Assembly: GCA_965637545.1 (NCBI GenBank)
Contig: OZ281498.1
Location: forward strand, 10,726,001 to 10,790,000
Direction of reading: 5' to 3'
Origin: Phallusia mammillata
Lineage: Eukaryota
Length of the DNA stretch: 64,000 nt
The translations under genes and the position numbers were made by a program. Shown piece by piece: positions 1 to 64,000 of the stretch (the stretch's first letter is position 1; each line of letters opens with the position of its first letter). Below the pieces are notes generated by a model that was not told where the DNA came from, did no database searches, and saw nothing but the letters and a program-made list of their open reading frames with translations.

Positions 1-3
1 GTA

Positions 4-1998
4 ATGGGAAGGTCGCTCTTGTCAGGTTCTGGAAAGCACACGATCCCTCGTTTGGAGTTGGAGGCGGCGCTGGATGCTGTCAAGCTTTCCAGGACAGTCA
101 AGAAGGAGCTGTGTATGGAAAACTGCCCTTGTGTTTTTTGGAGTGATTCTACTATTGTTCTTCACAGTCTCTTTGCAGACAGCAAGAACTTTCCGGTATT
201 TTCTCGAAACAGGCTTTCGCAAATTGAGAAATTTACGTGCGTACATGATTGGAGACACGTCCCTACCGCTTGGAACCCAGCAGACCAAGCCTCACGCGGC
301 ATGGCGGCCGACGCCTTCGTTGGGTCGAAATTATGGCAAAACGGGCCAGACTTCCTGCGATTTCCCCCGGATCAGTGGCCCAAGGGATTTGCTAAACCCG
401 AAGTACCGGAAGGAATCTACAGCAGCTTTGATTTAAAAGAAACAACTGACGTGTTTCTTTCAATCAGCGACAGCTCACCGACCGATAAGCTGATCAACCA
501 CTTTTCGTCGCTCTACCGACTTAAAATCGCCACTGGATGGCTCTTGCGCGTCCGAGGATATCTTCACAAAAAGACTAAAGGGGAAACCGCTACGCTTTCT
601 CGCTCGCCAATCACCGTTATTGAGCTACAGGACGCTGAAAAGGCACTTGTACAATACAACCAGCGGCAAGAATTCCCAAATTGGACTAAAGGAGACCTTC
701 CCTCGCACCAAAATAAGACGTCTCAGATCTACAAGCTAAATCCCATCATGGTAGACGGCGTGTTGCGAGTAGGAGGAAGACTGGAAAACTGTTGCCTGGA
801 TTACGAAGCTAAACATCCCGCCATTATCCCACACCAATCTCACTTTACCGATCTGCTAATTGAACACTACCACAGCAAGAAAGCGGGACACTCATGTGTC
901 AACCATACAATGAACCTGTTATGTCAGCGCTATTGGGTTGTTAACGCGCGAGTTGCAATCCGTCGTGCCTTGCGAAAATGTCTACTTTGCCGACGACGTG
1001 ATGCCAACCCAGGATCGCAGCAAATGGCCGATCTGCCGTCGGCCAGACTACAATTAAATGAGGCCCCTTTCACCCACACTGGGGTGGACTACTTTGGACC
1101 TTTCACAATTAAGATACGCCGAAGTGAAGTGAAACGCTATGGGTGCCTTTTTACGTGTATGAACAGTCGCGCAATCCACCTGGAAGTTTCCCCCGACCTT
1201 TCGACAGATGCTTTCATTAACGCTATGCGACGCTTTATTGCACGTCGCGGACCAATCAAGCACATGTATTCAGATAACGGGACAAACTTTGTCGGAGCGG
1301 AACGAGTTCTCCGAGAGTCTGTCGATGAATGGAACCAACAGCAAATACACAACTACTTGAGACAAAAGGCGGTCACTTGGCACTTTAATCATCCTAGTGC
1401 CAGTCATTTTTGAGGTGCTTGGGAAAGGATGGTCAGATCTGTCCGCCGCATATTGATGACGCTGCTTCCAGACAAACCACTCGACGATGATTTGCTACAC
1501 ACTTTATTCCTTGAGGTTGAAGATATTGTGAACTCGAGGCCCTTGACTCAAGTTCAACTAGAAGTAGGAGAGGAATTACCACTTACTCCTAACCACTTGC
1601 TGAAGCTGAAACCAACGGTCGGTTTGCCGCCAGTGAATACTTCGAAGACCGACTGCTACGCGAGACGCCGGTTTCGTGCTGTTCAGTACCTTGCTGACGA
1701 GTTCTGGCGTCGTTGGATGCAAGAATACCCTCGGACAAACATCGCCAGACAGAAGTGGCATGAACGTAAGAAGAATTTTGCCGTCAACGATATTGTGCTG
1801 TTGGTAGACGATTCGACCCCGAGAGGGCGCTGGCCTATGGGCCGAGTTCTTAACATATTCCACGACAAAAACGGAATCGTCCGAAGCGTTGAAGTGAAGA
1901 CTTCCAGCGGAGTTCTGAAGAGACCTGTTGCAAAGCTGTGCGTTATCGTTCCTGCCGAGACTGAGGGCGACGAAGAAGAAACAGAGCCAAGGATGTAG
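4..1998 (+). pseudogene. pol: BEL/Pao pol (RNase H + integrase) interrupted by one in-frame TGA at 1411-1413
   Basis: ORFs 4-1413 and 1429-1998 are in the same frame. The sequence reads SHF*GAWERMVRSV where BEL integrases have HFGGxWERxVRS, consistent with GGA>TGA. Confidence 0.88.
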
Positions 1999-2123
1999 AA
2001 AATTCGGACTGCCATGGACGTTTATTTCGCGTGCGCCGGAGCCTAATGAGGCGCAAATCTTTTAATTGTTGTAAAAAATTGTAAACGCATAACTGTAGCG
2101 TTTCCCATTTTGGTGGGGGAGGA

Positions 2124-2836
2124 TGTAAGATTTCTTGCCTCTAGCGGCGCAAACTGTTATGTACGGTTGCCAGGAAGATCGTCCTGGCATTGCTATTGTC
2201 GCAACAATGACTTTGTGACGTAAAATCCATTGTGGTGCAATTACTTTGTGCGAGACCGCATGGTTATTAGTTATTAGTGTCTGTGATGTGCTGAACGCAT
2301 GAAAGTGAGTTGTGATAGCTAAGTAACGACATTCTGATTCTCTTTGAAACAGAAATTTTACTGCAAATGTGCAAAAGTTGTACCTAAGTAAATTGGACCT
2401 GTGAACTTTGCGCTGAGCATTGGAATATTGTGACCCGATTAATTTACTGTGGGCAAGATTCGGCCTACATCGATCTGTGCGAGGAAGTGACTTGGTTGCA
2501 TTGCTGTACGCCGGTATGTTTTAATGTAGTGGCCTGTATCTTGGTGTGTTTTTATATGTTTTACTGATTACGCCTTACGATATTTACAGTGTGAAAACCG
2601 TAATCTGTGATTTCCAACTGGGAAGTCTAATGCCTGGACCGATCAAAGTTTGGTACGTTATTTGTTTCTCTCCTGTAAATGCGTTTGTCGTTGTTCCTCG
2701 TTCTGACTTTTACTAGTGTTGTTATATTTGCAGAAAACCGCGTTTATTGCGCGCGTCATTCATCTTGGTCGAAATAAAATTCTGTTGCTCGCACTGGTAG
2801 CTTGTCCAGGCGCTGCACTGAAGGTGCGACGCTACA
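2124..2836 (+). repeat. 3' LTR of the BEL element (~713 bp)
   Basis: Starts TGTA right after the PPT; AATAAA at 2773-2778; first matching TACA terminus at 2833-2836. Right boundary is uncertain by a few bases and cannot be checked against a 5' LTR. Confidence 0.65.
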
Positions 2837-2900
2837 CACACTATGAAGTTAAATGCCTCACTGAAATTCAGGCAATATTACATGCAGAACAAACAATTGC

Positions 2901-3019
2901 ACAAGCCACAGGAATTTTGAAATACCTTAGTGATGACAACACAATCAACAGGAATTTTGAAATACCTTAGTGATGACAACACAAGCAACAGGAATTTTGA
3001 AATACCTTAGTGATGACAA
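2901..3019. repeat. Three tandem copies of a 40-bp unit (ACAAGCAACAGGAATTTTGAAATACCTTAGTGATGACAAC-like)
   Basis: Units at 2901-2940, 2941-2980 and 2981-3019 are near-identical. Confidence 0.95.
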
Positions 3020-6000
3020 TTTCAAGTTTTGGTTTCTTAACACACCATGTGGACAGTATTTGCAACCAAGTGCAATCTTGTGTATTGATATAATGGACAT
3101 GCTATGTTTCTTTAAACAGTAGCTGCTAAATTGCTTCACAGGAAATGTTGCTTAAGAATGAACATTCTACAGGGGAGATAGTAGTGACCACCAAACATAT
3201 CCTTTTAGAAAAGTTACTGAAACTTTTAAAGGAAAGGCCAGTTAGCCAGCAATTTCCATGAGTCTCTCAAAGGCAAAACGGTTCTTAAAAAAGGATGTCA
3301 ACACTGAAAAGGATGCAAACTTTTCTAAGGAACACCATTATTTCCAAAAAGACTTGCACTTGCAGTGATAGCACTAAATAGAAAAAAACAGTTTCTTGGT
3401 TGTCATTTGGAAATCAAGGAAGAAGCCATTAATTATTTTGCTTAAACTATAGCTTTAGGATTCATTTTGGTTGTAAAATAGAAGCACAAGGTTTAATAAT
3501 ATGTTTTAAATTTAAGTGAGAGTGTTGTAATTTTCAAAGCTTGCAGAGTTTTGTACTTCAAAAAAGGAATTATAAGCTATTTGCCACCAAATAAAGCAGC
3601 AAGTTTAGCAGTTAAGAAACTTACAAACAATTAATAATTGTACACAAAAATTAAGAAAAGATGTTGAATAAACATAAAGTTCCGACACAAATGTAATGTG
3701 GTTATTAAATTTGTCAGTTATGATACAAAAAAAGCTTTATGGCTATTTTTTGTGTGGCAATTATAATCTGTGACGTGTAACGGAATATGTTGAAAATGCT
3801 GACTGTGGCTATTAGGTACTTAAATGATACATGACCATATTAATGACTGAATAGAAAGTGTGTTAGTTAGTAGTCATTGTTATAACCAGTTTTACTTAAA
3901 TGTTGTCCAATTGAAATACTTCGACCTTTTTCGACTCATTTATTAATAATTTGATTCTATATACTGTTGTTGTGTTTTACCGTATTTACAGCCGCTTTGT
4001 TTCGAGTCTGTGTCACGTGTGTTTTTGTGCCACATTGTTACTGCATGTTATTGAATTTGGCCTGTCGCTGTGCAAGTAAACGAAATTCCCCAATGATACC
4101 GTCTGCTGTTTACACCCGTGTACATTATTGCGTAACAACCATTACGTCACAAGGGAGTTGCTAATTAAGATTTCTATTACTTGTTTTTCTACACAAAACA
4201 ATGACTAGAAAACTAGAAATGTGGCTTTTCTATATATTGCCAACTTATATTTACCCAATAAAGACTAAAAATTGGTGCAACACCCCCAAACATTTTAGGC
4301 ACGAGCCGCCACTGGCCATTTGCATTAGGTCACTAAACAGTTTTCAATGCAGTTTTACTTTTGCCAAACGTCGTATTTATTATCATTGGCGATATGATTT
4401 CAGCAAAAGAAGATAATTCAACGTTAGATGTTTCATGGTTTCTTCCTTTTGACGTAGCTTTTATTGACCAATCTATATGCAACTTTACAACTAAAAGCTA
4501 ATGCAGCTAAACAGCAGCACAAAACTCAAAGTAAACAGCACAAGCAATGCCGCATATCACAAAATCGATCAAGTGTAAGGTTAAAGGTGGGATGTTTTAA
4601 AGGATAGACTGCATCATTAATTTTATTTTTATTTCGTTTGTAACAAGTGACATTGTTATAAACTTAAGGAATTTTACCAGTGCCAAACTCAATTACATTA
4701 TAAGGCTGATAAACATGTTTATGAAAAATGTTTCTGTTTTTAATGTTTTTTACGATTGTATTTATAAGTTAATAGTCATATTTGGTCACGTGACAAACAT
4801 TAAGTTCCACCGTCGCGTTTTCTGGGCAACGAAATAATTCAACCCGTTTGTGCGACCAGTTAAAATAATCTAATGATGAACATCTTAAAAATTAAAATGA
4901 TTTAAATGACATTGCAAATGATCTTTGTGTATAACCCTTTTTTCGTTAATTTCCGCGTTCTGTTTAAATCGTAAGTTTCTGTGGTTCGAATGTCATACTT
5001 ACACTTTCAAAACAAACATATCTAACAAACGGTATTTGGTGACAATATAGGATTTGTAAAAGTTTTCACGAGGTACTTTTGACAATTTTGAGGAAACAGG
5101 AGCGGCACAAGGGCATCGTGTCGGTATTTAAAGAACAACGGAGAATACGACGAATTTACAACAATTCTTTTTCATTCATTTAAACAAAACTGAATTTCGT
5201 ATAATGCTTTGAGGAATATGTTTTAATAAAGCGATTGTTTCAAGCGTGAAATTACATAAGTTTCGCGAAATATTTGTTTCCCGAGGTTCAAGGTAAAGCA
5301 AAATATCACACTCAGATCGGGTTTTATGTACTTTGTTTTTGTGCATCGATGCGTATGATGGGCGCAACTTTTACCCTCTTTGATCCACGTTTGGGGACGT
5401 AGATAAGTGCAAGTGTATTGTGCGTCTCCAAAAAAGGAATCAGATTTCAGCAAACGCTGCAATTCGGTTTGGGCCATACGATTCGCTTCAATGCAGTTTG
5501 GGTATACGCCTACCCAAAACAGCAAAAAAACAGTGAACGATGACTTATACAATGCGCCGTTCGTAAACCACAGGCATATTAGTAGTACAAAAAACGTAAT
5601 GCACGAGTTTTGTTTTGCAAAGATTGCTCTATTTAATAGATAAATAAATAGGAATAGCTTTTCCAAAATTTGCTTGTCAAGTCATACCTTGCTGACAAAA
5701 CCTAACTTAAACGTAAAAATTGACGTTGTGGATTTCAGCGTTTTATCGTGGTGGAATGCATGCAGACATAATACCCTATTGTCGCTGATCATTGTTACAG
5801 AGCATTTTTCGTTCTCCAAAAAAGTCAAAACCGACTCGGTTACTCCTGTGATGACTTTGTACATTCAACACATTCTTAAAAATTGAACATTTTTATGAAT
5901 TTTAAAACCTTTTCGTAATGTTGAGCATTAAATGTTATTTAGTTCGCAGTGTATGATAGGTTCATTCCTGTAATCATATTAAAAGCGTTTATTGCCCAAC

Positions 6001-6551
6001 TTCAGATATGTTTACGATACACGATGTCGGTCAACGTATTAAATCGTTCGTGGGGTTCGAAAATGTTAATTTTTGTATCTGGTTTTGGATTAAAGTTTCT
6101 TGTGTAGAAATTAGACCTTAAATTTGAAGCTCAACAACCCTTATTCAGAAATGCTACACCGCTTGCACTCGAACAATTGTGGTAAGTGAGAAATTCTTTC
6201 ACGATTACATACAGAGCTAAAGTTCTGCCCCGGTGCTTTTTCGCAAAAAAACAAGTTCGGCCCTAGTGCCTTTTGCATGGGTAAGCGTTTACCACACAAT
6301 ATATATTGCGATCAGTCTGTTCGAAGTAGTTAGGAAATGGTAGCGAACTGCAAAGGTGGTTTAAAGCATAAATCTTTTTACCCAAGTCAATTAAACCTAA
6401 TTTGTAGAAAGTGAGTAAATTTTTAATGAGAGTGTTTGTGAAACGCATATGTTTAAGCAATTCCAGTGATTTACATAACACAAGCATTTTTAGTAAAAAA
6501 AATCGATTTATTTTTGGATTGTTGTTGTCTACAGAAACTGGAACAGATTAA

Positions 6552-9500
6552 ATGGTGAAGATGAAATTACTTTGTTTAAAACCAATAATTTTTGCATTTA
6601 TTTTGACCACTTTAATCGGCGTTGAATGTCAACAAATTTGTAGAAATGGTGAGTAACATTTATTCTTGCAAACTTATACGGTTATTGTTTTAAAAAATAA
6701 TTATTTCATTGGTTTTTGAATAATATTTCCATTTAAAAAATAATTGCTTTCGTTTTAGAAAAAAAGGAGTTATACAACTCAACGATCGCTTCGTTATCAA
6801 TGCAGTTTGATGCAAGTTCTTCATTAAATGACACAAGTCAGCTTCTTCTAAAGGTTTCGTGGGTCATCGAAAACACAGGTAATCACAATGTTGAATATAT
6901 TTGGTACAGAAAGATAAAATTGTTTTTAGAGATTTTACTTGGATTAATATTTCAAATTTGACAGAAACAAAATATTGTTGGTTTACATTTACTCATATAT
7001 TCTCGCAGATGGAATTGATGGATTTTTGTTGAAAGTTTCTTCAGCCAGCGACAGCAGTCTCCCTCCGGTGCAACCGATACAACCTTGCGTGCCACAGTAA
7101 GTTTGCCGTGTTAACCACCCAGTAAATACGACAACGTCTGCTTTTTCAGACGCCGGCTCAACCACTGTTTAGATCAGTGGTTCTAACCCTTTCATTAACA
7201 GCGGTCCCCTGAAGGTATAGTTTTGGACCCGTGGCCCCCGTTAAAAAACAATGTAAGATATGTGTCCCCTTGCAAAAAAATGTAAATAAGAGACTCGTGT
7301 TTAAATTCGGTATTAAATTCGGCTTTCAACAAGTCGAATATAGTAAACAACAAACTGACATTGTGCCAAACGTCAATATGGATAAAGAGTGTAAGAGAAT
7401 AAAGATATTTGCAGCACTCACTCAATTCTGCGCATTATCAAAGAAAATGACCTGGTTTTCGTGAGAGGCTACGTACACCCGTGGCTACCCGAAACATAGC
7501 GGGCCTAGGTAGAGAACCACTGGTTTTCAACGGACCCAAAAATGCAGGGCACAAAATTTATGGGGTCAACAAATAATCGTTTGCAGCTACTAAATTTGTT
7601 ATTGCAAACAAAAGTTTTACTTCTAAAATGTCGACTGCATGAACATGAATGTAAACGGCATTTGTTCGTTGTTTCGCAAAGATCAAAACATATTGGCAAA
7701 ACTGCGCAGTGAAAGTAGTCTTGCTTTTTGCACAGTTAATGATCCTAGAATCAAGGGTTTTATTGTCATCGTGCATTTAATAAACTAAATTATTCAATCA
7801 ATTGTAATTATAAACTTTGTGTGGTAACGGTAAACAATTAAATTTTTCGTGTTTCTTCTTCCAATTTTTGTACACATTACTATGTACCAAACTCAAGAAA
7901 CAAGCAAAACTATAACATTTTCATTCTAGAGAATCCCATATTTGGATTGGAGGACCAGAATGTGTAAATTTGCCCGCAAACCCGCCATGCGATAGTAATG
8001 GTGTTCGTGGTAGAGGGGTTGTCTCATCATGTTACTGCGACTCATCATGCTTAGTTTACCAAGAAGTTTTTTCAGCAACTTGCAATGGAACTGCTAATAA
8101 AATTAATACCCAAATGTTCACTCCATACAGCAAAGTAATAAAGATTTTTTTAAACAATACAATTTGCCTCACACGTGTTTTACTTCAAACTACCTTTTAT
8201 GCAAAAGTCAGTTTGATGCCACATATCATATTTATCACAACATTTTAACTGAATAAAAAATAGTGTTATTAAACATCCAATAAAATGTAGCCTATTGGTA
8301 CATGTAGATGATCTAATGTTGACAAAAGCTTGTGTTTAAGAAAAAAAATGTCATTTACAATTGCAATTTGAATTGACAAAGACTTACAGCAAATTTGTTT
8401 TCAGTACCTTCGCTCCGCAAATTATCTCGTGGATTTTCAGCAAACTTACCAAGCAAAACTTTTCGTCTATTACAGGTACAGGGTAATGTGAAACTGTATT
8501 ACTATAAATAATTTTCAGTTTCTAAAGCATATCATTTGGATTTAATGCAATATCGGCGCGAAGTCTTATAACTAAGATGTTTTAAATCGAGGTTAATTTT
8601 ACCTTTGCATATTCGTAGCCGGTTATTTGCCTTCTCGTACGCTAACATTCATTTTTACGACATGTCGTGCAGAGAATTTGTTGGGAGTCAATTTGCATTT
8701 GCAAACAACACTGACAACGTGGACTGTGCTGAAACTATTTCTAGTGCTAGAACAAGATGGTCAAAATCCTCAGTCCCCCCATGCTGCAGTATGTTGGATA
8801 AGTTATTGCTTGGAGCTTCATTTACAACTTTATCAGTGCAAACAGTTAAATTCGTAGTTTCTTCAGGCAATTTTATGCTGTCATTTTTGTTGTGTTTATA
8901 TTTCAGATGTTTTGGACGCGACATTTGCACAACCTTACGTCGTCAACGAGATGACGTCACCTAACTTAACATTCGGGACTGCAACACTGACGATCACGTG
9001 GCTTTTTCCAGCATACGAAAACAACCTTGAGGGATTTTCGGTTGACATTAGATCATTAGATGGTGTCAACATAATGATCGCAAAAGGAGTTAGTTTTGAA
9101 AAATTCCCAGTAAAATAGATTCACAAAATTATTATGTAAAACTAAACATGATTGATATTGTACATTGTTAATCGTTGTAAAACAAAATAGAAAGTTTAAC
9201 CTGTCTTATCGTTATTTTTAGCCAATCGAGACGGTCAAGGTTCCTGTGTCTCTATCGATTTTGGAAAATTCTTGTTACAACGTTTCCACCAGTCAACAGG
9301 TGGCGCTAAGCGGATTACTACCAGGACACAACTACACTTACACTATTACGTCACTGTACGATAATGTGACGACACAAAAATATTGTTTCGCCGATAAATG
9401 TGAATCGAGCAGAGAAGTCAGAATTCCAAGTAGGTTTTAAGTTAATCAGAAAGATTGTGGTCGCTGTCGCTTAATCTGTACATCAAGTTAGGGGCATTTT

Positions 9501-10289
9501 GGTCCAAAAACAAACTATTCAGGGCATAGTCGTGCGTTTCCGTCTGCTTAGCAACCGTAATTTAAAATATTTCATGTTATTAACAATGTGACAATGTGTG
9601 AGGGCAACCATTTCTTTTCCCAGATTTGAGTTTGTGTGATTCGTACTTCAACGCTTGTGACAATACTTCAGTTTGTGTCAGAAGAGGAAACCAATATTTA
9701 TGTGAATGCAGGACGGGATACATAGCTTCAACCACAATAGGTAAGACTAAAATCAAACCACAGCCATCCATAATTAACTTCAATCTCAATTACACTTTAT
9801 GCTCAGATTCTCCGATTTGCACCGACACCGACTATTGCGAAGAAACTCGTACAAACTGCGTTGCCGAAGCAATATGTAAAGATTACCCCGCACCGGATCT
9901 GGGAGCATCTTGTACTTGCCCACGAGATAACACGGGAGACGGGTAAATAGACTTAAAATTCTTTGTTGCTGATGCAGGCAAGTTTCGAAGGTCTGACAAA
10001 GACGTTAGTTTGGTTTAGCCCTTAACTTTAATAGTGCTTGTACAAAGCATGGAAAATTAAGCTGAACCGTTCCACACTGACAGATAGGAAATAATCAAAA
10101 GAGGGAATTAGGGGAACGGTGGCCATCACACCAAATGAAGGCAAAAAAGCCTGACATATCAGATCTATTTTCCCAACTGAAACTCTTTTTTGCAGATTAA
10201 CTTATGGAACTGGATGCAGCAGTGCAAATGGTTTAATTGCTCCTTTTCATCTTGTGGTTTTCCTGATTACATTCTTGTGGGCTTTGTAA
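6552..10289 (+). CDS. Gene A: putative GPI-anchored glycoprotein, 477 aa (signal peptide, Fn3-like with Cys-rich insert, Fn3, EGF, EGF, GPI signal)
   Basis: Eleven GT-AG exons with consistent phases totalling 1434 nt: 6552-6648, 6759-6878, 7009-7096, 7930-8134, 8405-8475, 8673-8788, 8907-9088, 9222-9429, 9624-9740, 9807-9942, 10196-10289. N-terminus MVKMKLLCLKPIIFAFILTTLIGVEC; Fn3 signatures LTITW..EGFSV and LSGLLPGHNYTYTI; two EGF-like repeats; C-terminus CSSANGLIAPFHLVVFLITFLWAL* with no cytosolic tail. The exons are conserved in the paralog at 11573-15136. Confidence 0.85.
7175..7522. mobile_element. hAT-type MITE in intron 3 of gene A
   Basis: Termini CAGTGGTTCT and AGAACCACTG; degenerate 8-bp flanks GTTTAGAT/GTTTTCAA; absent from the equivalent intron of gene B. 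Confidence 0.75.
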
Positions 10290-10889
10290 TTGTATAAAAC
10301 TCTGATAACATTCTTAAGCTTGTAACTAACACAACCTGTTTATATGTTGTAAAAAACGCAGGTGCATGTAAACGTAAAACTAAAATAGTTCAATCATGAA
10401 AACTTTTGATGCGAATGTCAGTTAAAATTCATAATTGTAATCCAACCAATGTCGTTTGCACAATTTACACTTGCTTTTTCTATGCAGATGCCAGATAATT
10501 TTTGCAGGTAGACGTATGCCAATAGAGTGTGTAATTTGTCTTGCATTTTTGTGATAGTAAAAAGGATCCAATTAGCGAATGTGAACGTGTGTTTGATTAT
10601 TATCGTCCCTGTACAAATTGCGTTATTAAGCATCAAGTTGTTTTAGAAGCATATGCATGCTTTAGGTTGGAAAATATATTAATATACTTTTCAGCATTAT
10701 GATAATTCCAGTTTATTAACCTCTGTGTATTACCAAGGTAATAAACATGACACATATTACATTTTTCTTTCGACTTACGTATTGCGGTAAAACTCCATGT
10801 GTTTGAACTCTTACGAGAGTAAAGTACAATTTATTCCTATTAGTTTTCAATTAAAATAATAATTTTATTTTCTTGTAAAACAAAAGAAC

Positions 10890-11178
10890 TCAACCATTGC
10901 ATCGTTGTCAATGCAGTTTGATGCAAGTTCCTCAATAAATGACACAAGTTAGCTTCTAAGGTTTCGTGGGTCACTCTTAGCATCTAATCGTGGTATAAAA
11001 AGTAAAACAAACATGTGATATACTAAACAAGTGTATTTTGTGTGTTCATGTGTTTAAAAAGTTTATTGTAGAACATTTAAGAAAAGTTACTAGATAAAAG
11101 TGGCAGAGGTTGCATTTAAAAATGACAGAATTAATACATTGGTTTAAAGATAGAGTAAATTGATTTTTGTTGAAAGTT
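10890..11178 (+). pseudogene. Remnant of exon 2 and start of exon 3 of the Fn3-EGF gene family
   Basis: Matches 6785-6865 and 7021-7040. It carries ACA AGT TAG where gene A has ACA AGT CAG, and at ~11180 it fuses to sequence matching 6161 onward. Confidence 0.75.
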
Positions 11179-13604
11179 TGTTCTGCTTGCACTCGAACAA
11201 TTGTGGTAAGTGAGAAATTCTTTCACGATTACAGACAGAACAAGAGTTCTGCCCAGTGCGTTTTCGCAAAAAAAAGTTCTGCCCCAGTGCCTTTTGCATG
11301 GGTAAGCGTTTACCACACATTATACATTGCGATCAGTCTGTTGAAAGTAGTTAGGAAATGGTAGCGAACTGCAAAGGTTCGTTTAAAGCATAAATCTTTT
11401 TACCCAAATCAATTAAACCTAATTTGTAGAAAGTGAGTACATTTTTAATGGGAGTGTTTGTGAAACGCATATATTTAAGCGATTCCAGTGATTTACATAA
11501 CACAAGCATTTTTAGTAAAAAAATTTATCTATTTTTGGATTGTTGTTGTCAACAGAAACTGGAACAGATTAAATGGTGAAGATGAAATTACTTTGTTTAA
11601 AACCAATATTTTTTGCATTTATTTTGACCACTTTAATCCGTGTTGAATGTCAGCAAATTTGTAGAAATGGTGAGTAACATTTATTCTTGCAAACTTATAC
11701 GGTTATTGTTTTAAAAAATAATTATTTGATTTGTTTTTGAATAATATTTCCATTTAAAAAATAATTGCTTTCGTTTTAGAAACGAAGGAGTTATACAACT
11801 CGACGATCGCTTCGTTATCAATGCAGTTTGATGCAAGTTCCTCATTAAATGACACAAGTCAGCTTCTTCTAAAGGTTTCGTGGGTCATCGAAAACACAGG
11901 TAATCACAATATTGAATGTAGGTATATTTATGGTACACAAAGATAAAATTGTTTTTAGAGATTATACTTTGATTATTATTTCAAAATTGACAGAAACAAA
12001 ATATTGTTGGTTTACATTTACTCATATATTCTTGCAGATGGAATTGATGGATTTTTGTTGAAAGTTTCTTCAACCAGCGGCAGCAGTCTCCCTCCGTTGC
12101 AACCGCTACAACCTTGCGTGCCACAGTAAGTTTGCGGTCTCAACTACCCAGTAAATACCGTAACGTCAGCTTTTCAGCCAAACCGCAGTAACATAAAACG
12201 ATTGGAGTCAACAACAATGCGTTTACAATTACTCGAATTTCTTCTTGTTTGCTGTGTATTGTGGGGTTAAATAACCTCAAATTTGTTGTGCAGTTTATAT
12301 GGTTAAAATTAAATTATTAATCTTTGTTGTATATTATTGCATACATTGCGTTTGGTATAGATTCGAACCAATTTATGAATGTTTAAGTTATAAATGTTTG
12401 TGCGTTTGTCAGAAAATTAGTTTTAGTTTTTATGGCGTTATAGTGACTTTCAACAGGTAAAATTATAAACGGAAACATACTTTCAAAACAAAACAATTTT
12501 ATTTTAGCATTTTATGTCCTTGTTTACAATTCATTTGTAATTTAAGATGTATAAATCATTAGCCAAATATAATTTTGACTTTCTGTTTAACAGAGAACCC
12601 CATATTTGGATTGGAGGACCAGAATGTGTTAAATTGCCCGCGAATCCGCCATGCTCTAGTAGTGGTGTTCAGAGTAGAGGTCCCAGGTCATCATGTTACT
12701 GCGACTCATCATGCTCAGTTTACCAACAAGTTTTTTCAGCTACTTGCAATGGAACTTCTGAATTGATCGAGAACCAAATGTTCACTCCATACAGCAAAGT
12801 AAATGTTTAACTTGATACATGTTTAATTATGTTGATGTTCGTTTTGTGATGCATATTTTTTTGCTTTATTCTTGCAAAAATGATTAAACGGCTTTCTTTA
12901 CTTTTAAGTATATTCGATCTGCAACATTTCTCGTGGATTTTCAGCAAACTTATCAAGCAGAACTTTACGTCTATTACAGGTGCAGTGTAAAATAGAAATC
13001 GCTGAAATTTCAGCACAACACCATTTTTGTCTTTAAATGTATAGGAACAAACTTGTTGAAACAGGTTTTAAGAATTTATTTTGGAGAAAATGTTTGGTGA
13101 TGTACTTCTGTAAAGCTGAATTTATTTTTATGTCATGTTGTGCAGAAAATTTGTTGGGAGTCAATTTGGATTTGCAAACAACACTGACAACGTAGACTGC
13201 ACAGCATCTATTACTCGTGCAAGAACCCGAAGATCAATATCACCTTCACCTTGCTGTGGTGAAAAAAATTAAATCTACCAATTCAATCGCTGGTTTCAGT
13301 TTTTTTGGGCAAGGAGTAAGTTTTTATGTTGCTCAAAAATTATTCTTTTCAAATCCTTACTTCCAACTTTTTTCCAGCCAATCGAAAGGACAGAAATTTC
13401 GGTTTCTCTTTCCGAACTTGAAAGTCCTTGTTACAACACTATAAACGGCCACCAGGTGGCACTAAGCGGATTGTTACCGGGACATAACTATACTTATACG
13501 GTTACGTCACAGTACGACAATGTGACGTCACAATCGTATTGCTCCTCTGGTGATTGTGAAGTGACCAGAGTTGTCAGGATTTCAAGTAAGTTGTTAGTTT
13601 AGGA

Positions 13605-13805
13605 CAGCTGTTCCCAACCTGTGGGTCGCGACCCCAACTGGGGTCCCACCCTCAAAAAAAAAACTCATGGACCACTTTAATGTGAGAAAAAATAGAGTAA
13701 ACTTTAATTCAGACTTTTAAAACCTACTAATTTTATCCTTGTGTTCACTGCAACTTGGCAAATGTTAGCAATAGGTCACGGCACCAGAAAGGTTGGGAAA
13801 CGCTG
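13605..13805. mobile_element. hAT-type MITE 1 in a gene B intron
   Basis: Termini CAGCTGTTCCCAACCT and AGGTTGGGAAACGCTG; 8-bp flanks GTTTAGGA/CTTTAGGA. Confidence 0.85.
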
Positions 13806-13813
13806 CTTTAGGA

Positions 13814-14401
13814 CAGTGGTTCTCAAACGTTTTTGACCGCGACCCAAATCTGAGTATTATGAACATCTCACGACCCAAGCCTCAAACATAAAAAAATGTA
13901 ACAATTTCGAGGCCACGTCGTGGCCGCACTGGAGTCTGCCCATGTCAAAATGGCTGCAGGTTTAACGAGTTCGATTCGACAATACTACATAACACAACAA
14001 ACATTGTGGCTTTGCAGCACCATGATCATTGATAGAAGTGAATCCCAAATCTAAAAAAGGTTCCTTGTACGAATACTTACTAATCCTTAAACGGTAACTG
14101 TTACATCTCCACGTTCAGTTTCGCATGATTAACTTTTATTCCCCGTGCTATGACGTAACAATCGCCATGTGCGTAACAGTACAATTTGAAGGCTACTGTC
14201 GGTATTTTGCAATGATTAGTTCGTTTTACTGTACAACGTGGTCGAGTGAGTGGACTTTACTACTACTACATTAAGTAAATTCGTTTGTTTTTACTTAATG
14301 CAGTAATAGTTTGTTTGGGTAGAATTGAACCATAGCGCGACCCATTTTTTAAACCTGCGCGACCCACGTTTGGGTCGCGACCCATACTTTGAGAACCACT
14401 G
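13814..14401. mobile_element. hAT-type MITE 2, directly adjacent to MITE 1
   Basis: Termini CAGTGGTTCTCAAA and TTTGAGAACCACTG; perfect 8-bp TSD CTTTAGGA at 13806-13813 and 14402-14409. Confidence 0.92.
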
Positions 14402-15744
14402 CTTTAGGACAACGTTTAAATCTAAAAACAAACTGTTCATGGTATAGTCGTTTGTTTCCGTCTGTTTAGAAACTGTAGTTTAAAATATTTCATGTCATAA
14501 ACAGTGTGACAATGCATAAGGGCAACCATGTTTTCTCAGATTTGAGTTGATGTAATTCGTACTTCAACGCTTGCGACAATACAGTTTGTGTCCAAAGAGG
14601 AAACCAATATTTGTGTGAATGCAGGACGGGATACATAGCTTCAAACACAATAGGTAAAATTAAATTCAAATCACAGCCACCCATAAATAACTTTACGCTC
14701 AATTACACTGTATGCTTAGGTTCTCCGATTTGCAACGACATCAACTATTGCGAAGAAACTCGTACAAACTGCGCTGCCGAAGCAATATGTAAAGATTATC
14801 CCGCACCGGACCTGGGAGCATCTTGTACTTGCCCACAGGATTACACGGGAGACGGGTAAGTAAACTTAAAATAGCTTTGCGATTTGCTTAACTTTGTTTT
14901 AAGTTTCGCAAAGCATTTTGAGCTGTACTGTTCCACGCTGAATAATCAAAAGACCTAGTTAAGGAACGGTTGACATCACATCAAATGAAAGCAAAAAAAC
15001 ATATAAAATATATTTTTCCAACTGAAACTCTTTCATTTGCAGATTAACTTATGGAACTGGATGCAGCAGTGCAAATGGTTTAATTGCTTCTGTACATCTT
15101 GTTGTTTTCTTGATTACATTCTTGTGGTCTTTGTAAAAGTCTAATAACATTCTTAAGCTTGTAACTAACACCGCCTGTTCATATGATGTAAATTATGCAA
15201 GTGTATGTAAACGTAAAACTGACATAGTTCAATCACGAAAAGTTTAATGTGACTGAAATGAAATATGTACCGACACTTAAAATTCACAATGGTATGCCAA
15301 ACAATTTCGTTTGCACAAGTTACACTTGACTTTTTTGAAACTTTATGCAGGCGATGCATGATAATTGCAGGTACACCGTATGCCAATAGAGTGTGTGATT
15401 TTTCTTGCATATTTGTAACAGTAATTGTGTTTTGGAATCAGAAAATGTGAATGTATGTCTGATTATCCTCTTTGTGACAATAAACATTGTGTTATCATTA
15501 GCATCAAGTTGTTTTAGAACTAAAATATGCATGTTTTATGGTGGAATATATATCTATGTACTTTCCCCATTTTTTTAATTCCAGTTGATCAACCTCTGTA
15601 TATTACCTATGTAATAAACACGACAACGTTATCATTTTTCGATCTGTGTGTTGCGGTAAGACTCAATATTTTTTGGTTCTTACTGAGCCTGTAGTTACGG
15701 TGAGTAATTTTTTTCCATTAGTTTTTGATCATTATAAAATGAAA

Positions 15745-16107
15745 CAACCCAACCATCGCATCGCTATCAATGCAGTTTGATGCAAGTTCCCTATTAAATG
15801 ACACAAGTTAGCTTCTTCTAAGGTTTTGTGGGTCATAAAAAACGCAGGTAAGTTATTTACAATGTAAAATATGTTTCATCTTAACCTCTTGTAGCATTCA
15901 ATTGTTGCATGAAAAGTAAATCAAACAGATGATATACCAAACACGTTTTGTGCTTTCGGATTACATAAATGGCTCAAGGTTGCATGTAAAGATGACAAAA
16001 TTAATACATTGGTTTGCAAAAGAAATTAATGGAATTTTGTTGAAAGTTTCTTCAACCAGCGACAGCAGTCTCCCTCCGTTGCAACCGATACAACCTTGCG
16101 TGCCACA
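15745..16107 (+). pseudogene. Gene C remnant: exons 2-3 of the Fn3-EGF family
   Basis: Matches gene A exons 2 and 3 with the same CAG>TAG stop as the remnant at 10890; no downstream exons follow. Confidence 0.75.
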
Positions 16108-16419
16108 GTAAGTTTACCGGCTCAACCAGTGGTGGTATAGGGCCGGTCTTCACAGGCAGGTTTGCCTCGAGGGAAGTGATGGAAATAGTTGGCAGCACAC
16201 CAAACAAACACAAACAACCTGATTTGTCAGATAGATTCGGCCGCACAGACTGCATGCCTTTCCGCTCAAGCTGCTTAATTAACTTTATCTGCTGTTATAA
16301 CGGGCTGTCAATACCCAATACAAACTTCCATTTATATTATTAAAAAGTAAAAGCAATAAAAGACGAGCAGATATACATTCGCATCACAACCCCAACTCAA
16401 CTCTAACTCTAACAGCCGG

Positions 16420-19400
16420 CTTCCAAACGTCGTGGGGTCATCTCTTCGACAATTCGTTATCGCGATGCAACATACATTTGCATTTATGAAGTCAGAGGAA
16501 CGTAAAGCAATGAATTCAGCTTACTGTAGTATAAACGTGTGTGTCAATAGCTGTAACAAATATAAGCGGTCTATAGCATAACGTTGCATTTAATCCTTTC
16601 GTAATTCATCCAGCGTGTAAAAAATTGTTTTTAATCAACGTCAATTTATGTTTATGTAACTGTTATAGAATAAGAACAAATTGAACAATTGAATGAGTTA
16701 AGTTAAAGTTATTCAGATAAAAGCAAGAATAAATTTGAATTTAGCAAACAAGGAGCAAACCAAATGGTGCAAAAACAAATCAAGTAGGCAGTAACTGATC
16801 TGTGAACTTGATGGAACATAAGTTTTTTTGAACGTAATTACAAACTTGCATAACATTTTCGCATTTTATGAGCTCTATTCACGCCAAATTAGCCACATTA
16901 TGTAACGAATTGATCTTTGCAAATTAGCCTTAGGTAAGTGCGCTTTCGTCAAACAGTCCGCATTAAAAAGTAAAAGTTTATCGGAGGTTTTTAACGAGCT
17001 TCGCACGCAATCAGGAGAAAAAGTTCGCACTTACTCTTGCGAGCAAATGTCATTCTCTTTGAAATATTTTTTATCTCTGAGAGTTTTGCAAATTTAAAAA
17101 GAATTTTATCGTCACGGTGACAGGTGGATTCGGTATAAGGCCTTCAATAAGCCTGCTGTTTTAAGATTTATATATGGGTGCGCTCTGATCGTTGGTCTGC
17201 ATGAACGCTTCAGAGCTGATCCCAGTTATGAATTTAAGTACATCTTAATTATTATTACTCACCCTTTTTGTAGTGAACACAAAAAGGTGTTTATTTCAAT
17301 AGGTGGCGCGCGGTAGACGTGCAGCACTAAATGATGACCTAACTGTGCAAGAAAAGTTCGACTTTTACCAAGAAGAAAATAAAGTCTAGAAGTAGCAACA
17401 AGATTTTGCAAACTCGTAATAGTAATGTTACAAAATGTCTTTGCAAAATAAAACATGATACAGGTCTTGTACATCCAGTTGTGTGGTTAAGAAGATTTTT
17501 GAGCAACAATAAATTGTAGGTCCTTGATTAGAGATTAAAGATAAGGCAAGATTTGATCATAAACATTACTGCCAGGGTACTAGTGTATATAGAATACATC
17601 GTTAAAAAGCCTCAGTGCTTTATATACAGTGTTCTACAGCTTGACGATGTACTTTATATACACCAGTACTCTGGCAGTAATGTTTATGATCAAATTATTT
17701 TTCATGTCCGTGTATAGTGTTCCTAAGGCAAGATTACTGACATTTACAGCATAACAAAGTGCTAGACAAGCGGAATTAAAACGATTTATTTATAAAGCCA
17801 AACAACTGTCTGGTGCAAAAACGCTGCCGATTGTATAACTTTTACGCTCAGCTTGTTGTAATTGCAAAACTTTAGATCAAGGGTCAGCAACCTTATCATG
17901 TTTGTGACACACCAAACGATTTGCAAAATTATGTTCCTCTTGGTACAAAATGCACAGTTCTAAATATTTTTAGGGCAAAAACCCCGTTATGAGAAATAAA
18001 ATCAACAGAAGGGATGCAACTTGGTGCCGTACAACAATAAAACAATGAGTAACGCAAACTTAAAGATAAAAGCAATTGTGAATATGTTCACCTATGTTTG
18101 ATAAAAATCAAGAAAATGCATTGCGGGTTTCCAGCAGGTATGATGTAAGTCCAAGTACAGGATAGTCGTGGGGCCACGTTTCTTTGACAATTCGTTACCG
18201 TGATGCAAATTACAATTGCATTTATGACGTTAGAGGACCGCAAATCGTCCAGCGTACAATCGTTAAATCAACGTCAATTTCGACGGCACAAATTAAACAA
18301 TTGAATGAATTAAGAAAAATTTATTCAAAATAAAGCAGGAATTATTTTCAATTTAATAACAATAAGGACCAAAGCAAATGGTACAAAAACAAAGCAAGTA
18401 ACCAGGTGTAATCGAAACGAAACGAAATTTCGTTTTTTAAAACGAAAGTGAAAACGAAATGAAAAAACTCCATACAAAAACATAGGCTGAATATGCCCTG
18501 ATGGCACCTGTTGCTTTTTGCACGTAATTACATACTTGCGTAACACGTTCACAGTTGTAAGAGCTTTGATCACGCCACATAACTCACATTATGTAACGAG
18601 TTGATGATTTAAGTGCAAACATGCATACTTGACAGTAGCCTTAGGCAACAGCGTTATCGTCGAACGCTTCTAGTCTAAAAGTGTACACTTGTTTATCGTA
18701 GGTATTCAACTGAGCTTCGCACGTAATCAGGAGAAAAAGTTTGCACTTAACTCCCGCGAGTAAATGTCATTCTCTTTAAAATATTTACTGGCGGTTGATT
18801 TCTCAATAGCACGGTTTCCACTTCCGAGAGTTTTGCAAGGCTTAAAAGGGGTTTTAACCTTGTTTTGCGCTAAAACGTTCACCAAGCCAAAAATAGCTGC
18901 GCAACGTTCAGATGTTACAAGCGCATCAAAGTTGACGGCGCAATTGGTGGATAGGTAGTAGAATCGCTGCAGCTTTAACGTTACTACAAGCGTTACAACC
19001 TTGGTTAACAAACTTTTATAACTCTGTGATGGAACACAATTAGCTGTTTTAAAAAAACTGCATTACCTAACTAATAAATCACAGTACGCCAGGCCCATTG
19101 AAGGCGCTATACCGAATCAGCCGGTCACCAAGCATTCACCACCATATGGCAAGGCGTAGGCTAGATTTTTCTGGCGTACTGTGATTTATGTATGAGTGTG
19201 CCGTGATCGCTGGTCTGCATAGACGCTTCAGGGCTGATCCCAGTTTGTTCATCTTACCTAACTAACAATGTAATCCTCAAAGTAACAGCCTGATCACGCC
19301 TTCCATAAGCCTGTTGTTTTATGATTTATATACATATGGGTGTGCCGAGTTCGTTGGTGCTGCATGAACGTTTAGGCTGATTCTAGCTATGATCATATGT

Positions 19401-20560
19401 TCATCTTAACTAATTCTGGTCAATCCGGCGATTCTCTACTTCCAAGCTGACATTTTCACCACACAAGGCAGGTAACGATACTTGTGATTTAACTTCCGAC
19501 AGGATTCTTTAATGAGCGTGTGTATAGTTCTGCTGGTAGAGCGCAAAAACCGAAAAGACTCCTGTCTTGGTTTCGATTCCCGCCGCAGGCTAGATTTTTC
19601 AGGCCCATACGCTTGATGCCATATTGGAATTCTTTGTGACCGGCTGATTCGGTATAACGCCTTTAATAGGTCTATGGAACTATGAATGACATACGTGAGT
19701 GTGCCTTGATCTCTAGTCTTCGTACACGCTTGAGGCCTGATATCCCCGTTATGAATTGATGTACATCTTAATTATTTTTATATACCTTTTTATGTTGTGA
19801 ACACAAAATGTGTTTATTTCATTATAGATGTCGCGCGGCAGACGTGCAGCATTAGATGATGACGTAGCAGTGCTGGAAAACGTCAACTTTGATCAGAGAG
19901 GAAAATGAAGTCATGAAGTAGCAACAAGATTTTACAAACCTTTAATAATCATGTCACACAATTTCTTTGCAAAATAAAACAAAATACAGGTCTTGTACAT
20001 CCAGTAGTGTGGTGTAGAGGATTTTTGATCAAAAATAAATTGTAGTTTTATTCAAGATAAAGGGAAAGATTAATATGATAAAACTGATATACAGCATGAC
20101 AAAATACTGGAAAAAGCGGAAATAAAACAACTCTTTTATGAAGGGAAACAAGCGTCTCGTGAAAAACCTTGCAACAAAGCAAATGCTGCTGATCATATGA
20201 TTTACATGCTCGGCTCGTTGTAATTGCAAAACCGAGGTAAGAAGGCGTCAACCCTGCCATTTTTGTGACACGCCAAACAATTTGCTAAACTATGTTCAAC
20301 TAGGTTCCAATTTCAGGGTTCTAAATATTCTGAGCAAAAAATGCAAGTCAGTATTTGAGTGTAAAACATCGCAACGTTTCGACTTTTGTCATCGTCCGTG
20401 AAATAAAGCCAACGGAAGTGATGTAACGTGGTGCCGAGCAACATTAAAAAATGGCGAAGTGAGGTCAAAGACAAAGGCAATTAAGCGGAAATGTTCATCT
20501 TTTATTACATTGCTGGTTTGCACTGCTTATGATGTAAGTTCAAGTACAGGCTCGATTATA
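16420..20560. repeat. Two diverged tandem copies of a ~1.75-2.4-kb intergenic unit (starts ~16430 and ~18165)
   Basis: Shared blocks such as GTCGTGGG..CACG..GACAATTCGTTA.CG.GATGCAA and TTCGCACG.AATCAGGAGAAAAAGTT.GCACTTA. The same pair recurs at ~30950/32790 and ~48165/50005. Confidence 0.75.
19514..19775 (+). mobile_element. Putative tRNA-derived SINE
   Basis: A-box-like TAGTTCTGCTGG (19524-19535), B-box-like GTTTCGATTCC (19570-19580), and a body ending CATCTTAATTATT. 5'-truncated matches to the body at ~17113, 19190, 19290, 31906 and 49123. Confidence 0.6.
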
Positions 20561-21510
20561 TCTCTATTTTTATTGATATTTAAATCAGCTGGCACAATTA
20601 ACAACAACTAAACAAGTTGAGATTTCAAGTCGCTGGTTTAGACATTTGCTTTGACCATCTCAAATTCCCTTCTTAAAGCATTATCGTTTCAGTCACCCCC
20701 TTTTTCAAAAAAATGTTGTAATTTTGAAATTCTAGTGGGGGTCAAGTGCCTCTTGCCAATACGTGCCGGCGCCCATGATCGTTCCGGCGCCCATGAACTG
20801 CATGTTTTTTAAAGTCAAATCATTACTGGGAAAGAGACTACAACACTAGCTAGATTTTTTAACTGACTTGAGAATCAATTCCAAATGCCGAGTTAATTTC
20901 TGTCTTTGTCATGTGCGCGTTTTAATTAGGCCTATACTGTATAGGCTATACAGCGTTTAACCCTCCTTTTGCATAGCGGTCAGTCCTCAAGCACAAAATA
21001 TTAAGCAGAGACCTCTAAACTTTTTTGAGTCCTCTTTTGGAACAGGATGAACTTTGCTGCGTACCGTACGTATAGCAATTTTTTCCAGTAACTACAGTTA
21101 CTTAGCTAGGTAAATTTATTTAAAAACATGTACGGATACAAAGTCCGGCCCGAATCAAGCCCTTAACAAAGTGTTTGTGACTTGGTTCAAATGTTTGCGT
21201 TTCTCAATGCGAGCACTTTTATAGTATATCCAGTTTTCTTATACAGCTGCATAAAATTGAAATCGCACAAGTTAACACAATTATATCGCGTTAGTGTTTT
21301 ATTGTTAATGAAATGTACATAAATCGAAAACACTTAGGACGTTTCTGAAAATCAGATGTTGATCTTTACTTCTTCCCATTATAGGTTCTGAAAACATATA
21401 GATTTTATTTACCTGTGGCGATGGTAAGGTTAAACCGATATAACATATGTTTCACAACATTGATTTGGATCACTGAAAAAATACAGACAACTAATATTTC
21501 CCTGTTGTAC

Positions 21511-22911
21511 TTACGTGGTTTTCAAGACACGAATGCGGTAAACTTGATTTGCCCATGATCCTCCTTCACCGTCATGTCCACAGTTAGTGCTAGCTCCATA
21601 TTTGTTGTAAGTCAGATCGGCGTCAGGTGCTCCAGCGCACCAACCACCGTGTTGCAGTGCAAAGACTTCATATCCTCGCGCATGCGCAGCTTGAATACAT
21701 TTGGCGATGGCGTCGCGGCGTGAGCCGTAACTTCCGTCCAGGACTGGGTCGAGTCCCTCAAGTGTCGTAATGGCACGATTTGATGTGTCTCTCCAACACC
21801 CGAGATTGTCAAGAACAACTGAAAACAAAAATATGTTGTTCGTTTATTCAATTTCATGAAAACATTTCTTATTATGACATAATAGGTTGAACGATTTTTT
21901 GTCGTTGAAATATTTTTGTGTTTTCACCCATAGCTTCTCACCTTCGGAAATAGAGGCGATTTCGTAAACCTGATTGGCCCAACTACCCCCTTCACCGTCA
22001 GACCCACATCCGCTGCTTCCCCCATATTTACGGTAAGTATCACGGGCTGTGGATGAACTGGCGCACCAACCTCCGTGCTAAAAGAAAGAAATAGCAAAAA
22101 TTATCGGAAAATAATTCTATTTAACATATAAACTGATAACATATATTTGAAAACATTCTGCTACAGAGCTCGAATTGACCATGATATTTAGGTTTCAGTT
22201 TTATGTCTAGTGTTGTTGATGATGACACATTTGTTTTTCAACAACTGTCGCGTTATTAGGAAAATTCTTGTAGCAATCCTTAATTTTGCTTGACAGTTTA
22301 ACGAATAAAAATGTTTTGATATAAAAGGATGAAGCCAACAAATGATAAGTAAGCTGTCGACAGTGTACAGCGTGTCGACCTAAAGGGTTTCATCAGTGCA
22401 GCTGGTGACAAGAGATAAGCCGTATTGGCTTGTGTTGCCATCTAACGGTACAGCAGTTTGTTTTGAGTATCATATTTTCATCAAAAAATCGTGTTTTTGC
22501 GTTACCTGAAGAGCAAATACGTCATCGCCATGGTTGTGAGCGACTCTGGCGCATTTTGCAATCGCGTTGGATCTTGAACCGTAGCTGCCATCAAGAATAG
22601 CATCTCCTTCTCTCGTAGGAATTGCTCTGGTCCCGGTGTCTTCCCAACATCCGAGATTGTTGTAAGTAACTACATCAAAAAATTGCATAGTTATGAATCC
22701 AATACTTTAAATTAGTCAACAGCTTGTTGATTATAAAGATATGTTTACTCGCATTGTGAGTTGAATATGCATCAACCTATTTTAACAATTTGTACGGATG
22801 TAACTACTTTGCACTTTTGGTTGTTACACCATTTAATTTACCTGGGTAATAAATCACTGCGCTTGCAGCCCCAATGAAAACATACGCGATTGTCAAACTG
22901 AATATCTTCAT
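21511..22911 (-). CDS. W1: secreted protein with two WSC-like domains, 225 aa, intact
   Basis: Coding exons 22911-22842, 22669-22506, 22077-21942, 21818-21511 (678 nt, GT-AG, in phase). Signal peptide MKIFSLTIAYVFIGAASA; two repeats of GCWxD..RAI...EG...LDGSY..R..AIAKC..FALQHGGWC..Y.KYG....C..DGEGGSWANQVY. Confidence 0.88.
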
Positions 22912-23139
22912 CGTAACTGAAACAAAATAAAGATGTATGAATAAACCAACTTTGATTTTTAAATAACAAAATCATATTTAATACCGTTGAAATCGTATGC
23001 TGTTGCATTTCGGTCTAAGTGCTGACATTAAATATTACTTTGTTGAAATGCAGTAATAATTAGATTTATTGTAGAAAAATGTTACCTTTTGTAGACAGTC
23101 GACTTGTGACGGTTTCTCAAAGTAAAGTTGTTGTTGATG

Positions 23140-23311
23140 AGTCGATGAAACTGATGATTTTGCTCAACAAACCTCCACTCTTTTATATCAGTAACTTGGT
23201 AATTTCCGTCGGTTCTCCAGGCACCTTTTCTTGCTTGTAATGCAGTGGTTATTGACTCACTCGCCTGGTCGAGTTGTTTACGCTCAGATATATTTTCCTC
23301 CGGCAATTCCC
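23140..23311 (-). promoter_or_regulatory. Core promoter of W1: TATA box, Inr-like TCAGT, AP-1 and kB-like motifs
   Basis: TATAAAA on - at 23187-23181, TGAGTCA on - near 23253-23259, GGGAATTGCC on - at 23311-23302. A non-coding first exon ends at a GT donor near 23084. The layout is conserved in all five paralogs, but the exact AP-1 heptamer occurs only in W1-W3. Confidence 0.55.
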
Positions 23312-23857
23312 TGTTGTTTTTCGATGCAAAGTGAAAATTGTAAGTACTTCGAAAATCTTGACGAAAACCGGTCCTGGATAAACACAGTCGAAATCACCCT
23401 GGTGGTGTTTTTGCCAGTTTCGAAAAAACAAAAAGACGAGTTTCGGAAATCTCTGCCTTTGCTCGAAACCAAGCTGTAGTTTTCCACCTTGTCAAGCTAA
23501 TTGCATGTGCGACGAAATCTTCATCATATCTTTATATTGCTGTTTCAACATGTAGCAGCTTATAAATCAATTTGCAATGGAAAACTATTGTAATGTAAAG
23601 GTATGCTGTTCTGCTTAAAGTACAATGTTACATGATCAACGAAACTTTGCAAAACGCACTTGATAAATATCATTTAAATATTTGACTGTGATGCAAAGTT
23701 TCCTAAAGACGCCAAAAATATTATGTCTATTTGTAAGTCCTGCTTTGTAAATATGTGGTAATGGGTTTGAAAGCACACGACAGGAACATATAGGGTAATT
23801 TTTTTAAATGTGCTATTCTGTAAATGTGTGACAATGGGTTCGAAAGCACAACACAGG

Positions 23858-24667
23858 TGTGGCGAAAATATTTCACCTTTAGTTATTTAAGTACACTGTA
23901 CATCATTTGGTATTTGCTTTCGTTTGGTTTGTTTCACATTTTAAAACATGTTTATTTGTGTGTCGTCTCCACAATTGTTTCACATTAATGTGTTTGCTTA
24001 TGTTTCACTTATGTCTAGCTTAAAAATGCGTTTCACCTTTATTACCTTTTTTTAACGTTATTCACACCTTTGTCTTTCTTTCACTCAAACCATATATTTT
24101 CACTTATCGTTGATTCGTTGCTTTGATTTGTTTGTCCCACCGTTTGTTTTAGTTTGCCTCGCCAGTTTCATTTTTCACGCATTATTGTTCTGCCGCATTT
24201 TCTCAGTAATCACCACTCCCGGGTGTGCCTGATAACCTAATCGTATGGAGGACCGTGATTGGTCAATCGCCTATGTGTCGAGGTCGGCATGTAATCGTTG
24301 CATAAGGAGAGGCAGTCTTCTTGTGGGCGTCTAGTGTGCGGTCGTTTTCCTTGTGACGTTGTTTTGATGTGCAGTGGTAGTTCTCAGGTGAAGAGACCTG
24401 GTTTGTTGACGTTTGTGTAACGTTGTACGTGTTTTATCCTATAATATAATACACTGTGAGACGCCCGTTTAGCAAAACCAGTGTTAGGTAGATCCGGCTT
24501 TCGTGGTGAGCCGTTATTGCAGGGTTCTGGACTGTTTACAGAATTGGGGAGACAGTCTCGGGGAATAGAGCAGATTGGCAGGGCTTTTGGGACTTATTTG
24601 GCAAAGATAATACCGCCACCCGAAATCGCTAGACCCAATTCCGGGCTGTCAAAACAATGCGGTAACA
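23858..24667 (+). mobile_element. Solo LTR (810 bp), copy 1
   Basis: TGT...ACA ends with 4-bp TSD CAGG (23854-23857, 24668-24671). The empty site ACACAGGCATTTATCAACG is visible at 53797-53815. Confidence 0.9.
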
Positions 24668-24683
24668 CAGGCATTTATCAACG

Positions 24684-27600
24684 TGTAACCGAAATTAGTT
24701 AGGTGATCCCGAATTTGGCCTAAGATTTTGGGGAAAGGCGAGATAGTTATCTTTTACTAAATAAAACAAGCTTACCCAACCCTGACCACAAATATAGCGT
24801 GATCACCGCCCCTAACTTGGTAAAAACCAGGTCACCCTGCACTAACGGCTTACCGCTAAAACCAAAGTTGAGATGGTCACACCGAACAGGGCCTCAACTA
24901 AAACAAGTTTAATAAAATATATAAAAGGCGATAACACTAAATAACGAGCGCCTTTCAACGTTTCAACACAATACGATACAATACAAAATCCAGCGCTACC
25001 ACGTTCTTCCACTGCACTTACAAGTCACAACACTGCGTACCACACGAGGCCCAAGCGAGAACTGCCTCAAATCTAAAACGAAGCACGGCAGGCACAAAGT
25101 CACGTGATCTCTGCGTCCAATTACAACGTACAGGTGCGACACGTCGACGTCCAAATCATTGGTTCGAGACAATTGATAAAGGAAGCGAATGTAGCGGTAC
25201 ATTAAAACGTGTGAATACATAACGTGAAAACGCAAATACAAACGATTATAACGTTAAATAAAAGTGTGAGTGGTAAACATTATGAAAAGTGTGCGTGGTA
25301 AATATTAACAACATTGTGAAAACAAGGTACATTAAAACAAAGAGTGTAAAAAATCATTAGGAAAACAACTGTGAAAATAAAGTAACAAACTTATGAAACA
25401 TTAATTATTACCGGTGCAGGAATAAAACAAAGAAAATAACAATGTGCGTACGCGCTCATTACACACCCCCTCTCAGTTCACGTCCTACACCGTTAGGACT
25501 AGACATTAGGATAAAACACAGTTTGTCGCCGATTTCGCCTCGGTCGCAGATCTTCCAATCGTTCAGCCACATTCTGTATGTCTGCGCCCAATCCGGTATC
25601 ATCATCGACGGGCGCAGCATTTCCCTTGCCGCTGTCTTCATGGTTTTCGTCTTCACTTGGTTCGCTTTCAATAGGTTCGTCTTCAGCGCCTTCGTCTTCA
25701 ACTTCCTCACGCCCCGTCGCTCTTTGCATAGCACTGTTGTCATTGGCAGTTGGAACCCAAAAGTGACTGCCTGCTTGTGGGACATTGTTCTCGGTTGTTG
25801 GATTTTCTTCCCCACTCTCTTCTTGTCTGTTGTACTCCATGTCGACCTTTTTGAACCTGTTGTAGTGCACTGTTTGAATCGCACCTTGTTCGTCCTGAAT
25901 CACATGATTAACTGTGCCTTGTGTTGCTACAATTTTAAAAGGACCTTTGTAAGGTTGCAAAAACTTACGACAACCATCTTTTGCCACCACCGTGTTTTCC
26001 AAAAGGACGATATCACCCTCTCGTAATGGTGCGCCATAGATTTTCTTATTGTATCGTTGCTCCATTTGTTGCCTCTGCACTTCTAATGTTTCGCGCGCGA
26101 CCTCCTCCGCAAGCAATAGTCTGGATCGCAATGCTTCCAAATGCACGAATGGCTGGGTAGCTCTTGTTGGTCGCGACGAGATGAGGTCTGCCGGTAAGCG
26201 CAGTTGATGACCTGTTAACAGAAAATGTGGGGATAAGCCAGTACTTTCGTGGCGACTAGCATTGTATGAAGCCACGACCGCCGATAGCGCCTCGTCCCAC
26301 CTCTTGGGATCGCGCTGTACATAGTTGCGAAGCATCGAAATGATCGTACGGTTATTTCTTTCGACGCCGCCGTTTCCAGCTGGGTGGTAAGCTGTCGTGC
26401 GGCTTTTAGTACACCCCATCAACCGCACCAGTTCTGCAAACAATTCGCTTTCAAAGTTCCCGCCACGGTCAGAGTGTATAATCTCCGGGACGCCATGGAC
26501 CGTAAGCCACCTGTGGAACAAAATACCCGCAGTTTCATGAGCACTCTGGTGTCGCATCGGCCATGCTCGAACATACTTGGTAAACAAGTCACAGGAAACT
26601 AAAACATACTGATACCCAGACCTGGTCAGAGGCAAAGGCCCCAAAACATCGATCTCGATTCTTTGCATTGGTCGCACTTCTTGTGAAGGTACCAGATGTG
26701 CTCGTATGGTCGTGCTGGGTTTCTTGTTCATATTGCACATGTTGCATCTCCGACAGTGTGCCTCGGTGTCCTTCCTCCACTGAACCAGTAAAAACGTTCA
26801 GATATTTTTCCTAAAGTTTTGGCGATACCTAAATGTCCTCCACCAAGCGCCATGTCATGGCAAGCGGTTAACACGTCTTCCCGCATGGAGATGGGTACGA
26901 CGAGTTTGGTTACTTCTTCAGAAGCCTGAGTAACACAGTTATCGTAAATAAACAGCATATTATCACGACATGTTAACTTGCTAAAAACACTCCAGAAATG
27001 CCTGGACTCGGCGGATAGATGCTTAACATTACGAAACGACGGCCTAATACCTCGTTGAACCCAAGATAACACCGGTTTGAGATGTTGATCGGTGTGTTGG
27101 GCTTCTACAATCGTCGACAAATTATACCCAGATACATCTCTTAAATCAACTGAAAATACCTCGGTCTGTGCTCCCCCATCCACGATCACATACGGAAACC
27201 CATCATCTTCAGGAACACGGCTCAATGCATCGGCATTCGAATGTTTGGTTCCCGGTCTGTGAGACATCTCAAAATGGTAGGCGGCCAAGTGTTCTACCCA
27301 ACGTGCGCACTGACCATACAATTCGCGAGATCGCCAAAGCCATCGTAACGACGAGTGATCTGTTCGAAGAAGAAAGTTTTTGCCCAACAAGTAACAACGA
27401 AAAAGTTTGGTCGCAAAAATAACTGCTAACAGCTCTTTACGGGTAGTGGAGTAATGCCTTTCCGCTATACTCAAAAGTTCGACTTCCGTATGCTACCACG
27501 TGCTCCTTTCCATCGATCACCTGTCCAAGAACACAACCAACAGCATTACCGGAGGCATCGGTATCTAACACAAACCGCTTTGTAAAATCTGGATAACGCA

Positions 27601-30600
27601 GCACAGGAGCTGCGGCAAGCGCTAGTTTTAATGATGAAAACGCTTGTTGACATTGATCAGTCCATATAAAACGGCAGCCTTTTTCGGTTAATTTATGTAA
27701 GGGAGCAGCAATAGATGCATAGCCTTTTACAAACTTGCGGTAGTAGGATGTTAAGCCTACAAATTGACGCACATGTTTGACACTCCTCGGGATCGGCCAT
27801 TCTTTGACAGCCCGAACCGTATCGGGATCACATAAAATACCTTGCTTTGAGACAATGTGACCGAGGAATCGCACTTCATCTTTAAAGAGGTCGCATTTTG
27901 AAGGTTTGAGGGTTAACCCAGCTTTGATCAACCTTAGAAGAACATCCTCCAGACGACGCATATGTTCATCGAAGCTCCTGGCGTAAATAATGATGTCATC
28001 TAGATATGCCAGCGCATCCTGCCATTCAATGCCCTGCAGTACAATTCGCATTAATCTCTGAAAACTAGCCGCAGAGTTACATAAGCCCATCGGCATGACG
28101 TTGAACTCAAAAAGGCCCATGTGACTAGCGAATGCAGTCTTTTCTCGTGAACGTTCATCCATTGGTATTTGCCAATAGCCGGATTTTAGGTCTAGCGTCG
28201 AAAAATACACGGAACCGGACATTTCGTCTAGGCTGTCATCGATCCGCGGTATCGGATAGCTATTTTTCTTAGTAACTTCATTCACCTGACGATAATCAAC
28301 ACAAAAGCGTAGCTCACCACTCTTCTTTTTCACCAAAACAATGGAACTGGACCATGGAGATGTCGAAGGGCGAATCAGTCCTTGTTCTCGCATTTCCCCA
28401 ATTATGTTCTCCACTTGTTGCTTATGGGTTTGGGCCATATGTCGTGGTGGTTGACGAACAGGTGGGGCATCGCCGGTGTCGATAACGTGACGCGAAATAC
28501 TGGTTCGTCCAAGGTCTAAACTAATTGTTGAAAATGCATTCTGGTGACGGCGTAGAAGATTCAAAACTTCATTTAATTGACTGGAATTGATCCCCGAGCC
28601 GATGGTAACTCCGTCTCGGACGGCCTTCCAGTGTTCTCCGTCGTTCGGTACTCTTTCATCTTGACCCTTCTGCGAAACAATGCACACATCGGTCAACCTT
28701 TGTGAACGCCACGCATTTCTGCATACACATTTATCATGGGAACTTTGACCGATAAACGCAACATTCATGTATTAGACTATCAATGTGACCATAAGCATGC
28801 ACCGGTGTAACTGTAGCTATGCGGGTCCCGTCAAGCACATCGATCGTCTCATCGCTAAAGTTAGCCAGACGAACTTTAACTTTATTACCTTTGACTACGC
28901 CCAAACAGTTTCGTAGACCCGTCCGTTCACAAAAACGCTTCGTAGACCCGTCCGTTCACAAAACTCCTCGTTACGGCTTACTAACACGGAAAAAGTAGGA
29001 ACAGTTTTAGGATACAATCATAAGGTAAGCTTGTGGCCACGTACACAACAGAACTTACATCTAAATCTCCTAATTTAATGGAGATAGTGGCTTTACCCAA
29101 AACGTTTATGGACTTGCCCGTGACTCCCGAGAGGTATTCGTCATTCCCGAGGGGAACCAGTTTGCTGTCGACCATCTTCTGCTTAATAACATCCCACAAG
29201 CGTTGGTTTGAAATGGTAACGGAGGCACCAGTGTCAACCAATGCACAAGTGACAACACCTCCTGTCATCATATTAACAAACCGGGGTAATGTCTTTTTAA
29301 CAATATGCTTACGGCCAGAACCGGCCGATGTAGGTTTGGAAGGTCCTAAGGGTTTGCTTGGTCCTCTCGGTCTCGGTCTGTGGACACTTTTAGAAAAGGT
29401 TTAGAAAACGTGGAACTTTGGTACATTCTATCACGTCTTACACCACTGTATTGCTCACCATATCTGCAGAACCGACGTAAATGACCAACCTCACCACAGC
29501 CATAGCATCGGGGTTGTTCTTTAAAGACGCCTCTCCCCGGGCGATATCCGCCAGCTGGAAATTGATTGGGTCCTGAACGCCTCATCACGAATTTGCTTCA
29601 CGTCAGCTTGGAGCGCCGAAACTGCGTCAGCCAGCGCTTTAGAATTGTCTTGCCATTCTTTCCTGAGGTCCTCAATCAGCTGAAGTTGTGGGTCGTTTTT
29701 CAACGTTTTTTTCACCGGCATTACTGGTAATGGACCCTGGCTCGTAGTTCCAATCACACATTCGGCCACAGACTAAAAGTCACGTTTGTATCCTAGCTGT
29801 TTAGGAATGTTAATAGCCGCTGACTGATCAGCTAAATCAAGCAATAGTAAGGAGTACAACACTTCGTTTCGGACTGACTCGTCCTTAGGATATGCTTTGT
29901 CTGCCATTGCCTTCAAAGCATAGACAAATTCCTTGTTAGATTCCTGGGGCAATTGCCGCCGGCGAAACAAATTAGCGCGCATCTGATGCAAAATCACGTC
30001 GCTCTTGTTTAATTTTCGCACACGTTCAATGATCTGTTCGTAAGTCAGTTCAAACACGCAGCTGTCCTTTCCTTGCACTGACCAACGCAAGTCGTCATCA
30101 ATGGTTGTTAAAAACATGTGGCGCTTTACTTCCTCCGATGCCTTCACGCTGTTGCAGTACGAGTCAAACTGCGTTATAAACCCATCTACATCCATTCCAG
30201 GCGTATACCGCGGAGGAGTTATAAAAACGTTAAAAGCCATGTTAAAAAGTAAAACTGTAAAACACTAAAACTATACAAAAAGTTGAGATGGTCACACCGA
30301 ACAGGGCCTGAACTAAAACAAGTTTAATAAAATATACAAAGACGATAACATTAGATAACGAGCGCCTTTCAACGTTTCAACACAATACGATACAATACAA
30401 AATCCAGCGCTACCACAAGCGAACTGCCTCAAATCTAAAACGAAGCACGGCAGGCACAAAGTCACGTGATCTCTTCGTCCAATTACAACGTACAGGTGCG
30501 ACACGTCGACGTCCAAGTCATTGGTGCGAGACAATTGATAAAGGAAGCGAATGTAGCGGTACATTAAAACGTGTGAATACATAACGTGAAAACGCAAATA

Positions 30601-30846
30601 CAAACAAATATAACGTTAAATAAAAGTGTGAGTGGTAAACATTATGAAAAGTGTGCGTGGTAAATATTATCAAAATATGAACAAATATTAACAACATTGT
30701 GAAAACAAGGTACATTAAAACAAAGAGTGTAGAAAAACATTAGGAAAACAATTGTGAAAATAAAGTAACAAACTTATGAAACATTAATTATTACCGGTGC
30801 AGGAATAAAACAAAGAAAATAACAATGTGCGTACGCGCTCATTACA
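24684..30846 (-). mobile_element. Gypsy (Ty3) LTR retrotransposon, defective copy A
   Basis: 3' LTR at 24684-25463 (TGTAA...TTACA), PPT GAGAGGGGG next to it, gag-PR-RT-RH-INT order on -. The 5' LTR (~30281-30846) has lost its U5 end and PBS through a ~245-bp deletion relative to copy B. Confidence 0.95.
25499..30240 (-). pseudogene. gag-pol: Fragmented gag-pol of Gypsy copy A
   Basis: CYGCGEVGHLRRFC knuckle, LVDTGAS protease, YLDD RT, LDTDAS RNase H, HLG..C..C and HSDRG integrase, GPF motif. Has the lesions shared with copy B plus extra frameshifts near 26785, 29390 and 29580. Confidence 0.93.
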
Positions 30847-33719
30847 CAACCAACAGCAGTCTTCCTCCGTTGCAACCGATACAACCTTGCGTGCCACAGT
30901 AAATTTATTAAAAGATGTAACAGTCACCACACAACCCCCTACTTCCAAACGTCGTGGGGCCACGTCTCTTAGACAATTCGTCTCTTAGACAAACCCGATG
31001 CAACATACAATTGGATTTATGACAAATAATTCAGCTTACTCTAGTATTAACGTGTGTTTCACTAGCTTACAGAACAAATATAGGCGGTCTGCAGTGTAGC
31101 GTTTCATATAATCTTTCCATATGTCACCGAGCGTGCAAAAATCGTGTAATCAAAGTCAATTTATGTTTATGTAACTGTTATAGAATAAGAACAAATTGAA
31201 CAATTGAATAAGTTAAGTTAAAGGTATTCAGATTAAAGCAGGAATAATTTTGAATTTATCAAACAAGAAGCAAACCAAATGGTGCAAAAACAAATCAAGT
31301 AAACAGTACCTGGTCAGTGACCTTGATGGAACCTGATGTTTTTTGCACGTACTTACATACTTGCGCAACACGTTCGTGGTTTTAAGAGCTCCTGCCACGC
31401 CATATAACCCACATTATGTAACGAATTAATGTTTGAAGTGCAAAAATGCATATCCGAAAATAGCTTTTGACAACTGTGCTATCGTCAAACATGTTTTTGT
31501 GAGGTTTTTTTTACCGAGCTTCGCACGCAATCAGCAAAAAAAAGTTCGCACTTACTCCTGCGAGTAAATGTCATTCTCTTTAAAATATTTTTTACCTCTA
31601 AGAGTTTTGCAAGTTTTAAAGGGGTTTCATCGTCAGGTTGAACAGTTGTATACTTTTCGAGCAAGATGTGGAACTTCAAATTCGTTTTGCTGTGTCTTCT
31701 ATTTGCTTCAATTGCTGTTGTAACTTGCCATTTCATGGACTCCGTGGCAAACAAGTAAGGCTTTAATACCTTCATTAAAATTTGTTTTTGAAAAAAAGGT
31801 GATCATTAAATTGGTTTGGTCATCAGACTTTTATAATTCGGTGATAAGATAAAATTAGCTTTTGACGAAAGCACCTGAAAGCATAACTATTAATATAAAG
31901 CTCACGGTGACCGGCTGATTCGGTATAAGGCCTTTAATAAGCCTACCGTATTAAGATTTCTATATGGGTGCGCTCTGATTGTTGGTCTGCATAAACGCTT
32001 CAGAGCTGATTCCAGTTATGAATTTGTGTACATCTTAATCATTATTACATACCTTTTACGTTGTGAACACAAAAATGTGTTTATTTCAATAGGTGGCGCG
32101 CGGTAGACCTGCAGCACTAAATGATGACCTAACTGTGCAAGAAAAGTTCGACTTTTACCAAGAAGAAAATAAAGCCTAGAAGTAGCAACAAGATTTTGCA
32201 AACTCGTAATAGTAATGTTACAAAATGTCTTTCCAAAATAAAACATGATACAGGTCTTGTACATACAGTGGTGTGGTGAAGAGGATTTTTGAGCAACAAT
32301 AAATTGTAGGTCTTTTGGTTAAAGATTTAAGATAAGGCAAGATTAATATGATCAAACTGAAATACAGCATAACAAAGTGCATGACAAAGCGGAATTAAAA
32401 CGATTTTTTTATAAAGCTAAATAACCGTCTGGTGCAGAAACGCTGCCGATTGTATAACTTTTACGATCAGCTTGTTGTAATTGCAAAACTTTAGATCAGG
32501 GGTCAGCAACCTTATCATGTTTGTGACACACCAAACGATTTGCAAAATTATGTTCCTCTTGGTACAAAATGCACGGTTCTAAATATTTTTAGGGCAAAAG
32601 CCCCGTTATGAGAAATAAAATCAACAGAAGGGATGCAACTTGGTGCCGTACAACAATAAAACAATGAGTAACGCAAACTTAAAGATAAAGCAATTATGCG
32701 AATACATTTACCTATATTTGATGCAATTCAAGAAAATGCGTTGCTGGTTTCCAGCAGTTATATGATGCAAGTCCAAGTATGGAGTAGTCGTGGGACCACG
32801 TTTCGTTGACAATCCGTTACCGCGATGCAAATTTCAGTTGCATTTATGACGTTAGTTGACCGTAAATCGTCCAGCGTGCAAAAATCGTTTAATCATCGTC
32901 AATTTCTGTTTAAGTAACAGTTATAATAAAGCACACATTAACAATTGAATGAATTAAGTTAAATTTATTCAAAATAAAGCAGGAATTATTTTGAACTTGA
33001 TAACAATAAGGACCAAACCAAATAGTACAAAAACAAAGCAAGTAAGCAGGTGTAATCGACGACGTGACCTTAAAGCACCCGTTGCTTTTTGCTCGTAATT
33101 ACATACTTGCTTAACACGTTCACAGTTGTAAGAGCTCTGGTTACGCCACATAACTCACATTACCGAATCCTAAATATCGAAACGCACCGTTCTACCGTAC
33201 CGTACCTTCAGATACACCAATCTGGATCAGGTCGGATAGATTTTATGACATGCACTTAAAGGAGAGGTGTCCAAACAAGCTGCCCCACTACAAAACCAGC
33301 TTTCGAAATAAAGGTTGATGTGCTTTCTATGATGGGTTCGGTCAGAGACAGTGTGTGTTATATATTCAACTGCATGTTTTTTAAAGTCAAATCATTACTG
33401 CGAAAGAGACTACAACACTAGCTAGCTTTTTTTTAACTAACTTGAGAATCAATTCCACATGTCAAATTAATTTCTGATTTTGTCATGTGGGCGTTTTAAT
33501 TAGGCCTACAGCGTGTTTAACCCTCATTTTGCATAGCGGTCAGTCCGTAAGCACAAAATATTAAGCAGTGACCTCATAAACATTTTTGAATCCTCTTTTG
33601 GAACAGGGACATTGTGATGAAATCAGTTCATAAACCTATCAAATCCAAGTTTTTGATATTTTTTATATTATCTGCAAATGTTAGCGATCCAAAAATGACC
33701 GTTTAGATAATTTTTATCA

Positions 33720-33852
33720 CGGTCGTACGGTACGCTTTTGGTACGGTGGTACGCACTGGTGAAGCACCGTACCACATACCGTACCCATACCTCAGCTTTC
33801 TTGGCGTACCGCACCACAGTACCGTGCTGAATTTTTCTACGTACCCTACAGC
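33720..33852. repeat. GTACC/GGTAC-rich degenerate repeat patch, probably a non-autonomous element remnant; second copy at ~50938-51069
   Basis: Dense CGTACC/GGTACG motifs in both orientations; only a short trace exists at ~21058 in segment S1. Confidence 0.45.
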
Positions 33853-34277
33853 CATCCTTTTCCAGTAACCAGCTACTTAGCTAGGTAATTTTATTTAAAA
33901 ACATGTACGAATAAAAAGTCCGGCCCGATTCAAGCCCTCAAAATAGTGTTTGTGACTTGGTTCAAATGTTTGCGTTTCTCAATGCGAGCACTTTTATAGT
34001 CTATCCAGTTTTCTTATACAGCTGCATAAAATTGAAGCCGCACAAGTTAACACAATTATATTGCGTTAGTGTATTATTTTTAATGAAATGTACATAAACC
34101 GAAAACACTTAGGACGTTTCTGAAAATCAGATGTTGATCTTTAAAGAAGTAATTACTTCTTCCCATTATAGGTTCTGAAAAAATAAAGATTTTATTTACT
34201 TGTGGCGATGGTAAGTTTAAACCGATATAACATATGTTTCACAACATTGATTTGGATCACTGAAAAAATACAGACAA

Positions 34278-35674
34278 CTAATATTTCCCACGAATGCGGT
34301 AAACTTGATTTGCCCATGATCCTCCTTCACCGTCATGTCCACAGTTGGTGCTTGCTCCATATTTGTTGTAAGTCAGATCGGCGTCAGGTGCTCCAGCGCA
34401 CCAACCACCGTGTTGCAGTGCAAAGACTTCATATCCTCGCGCATGCGCAGCTTGAATACATTTGGCGATGGCGTCGCGGCGTGAGCCGTAACTTCCGTCC
34501 AGGACTGGGTCGAGTCCCTCAAGTGTCGTAATGGCACGATTTGATGTGTCTCTCCAACACCCGAGATTGTCAAGAACAACTGAAAACAAAAATATGTTGT
34601 TCGTTTATTCAATTTCATGAAAACTTTTCTTATTATGACATAATAGGTTGAACGATTTTTTGTCGTTGAAATATTTTTGTGTTTTCACCCATAGCTTCTC
34701 ACCTTCGGAAATAGAGGCGATTTCGTAAACCTGATTGGCCCAACTACCACCTTCACCGTCAGACCCACATCCGCTGCTTCCCCCATATTTACGGTAAGTA
34801 TCACGGGCTGTGGATGAACTGGCGCACCAACCTCCGTGCTAAAAGAAAGAAATAGCAAAAATTATCGGAAAATAATTCTATTTAACATATAAACTGATAA
34901 CATATATTTGAAAACATTCTGCTACAGAGCTCGAATTGACCATGATATTTAGGTTTCAGTTTTATGTCTAGTGTTGTTGATGATGACACATTTGTTTTTC
35001 AACAACTGTCGCGTTATTAGGAAAATTCTTGTAGCAATCCTTAATTTTGCTTGACAGTTTAACGAATAAAAATGTTTTGATATAAAAGGATGAAGCCAAC
35101 AAATGATAAGTAAGCTGTCGACAGTGTACACCGTGTCGACCTAAAGGGTTTCATCAGTGCAGCTGGTGACAAAAGATAAGCCGTATTGGCTTGTGTTGCC
35201 ATCTAACGGTACAGCAGTTTGTTTTGAGTATCATATTTTCATCAAAAAATCGTGTTTCTGCGTTACCTGAAGAGCAAATACGTCATCGCCATGGTTGTGA
35301 GCGACTCTGGCGCATTTTGCAATCGCGTTGGATCTTGAACCGTATAGCTGCCATCAAGAATAGCATCTCCTTCTCTCGTAGGAATTGCTCTGGTCCCGGT
35401 GTCTTCCCAACATCCGAGATTGTTGTAAGTAACTACATCAAAAAATGGCATAGTTATGAATCCAATACTTTTAATTAGTCAACAGCTTGTTGATTATAAA
35501 GATATGTTTACTCGCATTGTGAGTTGAATATGCATCAACCTATTTTAACAATTTGTACGTATATAACTACTTTGCACTTTTGGTTGTTACACCATTTAAT
35601 TTACCTGGGTAATAAATCACTGCGCTTGCAGCCCCAATGAAAACATACGCGATTGTCAAACTGAATATCTTCAT
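34278..35674 (-). pseudogene. W2: frameshifted WSC-like paralog
   Basis: Same exon layout as W1. A 2-nt TA duplication in exon 2 (CGTATAGCTG at ~35341 versus CGTAGCTG in W1 and W3) shifts the frame, and a 26-bp deletion changes the C-terminus to RIRGKY*. Confidence 0.85.
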
Positions 35675-36620
35675 CGTAACTGAAACAAAATAAAGATGTA
35701 TGAATAAACCAACTTTGATTTTTAAATAACAAAATCATATTTAATACCGTTGAAATCGTATGCTGTTGCATTTCGGTCTAAGTGCTGACATTAAATATTA
35801 CTTTGTTGAAATGCAGTAATAATTAGATTTATTGTAGAAAAATGTTACCTTTTGTAGACAGTCGACTTGTGACGGTTTCTCAAAGTAAAGTTGTTGTTGA
35901 TGAGTCGATGAAACTGATGATTTTGCTCAACAAACCTCCACTCTTTTATATCAGTAACTTGGTAATTTCCGTCGGTTCTCCAGGCTACTTTTCTTGCTTG
36001 TAATGCAGTGGTTATTGACTCACTCGCCTGGTCGAGTTGTTTACGCTCAGATATATTTTCCTCCGGCAATTCCCTGTTGTTTTTCGATGCAAAGTGAAAA
36101 TTGTAAGTACTTCGAAAATCTTGACGAAAACCGGTCCTGGATAAACACAGTCGAAATCACCCTGGTGGTGTTTTTGCCAGTTTCGAAAAAACAAAAAGAC
36201 GAGTTTCGGAAATCTCTGCCTTTGCTCGAAACCAAGCTGTAGTTTTCCACCTTGTCAAGCTAATTGCATGTGCGACAAAATCTTCATCATATCTTTATAT
36301 TGCTGTTTCAACATGTAGCAGCTAATAAATCAATTTGCAATGGAAAACTATTGTAATGTAAAGGTATGCTGTTCTGCTTAAAGTACAATGTTACATGATC
36401 AACGAAACTTTGCAAAACGCACTTGATAAATATCATTTAAATATTTGACTGTGATGCAAAGTTTCCTAAAGACGCCAAAAATATTATGTCTATTTGTAAG
36501 TCCTGCTTTGTAAATATGTGGTAATGGGTTTGAAAGCACACGACAGGAACATATAGGGTAATTTTTTTAAATGTGCTATTCTGTAAATGTGTGACAATGG
36601 GTTCGAAAGCACAACACAGG

Positions 36621-37429
36621 TGTGGCGAAAATATTTCACCTTTAGTTATTTAAGTACACTGTACATCATTTGGTATTTGCTTTCGTTTGGTTTGTTTCAC
36701 ATTTTAAAACATGTTCATTTGTGTGTCGTCTCCACAATTGTTTCACATTAATGTGTTTACTTATGTTTCACTTATGTCTAGCTTAAAAATGCGTTTCACC
36801 TTTATTACCTTTTTTAACGTTATTCACACCTTTGTCTTTCTTTCACTCAAACCATATATTTTCACTTATCGTTGATTCGTTGCTTTGATTTGTTTGTCCC
36901 ACCGTTTGTTTTAGTTTGCCTCGCCAGTTTCATTTTTCACGCATTATTGTTCTGCCGCATTTTCTCAGTAATCACCACTCCCGGGTGTGCCTGATAACCT
37001 AATCGTATGGAGGACCGTGATTGGTCAATCGCCTATGTGTCGAGGTCGGCATGTAATCGTTGCATAAGGAGAGGCAGTCTTCTTGTGGGCGTCTAGTGTG
37101 CGGTCGTTTTCCTTGTGACGTTGTTTTGATGTGCAGTGGTAGTTCTCAGGTGAAGAGACCTGGTTTGTTGACGTTTGTGTAACGTTGTACGTGTTTTATC
37201 CTATAATATAATACACTGTGAGACGCCCGTTTAGCAAAACCAGTGTTAGGTAGATCCGGCTTTCGTGGTGAGCCGTTATTGCAGGGTTCTGGACTGTTTA
37301 CAGAATTGGGGAGACAGTCTCGGGGAATAGAGCAGATTGGCAGGGCTTTTGGGACTTATTTGGCAAAGATAATACCGCCACCCGAAATCGCTAGACCCAA
37401 TTCCGGGCTGTCAAAACAATGCGGTAACA
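36621..37429 (+). mobile_element. Solo LTR, copy 2 (co-duplicated with the segment)
   Basis: Near-identical to 23858-24667 with the same CAGG TSD and flanks. Confidence 0.9.
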
Positions 37430-38260
37430 CAGGCATTTATCAACGTGTAACCGAAATTAGTTAGGTGATCCCGAATTTGGCCTAAGATTTTGGGGAAAGG
37501 CGAGAAAGTTATCTTTTACTAAATAAAACAAGCTTACCCAACCCTGACCACAAATATAGCGGGATCACCGCCCCTAACTTGGTAAAAACCAGGTCACCCT
37601 GCACTAACGGCTTACCGCTAAAACCAAAGTTGAGATGGTCACACCGAACAGGGCCTCAACTAAAACAAGTTTAATAAAATATATAAAAGGCGATAACACT
37701 AAATAACGAGCGCCTTTCAACGTTTCAACACAATACGATACAATACAAAATCCAGCGCTACCACGTTCTTCCACTGCACTTACAAGTCACAACACTGCGT
37801 ACCACACGAGGCCCAAGCGAGAACTGCCTCAAATCTAAAACGAAGCACGGCAGGCACAAAGTCACGTGATCTCTGCGTCCAATTACAACGTACAGGTGCG
37901 ACACGTCGACGTCCAAATCATTGGTTCGAGACAATTGATAAAGGAAGCGAATGTAGCGGTACATTAAAACGTGTGAATACATAACGTGAAAACGCAAATA
38001 CAAACGATTATAACGTTAAATAAAAGTGTGAGTGGTAAACATTATGAAAAGTGTGCGTGGTAAATATTAACAACATTGTGAAAACAAGGTACATTAAAAC
38101 AAAGAGTGTAAAAAATCATTAGGAAAACAACTGTGAAAATAAAGTAACAAACTTATGAAACATTAATTATTACCGGTGCAGGAATAAAACAAAGAAAATA
38201 ACAATGTGCGTACGCGCTCATTACACACCCCCTCTCAGTTCACGTCCTACACCGTTAGGA

Positions 38261-41200
38261 CTAGACATTAGGATAAAACACAGTTTGTCGCCGATTTCGC
38301 CTCGGTCGCAGATCTTCCAATCGTTCAGCCACATTCTGTATGTCTGCGCCCAATCCGGTATCATCATCGACGGGCGCAGCATTTCCCTTGCCGCTGTCTT
38401 CATGGTTTTCGTCTTCACTTGGTTCGCTTTCAACAGGTTCGTCTTCAGCGCCTTCGTCTTCAACTTCCTCACGCCCCGTCGCTCTTTGCATAGCACTGTT
38501 GTCATTGGCAGTTGGAACCCAAAAGTGACTGCCTGCTTGTGGGACATTGTTCTCGGTTGTTGGATTTTCTTCGCCACTCTCTTCTTGTCTGTTGTACTCC
38601 ATGTCGACCTTTTTCAACCTGTTGTAGTGCACAGTTTGAATCGCACCTTGTTCGTCCTGAATCACATGATTAACTGTGCCTTGTGTTGCTACAATTTTAA
38701 AAGGACCTTTGTAAGGTTGCAAAAACTTACGACAACCATCTTTTGCCACCACCGTGTTTTCCAAAAGGACGATATCACCCTCTCGTAATGGTGCGCCATA
38801 GATTTTCTTATTGTATCGTTGCTCCATTTGTTGCCTCTGCACTTCTAATGTTTCGCGCGCGACCTCCTCCGCAAGCAATAGTCTGGATCGCAATGCTTCC
38901 AAATGCACGAATGGCTGGGTAGCTCTTGTTGGTCGCGACGAGATGAGGTCTGCCGGTAAGCGCAGTTGATGACCTGTTAACAGAAAATGTGGGGATAAGC
39001 CAGTACTTTCGTGGCGACTAGCATTGTATGAAGCCACGACCGCCGATAGCGCCTCGTCCCACCTCTTGGGATCGCGCTGTACATAGTTGCGAAGCATCGA
39101 AATGATCGTACGGTTATTTCTTTCGACGCCGCCGTTTCCAACTGGGTGGTAAGCTGTCGTGCGGCTTTTAGTACACCCCATCAACCGCACCAGTTCTGCA
39201 AACAATTCGCTTTCAAAGTTCCCGCCACGGTCAGAGTGTATAATCTCCGGGACGCCATGGACCGTAAGCCACCTGTGGAACAAAATACCCGCAGTTTCAT
39301 GAGCACTCTGGTGTCGCATCGGCCATGCTCGAACATACTTGGTAAACAAGTCACAGGAAACTAAAACATACTGATACCCAGACCTGGTCAGAGGCAAAGG
39401 TCCCAAAACATCGATCTCGATTCTTTGCATTGGTCGCACTTCTTGTGAAGGTACCAGATGTGCTCGTATGGTCGTGCTGGGTTTCTTGTTCATATTGCAC
39501 ATGTTGCATCTCCGACAGTGTGCCTCGGTGTCCTTCCTCCACTGAAACCAATAAAAACGTTCAGATATTTTTCCTAAAGTTTTGGCGATACCCAAATGTC
39601 CTCCACCAAGCGCCATGTCATGGCAAGCGGTTAACACGTCTTCCCGCATGGAGATGGGTACGACGGGTTTGGTTACTTCTTCAGAAGCCTGAGTAACACA
39701 GTCATCGTAAATAAACAGCATATTATCACGACATGTTAACTTGCTAAAAACACTCCAGAAATGCCTGGACTCGGCGGATAGATGCTTAACATTACGAAAC
39801 GACGGCCTAATACCTCGTTGAACCCAAGATAACACCGGTTTGAGATGTTGATCGGTGTGTTGGGCTTCTACAATCGTCGACAAATTATACCCGGATACAT
39901 CTCTTAAATCAACTGAAAATACCTCGGTCTGTGCTCCCCCATCCACGATCACATACGGAAACCCATCATCTTCAGGAACACGGCTCAATGCATCGGCATT
40001 CGAATGTTTGGTTCCCGGTCTGTGAGACATCTCAAAATGGTAGGCGGCCAAGTGTTCTACCCAACGTGCGCACTGACCATACAATTCGCGAGATCGCCAA
40101 AGCCATCGTATCGACGAGTGATCTGTTCGAAGAAGAAAGTTTTTGCCCAACAAGTAACAACGAAAAAGTTTGGTCGCAAAAATAACTGCTAACAGCTCTT
40201 TACGGGTAGTGGAGTAATGCCTTTCCGCTATACTCAAAAGTTCGACTTCCGTATGCTACCACGTGCTCCTTTCCATCGATCACCTGTCCAAGAACACAAC
40301 CAACAGCATTACCGGAGGCATCGGTATCTAACACAAACCGCTTTGTAAAATCTGGATAACGCAGCACAGGAGCTGCGGCAAGCGCTAGTTTTAATGATGA
40401 AAACGCTTGTTGACATTGATCAGTCCATATAAAACGGCAGCCTTTTTCGGTTAATTTATGTAAGGGAGCAGCAATAGATGCATAGCCTTTTACAAACTTG
40501 CGGTAGTAGGATGTTAAGCCTACAAATTGACGCACATGTTTGACACTCCTCGGGATCGGCCATTCTTTGACAGCCCGAACCGTATCGGGATCACATAAAA
40601 TACCTTGCTTTGAGACAATATGACCGAGGAATCGCACTTCATCTTTAAAGAGGTCGCATTTTGAAGGTTTGAGGGTTAACCCAGCTTTGATCAACCTTAG
40701 AAGAACATCCTCCAGACGACGCATATGTTCATCGAAGCTCCTGGCGTAAATAATGATGTCATCTAGATATGCCAGCGCACCCTGCCATTCAATGCCCTGC
40801 AGTACAATTCGCATTAATCTCTGAAAACTAGCCGCAGAGTTGCATAAGCCCATCGGCATGACGTTGAACTCAAAAAGGCCCATGTGACTAGCGAATGCAG
40901 TCTTTTCTCGTGAACGTTCATCCATTGGTATTTGCCAATAACCGGATTTTAGGTCTAGCGTCGAAAAATACACGGAACCGGACATTTCGTCTAGGCTGTC
41001 ATCGATCCGCGGTATCGGATAGCTATTTTTCTTTGTAACTTCATTCACCTGACGATAATCAACACAAAAGCGTAGCTCACCACTCTTCTTTTTCACCAAA
41101 ACAATGGAACTGGACCATGGAGATGTCGAAGGGCGAATCAGTCCTTGTTCTCGCATTTCCCCAATTATGTTCTCCACTTGTTGCTTATGGGTTTGGGCCA

Positions 41201-42996
41201 TATGTCGTGGTGGTTGACGAACAGGTGGGGCATCGCCGGTGTCGATAACGTGACGCGAAATACTGGTTCGTCCAAGGTCTAAACTAATTGTTGAAAATGC
41301 ATTCTGGTGACGGCGTAGAAGATTCAAAACTTCATTTAATTGACTGGAATTGGTCCCCGAGCCGATGGTAACTCCGTCTCGGACGGCCTGCCAGTGTTCT
41401 CCGTCGTTCGGTACTCTTTCATCTTGACCCTTCTGCGAAACAATGCACACATCGGTCAACCTTTGTGAACGCCACGCATTTCTGCATACACATTTATCAT
41501 GGGAACTTTGACCGATAAACGCAACATTCATGTATAGACTATCAATGTGACCATAAGCATGCACCGGTGTAACTGTAGCTATGCGGGTCCCGTCAAGCAC
41601 ATCGATCGTCTCATCGCTAAAGTTAGCCAGACGAACTTTAACTTTATTACCTTTGACTACGCCCAAACAGTTTCGTAGACCCGTCCGTTCACAAAAACGC
41701 TTCGTAGGCCTATCCGTTCACAAAACTCCTCGTTACGGCTTACTAACACGGAAAAAGTAGGAACAGTTTTAGGATACAATCATAAGGTAAGCTTGTGGCC
41801 ACGTACACAACAGAACTTACATCTAAATCTCCTAATTTAATGGAGATAGTGGCTTTACCCAAAACGTTTATGGACTTGCCCGTGACTCCCGAGAGGTATA
41901 CGTCATTCCCGAGGGGAATCAGTTTGCTGTCGACCATCTTCTGCTTAATAACATCCCACTTGCGTTGGTTTAAAATGGTAACGGAGGCACCAGTGTCAAC
42001 CAATGCACAAGTGACAACACCTCCTGTCATCATATTAACAAACCGGGGTAATGTCTTTTTAACAATATGCTTACGGCCAGAACCGGCCGATGTAGGTTTG
42101 GAAGGTCCTAAGGGTTTGCTTGGTGCTCTCGGTCTCGGTCTGTGGACACTTGGTTTAGAAAACGTGGAACTTTGGTACATTCTATCACGTCTTACACCAC
42201 TGTATTGCTCACCATATCTGCAGAACCGACGTAAATGACCAACCTCACCACAGCCATAGCATCGGGGTTGTTCTTTAAAGACGCCTCTCCCCGGGCGATA
42301 TCCGCCAGCTGGAAATTGATTGGGTCCTGAACGCACCTCATCACGAATTTGCTTCACGTCAGCTTGGAGCGCCGAAACTGCGTCAGCCAGCGCTTTAGAA
42401 TTGTCTTGCCATTCTTTCCTGAGGTCCTCAATCAGCTGAAGTTGTGGGTCGTTTTTCAACGTTTTTTCCACCGGCATTACTGGTAATGGACCCTGGCTCG
42501 TAGTTCCAATCACACATTCGGCCACAGACTAAAAGTCACGTTTGTATCCTAGCTGTTTAGGAATGTTAATAGCCGCTGACTGATCAGCTAAATCAAGCAA
42601 TAGTAAGGAGTACAACACTTCGTTTCGGACTGACTCGTCCTTAGGATATGCTTTGTCTGCCATTGCCTTCAAAGCATAGACAAATTCCTTGTTAGATTCC
42701 TGGGGCAATTGCCGCCGGCGAAACAAATTAGCGCGCATCTGATGCAAAATCACGTCGCTCTTGTTTAATTTTCGCACACGTTCAATGATCTGTTCGTAAG
42801 TCAGTTCAAACACGCAGCTGTCCTTTCCTTGCACTGACCAACGCAAGTCGTCATCAATGGTTGTTAAAAACATGTGGCGCTTTACTTCCTCCGATGCCTT
42901 CACGCTGTTGCAGTACGAGTCAAACTGCGTTATAAACCCATCTACATCCATTCCAGGCGTATACCGCGGAGGAGTTATAAAAACGTTAAAAGCCAT
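38261..42996 (-). pseudogene. gag-pol: gag-pol of Gypsy copy B, broken into four ORFs
   Basis: In-frame TAG in gag (42529-42531); protease C-terminus truncated next to a ~29-bp tandem duplication (~41670-41725); +1 frameshift in RNase H (SRTF.. instead of SRTLSIAERHYS); integrase ORF open. Confidence 0.93.
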
Positions 42997-43080
42997 GTTA
43001 AAAAGTAAAACTGTAAAACACTAAAACCATACAAAATCGAGTTCTCACCACGGAGTGACCACCTACAAGCGGTAGCAGGG

Positions 43081-43097
43081 TCCTGGCGTGCTCGCCA
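43081..43097 (-). other. Primer-binding site of Gypsy B (TGGCGAGCACGCCAGGA)
   Basis: Lies 2 nt inside the 5' LTR. The + strand TCCTGGCGTGCTCGCCA resembles the 3' end of metazoan tRNA-Arg(ACG); tRNA identity is inferred from memory. Confidence 0.7.
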
Positions 43098-43988
43098 AAT
43101 GTAACCGAAATTAGTTAGGTGATCCCGAATTTGGCCTAGGATTTTTGGGAAAGGCGAGATAGTTATCTTTTACTAAATAAAACAAGCTTACCCAACCCTA
43201 TCCACAATTATAGCGGGATCACCGCCCCTAACTTGGTAAAAACCAGGTCACCCTGCACTAACGGCTTACCGCTAAAACCAAAGTTGAGATGGTCACACCG
43301 AACAGGGCCTCAACTAAAACAAGTTTAATAAAATATACAAAGACGATAACATTAGATAACGAGCGCCTTTCAACGTTTCAACACAATACGATACAATACA
43401 AAATCCAGCGCTACCACGTTCTTCCACTGCACTTACAAGTCACAACACTACGTACAACACGAGGCCCAAGCGAGAACTGCCTCAAATCTAAAACGAAGCA
43501 CGGCAGGCACAAAGTCACGTGATCTCTTCGTCCAATTACAACGTACAGGTGCGACACGTCGACGTCCAAGTCATTGGTGCGAGACAATTGATAAAGGAAG
43601 CGAATGTAGCGGTACATTAAAACGTGTGAATACATAACGTGAAAACGCAAATACAAACAAATATAACGTTAAATAAAAGTGTGAGTGGTAAACATTATGA
43701 AAAGTGTGCGTGGTAAATATTATCAAAATATGAACAAATATTAACAACATTGTGAAAACAAGGTACATTAAAACAAAGAGTGTAGAAAATCATTAGGAAA
43801 ACAATTGTGAAAATAAAGTAACAAACTTATGAAACATTAATTATTACCGGTGCAGGAATAAAACAAAGAAAATAACAATGTGCGTACGCGCTCATTTCAC
43901 AACCAACAGCAGTCTTCCTCCGTTGCAACCGATACAACCTTGCGTGCCACAGTAAATTTATTAAAAGATGTAACAGTCACCACACAAC

Positions 43989-46900
43989 TGTAGTGAATTT
44001 GTGACGTATTTATACGCTTGGGTGGTTTTCTACTACGTAGTCTTTCTTGTACCTCTCCACCTTCTTGGAGGTCATTCTAGTTACGCGCGCATGCTGTGCG
44101 GTTGTGCTTTTGGCTCCTGGCAATAAAACACTACATGGTGTCAGAAGTGTTGGATTTGCAATGGAATTTCCAAGCAACAAACAAGAAATGGATTTTCACA
44201 ATGGAAACGTTGCCGAGAATTTTCGGAAATGGCGACAAATGATTGAACTGACTTTTTCTGGTCCTTTATCGGCAAAATCCAATGTGGAGAAATGTAGTTA
44301 TCTTTTGCTTTACATCGGTCAGGATGGACGGGACATTTACAATACATGGGAACTCAGTAATGATGAAAGAAAAAATCCGAAGGTAATTCTTGATAAGTTC
44401 GATGCATATTGCAAACCTAAACGAAATCTAGCTATGGACCGGTATAAATTCTTTGTAAGAAATAAAGAGGATCATGAAACAATTGATGCTTATGCAACCG
44501 AGCTAAAGCTGTTGGCAGCTAACTGCGAATTTGGGGACATTAAAGACAGTCTCGTTAGAGATCGCATTATTTGTGGCATTAGAAATGATAGAGTGGTTCA
44601 AAGAATGTTACAGGAACCGGACATGCCGCTAAACCAGTGCATCGACGTGGTTCGGGGAGACGAATTCGCGCAGAGGCAATTAACTTCTTTAAACAAGGAC
44701 GAAAGGTCTCCAATTGATGCTGTGGGGATGGTACCTCGATATTCTACACGTGCTCCCCTCAAGCACTGTTACAAATGTGGAACAAGGCATAGTCGTGAAC
44801 GGAGGTGTCCCGCACAAGGAAAACGCTGTTTCAGCTGCGGTGAATGGAATCATTTTGCAAAGGTGTGCTACAAGTATAGTCAAGGTGAGATTTCATCTGT
44901 TGAAACATTTTCTACCACGATGGACCAAGTTTTTGTGGATATATTCTTTAATAGACTACGTTTATCCATTAGATTCAAACTAGACTCTGGGGCACAAGCC
45001 AGCATCATCCCTCACAGTTATTTCAAAACAGCAATGAAGGACATTCAACTGGAAAGAACAAATGTGACTTTAGTCGCTTATGGCGGATCAGTAATCCGCC
45101 CTGTTGGAAAAGTTAATTTAACATGCAAGTACAAGAATAAAGAAATCACGGAAGTGTTTTACGTTGTCCATTCAAATTCACCACCAATTTTGGGGTTAAG
45201 ACCAAGCATAGAGTTGGGCCTAATAAAAATACTGATGCAAATAAATAAATATATTCCCTGTCAAACTCCCGACTATCTGTGTAAAGAATATTCAGATGTG
45301 TTTGAAGGTATTGGATGTTTTTCAGAGCCTTACCACATTATTTTAGACAACAGTGTTCAACCGTCCGTAAGTCCACCAAGACGTATACCGTTTGCTATTC
45401 AGGAAAAAGTGAAAGACGAACTCGACTACTTAGTGAAAAAGAAAATTATTGAACCTGTATGTGAGTACACTGACTGGGTAAACGCAATTGCAGTTGTTAA
45501 AAAGAAAAAAGGTAGTGTTCGCCTTTGTTTGGATCCACGTCCTCTTAACAGAGCAATCCAAAGAGAACAATATCAACTGCCGGTTATTGACGACATTTTT
45601 AGTAAATTATCTGGTGCCAAATACTTTTCGATATTAGACGGACGATCGGGCTATTGGCAAATTCCGCTCGACTCAGTTTCCTCAAACCTTACTACTTTTA
45701 ACACTATTTTCGGAAAATACAAATTCTTAAGAATGCCATTTGGTCTAAAAATGGCCCAAGACGTTTTTCAACAGAGAATTGAACAAGCCTTGCATGGTTT
45801 ACCCAAACAAGCTGCCATAATCGACGATATATTGCTATGGGCGGACACGTTAGATGAAGCAATAGATAACTTGAGACAAGTGCTGCAACGTTGCCGGGAA
45901 CAAGGTATTAAACTTAATCTTGACAAATGCAAATTTTGCTGTCCGAAAGTAGAGTATTTTGGACATGTGATCGGTCAGAATGGCATTCAGCCCAATCCGA
46001 AACGTATTGAGGCAATATCAAAAATGAAATCGCCAACATCCGTAAAGGAACTTCAGTGTTTTTTAGGAATGGTTAACTACTTGCGCAAATTCTCGCCGCA
46101 GGTTTCCGAAGAGACTTCTGTGTTAAGGCAATTACTCCAACACAAGCAGTGGTGCTGGGAAACAGAACACGAAACAGCTTTCAACGCTGTAAAGAAACAA
46201 GTTACTCAAACTGGTAAAGTACTTAAATTTTACGACTCTAATTCGCCATTAAAAATTCAAGTGGATGCATCGCAACATGGTTTGGGCGCTGTCTTGTTAC
46301 AAGACAATGGTCCTGTCGAGTATGCATCCCGAGCATTAAGCGAAACTGAACAAAAGTACGCACAAATTGAAAAGGAAATGCTAGCAATAGTTTTTGGGTG
46401 CGCAAAGTTTCATCAATATATATATGGCCGACATTTTTCAGTTGAATCCGATCACAAGCCTTTGGAAATCATCTTCAAGAAACCGATTTCGACAGCCTCT
46501 GCTAGACTGCAGCGAATGATGATAAAGATTCAAGATTACGATTTTGCTGTTTCGTTTAAACCTGGAAAAGATATCCCGATTGCAGATGCCCTATCTCGAA
46601 ACCACCCTCAAAACAGTGACGAATCGGACCAATGTGACAACAATTTGCATGTTAATTTTATAGATTTGCCATCAGATGGGATTCATGATCTCAAAGAAAT
46701 TCAACGCGCTGTTGAGATGGACCCATGTATGCCAATGCTTAAAAGGTATATTCTTCACGGTTGGCCCACCGCGCGAAATTCATGCACCCAGCAGACACGT
46801 GATTTTTGGGGATTTCGAGACGAACTGTCTGTAACAGAAGATGTCCTGTTAAAAGGTGAGAGAATCGTTGTTCCTTCGTCTCTGAGACAACTTGTAACAA

Positions 46901-48146
46901 AACGCATTCATGGTGGACACATGGGAATTGTAAAGTGTACAGAAAAAGCACGAGATTTGTATTTCTGGCCCGGAATGACAAATTGCATCCGCGATTACAT
47001 TGCCAAATGTAAAGTTTGCCAATTGTTTCAAAATAAGCACCCAAAAGAACCCTTAGTCAATCATGAAATACCTAGGACGCCATGGGAGCAAGTCGCTATG
47101 GACCTATTTCAATGGAATGGAAATGAATATATAGTTGTAGTGGACTATTACAGCAAGTATTTTGAAGTGGTTTTGTTGACAACTACAACTAGTCCAGCTG
47201 TAGTTTCTCATTTAAAATCTTTATTTTCAAGGCATGGGATTCCGAAGGTTATCATATCAGACAATGGTCCGCAGTTCAACAGTCAAAACTTTGAAGATTT
47301 TTGTACAAATTGGAACATATTACATAAAACGTCGAGTCCATTATATCCACAATCAAACGGTTTGGCCGAGAGAACTGTACAAACTGTAAAACGTTTGTTA
47401 GATAAAGCCTTCAAGTCTAATGAAGACCCGTATTTAAGTTTTTTGCAGTACAGGAATACGCCGATCGGAAACGAAGGCTCGCCAGCGCAATTGCTGATGG
47501 GGAGAAGATTAAGAGAATTGTCACCTATGACATCCAGACATCTTGAGCCAAGGACTGTGCCTGTATCAGTCGCACAACAATATATGCGTGAGAGGCGGAA
47601 CCAACAGAAGAAGTATTTTGATAGAGGTGCTCGACCACTTCCACCACTTCAAACTGGAGACAAAATCTATCACCGACGTGACAAAAATCTTGAACCGGCC
47701 ACTGTTATCAAAGCCTCTCACAAGCATCGTTCTTACATCATTAAGGATAAAAAAGACGATTTGCTCAGGCGAAATCGACGGTTTCTGTACAAGGCTCGGT
47801 TTGAGCCCATTATCCCTCACACAGAAGATGTCGAAAGAAATGATGACGCTCGGAGTGCTTCACTGGAAGGTTCAACATACCACACTCGGTCTGGTCGGAC
47901 TATACACGCACCGCAGCGATTTAGCGAATAGTGTTACGTATTTTTCGTTTTGTCTGTTATTGTTATGTTTGTATTTACAATCTTTCTGAAGAGGGAAGAT
48001 GTAGTGAATTTGTGACGTATTTATACGCTTGGGTGGTTTTCTACTACGTAGTCTTTCTTGTACCTCTCCACCTTCTTGGAGGTCATTCTAGTTACGCGCG
48101 CATGCTGTGCGGTTGTGCTTTTGGCTCCTGGCAATAAAACACTACA
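43989..48146 (+). mobile_element. Full-length, apparently intact Mag-clade Gypsy retrotransposon
   Basis: Identical 147-bp LTRs (43989-44135, 48000-48146), 5-bp TSD ACAAC, PBS TGGTGTCAGAAGTG (tRNA-Leu-type), PPT GAAGAGGGAAGA; empty site in S2 near 30931. Confidence 0.96.
44161..47931 (+). CDS. gag-pol: Single-ORF gag-pol polyprotein, 1256 aa from the first ATG
   Basis: Tandem Cys/His knuckles CYKCGTRH..RCPAQGKRCFSCGEWNHFAKVC typical of Mag elements, LDSGA protease, IIDD RT, VDASQHGLGAVL RNase H, HGGHMG..CKVC, SDNGPQF and NGLAER integrase; no stops. Confidence 0.95.
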   Translation: MEFPSNKQEMDFHNGNVAENFRKWRQMIELTFSGPLSAKSNVEKCSYLLLYIGQDGRDIYNTWELSNDERKNPKVILDKFDAYCKPKRNLAMDRYKFFVRNKEDHETIDAYATELKLLAANCEFGDIKDSLVRDRIICGIRNDRVVQRMLQEPDMPLNQCIDVVRGDEFAQRQLTSLNKDERSPIDAVGMVPRYSTRAPLKHCYKCGTRHSRERRCPAQGKRCFSCGEWNHFAKVCYKYSQGEISSVETFSTTMDQVFVDIFFNRLRLSIRFKLDSGAQASIIPHSYFKTAMKDIQLERTNVTLVAYGGSVIRPVGKVNLTCKYKNKEITEVFYVVHSNSPPILGLRPSIELGLIKILMQINKYIPCQTPDYLCKEYSDVFEGIGCFSEPYHIILDNSVQPSVSPPRRIPFAIQEKVKDELDYLVKKKIIEPVCEYTDWVNAIAVVKKKKGSVRLCLDPRPLNRAIQREQYQLPVIDDIFSKLSGAKYFSILDGRSGYWQIPLDSVSSNLTTFNTIFGKYKFLRMPFGLKMAQDVFQQRIEQALHGLPKQAAIIDDILLWADTLDEAIDNLRQVLQRCREQGIKLNLDKCKFCCPKVEYFGHVIGQNGIQPNPKRIEAISKMKSPTSVKELQCFLGMVNYLRKFSPQVSEETSVLRQLLQHKQWCWETEHETAFNAVKKQVTQTGKVLKFYDSNSPLKIQVDASQHGLGAVLLQDNGPVEYASRALSETEQKYAQIEKEMLAIVFGCAKFHQYIYGRHFSVESDHKPLEIIFKKPISTASARLQRMMIKIQDYDFAVSFKPGKDIPIADALSRNHPQNSDESDQCDNNLHVNFIDLPSDGIHDLKEIQRAVEMDPCMPMLKRYILHGWPTARNSCTQQTRDFWGFRDELSVTEDVLLKGERIVVPSSLRQLVTKRIHGGHMGIVKCTEKARDLYFWPGMTNCIRDYIAKCKVCQLFQNKHPKEPLVNHEIPRTPWEQVAMDLFQWNGNEYIVVVDYYSKYFEVVLLTTTTSPAVVSHLKSLFSRHGIPKVIISDNGPQFNSQNFEDFCTNWNILHKTSSPLYPQSNGLAERTVQTVKRLLDKAFKSNEDPYLSFLQYRNTPIGNEGSPAQLLMGRRLRELSPMTSRHLEPRTVPVSVAQQYMRERRNQQKKYFDRGARPLPPLQTGDKIYHRRDKNLEPATVIKASHKHRSYIIKDKKDDLLRRNRRFLYKARFEPIIPHTEDVERNDDARSASLEGSTYHTRSGRTIHAPQRFSE

Positions 48147-51100
48147 ACAACCACCTACTTCCAAACGTCGTGGGGCCACGTCTCTTAGACAATTCGTCTC
48201 TTAGACAAACCCGATGCAACATACAATTGGATTTATGACAAATAATTCAGCTTACTCTAGTATTAACGTGTGTTTCACTAGCTTACAGAACAAATATAGG
48301 CGGTCTGCAGTGTAGCGTTTCATATAATCTTTCCGTATGTAACCGAGCGTGCAAAAATCGTGTAATCAAAGTCAATTTATGTTTATGTAACTGTTATAGA
48401 ATAAGAACAAATTGAACAATTGAATAAGTCAAGTTAAAGGTATTCAGATTAAAGCAGGAATAATTTTGAATTTATCAAACAAGAAGCAAACCAAATGGTG
48501 CAAAAACAAATCAAGTAAACAGTACCTGGTCAGTGACCTTGATGGAACCTGGTGTTTTTTGCACGTACTTACATACTTGCGCAACACGTTCGTGGTTTTA
48601 AGAGCTCCTGCCACGCCATATAACCCACATTATGTAACGAATTAATGTTTGAAGTGCAAAAATGCATATCCGAAAATAGCTTTTGACAACTGTGCTATCG
48701 TCAAACATGTTTTTGTGAGGTTTTTTTTTACCGAGCTTCGCACGCAATCAGCAAAAAAAAGTTCGCACTTACTCCTGCGAGTAAATGTCATTCTCTTTAA
48801 AATATTTTTTACCTCTAAGAGTTTTGCAAGTTTTAAAGGGGTTTCATCGTCAGGTTGAACAGTTGTATACTTTTCGAGCAAGATGTGGAACTTCAAATTC
48901 GTTTTGCTGTGTCTTCTATTTGCTTCAATTGCTGTTGTAACTTGCCATTTCATGGACTCCGTGGCAAACAAGTAAGGCTTTAATACCTTCATTAAAATTT
49001 GTTTTTGAAAAAAAGGTGATCATTAAATTGGTTTGGTCATCAGACTTTTATAATTCGGTGATAAGATAAAATTAGCTTTTGACGAAAGCACCTGAAAGCA
49101 TAACTATTAATATAAAGCTCACGGTGACCGGCTGATTCGGTATAAGGCCTTTAATAAGCCTACCGTATTAAGATTTCTATATGGGTGCGCTCTGATTGTT
49201 GGTCTGCATAAACGCTTCAGAGCTGATTCCAGTTATGAATTTGTGTACATCTTAATCATTATTACATACCTTTTACGTTGTGAACACAAAAATGTGTTTA
49301 TTTCAATAGGTGGCGCGCGGTAGACCTGCAGCACTAAATGATGACCTAACTGTGCAAGAAAAGTTCGACTTTTACCAAGAAGAAAATAAAGCCTAGAAGT
49401 AGCAACAAGATTTTGCAAACTCGTAATAGTAATGTTACAAAATGTCTTTCCAAAATAAAACATGATACAGGTCTTGTACATACAGTGGTGTGGTGAAGAG
49501 GATTTTTGAGCAACAATAAATTGTAGATCTTTTGGTTAAAGATTTAAGATAAGGCAAGATTAATATGATCAAACTGAAATACAGCATAACAAAGTGCATG
49601 ACAAAGCGGAATTAAAACGATTTTTTTATAAAGCTAAATAACCGTCTGGTGCAGAAACGCTGCCGATTGTATAACTTTTACGATCAGCTTGTTGTAATTG
49701 CAAAACTTTAGATCAGGGGTCAGCAACCTTATCATGTTTGTGACACACCAAACGATTTGCAAAATTATGTTCCTCTTGGTACAAAATGCACGGTTCTAAA
49801 TATTTTTAGGGCAAAAGCCCCGTTATGAGAAATAAAATCAACAGAAGGGATGCAACTTGGTGCCGTACAGCAATAAAACAATGAGTAACGCAAACTTAAA
49901 GATAAAGCAATTATGCGAATACATTTACCTATATTTGATGCAATTCAAGAAAATGCGTTGCTGGTTTCCAGCAGTTATATGATGCAAGTCCAAGTATGGA
50001 GTAGTCGTGGGACCACGTTTCGTTGACAATCCGTTACCGCGATGCAAATTTCAGTTGCATTTATGACGTTAGTGGACCGTAAATCGTCCAGCGTGCAAAA
50101 ATCGTTTAATCAACGTCAATTTCTGTTTAAGTAACAGTTATAATAAAGCACACATTAACAATTGAATGAGTTAAGTTAAATTTATTCAAAATAAAGCAGG
50201 AATTATTTTGAACTTGATAACAATAAGGACCAAACCAAATAGTACAAAAACAAAGCAAGTAAGCAGGTGTAATCGACGACGTGACCTTAAAGCACCCGTT
50301 GCTTTTTGCTCGTAATTACATACTTGCTTAACACGTTCACAGTTGTAAGAGCTCTGGTTACGCCACATAACTCACATTACCGAATCCTAAATATCGAAAC
50401 GCACCGTTCTACCGTACCGTACCTTCAGATACACCAATCTGGATCAGGTCGGATAGATTTTATGACATGCACTTAAAGGAGAGGTGTCCAAACAAGCTGC
50501 CCCACTACAAAACCAGCTTTCGAAATAAAGGTTGATGTGCTTTCTATGATGGGTTCGGTCAGAGACAGTGTGTGTTATATATTCAACTGCATGTTTTTTA
50601 AAGTCAAATCATTACTGCGAAAGAGACTACAACACTAGCTAGCTTTTTTTTAACTAACTTGAGAATCAATTCCACATGTCAAATTAATTTCTGATTTTGT
50701 CATGTGGGCGTTTTAATTAGGCCTACAGCGTGTTTAACCCTCATTTTGCATAGCGGTCAGTCCGTAAGCACAAAATATTAAGCAGTGACCTCATAAACAT
50801 TTTTGAATCCTCTTTTGGAACAGGGACATTGTGATGAAATCAGTTCATAAACCTATCAAATCCAAGTTTTTGATATTTTTTATATTATCTGCAAATGTTA
50901 GCGATCCAAAAATGACCGTTTAGATAATTTTTATCACGGTCGTACGGTACGCTTTTGGTACGGTGGTACGCACTGGTGAAGCACCGTACCACATACCGTA
51001 CCCATACCTCAGCTTTCTTGGCGTACCGCACCACAGTACCGTGCTGAATTTTTCTACGTACCCTACAGCCATCCTTTTCCAGTAACCAGCTACTTAGCTA

Positions 51101-51494
51101 GGTAATTTTATTTAAAAACATGTACGAATAAAAAGTCCGGCCCGATTCAAGCCCTCAAAATAGTGTTTGTGACTTGGTTCAAGTGTTTGCGTTTCTCAAT
51201 GCGAGCACTTTTATAGTCTATCCAGTTTTCTTATACAGCTGCATAAAATTGAAGCCGCACAAGTTAACACAATTATATTGCGTTAGTGTATTATTTTTAA
51301 TGAAATGTACATAAACCGAAAACACTTAGGACGTTTCTGAAAATCAGATGTTGATCTTTAAAGAAGTAATTACTTCTTCCCATTATAGGTTCTGAAAAAA
51401 TAAAGATTTTATTTACTTGTGGCGATGGTAAGTTTAAACCGATATAACATATGTTTCACAACATTGATTTGGATCACTGAAAAAATACAGACAA

Positions 51495-52863
51495 CTAATA
51501 TTTCCCACGAATGCGGTAAACTTGATTTGCCCATGATCCTCCTTCACCGTCATGTCCACAGTTGGTGCTAGCTCCATATTTGTTGTAAGTCAGATCGGCG
51601 TCAGGTGCTCCAGCGCACCAACCACCGTGTTGCAGTGCAAAGACTTCATATCCTCGCGCATGCGCAGCTTGAATACATTTGGCGATGGCGTCGCGGCGTG
51701 AGCCGTAACTTCCGTCCAGGACTGGGTCGAGTCCCTCAAGTGTCGTAATGGCACGATTTGATGTGTCTCTCCAACACCCGAGATTGTCAAGAACAACTGA
51801 AAACAAAAATATGTTGTTCGTTTATTCAATTTCATGAAAACTTTTCTTATTATGACATAATAGGTTGAACGATTTTTTGTCGTTGAAATATTTTTGTGTT
51901 TTCACCCATAGCTTCTCACCTTCGGAAATAGAGGCGATTTCGTAAACCTGATTGGCCCAACTACCACCTTCACCGTCAGACCCACATCCGCTGCTTCCCC
52001 CATATTTACGGTAAGTATCACGGGCTGTGGATGAACTGGCGCACCAACCTCCGTGCTAAAAGAAAGAAATAGCAAAAATTATCGGAAAATAATTCTATTT
52101 AACATATAAACTGATAACATATATTTGAAATCCATGATATTTAGGTTTCAGTTTTATGTCTAGTGTTGTTGATGATGACACATTTGTTTTTCAACAACTG
52201 TCGCGTTATTAGGAAAATTCTTGTAGCAATCCTTAATTTTGCTTGACAGTTTAACGAATAAAAATGTTTTGATATAAAAGGATGAAGCCAACAAATGATA
52301 GGTAAGCTGACGACAGTGTACACCGTGTCGACCTAAAGGGTTTCATCAGTGCAGCTGGTGACAAGAGATAAGCCGTATTGGCTTGTGTTGCCATCTAACG
52401 GTACAGCAGTTTGTTTTGAGTATCATATTTTCATCAAAAATCGAGTTTTTGCGTTACCTGAAGAGCAAATACGTCATCGCCATGGTTGTGAGCGACTCTG
52501 GCGCATTTTGCAATCGCGTTGGATCTTGAACCGTAGCTGCCATCAAGAATAGCATCTCCTTCTCTCGTAGGAATTGCTCTGGTCCCGGTGTCTCCCCAAC
52601 ATCCGAGATTGTTGTAAGTAACTATATCAAAAAATGGCATATTTATGAATCCAATACTTTAAATTAGTCAACAGCTTGTTGATTGTAAAGATATGTTTAC
52701 TCGCATTGTGAGTTGAATATGCATCAACCTATTTTAACAATTTGTACGTATATAACTACTTTGCACTTTTGGTTGTTACACCATTTAATTTACCTGGGTA
52801 ATAAATCACTGCGCTTGCAGCCCCAATGAAAATATACGCGATTGTCAAACTGAAAATCTTCAT
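51495..52863 (-). CDS. W3: secreted two-WSC-like-domain protein, open frame, variant C-terminus RIRGKY*
   Basis: Four coding exons equivalent to W1 with intact splice sites; shares the 26-bp 3' deletion with W2 but not the frameshift. Confidence 0.83.
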
Positions 52864-55140
52864 CGTAACTGAAACAAAATAAAGATATATGAATAAACCG
52901 ATTTTTAAATAACAAAATCATATTTAACACCGTTGAAATCGTATGCTGTTGCATTTCGGTCTAAGTGCTGACATTAAATATTACTTTGTTGAAATGCAGT
53001 AATAATTAGATTTATTGTAGAAAATTGTTACCTTTTGTAGACAGTCGACTTGTGACGGTTTCTCAAAGTAAAGTTGTTGTTGATGAGTCGATGAAACTGA
53101 TGATTTTGCTCAACAAACCTCCACTCTTTTATATCAGTAACTTGGTAATTTCCGTCGGTTCTCCAGGCACCTTTTCTTGCTTGTAATGCAGTGGTTTTTG
53201 ACTCACTCGCCTGGTCGAGTTGTTTACGCTCAGATATGTTTTCCTCCGGCAATTCCCTGTTGTTTTTCGATGCAAAGTGAAAATTGTAAGTACTTCGAAA
53301 ATCTTGACGAAAACCGGTCCTGGATAAACACAGTCGAAATCACCCTGGTGGTGTTTTTGCCAGTTTCGAAAAAACAAAAAGACGAGTTTCGGAAATCTCT
53401 GCCTTTGCTCGAAACCAAGCTGTAGTTTTCCACCTTGTCAAGCTAATTGCATGTGCGACAAAATCTTTATCATATCTTTATATTGCTGTTTCAACATGTA
53501 GCAGCTAATAAATCAATTTGCAATGGAAAACTATTGTAATGTAAAGGTATGCTGTTCTGCTTAAAGTACAATGTTACATAATCAACGAAACTTTGCAAAA
53601 CGCACTTGATAAATATCATTTAAATATTTGACTGTGATGCAAAGTTTCCTAAAGACGCCAAAAATATTATGTCTATTTGTAAGCCCTGCTTTGTAAATAT
53701 GTGGTAATGGGTTTGAAAGCACAAGACAGGAACATATAGGGTAATTTTTTTAAATGTGCTATTCTGTAAATGTGTGACAACGGGTTCGAAAGCACAACAC
53801 AGGCATTTATCAACGTACTTGCTATTTAGCGTGCAGACAAAGTCTTGTTAATACTCGAATCTTTTTACAACACTATATTGTTATATTAACTGAATTAACT
53901 CGAAGATGACAATATGAAATCGTTTAAACAAAAAAACAACTTTGTACATTGGTACAGCTGACAAACGATTGTCAGAATGGCAATAAACACAGCCCATTGT
54001 GGCAATGGTAATATACCACAACGTAACAACTCAACGCAATTTTCCCAACTTGTAGTTCAACGGTCAAGCGGCTTTAAAGGTCAAAGTATTGACGTCGCTC
54101 AAATCGAAAGTTTCGCATTGAAGTTTCGCCTAGTTTGTGCGTCGTGACTCTCTCCATACCTGGGAATGTTGAAATGAGGTTTTACCAATGGGGTTTCGTG
54201 TGCTTAATTTGCTGAAAAATTCAAATTCCATCCAAAACAAATGATTTTAATTTAAGACATGTGGGGGAATATGTAAACAAAAACGTGATGATGCCCCTTG
54301 ATATGCCGTCATTGTGACGTTAGTCAGCTGTTTTCGCTTACGCAAACGTGCGGAAAAGTACCACACCGGCACTTTACTTCATTTCCGAGTTTTGCAAGGT
54401 GACAAGCGGTGCGAGTTTTTCTATGGTTGTTTTTACCTCGCCTCTATCATAACCGAGCATTTTCGACAAACTTGGAAGTTGGGCCACGAAGTCCCCGTAA
54501 AGGCATTAGTCTGCTGTATGAATGTACAAAGCTGTTTTTTGTTGAAACCATTTTATACATCCATTGTCATCTGAGAGTTATTTCAATTAAGATAACAATA
54601 TAGTGTCGTAAAAAGATTCGATTATTAACAAGACTTTGTCTGCACCTTTAATAGCAAATTCGTCGATAAAAAATTGCCCTATATGTTCATGTCTTGTGCT
54701 TTTAAACCCATTATCACATATTTACAAAGCAGGACTTACAAATAGACATAATATTTGTGAAACTTTGCATCACAGTCAAATATTTAAACGCTATTTATCA
54801 AGCGCTATGTTGTTTAATAGATCATGTAACGTTGTACTTTTAGCCGAACAGCACGCCTTTACACTACAATATTTTTTTCCATTGCAAATTGATTTATTCT
54901 CTGCTACAAAAAAAGCAACATAGACATATGGTGGAAATTTTTGTGGCACATGCAATTGGCTGGGTAGACTGGAAAATTACAGCTTGGTTTGGAGCAAAGG
55001 TAGAAATTTTCCGTAACTTGTTTTTTCGAAACTATGTAAAACACCACCAGGGTGATTTTGACTGTGTTTTTCCAGGACCGGTTTTCGTCGAAATTTTCGC
55101 ACAAGCATTTACTTCTTTGACTTTGCATCGAAAAACGACT

Positions 55141-55305
55141 GGGAATTGCCGGAGGAAAAACATCTCAGGACTTCAATAGCCCGACTAGGCCGGTGAGCCA
55201 AAAACCACTGCATTACAAGCAAGAAAAGTGGCCTGGAGCATCGACGGAAATTACCGAGTTACTGGTATAAAAGAGTAGAGGTTTGTTGAGGAAAATCATC
55301 AGTTT
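55141..55305 (+). promoter_or_regulatory. Core promoter of W4
   Basis: GGGAATTGCC at 55141-55150, TATAAAA at 55266-55272, TCATCAGTT Inr-like ~30 nt downstream; non-coding exon ends AAAAG/GTAAC near 55368. Confidence 0.55.
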
Positions 55306-55537
55306 CATCGACTCATCAACAACAACTTTCCCTTAAGAAATCGTCAGAAGTCGCGTGTCTACAAAAGGTAACATTTTTCTACAATAAATCTAATTATTAC
55401 TTCAAATAACAAAGTTATTTTCATATTAACACTAAGACCGAAATGCAAAAGCATACGACTTCGACGGTGTTAAATATGATTTGGTTATTTAAAAACAAGA
55501 TTGTTTATTCATATATCTTTGTTTTGTTTCAGTTACG

Positions 55538-57050
55538 ATGAAGATTTTCATTTTGACCATCGCGTGTGTTTTCATTGGGGTTGCAAGCGCAGTGACGTAT
55601 TACCCAGGTAAGAAAAAATGGCGGGACACATAACAGTGCAAACTTGTTATAATCGGAAACGCAAAATTGTGTAACTAGGCTAATGAATATCCAACTTATG
55701 ATGCCAATGCGACTTTCGAGTTAATAAAGCTTTACTTTAAAAAGTGGATGACTAATTTTTAGTCGTGTATTCATAATTTTGCCATAAACAAATCTTCGTC
55801 GCATAGTTACTTACAACAATATCGGATGTTGGAGAGACCAAGCGATAAGAGCACTTACGTCAAGAGAAGGGGATCCTATTCTTGATGGCAGCTTCCAATC
55901 AAGATCCAACGCGATTGCAAAATGCGCCAGAGTCGCTCACAACCACGGTGATGACGTATTTTCTGTACAGGTAATGGTTCGTTGACCTGTGTATTGTCAT
56001 AAATGTCCGCTACGAATTTAAGATAAATTGGTCCATGAGATATTCTTTATTGACGCTTTAGTGTAGGAACCGTGCATTCAAGATCACAAAAAGTACAAAC
56101 AACCACCAGCAAACACAATGTATTCAAATGGTAGTTTGTTTAGGTTAATATATCCCTTGTTGTTTGCAAAACGAGTTATATCTGCTTGTAAGTTAAAGTT
56201 AGCTAAGGCTCACAATTCTTATACATATGTATACAAACAGTAATGTTGAAATCGACCCCTTTTGAAGTAAAATCGTCCCCCAATTTCCAAAAGTGTCACC
56301 ATCGCCCTCTCGGTAGTCGTAATCGCCCTGTTGAAGAACCCTGCTTTTGTTACTTCATTCATAAAATAAGAAACCAAACTAATCGTCTAAAAATGGCATA
56401 AAATTGCTATCTGCTTCTTACTCAAATAGAACCGCTATAAATAGTCTATTTGTTTTTCAGGCAGGTGGTTGGTGTGCCAGTTCACCCACATCCCGTGGTT
56501 TTTACCGTAAATATGGTGTGAGCAGCGCATGTGCAGCTGACGGTGAAGGTGGTGATTTGGCCAATCAGGTTTACGAAATCGCCTCAATTTCTGAAGGTGA
56601 TTGTTCGGTCAAGTTATGTAATTACTTTTCGAAGCGAAAATTGTTTGTGTAAAATATTTTTCATTCAGGAAACTAATTTTACCCATAATACAGTTTGATC
56701 AAATAAAACAAAATAAACAACTTATTACATTTTAATCGTCAGTTTCGCTTGTTAATCTCGGCTGTTGGAAAGACACACCATATCGTGCCATTCCAACACT
56801 TGAGGGACTTGACCCGGTCCTGGACGGAAATTTTGGCTCACGTCAGGACGCGATCGCCAAATGTGTGCAAGCTGCTTATGCGCGAGGCTATAAGGTCATT
56901 GCATTACAAGCCAGTGGTTGGTGCGCTGGAGCACGTGACGCCCGTCTGACTTAAAAAAAATATGGACCTAGCACCATCTGTGGACTTGACGGTGAAGGAG
57001 GAACGTGGGCCAATCAAGTTTACCGCATTCGTGTCTTGAAAACCACGTAA
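55538..57050 (+). pseudogene. W4: WSC-like paralog with premature TAA at 56952-56954
   Basis: Exons start at 55538, ~55805, 56461 and ~56742. ACT TAA AAA AAA TAT versus ACA TAC AAA AAA TAT in W5 removes the last ~31 aa, including the fourth Cys of domain 2. Confidence 0.8.
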
Positions 57051-59911
57051 ATACAACATCTCGAAAATATGATGAGTTTATAAAGTTTCATAAAGTTTGC
57101 AACCCAAACTGAAGTTGCCCTTTGTGAAAGCAATACTCCCGTTGTCCTATCTTAGTTGCTTCGTGCACTTTGTACCTCAACCATATAACAACATCAATCA
57201 ATAAATAGATTTTATATAACACGCATCTATTCTTAACTTGGGCATTGCAAAAAGCTGTGGACGAGCATGTACCAAATTACAAGATTTAAATTAGGCCATA
57301 GACAACTTTCAAGGAAAAATATGTTTTGGTGATATGAACTTGTCAAGAGAGTCAGTTAATTCGATTTAAACACAAGTCCACAAAAACATTTCATAATTAC
57401 ACCGTTTTTTTTAAAGAAAACAATACTTTACGCTGTTAGGGAAAACAGCTCTTTGGCAGTTAAACCAACCAACAAACAAAACTCACGTTAAGAACTTGGT
57501 GTTATTTTGGGGAAAATGGGGCTTACTTATCGAACATTTTAAACTTGATTGGTAAACAAACAACCGATAAGGTACGAAACTGTCATTTACTAAATATCGA
57601 AAAGTGATAAAAGATTAAAATTTTTGCATTGTGGGTTCTTAAACTTGTCACGTGTTAACGCTTGAATTCTGCCGAAATCATTTATAAAAACAAAGATTTG
57701 CAACGAAAAAAAATTGTCAGCAAAGACACTAGGTTGAAAGAACAGAAATTGAAAAGCTAAATAGCCGATCAAACAATCATGCGAAATGTGTAAAATGGCG
57801 CCATATTATTGCTGTACTGTGATTTGTGCACCAGAACACGTGATGCCTCTCTTTATGACGAGACCTATATCCTTTAAAACCTTAGTTGTGGCGTGATCGT
57901 AAAATTTAAAGTTGTTCAAGTAAAACCATATTATTTTCGCCTCTGGTCAGTTTATCTACAAGATCCTACACTTCATACATCTCAAAACATTTTTAATACG
58001 TAACAATAATAATAAGATCAAAAGTCAGCATAAGAAATAACCCGCAGAGGAAACACAATTATTTTACAACCGTGTAAACTGATAAGAATTGTTAATTGCA
58101 ACATGTTGCAAAATATGTCCAATATTATAACTGTTGGAAACTGACATTTGCTTACTCGTTTTTGTAAAAAATTCATATTTACACTTGAGAATGAGCAAAA
58201 CATGCTGACTCACTAATGATAACAGTGCATGGTGTTGTTGAAGCGTTTGAGAAACTCTGTGGCTTCATTTTGTTTTATTTTAACCGCATTTGTTTGCAGT
58301 CGGCTGTTACATGATAAACAAAACTTATCAAAACCCACATGATAAATAGCGTTTAAATATTTGACTGTGATGCGAAGTTTTCTAAAGACGCCAAAATACT
58401 ATGTCTATTTGTATATCCTGTTCTGTATATATGTGGTAATGGTTTTAAAGCACAATACCCAAACACATAATGTAGAGAATAGTTTTATTTCATCAACGTA
58501 TTTGTTATTTAAGGTGCAGACAAGTCATGTTAATACTCGTATCGTTTTACAACACTATATTGTTATCTTAATTAAAATAACTCGAAGATGACAATATTTG
58601 TATGAAATCGTTTCAACAAAAGACAACGTTGTACATCCGCACAGCAGTAGTGACAAATTTAGAATGTCAAGGACAGATCATTGTGGCAATGGCAAAACAC
58701 CACAACGTAACATCTCAACGCACTGTCATTTCCCCCAGTTGAAGTCAACTTGTAGTTCAACGGTCAAGAGGCGCTTCAACGGTCAAGTAAATTGGAAGGT
58801 CAAAGTATTTACGTCGTTCAAATCGAAAGTTTCGCATCGAAGTTTCGCCTAGTTTGTGCATCGAGGACTTTCTCCATACTTGGGTATGTTAAAATGAGGG
58901 TTTACTGATAGGGTTTTGTGTGCTTAATTTTCTGAAAAGTTCAAATTACATCCAAAACAAATATTTGTAAATCAATATATGTGCGTAAACATGTAAACAA
59001 AAACGTGATAATGCCCCTTTATAAGCTGCTATTGTGACGTTAGTCAGCTGTTTTCGCTTACGCAATCACGCAAACGCGCGGGAAAGCACCACACACCGAA
59101 AGTACTACTTCACTTTATTTCTGAGTTTTGCAAGGTGACAAACGGTGCGAGCTTTTGCATGGTTGTTTTCACCTTGCCTCTATCATAACTGACCACTTTC
59201 GAGAAACTTGGGAAGTTGGGCCACGAAGTCCTCGAAATGGCATGACACCATTCTGCTGTACAAATGTACAAAGTTGTGTTTTGTTGAAACGATTTCATAC
59301 AGCCATTGTCATCTTCGAGTTATTTAAATTAAGATAACAATATAGTGTTGTAAAAAGATTCGAGTATTAACAAGACTTTGTCTGTACCTTAAATAGCAAA
59401 TTCGTCGATAAAAAATTACCCTATATGTTTCTGTCTTGTGCTTTGAACCCCTTTACCACATATTTTCAAAGCAGGACTTACAAATAGACATAATATTTTT
59501 GGCGTCTTTAGGAAACTGTGCATCACAGTCAAATATTTAAATGCTATTCATCAAGTGTTTGCAAAGTTTCGTTTACCATGTAACATTGTACTTTAAGCAG
59601 AACAGCATACCTTTACACTAGAATATTTTTTGCATTAAAAATTGATTTTTCGTTGCAACATGATAAAACAGCAATACAGGTATAAGATGGAAATTTTTTT
59701 GGCACATGCAATTGGCTGGGCAGACTGGAAAATTACCGCTTGGTTTCGAGGAAAGGTGGAAATTTTCCATCTTCTACGGAGCTCTTCTTCCGTTTTTCGA
59801 AACTGTCCAAAACACCACCAGAGTGATTTCGACTGTGTTTATCCAGGACCGGTTTTCGTCACGATTTTCGCACCAGTACTTACTTTATTGACTTTGCATC
59901 GAAAAACGACT

Positions 59912-60075
59912 GGGAATTGCCGGAGGAAAAACATCTCCGGACGTAAACAACCCGACTAGGCGAGTGAGACAAAAACCACTGCATTACAAGCAAGAAAAGT
60001 AGCCTGGAGCACCGACGGAAATTACCGAGTTACTGGTATAAAAGAGTGGAGGTTTGTTGAGGAATATCACCAGTT
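59912..60075 (+). promoter_or_regulatory. Core promoter of W5
   Basis: GGGAATTGCC at 59912-59921, TATAAAA at 60037-60043, downstream CAGTT Inr-like motif; same spacing as W4. Confidence 0.55.
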
Positions 60076-60309
60076 TCATCGACTCATCAACAACAACCTT
60101 CCTTTAAGAAATCGTCAGAAGTCGACTGTCTACGCAAGGTAACACTTTTCTACAATAAATCTAATTATTATTTCATTTCAACAAAGGTAATTTTATTGTT
60201 AGCACTGAGACCTTAATTCAACAGCATACGACTTCGACGCTGTTAAATATGATTTTGTTATTTGAAAGTCAAAGTTGTTTATTATTATTTTTGTTTTGTT
60301 TCAGTTACG

Positions 60310-62246
60310 ATGAAGATTTTTATTCTGACCATCGCGTGTGTTTTTATTGGGGCTGCAAGCGCAGTGACGTATTACCCAGGTAAGATAAATGGCGGGACAC
60401 ATAACAGTGCAAACTTGTTATAATCGTAAACGCAAAATTGTGTAACTAGGCTTATATGCATATCAAACTTACGATGTCAATGCGACTTTCGAGTAAATAA
60501 AGCTTTAATTTGAAAAGTTGATGGCTAATATTTAGTCGTGTATTCTTAATTTTGCCTTAAACAAATTTTCCTCGTCTAGTTACTTACAACAATCTCGGAT
60601 GTTGGAGAGACCAAATAATCAGAGCACTTTGGTCGAGAGAAGGAGATGCTATTCTTGATGGCAGCTACCAAACAAGATCCAACGCGATTGCAAAATGCGC
60701 CAGAGCCGCTTACAAACATGGCGACGACGTATTTGCTCTTCAGGTAATGCTTCGTTGACCAGTGTTGTGGTCATAAATGTTGGTCCATGTGATATGTTTT
60801 ATTGACGCTTTAGTGCAGGAGTCTTCAACCTTTTTGGCTCAATTTTTGGCCTTTCAAGGGCACTGGCTCAAAATCGACTCCCTATGAGATTAATTCTTGC
60901 CTTTTGAGCTGATGTGGGCGGTTAGATTCACCTAGCAACACGAAATCTTCCATTACCAGTTAATGTCTAGTTTCATTGCTACTACAATAGAACAGACAAA
61001 GTCTATCAATTCTTCTAACCGCTAACGCACCTGACAATAATTTGTTCAACCATAGATAAAACAATATTACGAATACATGAAACAAATGCCTTCTTTTGTT
61101 GAAAACAATTACTTGGTAGAGGATAATCTAAAATTATACAAATTCTTCGCAGTTTGGGAAGCGCTTGTAGGCCTATAGGAAGTGTGAAAGCGAAACAAGT
61201 TTGAGGTAAAGCTCGTTACCGCTGTTTTCAAAAAGTATGGCCCGTTACTACACATAGCCTTAATAAACGTGGCATAAGAAATGCTCAACCTTGCTTTCGA
61301 GATCACAAAAAATACAAACAATCGCAAGTAAACACAATGTATTCAAATGGTAGGTTGATGCATCCCTTGTTTGCAAGACGAGTTATATCTGTTAGTAAGT
61401 TAAAGTTAGCTGAGTCACACAGTTCTTGTACATATTTATACAATCAGTAATCGCCTCCTTTTGAAGTAAAATCGTCCCCCAACTTCCAAAATTGTCACCA
61501 TCGCCCTCTCGGTAGACGTAATCGCCCCGTTGTAGAAACCTGCTTTTGTGTCTTCATTCATGAAATAACAAACCAAACAAATCGTTTAAACATAGCATGA
61601 GACTTTATTTGCTCCTTGTTCAAATATAACCTCTATAAATAGTCTATTTGTTTTTTCAGGACGGCGGTGGGTGCGGCAGTTCACCCACAGCTCGTGGTTT
61701 TTACCGTAAATATGGTGTGAGCAGCGCATGTGCAGCTGACGGTGAAGGTGGAAATTTGGCCAATCAGGTTTACGAAATCACCTCAATTTCTGAAGGTGAT
61801 TGTTCGGTCAAGTTATGGAATTACTTTTCGAAGCGTAAATTCTTTGAGTAAAATATTTTTCATTCAGGAAACTAATTTTATCCATGATATATTTTGATCA
61901 ACTTAAACAAAAACAGAAGCAAATTATCAAATTTTAATTGTCAGTTTCACTTGTTAATCTCGGTTGTTGGAAAGACACACCATATCGTGCCATTCCAACA
62001 CTTGAGGGACTCGACCCAGTCCTGGACGGACATTTTGGCTCACGCCAGGATGCGATCGCCAAATGTGTGCAAGCTGCTTATGCGCGAGGTTATAAGGTCA
62101 TTGCATTGCAAGCCAGTGGTTGGTGCGCTGGAGCACGTGACGCCGCTCTGACATACAAAAAATATGGACCTAGCACCATCTGTGGACATGACGGTGAAGG
62201 AGGAACGTGGGCCAATCAAGTTTACCGCATTCGTAAAACGACGTAA
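60310..62246 (+). CDS. W5: secreted two-WSC-like-domain protein, 223 aa, intact
   Basis: Exons 60310-60379, 60580-60743, 61660-61795, 61945-62246 (672 nt, in phase); signal peptide MKIFILTIACVFIGAASA. Confidence 0.88.
60816..61290. mobile_element. Probable truncated hAT-type insertion in W5 intron 2
   Basis: ~480 bp absent from the W4 intron; starts CAGGAGTCTTCAACC (hAT-MITE-like end). No matching second terminus was found. Confidence 0.4.
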
Positions 62247-63387
62247 GTAAAAATCTCGGAAATATAATTTGTTTATAAAGTGTCATAAAGTTTGCAACCC
62301 AAACTGAAGTTACCAATTGTGAAAGCATCACTCCCGTTGTCCTAGCTCATTTGCTTCGTGCACATTGTACCTCAACCATATAACAACATTAATTATTGAA
62401 CAGATTTGATATAACACGCACCTATTCTTAAGCTAAAATTATCTGATAAAGTTCGTCCAAACATTTTCCTCAATATTTCAGGACCTACTAGCGTCAATGC
62501 ATCTATAAATGTATCAACGCACCTGAAGATATCATCAACATCGGATTTGTATATTTGTATGAAAATAAAACACTAACAAACTTGCATTAAATGTTGAAAT
62601 GTTTGCTGCTGTAAGAAAAGCCAGAAAGGCCAGTGGTAGTCGAGGACCAAGCAAATTACAAGATTTAAATTAGGCCATAGACAACTTTCAAGGAAAAATA
62701 TGTTTTGGTGATATGAACTTGTCATGAGAGTAAGTTTATTAGATTTAAACACAAGTTTCACAAAAACATTTCACAATTACACCATTTTTTTTTATTTATT
62801 TAAAAATTTTAAAAAAAAACGCTGCTAGGGAAAACAGCTTTTTTGCAGTTAAACCATCAAACAAACAAAACTCACGTTAAAGGCTTGGCGTTCTTTTGGG
62901 GAAAAAGGGCTTACTTATCTAACATTTAAACAATATTTGCATGGTGGGGTTCATAAACTTGCCACGTTTTAAAGCTCGAATTACGGCGAAAATATTTATA
63001 AAACAAAGATTTGCAAAATATTGTCAGCAAAGACACTACGTTGAAACAATAGAAATTGAAAAGCTAATATAAGGCCGAAGAAATAATCATGCGAAATGTG
63101 TTTGTGTAAAATGGCGCCATATTATACTCTGATTGGTGTACCAGAACACGTGATGCCTCTCCTTATGACGAGACCTACAACCATAGGAACTAAACTTGAG
63201 GCGTAATTATAAAATTTAATAAGTGACACCAAATTGTTTACGCTTCTGGTCAGTTTATCTACAAGATCCAACACTTCATTCATTTCAATACATTTTTAAT
63301 ACGCAACTGTAATAATAAAATCAAAAGTCAACATGTGAAATAACCCACAGTGGGACTTCAACACAGTTATTTTACAACCGTGTAAAC

Positions 63388-63799
63388 CAGCGGTTCTCAA
63401 ACTGGGGCCCCCGGTCCTTTAGGGGTCCGTGAGGTAATTTTTTTTTTTGGGGGGGGAAAGGTTGAAGTAATTTTATAATCTTATTTGGCATCAGTTTTTG
63501 CCACTGAATAAGTTTAAATCAAAGTAGAATTGAGAATTGACTGTCTCCATTGCTAAACAATAGCCTTTATTGTATGACAACTAAAAAAATGCAATTGTTA
63601 GCACAGAATCGTAATGTTTTTTGTCATGTTTGTGATGTCACAAGCTATCTTTGGAACGCGAAATTTTGCATAACTTGCTAAAATCCTGCAATCAACTTTC
63701 GTTTTCTGAAATACGCATTCAAGCTTAAGGACCGCGAGCCCTCGAAAGAATGGCAAGGGACCGTTTTGAAAAAATAATGAAAAAGTTTGAGAACCACAG
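63388..63799. mobile_element. hAT-type MITE
   Basis: Termini CAGCGGTTCTCAAACT and AGTTTGAGAACCACAG; perfect 8-bp TSD GTGTAAAC; single-copy empty site at ~58072 in the paralogous unit. Confidence 0.92.
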
Positions 63800-64000
63800 G
63801 TGTAAACTGACAAGAATTGTTAATTGCAGCGAAAACCATGACGTAAAACATTACAACATGTTGCAAAATATTTGCATTATTATAACTGTTGGAAACTGAC
63901 ATTTGCTTACTCAACAATACTTGGTAAGAAATTCATATTTACACTTGACAATGAGCAAAACATGCTGACTCACTAATGATGACAGTGCAAGGTGTTGTAG

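What the first reader, a model, noticed from the sequence alone, without database searches (positions are those of the whole stretch)
16053..53815. Gene-family amplification with a hybrid retrotransposon at every junction
Seen: the segment running from mid-exon 3 of the Fn3 gene (CAACC, 16053) to a site upstream of the WSC-like gene (CAACG) occurs three times. Both junctions are filled exactly by the same Gypsy element, with left flank ...TATCAACG and right flank CAACCAACAGC... These flanks are not a target-site duplication and come from ancestral sites several kb apart; the uninterrupted versions are at 53811 and 16053. The element's two LTRs differ from each other (many substitutions, a 20-bp indel) far more than A differs from B at the same LTR. 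Inference: two independent insertions on different haplotypes recombined ectopically, duplicating the gene between them, and later unequal crossover added a third copy. This would be a nucleotide-resolution record of LTR-driven copy-number expansion of a host gene.
Basis: partly seen in the sequence, partly recalled or inferred. Interest (0 to 1): 0.78.

Follow-up and report, generated by a model that had tools for sequence, protein, structure and literature searches.

The report
Recombinant Gypsy element between tandem gene copies
An old Gypsy retrotransposon sits twice between tandem copies of a WSC-like gene and a beheaded surface-protein gene; its two ends touch two different host sites, the known mark of recombination between separate insertions, and the first "copy" is mostly an older paralogue.

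Summary
The core observation holds. A degraded minus-strand Ty3/Gypsy element occurs twice (24684-30846 and 37446-43899), each time with left flank ...TATCAACG and right flank CAACCAACAGC. Relatives elsewhere in the genome make 4-bp target-site duplications, so AACG versus CAAC is not one. Both host sites are continuous in uninterrupted copies or paralogues. The two LTRs differ at 20 of 779 sites plus a 21-bp indel, against 2 sites between the two element copies.

Three points need correcting.
- Only S2 and S3 are full near-identical copies (0.3% apart). S1 shares recent ancestry (1.3%) only over its last 2.5 kb, the WSC-like gene. Its first 5.3 kb is 6.5-20% diverged, which is older than the element.
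- "LTRs differ more than A differs from B" is expected for any old insertion that was later duplicated. The real support is that the left LTR shares derived sites with three solo LTRs and the right LTR does not. The AU tests do not reject sister LTRs (p 0.07-0.23).
- The third unit arose by one unequal crossover inside the WSC-like gene (21989-22152).

A hybrid element from inter-element recombination is likely. Whether that event made the duplication or trimmed an older array is unresolved. This is a known kind of event and of modest interest.

The parts
6161..15900 (+). Two older tandem paralogues (G1, G2) of the Fn3/EGF-like surface-protein gene. They carry the uninterrupted x-site exon at 7042 and 12071.
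   Evidence: Self-BLAST gives 70-93% identity with a period of about 5 kb. Pfam hits to fn3 and EGF are weak.
16053..21330 (+). S1 head: the rest of Fn3-like gene G3 from the x site onward, plus about 2 kb of dispersed repeats. It is an older paralogue of the S2/S3 heads, not a recent copy.
   Evidence: S1 differs from S3 by 6.5-19.5% substitutions. No closer copy exists elsewhere in the genome.
21331..23856 (-). S1 tail: WSC-like gene copy 1 (minus strand) with its upstream region. It differs from the S3 tail by 1.3%.
   Evidence: There are 33 substitutions in about 2520 bp. The ORF at 21511-21828 scores 20.9 bits against WSC, below the Pfam cut-off. The nearest Atlas clusters are cnidarian WSC proteins.
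21989..22152 (.). Interval, in S1 coordinates, that holds the unequal crossover which made the middle unit.
   Evidence: In the three-way alignment the last site where S2 = S3 is 21988, and the first where S2 = S1 is the 25-bp indel at 22153.
23857..24669 (.). Solo LTR of a different LTR family, flanked by CAGG on both sides. It is repeated at 36620-37431 and absent from S3.
   Evidence: Comparison with the empty site is.
24670..24683 (.). Last 14 bp of host sequence before the element, ending in the y-site bases AACG.
24684..30846 (-). Element copy E_A (Ty3/Gypsy). The 3' LTR is at 24684-25465. The 5' LTR is truncated, at about 30279-30846. The reading frames are broken into at least 4 ORFs.
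30847..36619 (+). S2: a beheaded Fn3-like gene copy plus WSC-like gene copy 2. The WSC-like copy carries a +2 frameshift in the exon at 35231-35451. S2 is S3-like on the left and S1-like on the right.
36620..37431 (.). Second copy of the solo LTR of the other family.
   Evidence: It differs from the first copy by 2 substitutions in 812 bp.
37446..43899 (-). Element copy E_B. The 3' LTR is at 37446-38227, the 5' LTR at 43100-43899, and a PBS-like TGGCGAGCACGCC lies next to the 5' LTR. ORFs carry RT, RNase H and integrase domains.
   Evidence: Pfam RVT_1 at 1.5e-34, rve at 3.5e-12 and Integrase_H2C2 at 3e-17.
43900..43988 (+). First 89 bp of S3, starting at x-site CAAC, before the young element.
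43989..48146 (+). E2: a young, unrelated Gypsy element found only in S3. It has 147-bp LTRs that are 100% identical, a 5-bp TSD (ACAAC) and one 1294-aa ORF.
48147..53815 (+). Rest of S3: the beheaded Fn3-like gene copy and WSC-like gene copy 3, ending at the uninterrupted y site (TATCAACG at 53808-53815).
53816..63400 (+). Two older tandem units (D1, D2), each with a plus-strand WSC-like paralogue. D2 shows that the y site is continuous.

Best explanation
SHOWN. A degraded minus-strand Ty3/Gypsy element is joined at the exact tip of its 3' LTR to host site y (AACG, upstream of a minus-strand WSC-like gene). At the exact tip of its 5' LTR it is joined to host site x (CAAC, inside a short exon of an Fn3/EGF-like surface-protein gene). 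The family makes 4-bp target-site duplications, and both host sites exist uninterrupted in the window.

INFERRED. Two separate insertions of the family, one at y and one at x, recombined homologously within the element. This left one hybrid element carrying one flank from each site. The result placed a 5'-truncated Fn3-like gene copy and a WSC-like gene behind another WSC-like gene.

I slightly favour the duplication reading, meaning an exchange between homologues or chromatids that duplicated the DNA from x to y. The reason is that the two WSC-like tails differ by 1.3%, which matches the LTR differences private to this element (9 of 780 sites, 1.15%). The other roughly 11 LTR differences are shared with other genomic copies, so they pre-existed.

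The head of S1 is far older (6.5-20% diverged). A further event must therefore have replaced the first duplicated head. One option is a deletion fusing the older paralogue G3 to the first WSC-like gene near 21330. The other is that the two parental haplotypes were already very divergent there.

SHOWN. One later unequal crossover between the two WSC-like genes, within 21989-22152, produced the middle unit and the second element copy. All repeated parts differ by about 0.5%. The middle WSC-like copy is already frameshifted.
For: - The flanks are identical at both element copies.
- 4-bp TSDs appear in 7 of 9 solo LTRs with both LTR ends present and in one full-length relative: CAAG, TGTG, CTAG, CTAT, TTAT, TTGG, GCTG, GTCA.
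- The x and y sites are continuous in paralogues or copies.
- At columns 250, 251, 265, 268 and 375 the left LTR and solo LTRs L002-L004 share derived states, while the right LTR keeps the family's ancestral state. At columns 45-117 the right LTR carries the states of the L007/L009/L010/L024 group.
- ML trees place the left LTR 1.3% from solo L003 and 3.2% from its own right LTR.
- In partitioned trees the right LTR groups with L007 (support 97/94), and the left LTR groups with the solo LTRs (78/86).
- Divergence ladder: head 6.5-20%, LTR versus LTR 2.57%, tail 1.3%, A versus B 0.25-0.64%.
- S2 shows a single switch point.
- The genome holds no other copy of the S head and no haplotig of it.
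Against: - AU tests do not reject sister LTRs (p 0.225, 0.065, 0.15). One clean site (column 340) unites the two LTRs.
- The duplication reading needs an extra, unobserved event to explain the old S1 head.
- Two insertions of a low-copy family within a few kb and in the same orientation are unlikely a priori.
- The 5 bases on the two sides of the element share CAAC, a 1-in-256 coincidence that remains unexplained.
- No parental insertion and no reciprocal product can be observed in a single assembly.
Confidence: 0.5

Rival explanations
1. Deletion rather than duplication. An older interleaved array (Fn3-like G3, WSC-like a, Fn3-like G4, WSC-like b) already existed. Two elements inserted on one chromosome, at y behind WSC-like a and at x in G4. 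Recombination between them deleted the DNA in between, including the 5' part of G4. The two WSC-like genes were later homogenised by a gene conversion of about 2.5 kb.
For: - The S1 head differs from the S2/S3 heads by 6.5-20%, like the older paralogues G1 and G2 (70-93% identical) and far more than the LTRs at 2.6%.
- Divergence steps sharply at about 21330, just beyond the 3' end of the WSC-like gene, so the homogenised tract is the gene itself.
- Recombination between direct repeats on one chromosome needs no second haplotype.
- The region shows tandem duplications of several ages.
Against: - It needs a 2.5-kb conversion between copies that would then have been about 10% apart.
- The match between tail divergence (1.3%) and private LTR divergence (1.15%) would be a coincidence.
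- G1 and G2 have no WSC-like gene behind them, so an old interleaved arrangement itself needs an earlier Fn3-plus-WSC duplication.
Confidence: 0.27
2. One insertion event only. The two ends of a single element cDNA integrated into two different target sites, y on one chromatid and x on the other. The duplication and the element junction arose together.
For: - Both junctions lie exactly at the LTR tips, as integrase would make them.
- This needs one insertion rather than two.
- LTR divergence and tail divergence are of the same order.
Against: - LTRs from one cDNA start identical. Here about 11 of the 20 differences are states shared with other genomic copies, and total LTR divergence (2.57%) is twice the tail divergence (1.3%).
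- The old S1 head is unexplained here as well.
Confidence: 0.08
3. The third unit is an assembly artefact. Two haplotypes of the stretch 'WSC tail, element, head' were laid in tandem, and the real chromosome has two units and one element.
For: - The repeated parts differ by only about 0.5% plus a few indels, a level that could be heterozygosity.
- The switch point lies in a stretch where all copies are nearly identical.
Against: - The window has no gap, and no spare haplotig of the region exists in the assembly.
- The false join would have to pass from an S3-type tail into an S1-type tail. Those differ by a 25-bp indel, an 813-bp solo LTR and different flanks within reach of one long read.
- S1-private and S2-private changes are balanced (6 versus 5), as expected of real copies.
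Confidence: 0.08
4. An ordinary single insertion into a pre-existing junction between two tandem copies that had been joined at the shared CAAC.
For: Both sites share CAAC, which could serve as microhomology.
Against: - A 4-bp TSD at such a junction would give ...TATCAAC|element. The observed left flank has an extra G that matches the next base of the y site.
- The element would have had to land exactly on the junction.
- The LTR site patterns are not explained.
Confidence: 0.02

Closest known systems
Inter-element (non-allelic homologous) recombination between LTR retrotransposons, recognised by complete elements without matching target-site duplications
   Same: The element is complete, with two LTRs, but its flanks do not match and map to two host sites. 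Its own LTRs do not cluster in the family tree. PMC2672092 names this as the test for inter-element recombination.
   Different: Here the recombinant sits inside a tandem gene array in what looks like a cnidarian genome. Uninterrupted copies or paralogues of both host sites are preserved nearby. The LTR test is suggestive but not significant.
Tandem array growth by unequal crossover and gene conversion, as at the maize p1/P1-wr cluster (PMC2686159)
   Same: Two direct copies misalign, and a crossover makes a third, chimeric copy. Polymorphisms shared between repeats trace the exchange.
   Different: This array has only three units and a single mappable switch point. The repeat unit carries a whole retrotransposon.
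HERV-mediated duplication and deletion of the human AZFa region; Ty-mediated rearrangements in yeast (from my own knowledge, not checked here)
   Same: Two proviral copies in direct orientation act as substrates for non-allelic homologous recombination, which duplicates or deletes the genes between them.
   Different: In those cases both parental elements are still present in reference chromosomes. Here neither parental insertion is seen.

Membership tests
Ty3/Gypsy LTR retrotransposon | Two direct LTRs ending in TG...CA | tested here: met
   LTRs of 782 and 800 bp run TGTAACC...TTACA.
Ty3/Gypsy LTR retrotransposon | pol domain order RT, RNase H, integrase | tested here: met
   On the minus strand, ORF 40200-41666 carries RVT_1 and RNase H, followed by ORF 38261-40237 with RNase H, Integrase_H2C2 and rve.
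Ty3/Gypsy LTR retrotransposon | Primer-binding site next to the 5' LTR | tested here: met
   The reverse complement of 43080-43099 reads TTTGGCGAGCACGCCAGG directly after the LTR. This was read by eye and no tRNA was matched.
Ty3/Gypsy LTR retrotransposon | Matching target-site duplication on both sides | tested here: not met
   The flanks are AACG and CAAC, whereas relatives have matching 4-bp TSDs. This shortfall is the finding itself.
Product of inter-element recombination | The two flanks belong to two separate host sites that are each continuous elsewhere | tested here: met
Product of inter-element recombination | The element's own LTRs do not cluster in the family phylogeny | tested here: inconclusive
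   The LTRs are not sisters in any ML tree. Constraining them together costs 6.8 lnL overall and 20.8 + 7.0 lnL by partition, but AU p = 0.225, 0.065 and 0.15.
Product of inter-element recombination | Parental insertions or the reciprocal product exist in the population | not testable with these tools
   Only one assembly is available.
Array expansion by unequal crossover | The middle copy is a chimera of the outer copies with one switch point | tested here: met
   The site pattern changes from 1|23 to 12|3 between 21988 and 22153.
Array expansion by unequal crossover | All parts of the repeated unit are equally diverged | tested here: met
   Divergence is 0.25-0.64% across the head, tail, solo LTR and element, with 60 substitutions in 12.7 kb.
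WSC-domain protein | Pfam WSC (PF01822) above the gathering score | tested here: inconclusive
   The score is 20.9 bits against a cut-off of 27.8, with E = 4e-4, on a single exon. The nearest Atlas clusters are cnidarian WSC proteins, score 0.97.
Fibronectin type III protein | Pfam fn3 (PF00041) above the gathering score | tested here: not met
   The score is 15.4 bits against a cut-off of 25 on one exon of paralogue G1. EGF_3 and EGF hits are also below cut-off.

The most novel reading that the evidence does not exclude
The locus would preserve, at single-base resolution, a gene duplication created in one step. In that reading a retrotransposon's two ends (or two near-simultaneous insertions on different haplotypes) joined two sites 6 kb apart in a cnidarian surface-protein cluster. 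The very old 'head' would reflect hyper-divergent alleles of that surface-protein gene, as at an allorecognition-type locus.
Probability: 0.1. Interest if true: 0.65.

Novelty: new member of a known kind. Interest (0 to 1): 0.33.

Why it matters
This is a clean, datable example in an animal outside the usual models of how LTR retrotransposons and unequal crossover reshape a tandem cluster of secreted or surface-protein genes. It leaves a promoterless gene fragment and extra WSC-like copies, one of which is already broken. It also shows why LTR-LTR divergence should not be used to date elements that lack a target-site duplication. It adds no new mechanism.

Tried and rejected
- LTR phylogeny with AU tests, on the whole LTR and on two partitions. 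The direction fits a hybrid origin but none of the tests is significant.
- Search for a breakpoint inside the element using other full-length copies. They are uniformly 95-97% identical along the internal region, so no step is visible. The close LTR relatives are all solo LTRs.
- The 'daughter' idea, that the three solo LTRs descend from this element and so share its 3' LTR changes. I rejected this as unlikely. They also share the left-LTR states in the U5-side columns 45-117, which daughters should inherit from the 5' LTR. Two of them also have longer private branches (1.7%) than the element's own LTRs.
- A 5-bp TSD with one mismatch (CAACG versus CAACC). I rejected this because the family's TSD is 4 bp.
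- Search of the whole assembly for a closer donor of either S head or for a haplotig. None was found.
- Rfam scan of the perfectly conserved 92-bp repeat core in S1. There was no match.
- A first pairwise count of tail divergence (2.65%) was inflated because the coordinates ran past the homology. The three-way alignment gives 1.3%.
- One Pfam call failed because of wrong coordinates and was repeated.
Exons were searched singly by reference.
Full report
LAYOUT

The window is G000:C5:10726001-10790000, from a 240-Mb assembly. It has no gaps and is 39% G+C. The nearest protein clusters for a host exon are cnidarian.

Self-comparison gives this order along the window:
- Older tandem paralogues G1 and G2 of an Fn3/EGF-like gene (6161-15900).
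- S1 (16053-23856).
- A solo LTR of another family (23857-24669), followed by 14 bp of host sequence.
- Element E_A (24684-30846).
- S2 (30847-36619).
- The same solo LTR again (36620-37431), followed by 14 bp of host sequence.
- Element E_B (37446-43899).
- S3 (43900-53815), split by a young second Gypsy element, E2, at 43989-48146.
- Two older tandem units, D1 and D2, each with a plus-strand WSC-like paralogue.

THE ELEMENT

The ORFs lie on the minus strand. They carry RVT_1, RNase H, Integrase_H2C2 and rve in the Gypsy order. The LTRs are 782 and 800 bp and run TG...CA. A PBS-like TGGCGAGCACGCC abuts the right LTR, so the right LTR is the 5' LTR. Both copies are broken into several frames. 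E_A also lacks 244 bp and 50 bp at its 5' LTR and PBS end.

THE JUNCTIONS

Both copies have ...GCATTTATCAACG|TGTAACC on the left and ...TTACA|CAACCAACAGC on the right.

I checked what target-site duplication the family makes. Seven of nine solo LTRs with both LTR ends present, and one full-length relative, have perfect 4-bp duplications: CAAG, TGTG, CTAG, CTAT, TTAT, TTGG, GCTG, GTCA. The element's flanks, AACG and CAAC, are therefore not a duplication.

The right flank continues a short exon. That exon is uninterrupted in S1 (16053) and in G1 and G2 (7042, 12071), with homology running through the site. The left flank continues in S3 directly into D1 (TATCAACG|TACTTGC). The older D1/D2 junction near 58470 shows the same continuity.

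Each LTR tip is thus joined, to the base, to a different host site. That precision points to integrase at both ends. It argues against an insertion into an older copy-copy junction, which would also leave the extra G on the left unexplained.

ARE THE LTRS FROM ONE INSERTION?

The informative test is the family tree of LTRs, the test named in PMC2672092. I aligned the four LTRs with 13 other genomic LTRs.
- The left and right LTRs differ at 20 of 779 sites plus a 21-bp deletion private to the left LTR.
- Nine differences are private, 3 to the left LTR and 6 to the right.
- About 11 are shared with other copies. At columns 250, 251, 265, 268 and 375 the left LTR and three solo LTRs (L002-L004) share derived states, while the right LTR keeps the family's ancestral state.
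- At columns 45-117 the right LTR carries the states of the L007/L009/L010/L024 group.
- Only one clean site (column 340) unites the two LTRs.

The ML trees agree. The left LTR lies 1.3% from solo L003 and 3.2% from its own partner. In columns 1-130 the right LTR falls with L007 (support 97/94). In columns 181-861 the left LTR falls with the three solo LTRs (78/86).

AU tests do not reject a left-plus-right clade at the 0.05 level (p 0.225, 0.065, 0.15). I therefore regard a hybrid origin as likely but not shown.

The idea that the solo LTRs are daughters of this element fits poorly. They carry left-LTR states in the U5-side columns as well, and two of them have longer private branches than the element's own LTRs.

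THE THREE COPIES ARE NOT EQUAL

S2 and S3 are near-identical along their whole length, with 12 substitutions in 3720 bp of head.

S1 is different. Compared with S3 it shows:
- 6.5-19.5% substitutions from 16053 to about 21330, along with about 2 kb of extra dispersed repeats.
- 7.8% in 21075-21330.
- 1.3% from 21330 to the y site, which is 33 substitutions in about 2520 bp.

The recent tract coincides with the minus-strand WSC-like gene and its upstream region.

No closer relative of either head exists elsewhere in the assembly. The S1 head is therefore an older paralogue, comparable to G1 versus G2. It pre-dates the element, whose LTRs differ by only 2.57%. The simple model in which the element duplicated everything from x to y cannot be the whole story.

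THE THIRD UNIT

In a three-way alignment of the tails, S2 agrees with S3 at every variable site up to 21988 in S1 coordinates. From the 25-bp indel at 22153 onward it agrees with S1. It shares the solo LTR with S1, and S3 lacks that LTR.

This is the expected product of one unequal crossover between the first and last WSC-like genes. All repeated parts are equally young at 0.25-0.64%, with 60 substitutions in 12.7 kb. S1-private and S2-private changes are balanced, 6 versus 5.

The middle WSC-like copy already carries a +2 frameshift in the exon at 35231-35451. The S2 and S3 Fn3-like copies lack everything upstream of x. The 'amplification' has therefore produced at most two intact WSC-like genes in S, plus fragments.

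PUTTING IT TOGETHER

The divergence ladder runs: head 6.5-20%, then LTR versus LTR 2.57%, then tail 1.3% (close to the private LTR differences at 1.15%), then A versus B about 0.5%.

DUPLICATION READING.
- It explains why the tail and the private LTR differences have the same age.
- It explains why the extra LTR differences are shared with other copies.
- It needs one more event to put the old G3 head in front of the first WSC-like gene. That could be a fusion deletion near 21330, or haplotypes that were already very divergent.

DELETION READING. Two insertions in an older interleaved array recombine and remove the DNA between them.
- It explains the old head at once.
- It needs a 2.5-kb gene conversion of the WSC-like gene.
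- It needs an earlier Fn3-plus-WSC duplication, because G1 and G2 have no WSC-like gene behind them.

I cannot separate these two readings from one assembly. I give them about 0.5 and 0.27.

A single cDNA whose ends joined two sites is disfavoured by the shared-site pattern and by LTR divergence being twice the tail divergence.

A haplotype mis-join for the third unit is possible at about 0.5% divergence. It would require a join from an S3-type tail into an S1-type tail that no long read should support, and there is no gap or spare haplotig.

COMPARISON WITH WHAT IS KNOWN

Recombinant LTR elements without matching TSDs are an established category (PMC2672092). So are arrays that grow by unequal crossover with gene conversion (PMC2686159). 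HERV- and Ty-mediated duplications and deletions are classic examples, cited here from my own knowledge. This locus is a tidy new instance, not a new kind of event.

LIMITS

- The gene labels are weak. WSC scores 20.9 bits and fn3 15.4 bits, both below Pfam cut-offs on single exons.

Noticed in passing
window 43989-48146: A young Gypsy element (E2) unrelated to the main one. Its 147-bp LTRs are 100% identical, its 5-bp TSD is ACAAC, and it has a single open 1294-aa ORF with RT, RNase H and integrase domains. It is present in S3 only.
   Followed up: partly
window 4-1998: Fragment of a BEL/Pao-type retroelement with Peptidase_A17, Integrase_H2C2 and DUF5641 hits, in a stretch of 49% G+C.
   Followed up: no
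G000:C6:23554485-23576885: Four LTRs of the same Gypsy family alternate with three internal regions, with spacings of 9.7, 5.9 and 5.9 kb. This is a tandem array of elements sharing LTRs, and so another sign of unequal recombination in this family.
   Followed up: partly
window 19074-19165 (within S1 19075-19790): A 92-bp core that is 96-100% identical at more than 50 loci. At several loci it sits in tandem with a 355-bp spacing (for example C1:20492071, 20492426 and 20492781). It looks like a satellite or SINE, and Rfam gave no match.
   Followed up: partly
window 35231-35451: A +2 frameshift in the first WSC-like exon of the middle copy only. The S1 and S3 copies keep the open frame.
   Followed up: yes
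window 33196-33849 and 50413-51066; partial copy at 20796-21046: A dispersed repeat with many copies genome-wide at 73-86% identity lies between the Fn3-like and WSC-like genes. The S1 copy has lost about 240 bp of it.
   Followed up: partly
window 53805-63400: Two older tandem units (84% identical, period about 4.7-5.2 kb), each with a plus-strand WSC-like paralogue placed head-to-head with the S3 copy. A 180-bp fragment of the WSC-like upstream region at 58305-58487 marks the old duplication boundary.
   Followed up: partly
E_B internal, near window 41771: Other full-length family members carry about 195-200 bp here that both copies in the window lack.
   Followed up: no

Follow-up and report, generated by a model that had tools for sequence, protein, structure and literature searches.

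What kind of protein does a sea squirt encode in a tandem row of small, partly decayed genes, and what might that protein do? The window, by which is meant the whole 64-kb stretch of Phallusia mammillata DNA analyzed here, contains five gene copies (hereafter W1-W5), located by tblastn with W1's own exons as query. On balance, the array probably represents tunicate genes for secreted proteins of ~220 aa, each made up of a signal peptide and two divergent WSC domains that bind glycans or polysaccharides outside the cell. A cellulose synthase in which GT2 and GH6 domains are fused is a marker of tunicates, and this genome has a GT2 domain (C3:28483890-28484498, minus strand) fused to a GH6-like domain (C3:28480812-28481030, minus strand), the two lying 3 kb apart. 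The copies in the window are as follows:

21511..22911, minus strand: W1, open gene (tblastn and exon reading)
22842-22911, 22506-22669, 21942-22077 and 21511-21818, minus strand: W1 exons for the signal peptide, domain 1a, domain 1b and domain 2, respectively
34278..35674, minus strand: W2, broken copy (frameshift and lost donor)
51495..52863, minus strand: W3, reading frame intact (tblastn and exon reading)
55538..57050, plus strand: W4, broken copy (nonsense codon in domain 2)
55538-55607, 55807-55970, 56461-56596 and 56743-57050, plus strand: W4 exons, those other than domain 2 intact
60310..62491, plus strand: W5, open and transcribed (tblastn and RNA contigs)
60310-60379, 60580-60743, 61660-61795 and 61945-62242, with a terminal exon from 62482, plus strand: W5 coding exons

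All five share one architecture, in which four coding exons yield a signal peptide and two domains of ~95 aa, and every intron is GT..AG. Exon 1 (70 nt, ending in phase 1) encodes MKIF(S/I)LTIA(Y/C)(V/I)FIG(A/V)ASA, a signal peptide predicted from its sequence: the N-terminus is basic, the hydrophobic core spans 12 residues and ASA precedes the expected cleavage site. The N-terminal half of domain 1 is encoded by exon 2 (164 nt, phase 0) and the remaining half by exon 3 (136 nt, phase 1); domain 1 is interrupted by an intron, whereas domain 2 lies entirely within exon 4. Searches took the exons individually, and domain 1 was thus covered as two separate halves. In W1 the domain-2 exon has a conserved donor, AC/GTAAGT, immediately before an in-frame TAA. 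A 2-bp TA insertion near 35344 gives W2 an exon 2 (35267-35432) of 166 rather than 164 nt and shifts its frame. A 26-bp deletion common to W2 and W3 takes the final codons out of the domain-2 exon, along with its splice donor; domain 2 of both therefore ends in RIRGKY and a stop. W4 carries a TAC>TAA nonsense change at 56952-56954, inside the domain-2 YxKYG motif, and DNA run X4 shows no alternative letter at this site. The sequence-only reading had described five paralogs, each a signal peptide plus two repeats and nothing else, with three open (W1, W3 and W5), one frameshifted and one nonsense copy, and tblastn and exon reading agree with it. It also took the array to run past position 64000, and five further domain-2 exons indeed lie 4-34 kb beyond the window end (G000:C5:10794435-10823420).

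Are these genes expressed? The possibility that the family lacks spliced transcripts can be set aside, since RNA contigs show W5 to be transcribed and spliced as modelled. Spliced contigs cover its exons 2-3-4 with 0 mismatches in runs X1 and X7, and the GT..AG joints are seen in X1, X2 and X7, i.e., in three runs from two studies. The domain-2 donor AC/GTAAGT is used, two bases before an apparent stop, and the terminal exon adds two residues to give ...KTTTY, followed by the stop TAG at 62489-62491 and an AATAAA near 62565. Upstream lies a further candidate exon:

59972..60139, plus strand: probable 5' untranslated exon of W5 (paralog RNA contig, acceptor 60309)

This exon ends at a donor, AAG/GTAACA, and stretches homologous to it are present upstream of W1-W4. 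The RNA contig concerned joins 59972-60142 to 60309-60377 with ~7% mismatches to W5; it must therefore derive from a paralog. The AG acceptor found just upstream of each ATG was considered as a spliced-leader acceptor; the paralog-derived contig instead contains a cis-spliced upstream exon, which makes a spliced leader less likely for W5.

Each domain of W1-W5 contains exactly four Cys, in the contexts GCW, AKC, GWC and xxC, together with the YxKYG and DGEGGxWANQVY motifs. The four-Cys repeats and their motifs are thus as first read from the letters, with domain 1 of W5, which has GGC in place of GWC, as the sole exception. Canonical WSC domains have eight conserved Cys that form four disulfides, C1-C6, C2-C4, C3-C5 and C7-C8 (PMC9024836). 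Across 46 aligned family members no more than four Cys are fully or almost fully conserved, and alignment to a canonical eight-Cys WSC exon from the same genome identifies them as C1, C2, C4 and C6. By this alignment the bridges C1-C6 (strand 1 to the long loop) and C2-C4 (helix to strand 4) would be kept, and C3-C5 and C7-C8 would be lost. In place of the CGG motif of WSC nearly all members have (D)GEGG, which retains the glycines and has Glu where the Cys would be.

How secure is the relationship to WSC? All 46 aligned members match Pfam WSC (PF01822) and no other family (best E 4.7e-7), and neither they nor the window copies give a Pfam match to PF00024 (PAN/Apple). The window copies reach 16.9-21.3 bits (E 3e-4 to 7e-3) against a gathering score of 27.8, whereas divergent paralogs elsewhere in this genome, on C2 and C4 (28-32 bits), and the foreign homologs P0176 and P0197 (34.9 and 31.6 bits) lie above this cut-off. 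The Pfam comparison proposed from the sequence therefore singles out WSC as the only family, and places paralogs and homologs, but not the window copies, within its formal limits. When the family alignment was run as a profile against PDB sequences, no WSC chain was reached and the matches were all by chance (sugar isomerase-type proteins, E >0.4); homology to WSC therefore rests on the fold and the bridging paralogs.

The AlphaFold model of domain 2 (pLDDT 92.7) has a PAN/Apple-type core with a long C-terminal loop around it, and the solved structures closest to it are WSC domains. Foldseek returned E <0.02 and a probability of 1.00 solely for Kremen1, Wsc1 (7pz2) and Fusarium glyoxal oxidase. 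VIA-align gave WSC proteins Z scores of 11.2, 10.7, 10.6 and 9.6 (Kremen1 11.2, the glyoxal oxidase WSC 10.6, Wsc1 9.6), with 83-90 residues aligned at 2.2-2.5 A rmsd in the best WSC matches; PAN/Apple structures follow after a gap, at Z 3-5.2. Neighbours of the domain in the ESM Atlas are WSC or PAN clusters, and the nearest clusters are mostly cnidarian. Domain 2 is thus predicted, from its model, to have the WSC fold, and the description of the repeats as WSC-like with four Cys finds support in both the fold searches and Pfam.

Relatives of the domain occur in ascidians, amphioxus, an acorn worm, a brachiopod, corals and a sea anemone, and the family comprises 2581 clusters at 50% identity. 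A word-based protein search found four-Cys relatives 54-67% identical; it covers proteins of 58-184 aa for this query and consequently returned mostly exon-sized frames of unannotated eukaryotic contigs, with one named species. Named relatives were found by alignment profile and include Branchiostoma XP_078580859 (38 repeats), Styela clava XP_039248870 (14 repeats), Clavelina CAK8682276, Lingula XP_023933275, Ptychodera XP_070545888 and Montipora XP_068699032. All those looked up are called "uncharacterized protein", in keeping with the original failure to match the array to any named gene. A literature search on WSC in ascidians or other tunicates (Ciona, Styela, Botryllus, Halocynthia, Oikopleura) or in Branchiostoma returned nothing relevant. 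The multi-repeat relatives in Branchiostoma, Styela and others have the same four-Cys domain as W1-W5 and are all secreted or extracellular, but they range from 1 to 38 repeats and many carry lectin, VWA, VWD, CUB or ADAMTS modules. Fusions of the domain seen in amphioxus and other animals involve C-type lectin, tectonin, F5/8-C, SUEL, LamG, pentraxin, VWA, VWD, CUB and fn2 domains. The form with a signal peptide and two domains recurs in several phyla, and in Lingula and Branchiostoma proteins the two domains of one protein, compared by eye, are more alike than either is to domains of other species, which suggests repeated internal duplication. No vertebrate is among the ~20 named relatives looked up, and our guess would be that vertebrates lack the four-Cys module.

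What, then, could the W proteins bind? The WSC domain is a PAN/Apple-type fold with a long C-terminal loop wrapped around it. The W proteins probably work extracellularly, using two heads to bind surfaces made of polysaccharide or glycan. With a pair of binding modules on a single small soluble molecule, they would be expected to coat or cross-link what they bind, not to signal. In a sea squirt, the candidates for binding would be microbial wall glucans, the chitin of gut mucus and the cellulose of the tunic. Roles in sugar binding, immunity, mucus or matrix, as also put forward by the sequence-only reading, are inferred from the fold and from the fusion partners in other animals. The Wsc1 structure paper cites fungal WSC proteins that bind beta-glucan (PMC9024836). 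The same paper describes WSC domains as having no obvious ligand pocket and as mediating both protein-carbohydrate and protein-protein contacts, and notes that the WSC domain of Kremen1 binds the protein Dkk1 (PMC9024836). The W domains might accordingly be protein-binding modules rather than lectins, serving as secreted adaptors or decoys much as the Kremen1 WSC domain engages Dickkopf, and the best structural match is Kremen1 itself (Z 11.2, 25% identity). This seems unlikely to us: the ~55 tandemly duplicating copies are more readily explained by targets in the environment or on microbes than by a single conserved partner in signalling, and the fusion partners in other animals are overwhelmingly lectin domains.

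The P. mammillata genome contains ~55 single-exon domains of this kind. The ~30 loci examined include tandem pairs that are identical or nearly so, a block duplicated from one array to another and several copies that are broken, and the birth-and-death evolution suggested from the five copies in the window extends to this larger set. Open copies have a dN/dS of ~0.34 in all three coding parts; the median pairwise value is 0.30-0.36, or 0.34-0.37 for pairs with dS <1. These ratios place the paralogs under moderate purifying selection. Pervasive positive selection was considered and not found, almost no pairs having dN/dS >1. Positions that vary among paralogs cluster after GCW, around GSYGSR and within GGxWAN. 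Within the window, duplication is most evident around W1-W3:

21081..53803: three tandem units with W1, W2 and W3 (self-BLAST)
24684..30848, minus strand: Ty3/Gypsy-type LTR retroelement in the first unit, reading frames broken into several pieces
37446..43988, minus strand: copy of this element in the second unit
44047..47931, plus strand: second, different Ty3/Gypsy-type element with a single 1294-aa gag-pol frame, in the second unit only

As assembled, the units (~21081-33857, 33858-51074 and 51075-53803) are ~13-17 kb long and 95.7-98.7% identical by self-BLAST. The first Ty3/Gypsy-type element is common to the first two units and must therefore have been inserted before their duplication. 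Such high identity, extending over up to 9.2 kb, and the near-identity of the W1, W2 and W3 domain-2 exons are also what would be seen if the W1-W3 pattern were partly an assembly artefact, in which allelic versions of a single locus, or copies of it that were collapsed and then re-expanded, make the array look larger than it is. We give this little credence, given that the units are set apart by the private retroelement at 44047-47931, the 2-bp insertion and the 26-bp deletion, that all three lie inside one long contig and that identical tandem pairs exist elsewhere in the family; W4, W5 and the other ~50 loci would be unaffected in any case.

Sea squirts are not known to have a venom apparatus, which counts against the W proteins being components of a defensive or venom-like secretion. 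That idea, which we consider very improbable, draws on the mostly cnidarian Atlas clusters, on the "WSC domain proteins, function unknown" listed for Stichodactyla haddoni venom (PMC6627431) and on the two WSC domains of bloodworm glycerotoxin (PMC5336659), yet neither report assigns toxic activity to a WSC domain.

The W domains belong to a distinct WSC subfamily with fewer disulfides, which is plentiful among marine invertebrates and has no functional name in any of the relatives looked up. In the sea squirt it takes the form of ~55 small genes for secreted two-domain proteins; at least one is expressed, and the duplication and decay of these genes continue. If the domains bind glycans, protochordate mucosal or tunic biology would gain a new class of lectin; if they bind proteins, they would be a large set of secreted adaptors. 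Being small and encoded by a single exon, the W-type domain is a convenient module for expression and testing. A bolder proposal, offered tentatively, is that the four-Cys module is an unrecognised ancient animal lectin family, deployed in sea squirts as a large, fast-turning-over repertoire of bivalent soluble receptors. The module is common to cnidarians, brachiopods, hemichordates, amphioxus and tunicates; the receptors could target microbial glycans, or else self material in the form of the cellulose tunic or the chitin-based mucus of the gut, and would then be a pattern-recognition or matrix-organising system beside the VCBPs.

Ascidian VCBPs are reportedly immune proteins, secreted in the gut of Ciona, with an affinity for chitin and bacteria. 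As small secreted multi-domain binders of protochordates they offer a functional analogy only, since their domains (immunoglobulin V and chitin-binding) are unrelated and nothing connects them to the W family. PAN/Apple domains (PF00024; the HGF N domain, factor XI apple domains, apicomplexan MIC4 and SML-2 lectins) have in common with the W-type domain a core in which a five-stranded sheet surrounds one helix, with a helix-to-strand disulfide. However, they reach a Z of 5.2 or less, and the W-type domain lacks the PAN-specific hairpin insertions and has the long wrapping loop of the WSC type. WSC domains are well studied in fungi, as wall sensors, glucan lectins and enzyme appendages; in animals, to our knowledge, they have been studied almost only in Kremen and polycystin-1. 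The W-type domain has the same fold as these proteins (PF01822; Wsc1 7PZ2, Kremen1 5FWS, fungal glyoxal and alcohol oxidases, glucanases and the Serendipita WSC3 lectin) and keeps the GC(Y/W)xD start, the helix, strand-4 and loop Cys, the xGG motif and the final VY, in an extracellular and often tandem setting. It differs in having four Cys rather than eight, with the C3-C5 and C7-C8 bridges absent by alignment, in the replacement of CGG by EGG, in conserved motifs of its own (RAIPTLEG, LDGSY and DGEGGxWANQVY) and in the scores of the window copies, which fall under the Pfam cut-off. Unlike the WSC domains of membrane sensors or enzyme appendages, it is found here in a small, soluble, two-domain animal protein.

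Searching with the translated exons of W1 (tblastn) identifies five genes of a single design in the window, W1-W5, and their exon borders were set by direct reading of the DNA.

The five window genes (tblastn)
21511-22911, minus strand, W1
34278-35674, minus strand, W2
51495-52863, minus strand, W3
55538-57050, plus strand, W4
60310-62491, plus strand, W5

Coding exons of W1-W5
Exon 1, 70 nt, encoding MKIF(S/I)LTIA(Y/C)(V/I)FIG(A/V)ASA-V(I/T)YYP, phase 1 end
Exon 2, 164 nt, first half of domain 1, phase 0
Exon 3, 136 nt, second half of domain 1, phase 1
Exon 4, complete domain 2 in one exon

All introns are GT..AG. The N-terminus, with its basic start, 12-residue hydrophobic core and ASA ahead of the predicted cut, reads as a standard secretory signal, and no transmembrane or anchor segment follows domain 2. 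Each domain carries four cysteines (GCW, AKC, GWC and xxC), except that domain 1 of W5 has GGC in place of GWC. These exon-level models bear out the sequence-only reading, which had described five paralogs of a signal peptide plus two repeats and listed motifs that are indeed present in the W domains: the proteins comprise a predicted secretory signal and two WSC-fold modules, and nothing else.

One frameshifted and one nonsense copy had been reported, and both lesions are present, as a 2-bp insertion (TA) in exon 2 of W2 (166 vs. 164 nt) and a TAC>TAA change in W4 (56952-56954). At the W4 stop, the DNA run X4, possibly the assembly's own source sample, holds a single letter only. The domain-2 exons of W2 and W3 are cut short by a shared 26-bp deletion, which takes the final codons and the splice donor, so that both end RIRGKY*. 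Because of these lesions in W2, W3 and W4, a fully canonical structure is found only in W1 and W5.

Spliced transcripts, on which the sequence-only reading had made its case depend, exist for W5. GT..AG joints at 60738|61655 and 61793|61943, which match the read exon borders after applying the alignment tool's stated offsets, occur in RNA contigs from three runs, X1 and X2 of one study and X7 of a second, and the X1 and X7 contigs show 0 mismatches to exons 2, 3 and 4 over 506-540 nt. These contigs extend past 62243 into sequence placed at 62482, behind a perfect acceptor. This puts the end of the domain-2 exon at AC|GTAAGT, 2 bases ahead of the apparent stop, and the protein ends ...RIRKTTTY*, with an AATAAA near 62565. 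A commoner RNA contig has two junctions, one from an upstream exon (~59972-60139) to an acceptor at 60309 and one between exons 1 and 2. Its ~7% mismatches to W5 mark it as derived from a paralog, and it demonstrates the gene design, not the 5' end of W5 itself. Within the stretch that this contig covers as 5' exon lies the motif TATAAAAG (60030-60050, plus strand). RNA-contig coverage of W4 amounts to 33 nt, from a different gene, and several further runs from this species contain none of the sequence.

Self-comparison of the window resolves W1-W3 into three tandem units that are 95.7-98.7% identical in the assembly.

Tandem units (self-comparison)
~21081-33857, unit A, carrying W1
~33858-51074, unit B, carrying W2
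~51075-53803, third unit, carrying W3

Units A and B contain the same Ty3/Gypsy-type LTR element, which was therefore inserted before the unit duplicated; a second, different element (44047-47931) is confined to unit B. W4 and W5 form a tandem pair, 86-88% identical and inverted relative to W1-W3, that is older than these units. As suspected, the array continues beyond 64000, with five further domain-2 exons in the next 34 kb. Upstream of W1, a copy of the unit spacer (16509-18415) is 80-92% identical to those at 31025-33059 and 48241-50276; it is older, has no adjoining WSC exons and may be what is left of a unit since lost. Upstream of the array there is also a tandem duplication (6161-7149 vs. 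11185-12177 and 9503-10973 vs. 14421-15835, 77-93% identical). The window opens (4-1998, plus strand) with two long open frames, of 469 and 189 aa, that resemble the integrase end of a further retroelement.

The 240-Mb genome carries a GT2 glycosyltransferase exon and a GH6-like exon on one strand, separated by 3 kb (contig C3:28480812-28484498, minus); this fusion is the hallmark of tunicate cellulose synthase and places the genome among the tunicates. The genome contains at least 148 exon matches, ~55 of which by our own count are full-length single-exon domains. Clusters lie on C5, the contig whose positions 10726001-10790000 make up the window, at 3.01-3.08, 10.74-10.82, 11.16-11.21, 19.6-19.8 and 22.4-22.8 Mb, and on contigs C2, C3, C4 and C6. 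The four-exon design recurs across 30 fetched loci, the majority open, among which at least four further copies are damaged (a stop within domain 1 in L012, a frameshift in L020, loss of the first half of domain 1 in L021 and a truncated domain 2 in L013). In a tree of domain-2 exons the 3-Mb and 10.7-Mb arrays interleave by subtype (W1-3/L004, W5/L025, L014/L024, L012/L015), and L016/L017, L007/L008 and L010/L011 are identical tandem pairs. On C5, pairs of members with identical domain-2 exons stand 6-9 kb apart; they arose either by very recent duplication or as duplicates in the assembly.

Identical domain-2 exon pairs on C5
10803638 and 10812671
11167268 and 11175212
11199856 and 11205635, in inverted orientation

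The picture is of a whole array duplicated as a block and then duplicating locally, with duplication and loss ongoing; block duplication, identical or near-identical pairs and damaged loci support the birth-and-death evolution proposed earlier. Pairwise dN/dS among open copies is ~0.34 in all three coding parts and pairs above 1 are almost absent, showing moderate purifying selection; pervasive adaptive diversification is not evident at this pairwise resolution. The family is thus constrained, abundant and turning over, and at least one member is expressed.

Domain searches were run exon by exon, with domain 1 as two exon pieces. The window copies match Pfam WSC (PF01822) alone, at 16.9-21.3 bits against a cut-off of 27.8; more divergent paralogs in the same genome score 28-32 bits, and homologs from other organisms 31.6-34.9 bits. 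All 46 aligned homologs match WSC and no other family (best E 4.7e-7). A domain-2 model built from this 46-sequence alignment (mean pLDDT 92.7) gave Foldseek matches in the PDB at E <0.02 only for Kremen1, yeast Wsc1 (7PZ2) and Fusarium glyoxal oxidase, the rest having E >1. An independent all-against-representatives alignment gave Z scores of 11.2, 10.7, 10.6 and 9.6 for Kremen1, Wsc1 and glyoxal oxidase proteins, the top alignments spanning 83-90 residues at 2.2-2.5 Å, whereas PAN/Apple modules fell well below (Z ≤5.2). ESM Atlas neighbors belong to WSC or PAN clusters. A sequence-profile search of the PDB found no WSC chain, and the homology therefore rests on the fold and the bridging paralogs. 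The four-cysteine, WSC-like character first assigned to the repeats is supported; the strong structural matches of domain 2 are all WSC domains.

When 1.84 billion representatives were searched with a profile, 2581 proteins matched at E ≤1e-3 (287 at ≤1e-30), with 1 to 38 repeats each. The ascidian Clavelina was the only named match in the first protein search; named relatives include Branchiostoma, Styela, Clavelina, Ptychodera, Lingula, Montipora, Oculina and Actinostola. The family had been said to match no named gene, which stands: nearly all relatives are labeled "uncharacterized," "hypothetical" or "unnamed," and one amphioxus entry bears the automatic name "Macrophage mannose receptor 1-like." Lingula, amphioxus and other animals likewise have small proteins made of a signal peptide and two domains, and these two domains often resemble each other more than those of other species, which on sequence reading suggests repeated internal duplication. 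Longer relatives combine the domain with C-type lectin, tectonin, F5/8-C, SUEL, LamG, pentraxin, VWA, VWD, CUB, fn2, Kringle and ADAMTS modules. A literature search found no publication on WSC domains of tunicates or amphioxus. A sea-anemone venom proteome includes WSC-domain proteins without assigned function (PMC6627431), and bloodworm glycerotoxin contains two WSC domains (PMC5336659).

What might such a two-module protein do? Fungal WSC modules bind polysaccharide or glycan surfaces and the fusion partners are mostly of lectin type, from which we infer that these modules would do likewise; a protein with a pair of them could cross-link or coat what it binds. In a sea squirt, microbial walls, gut chitin and mucus, or tunic cellulose would be candidate targets. 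The main rival, that the modules bind protein in the manner of Kremen, whose Kremen1 domain is among the fold matches, is improbable, and a glycan-binding protein that cross-links or coats is the reading we moderately favor.

In the paper on the Wsc1 structure (PMC9024836), what defines a WSC domain is a PAN/Apple core with a long loop wrapping it, a CGG motif and four disulfides, C1-C6, C2-C4, C3-C5 and C7-C8. Aligned to a canonical eight-cysteine WSC exon of the same genome, the family keeps cysteines C1, C2, C4 and C6, lacks C3, C5, C7 and C8, and has EGG at the CGG position; we infer the corresponding cysteine pairing from this alignment. With four of eight cysteines gone and EGG for CGG, the domain is a divergent, reduced-disulfide variant of WSC rather than a canonical member. 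The genome holds both the classical and the reduced forms, as is shown by L036, a canonical eight-cysteine WSC domain in a single exon (contig C1:351842-352150, plus strand, 38.3 bits).
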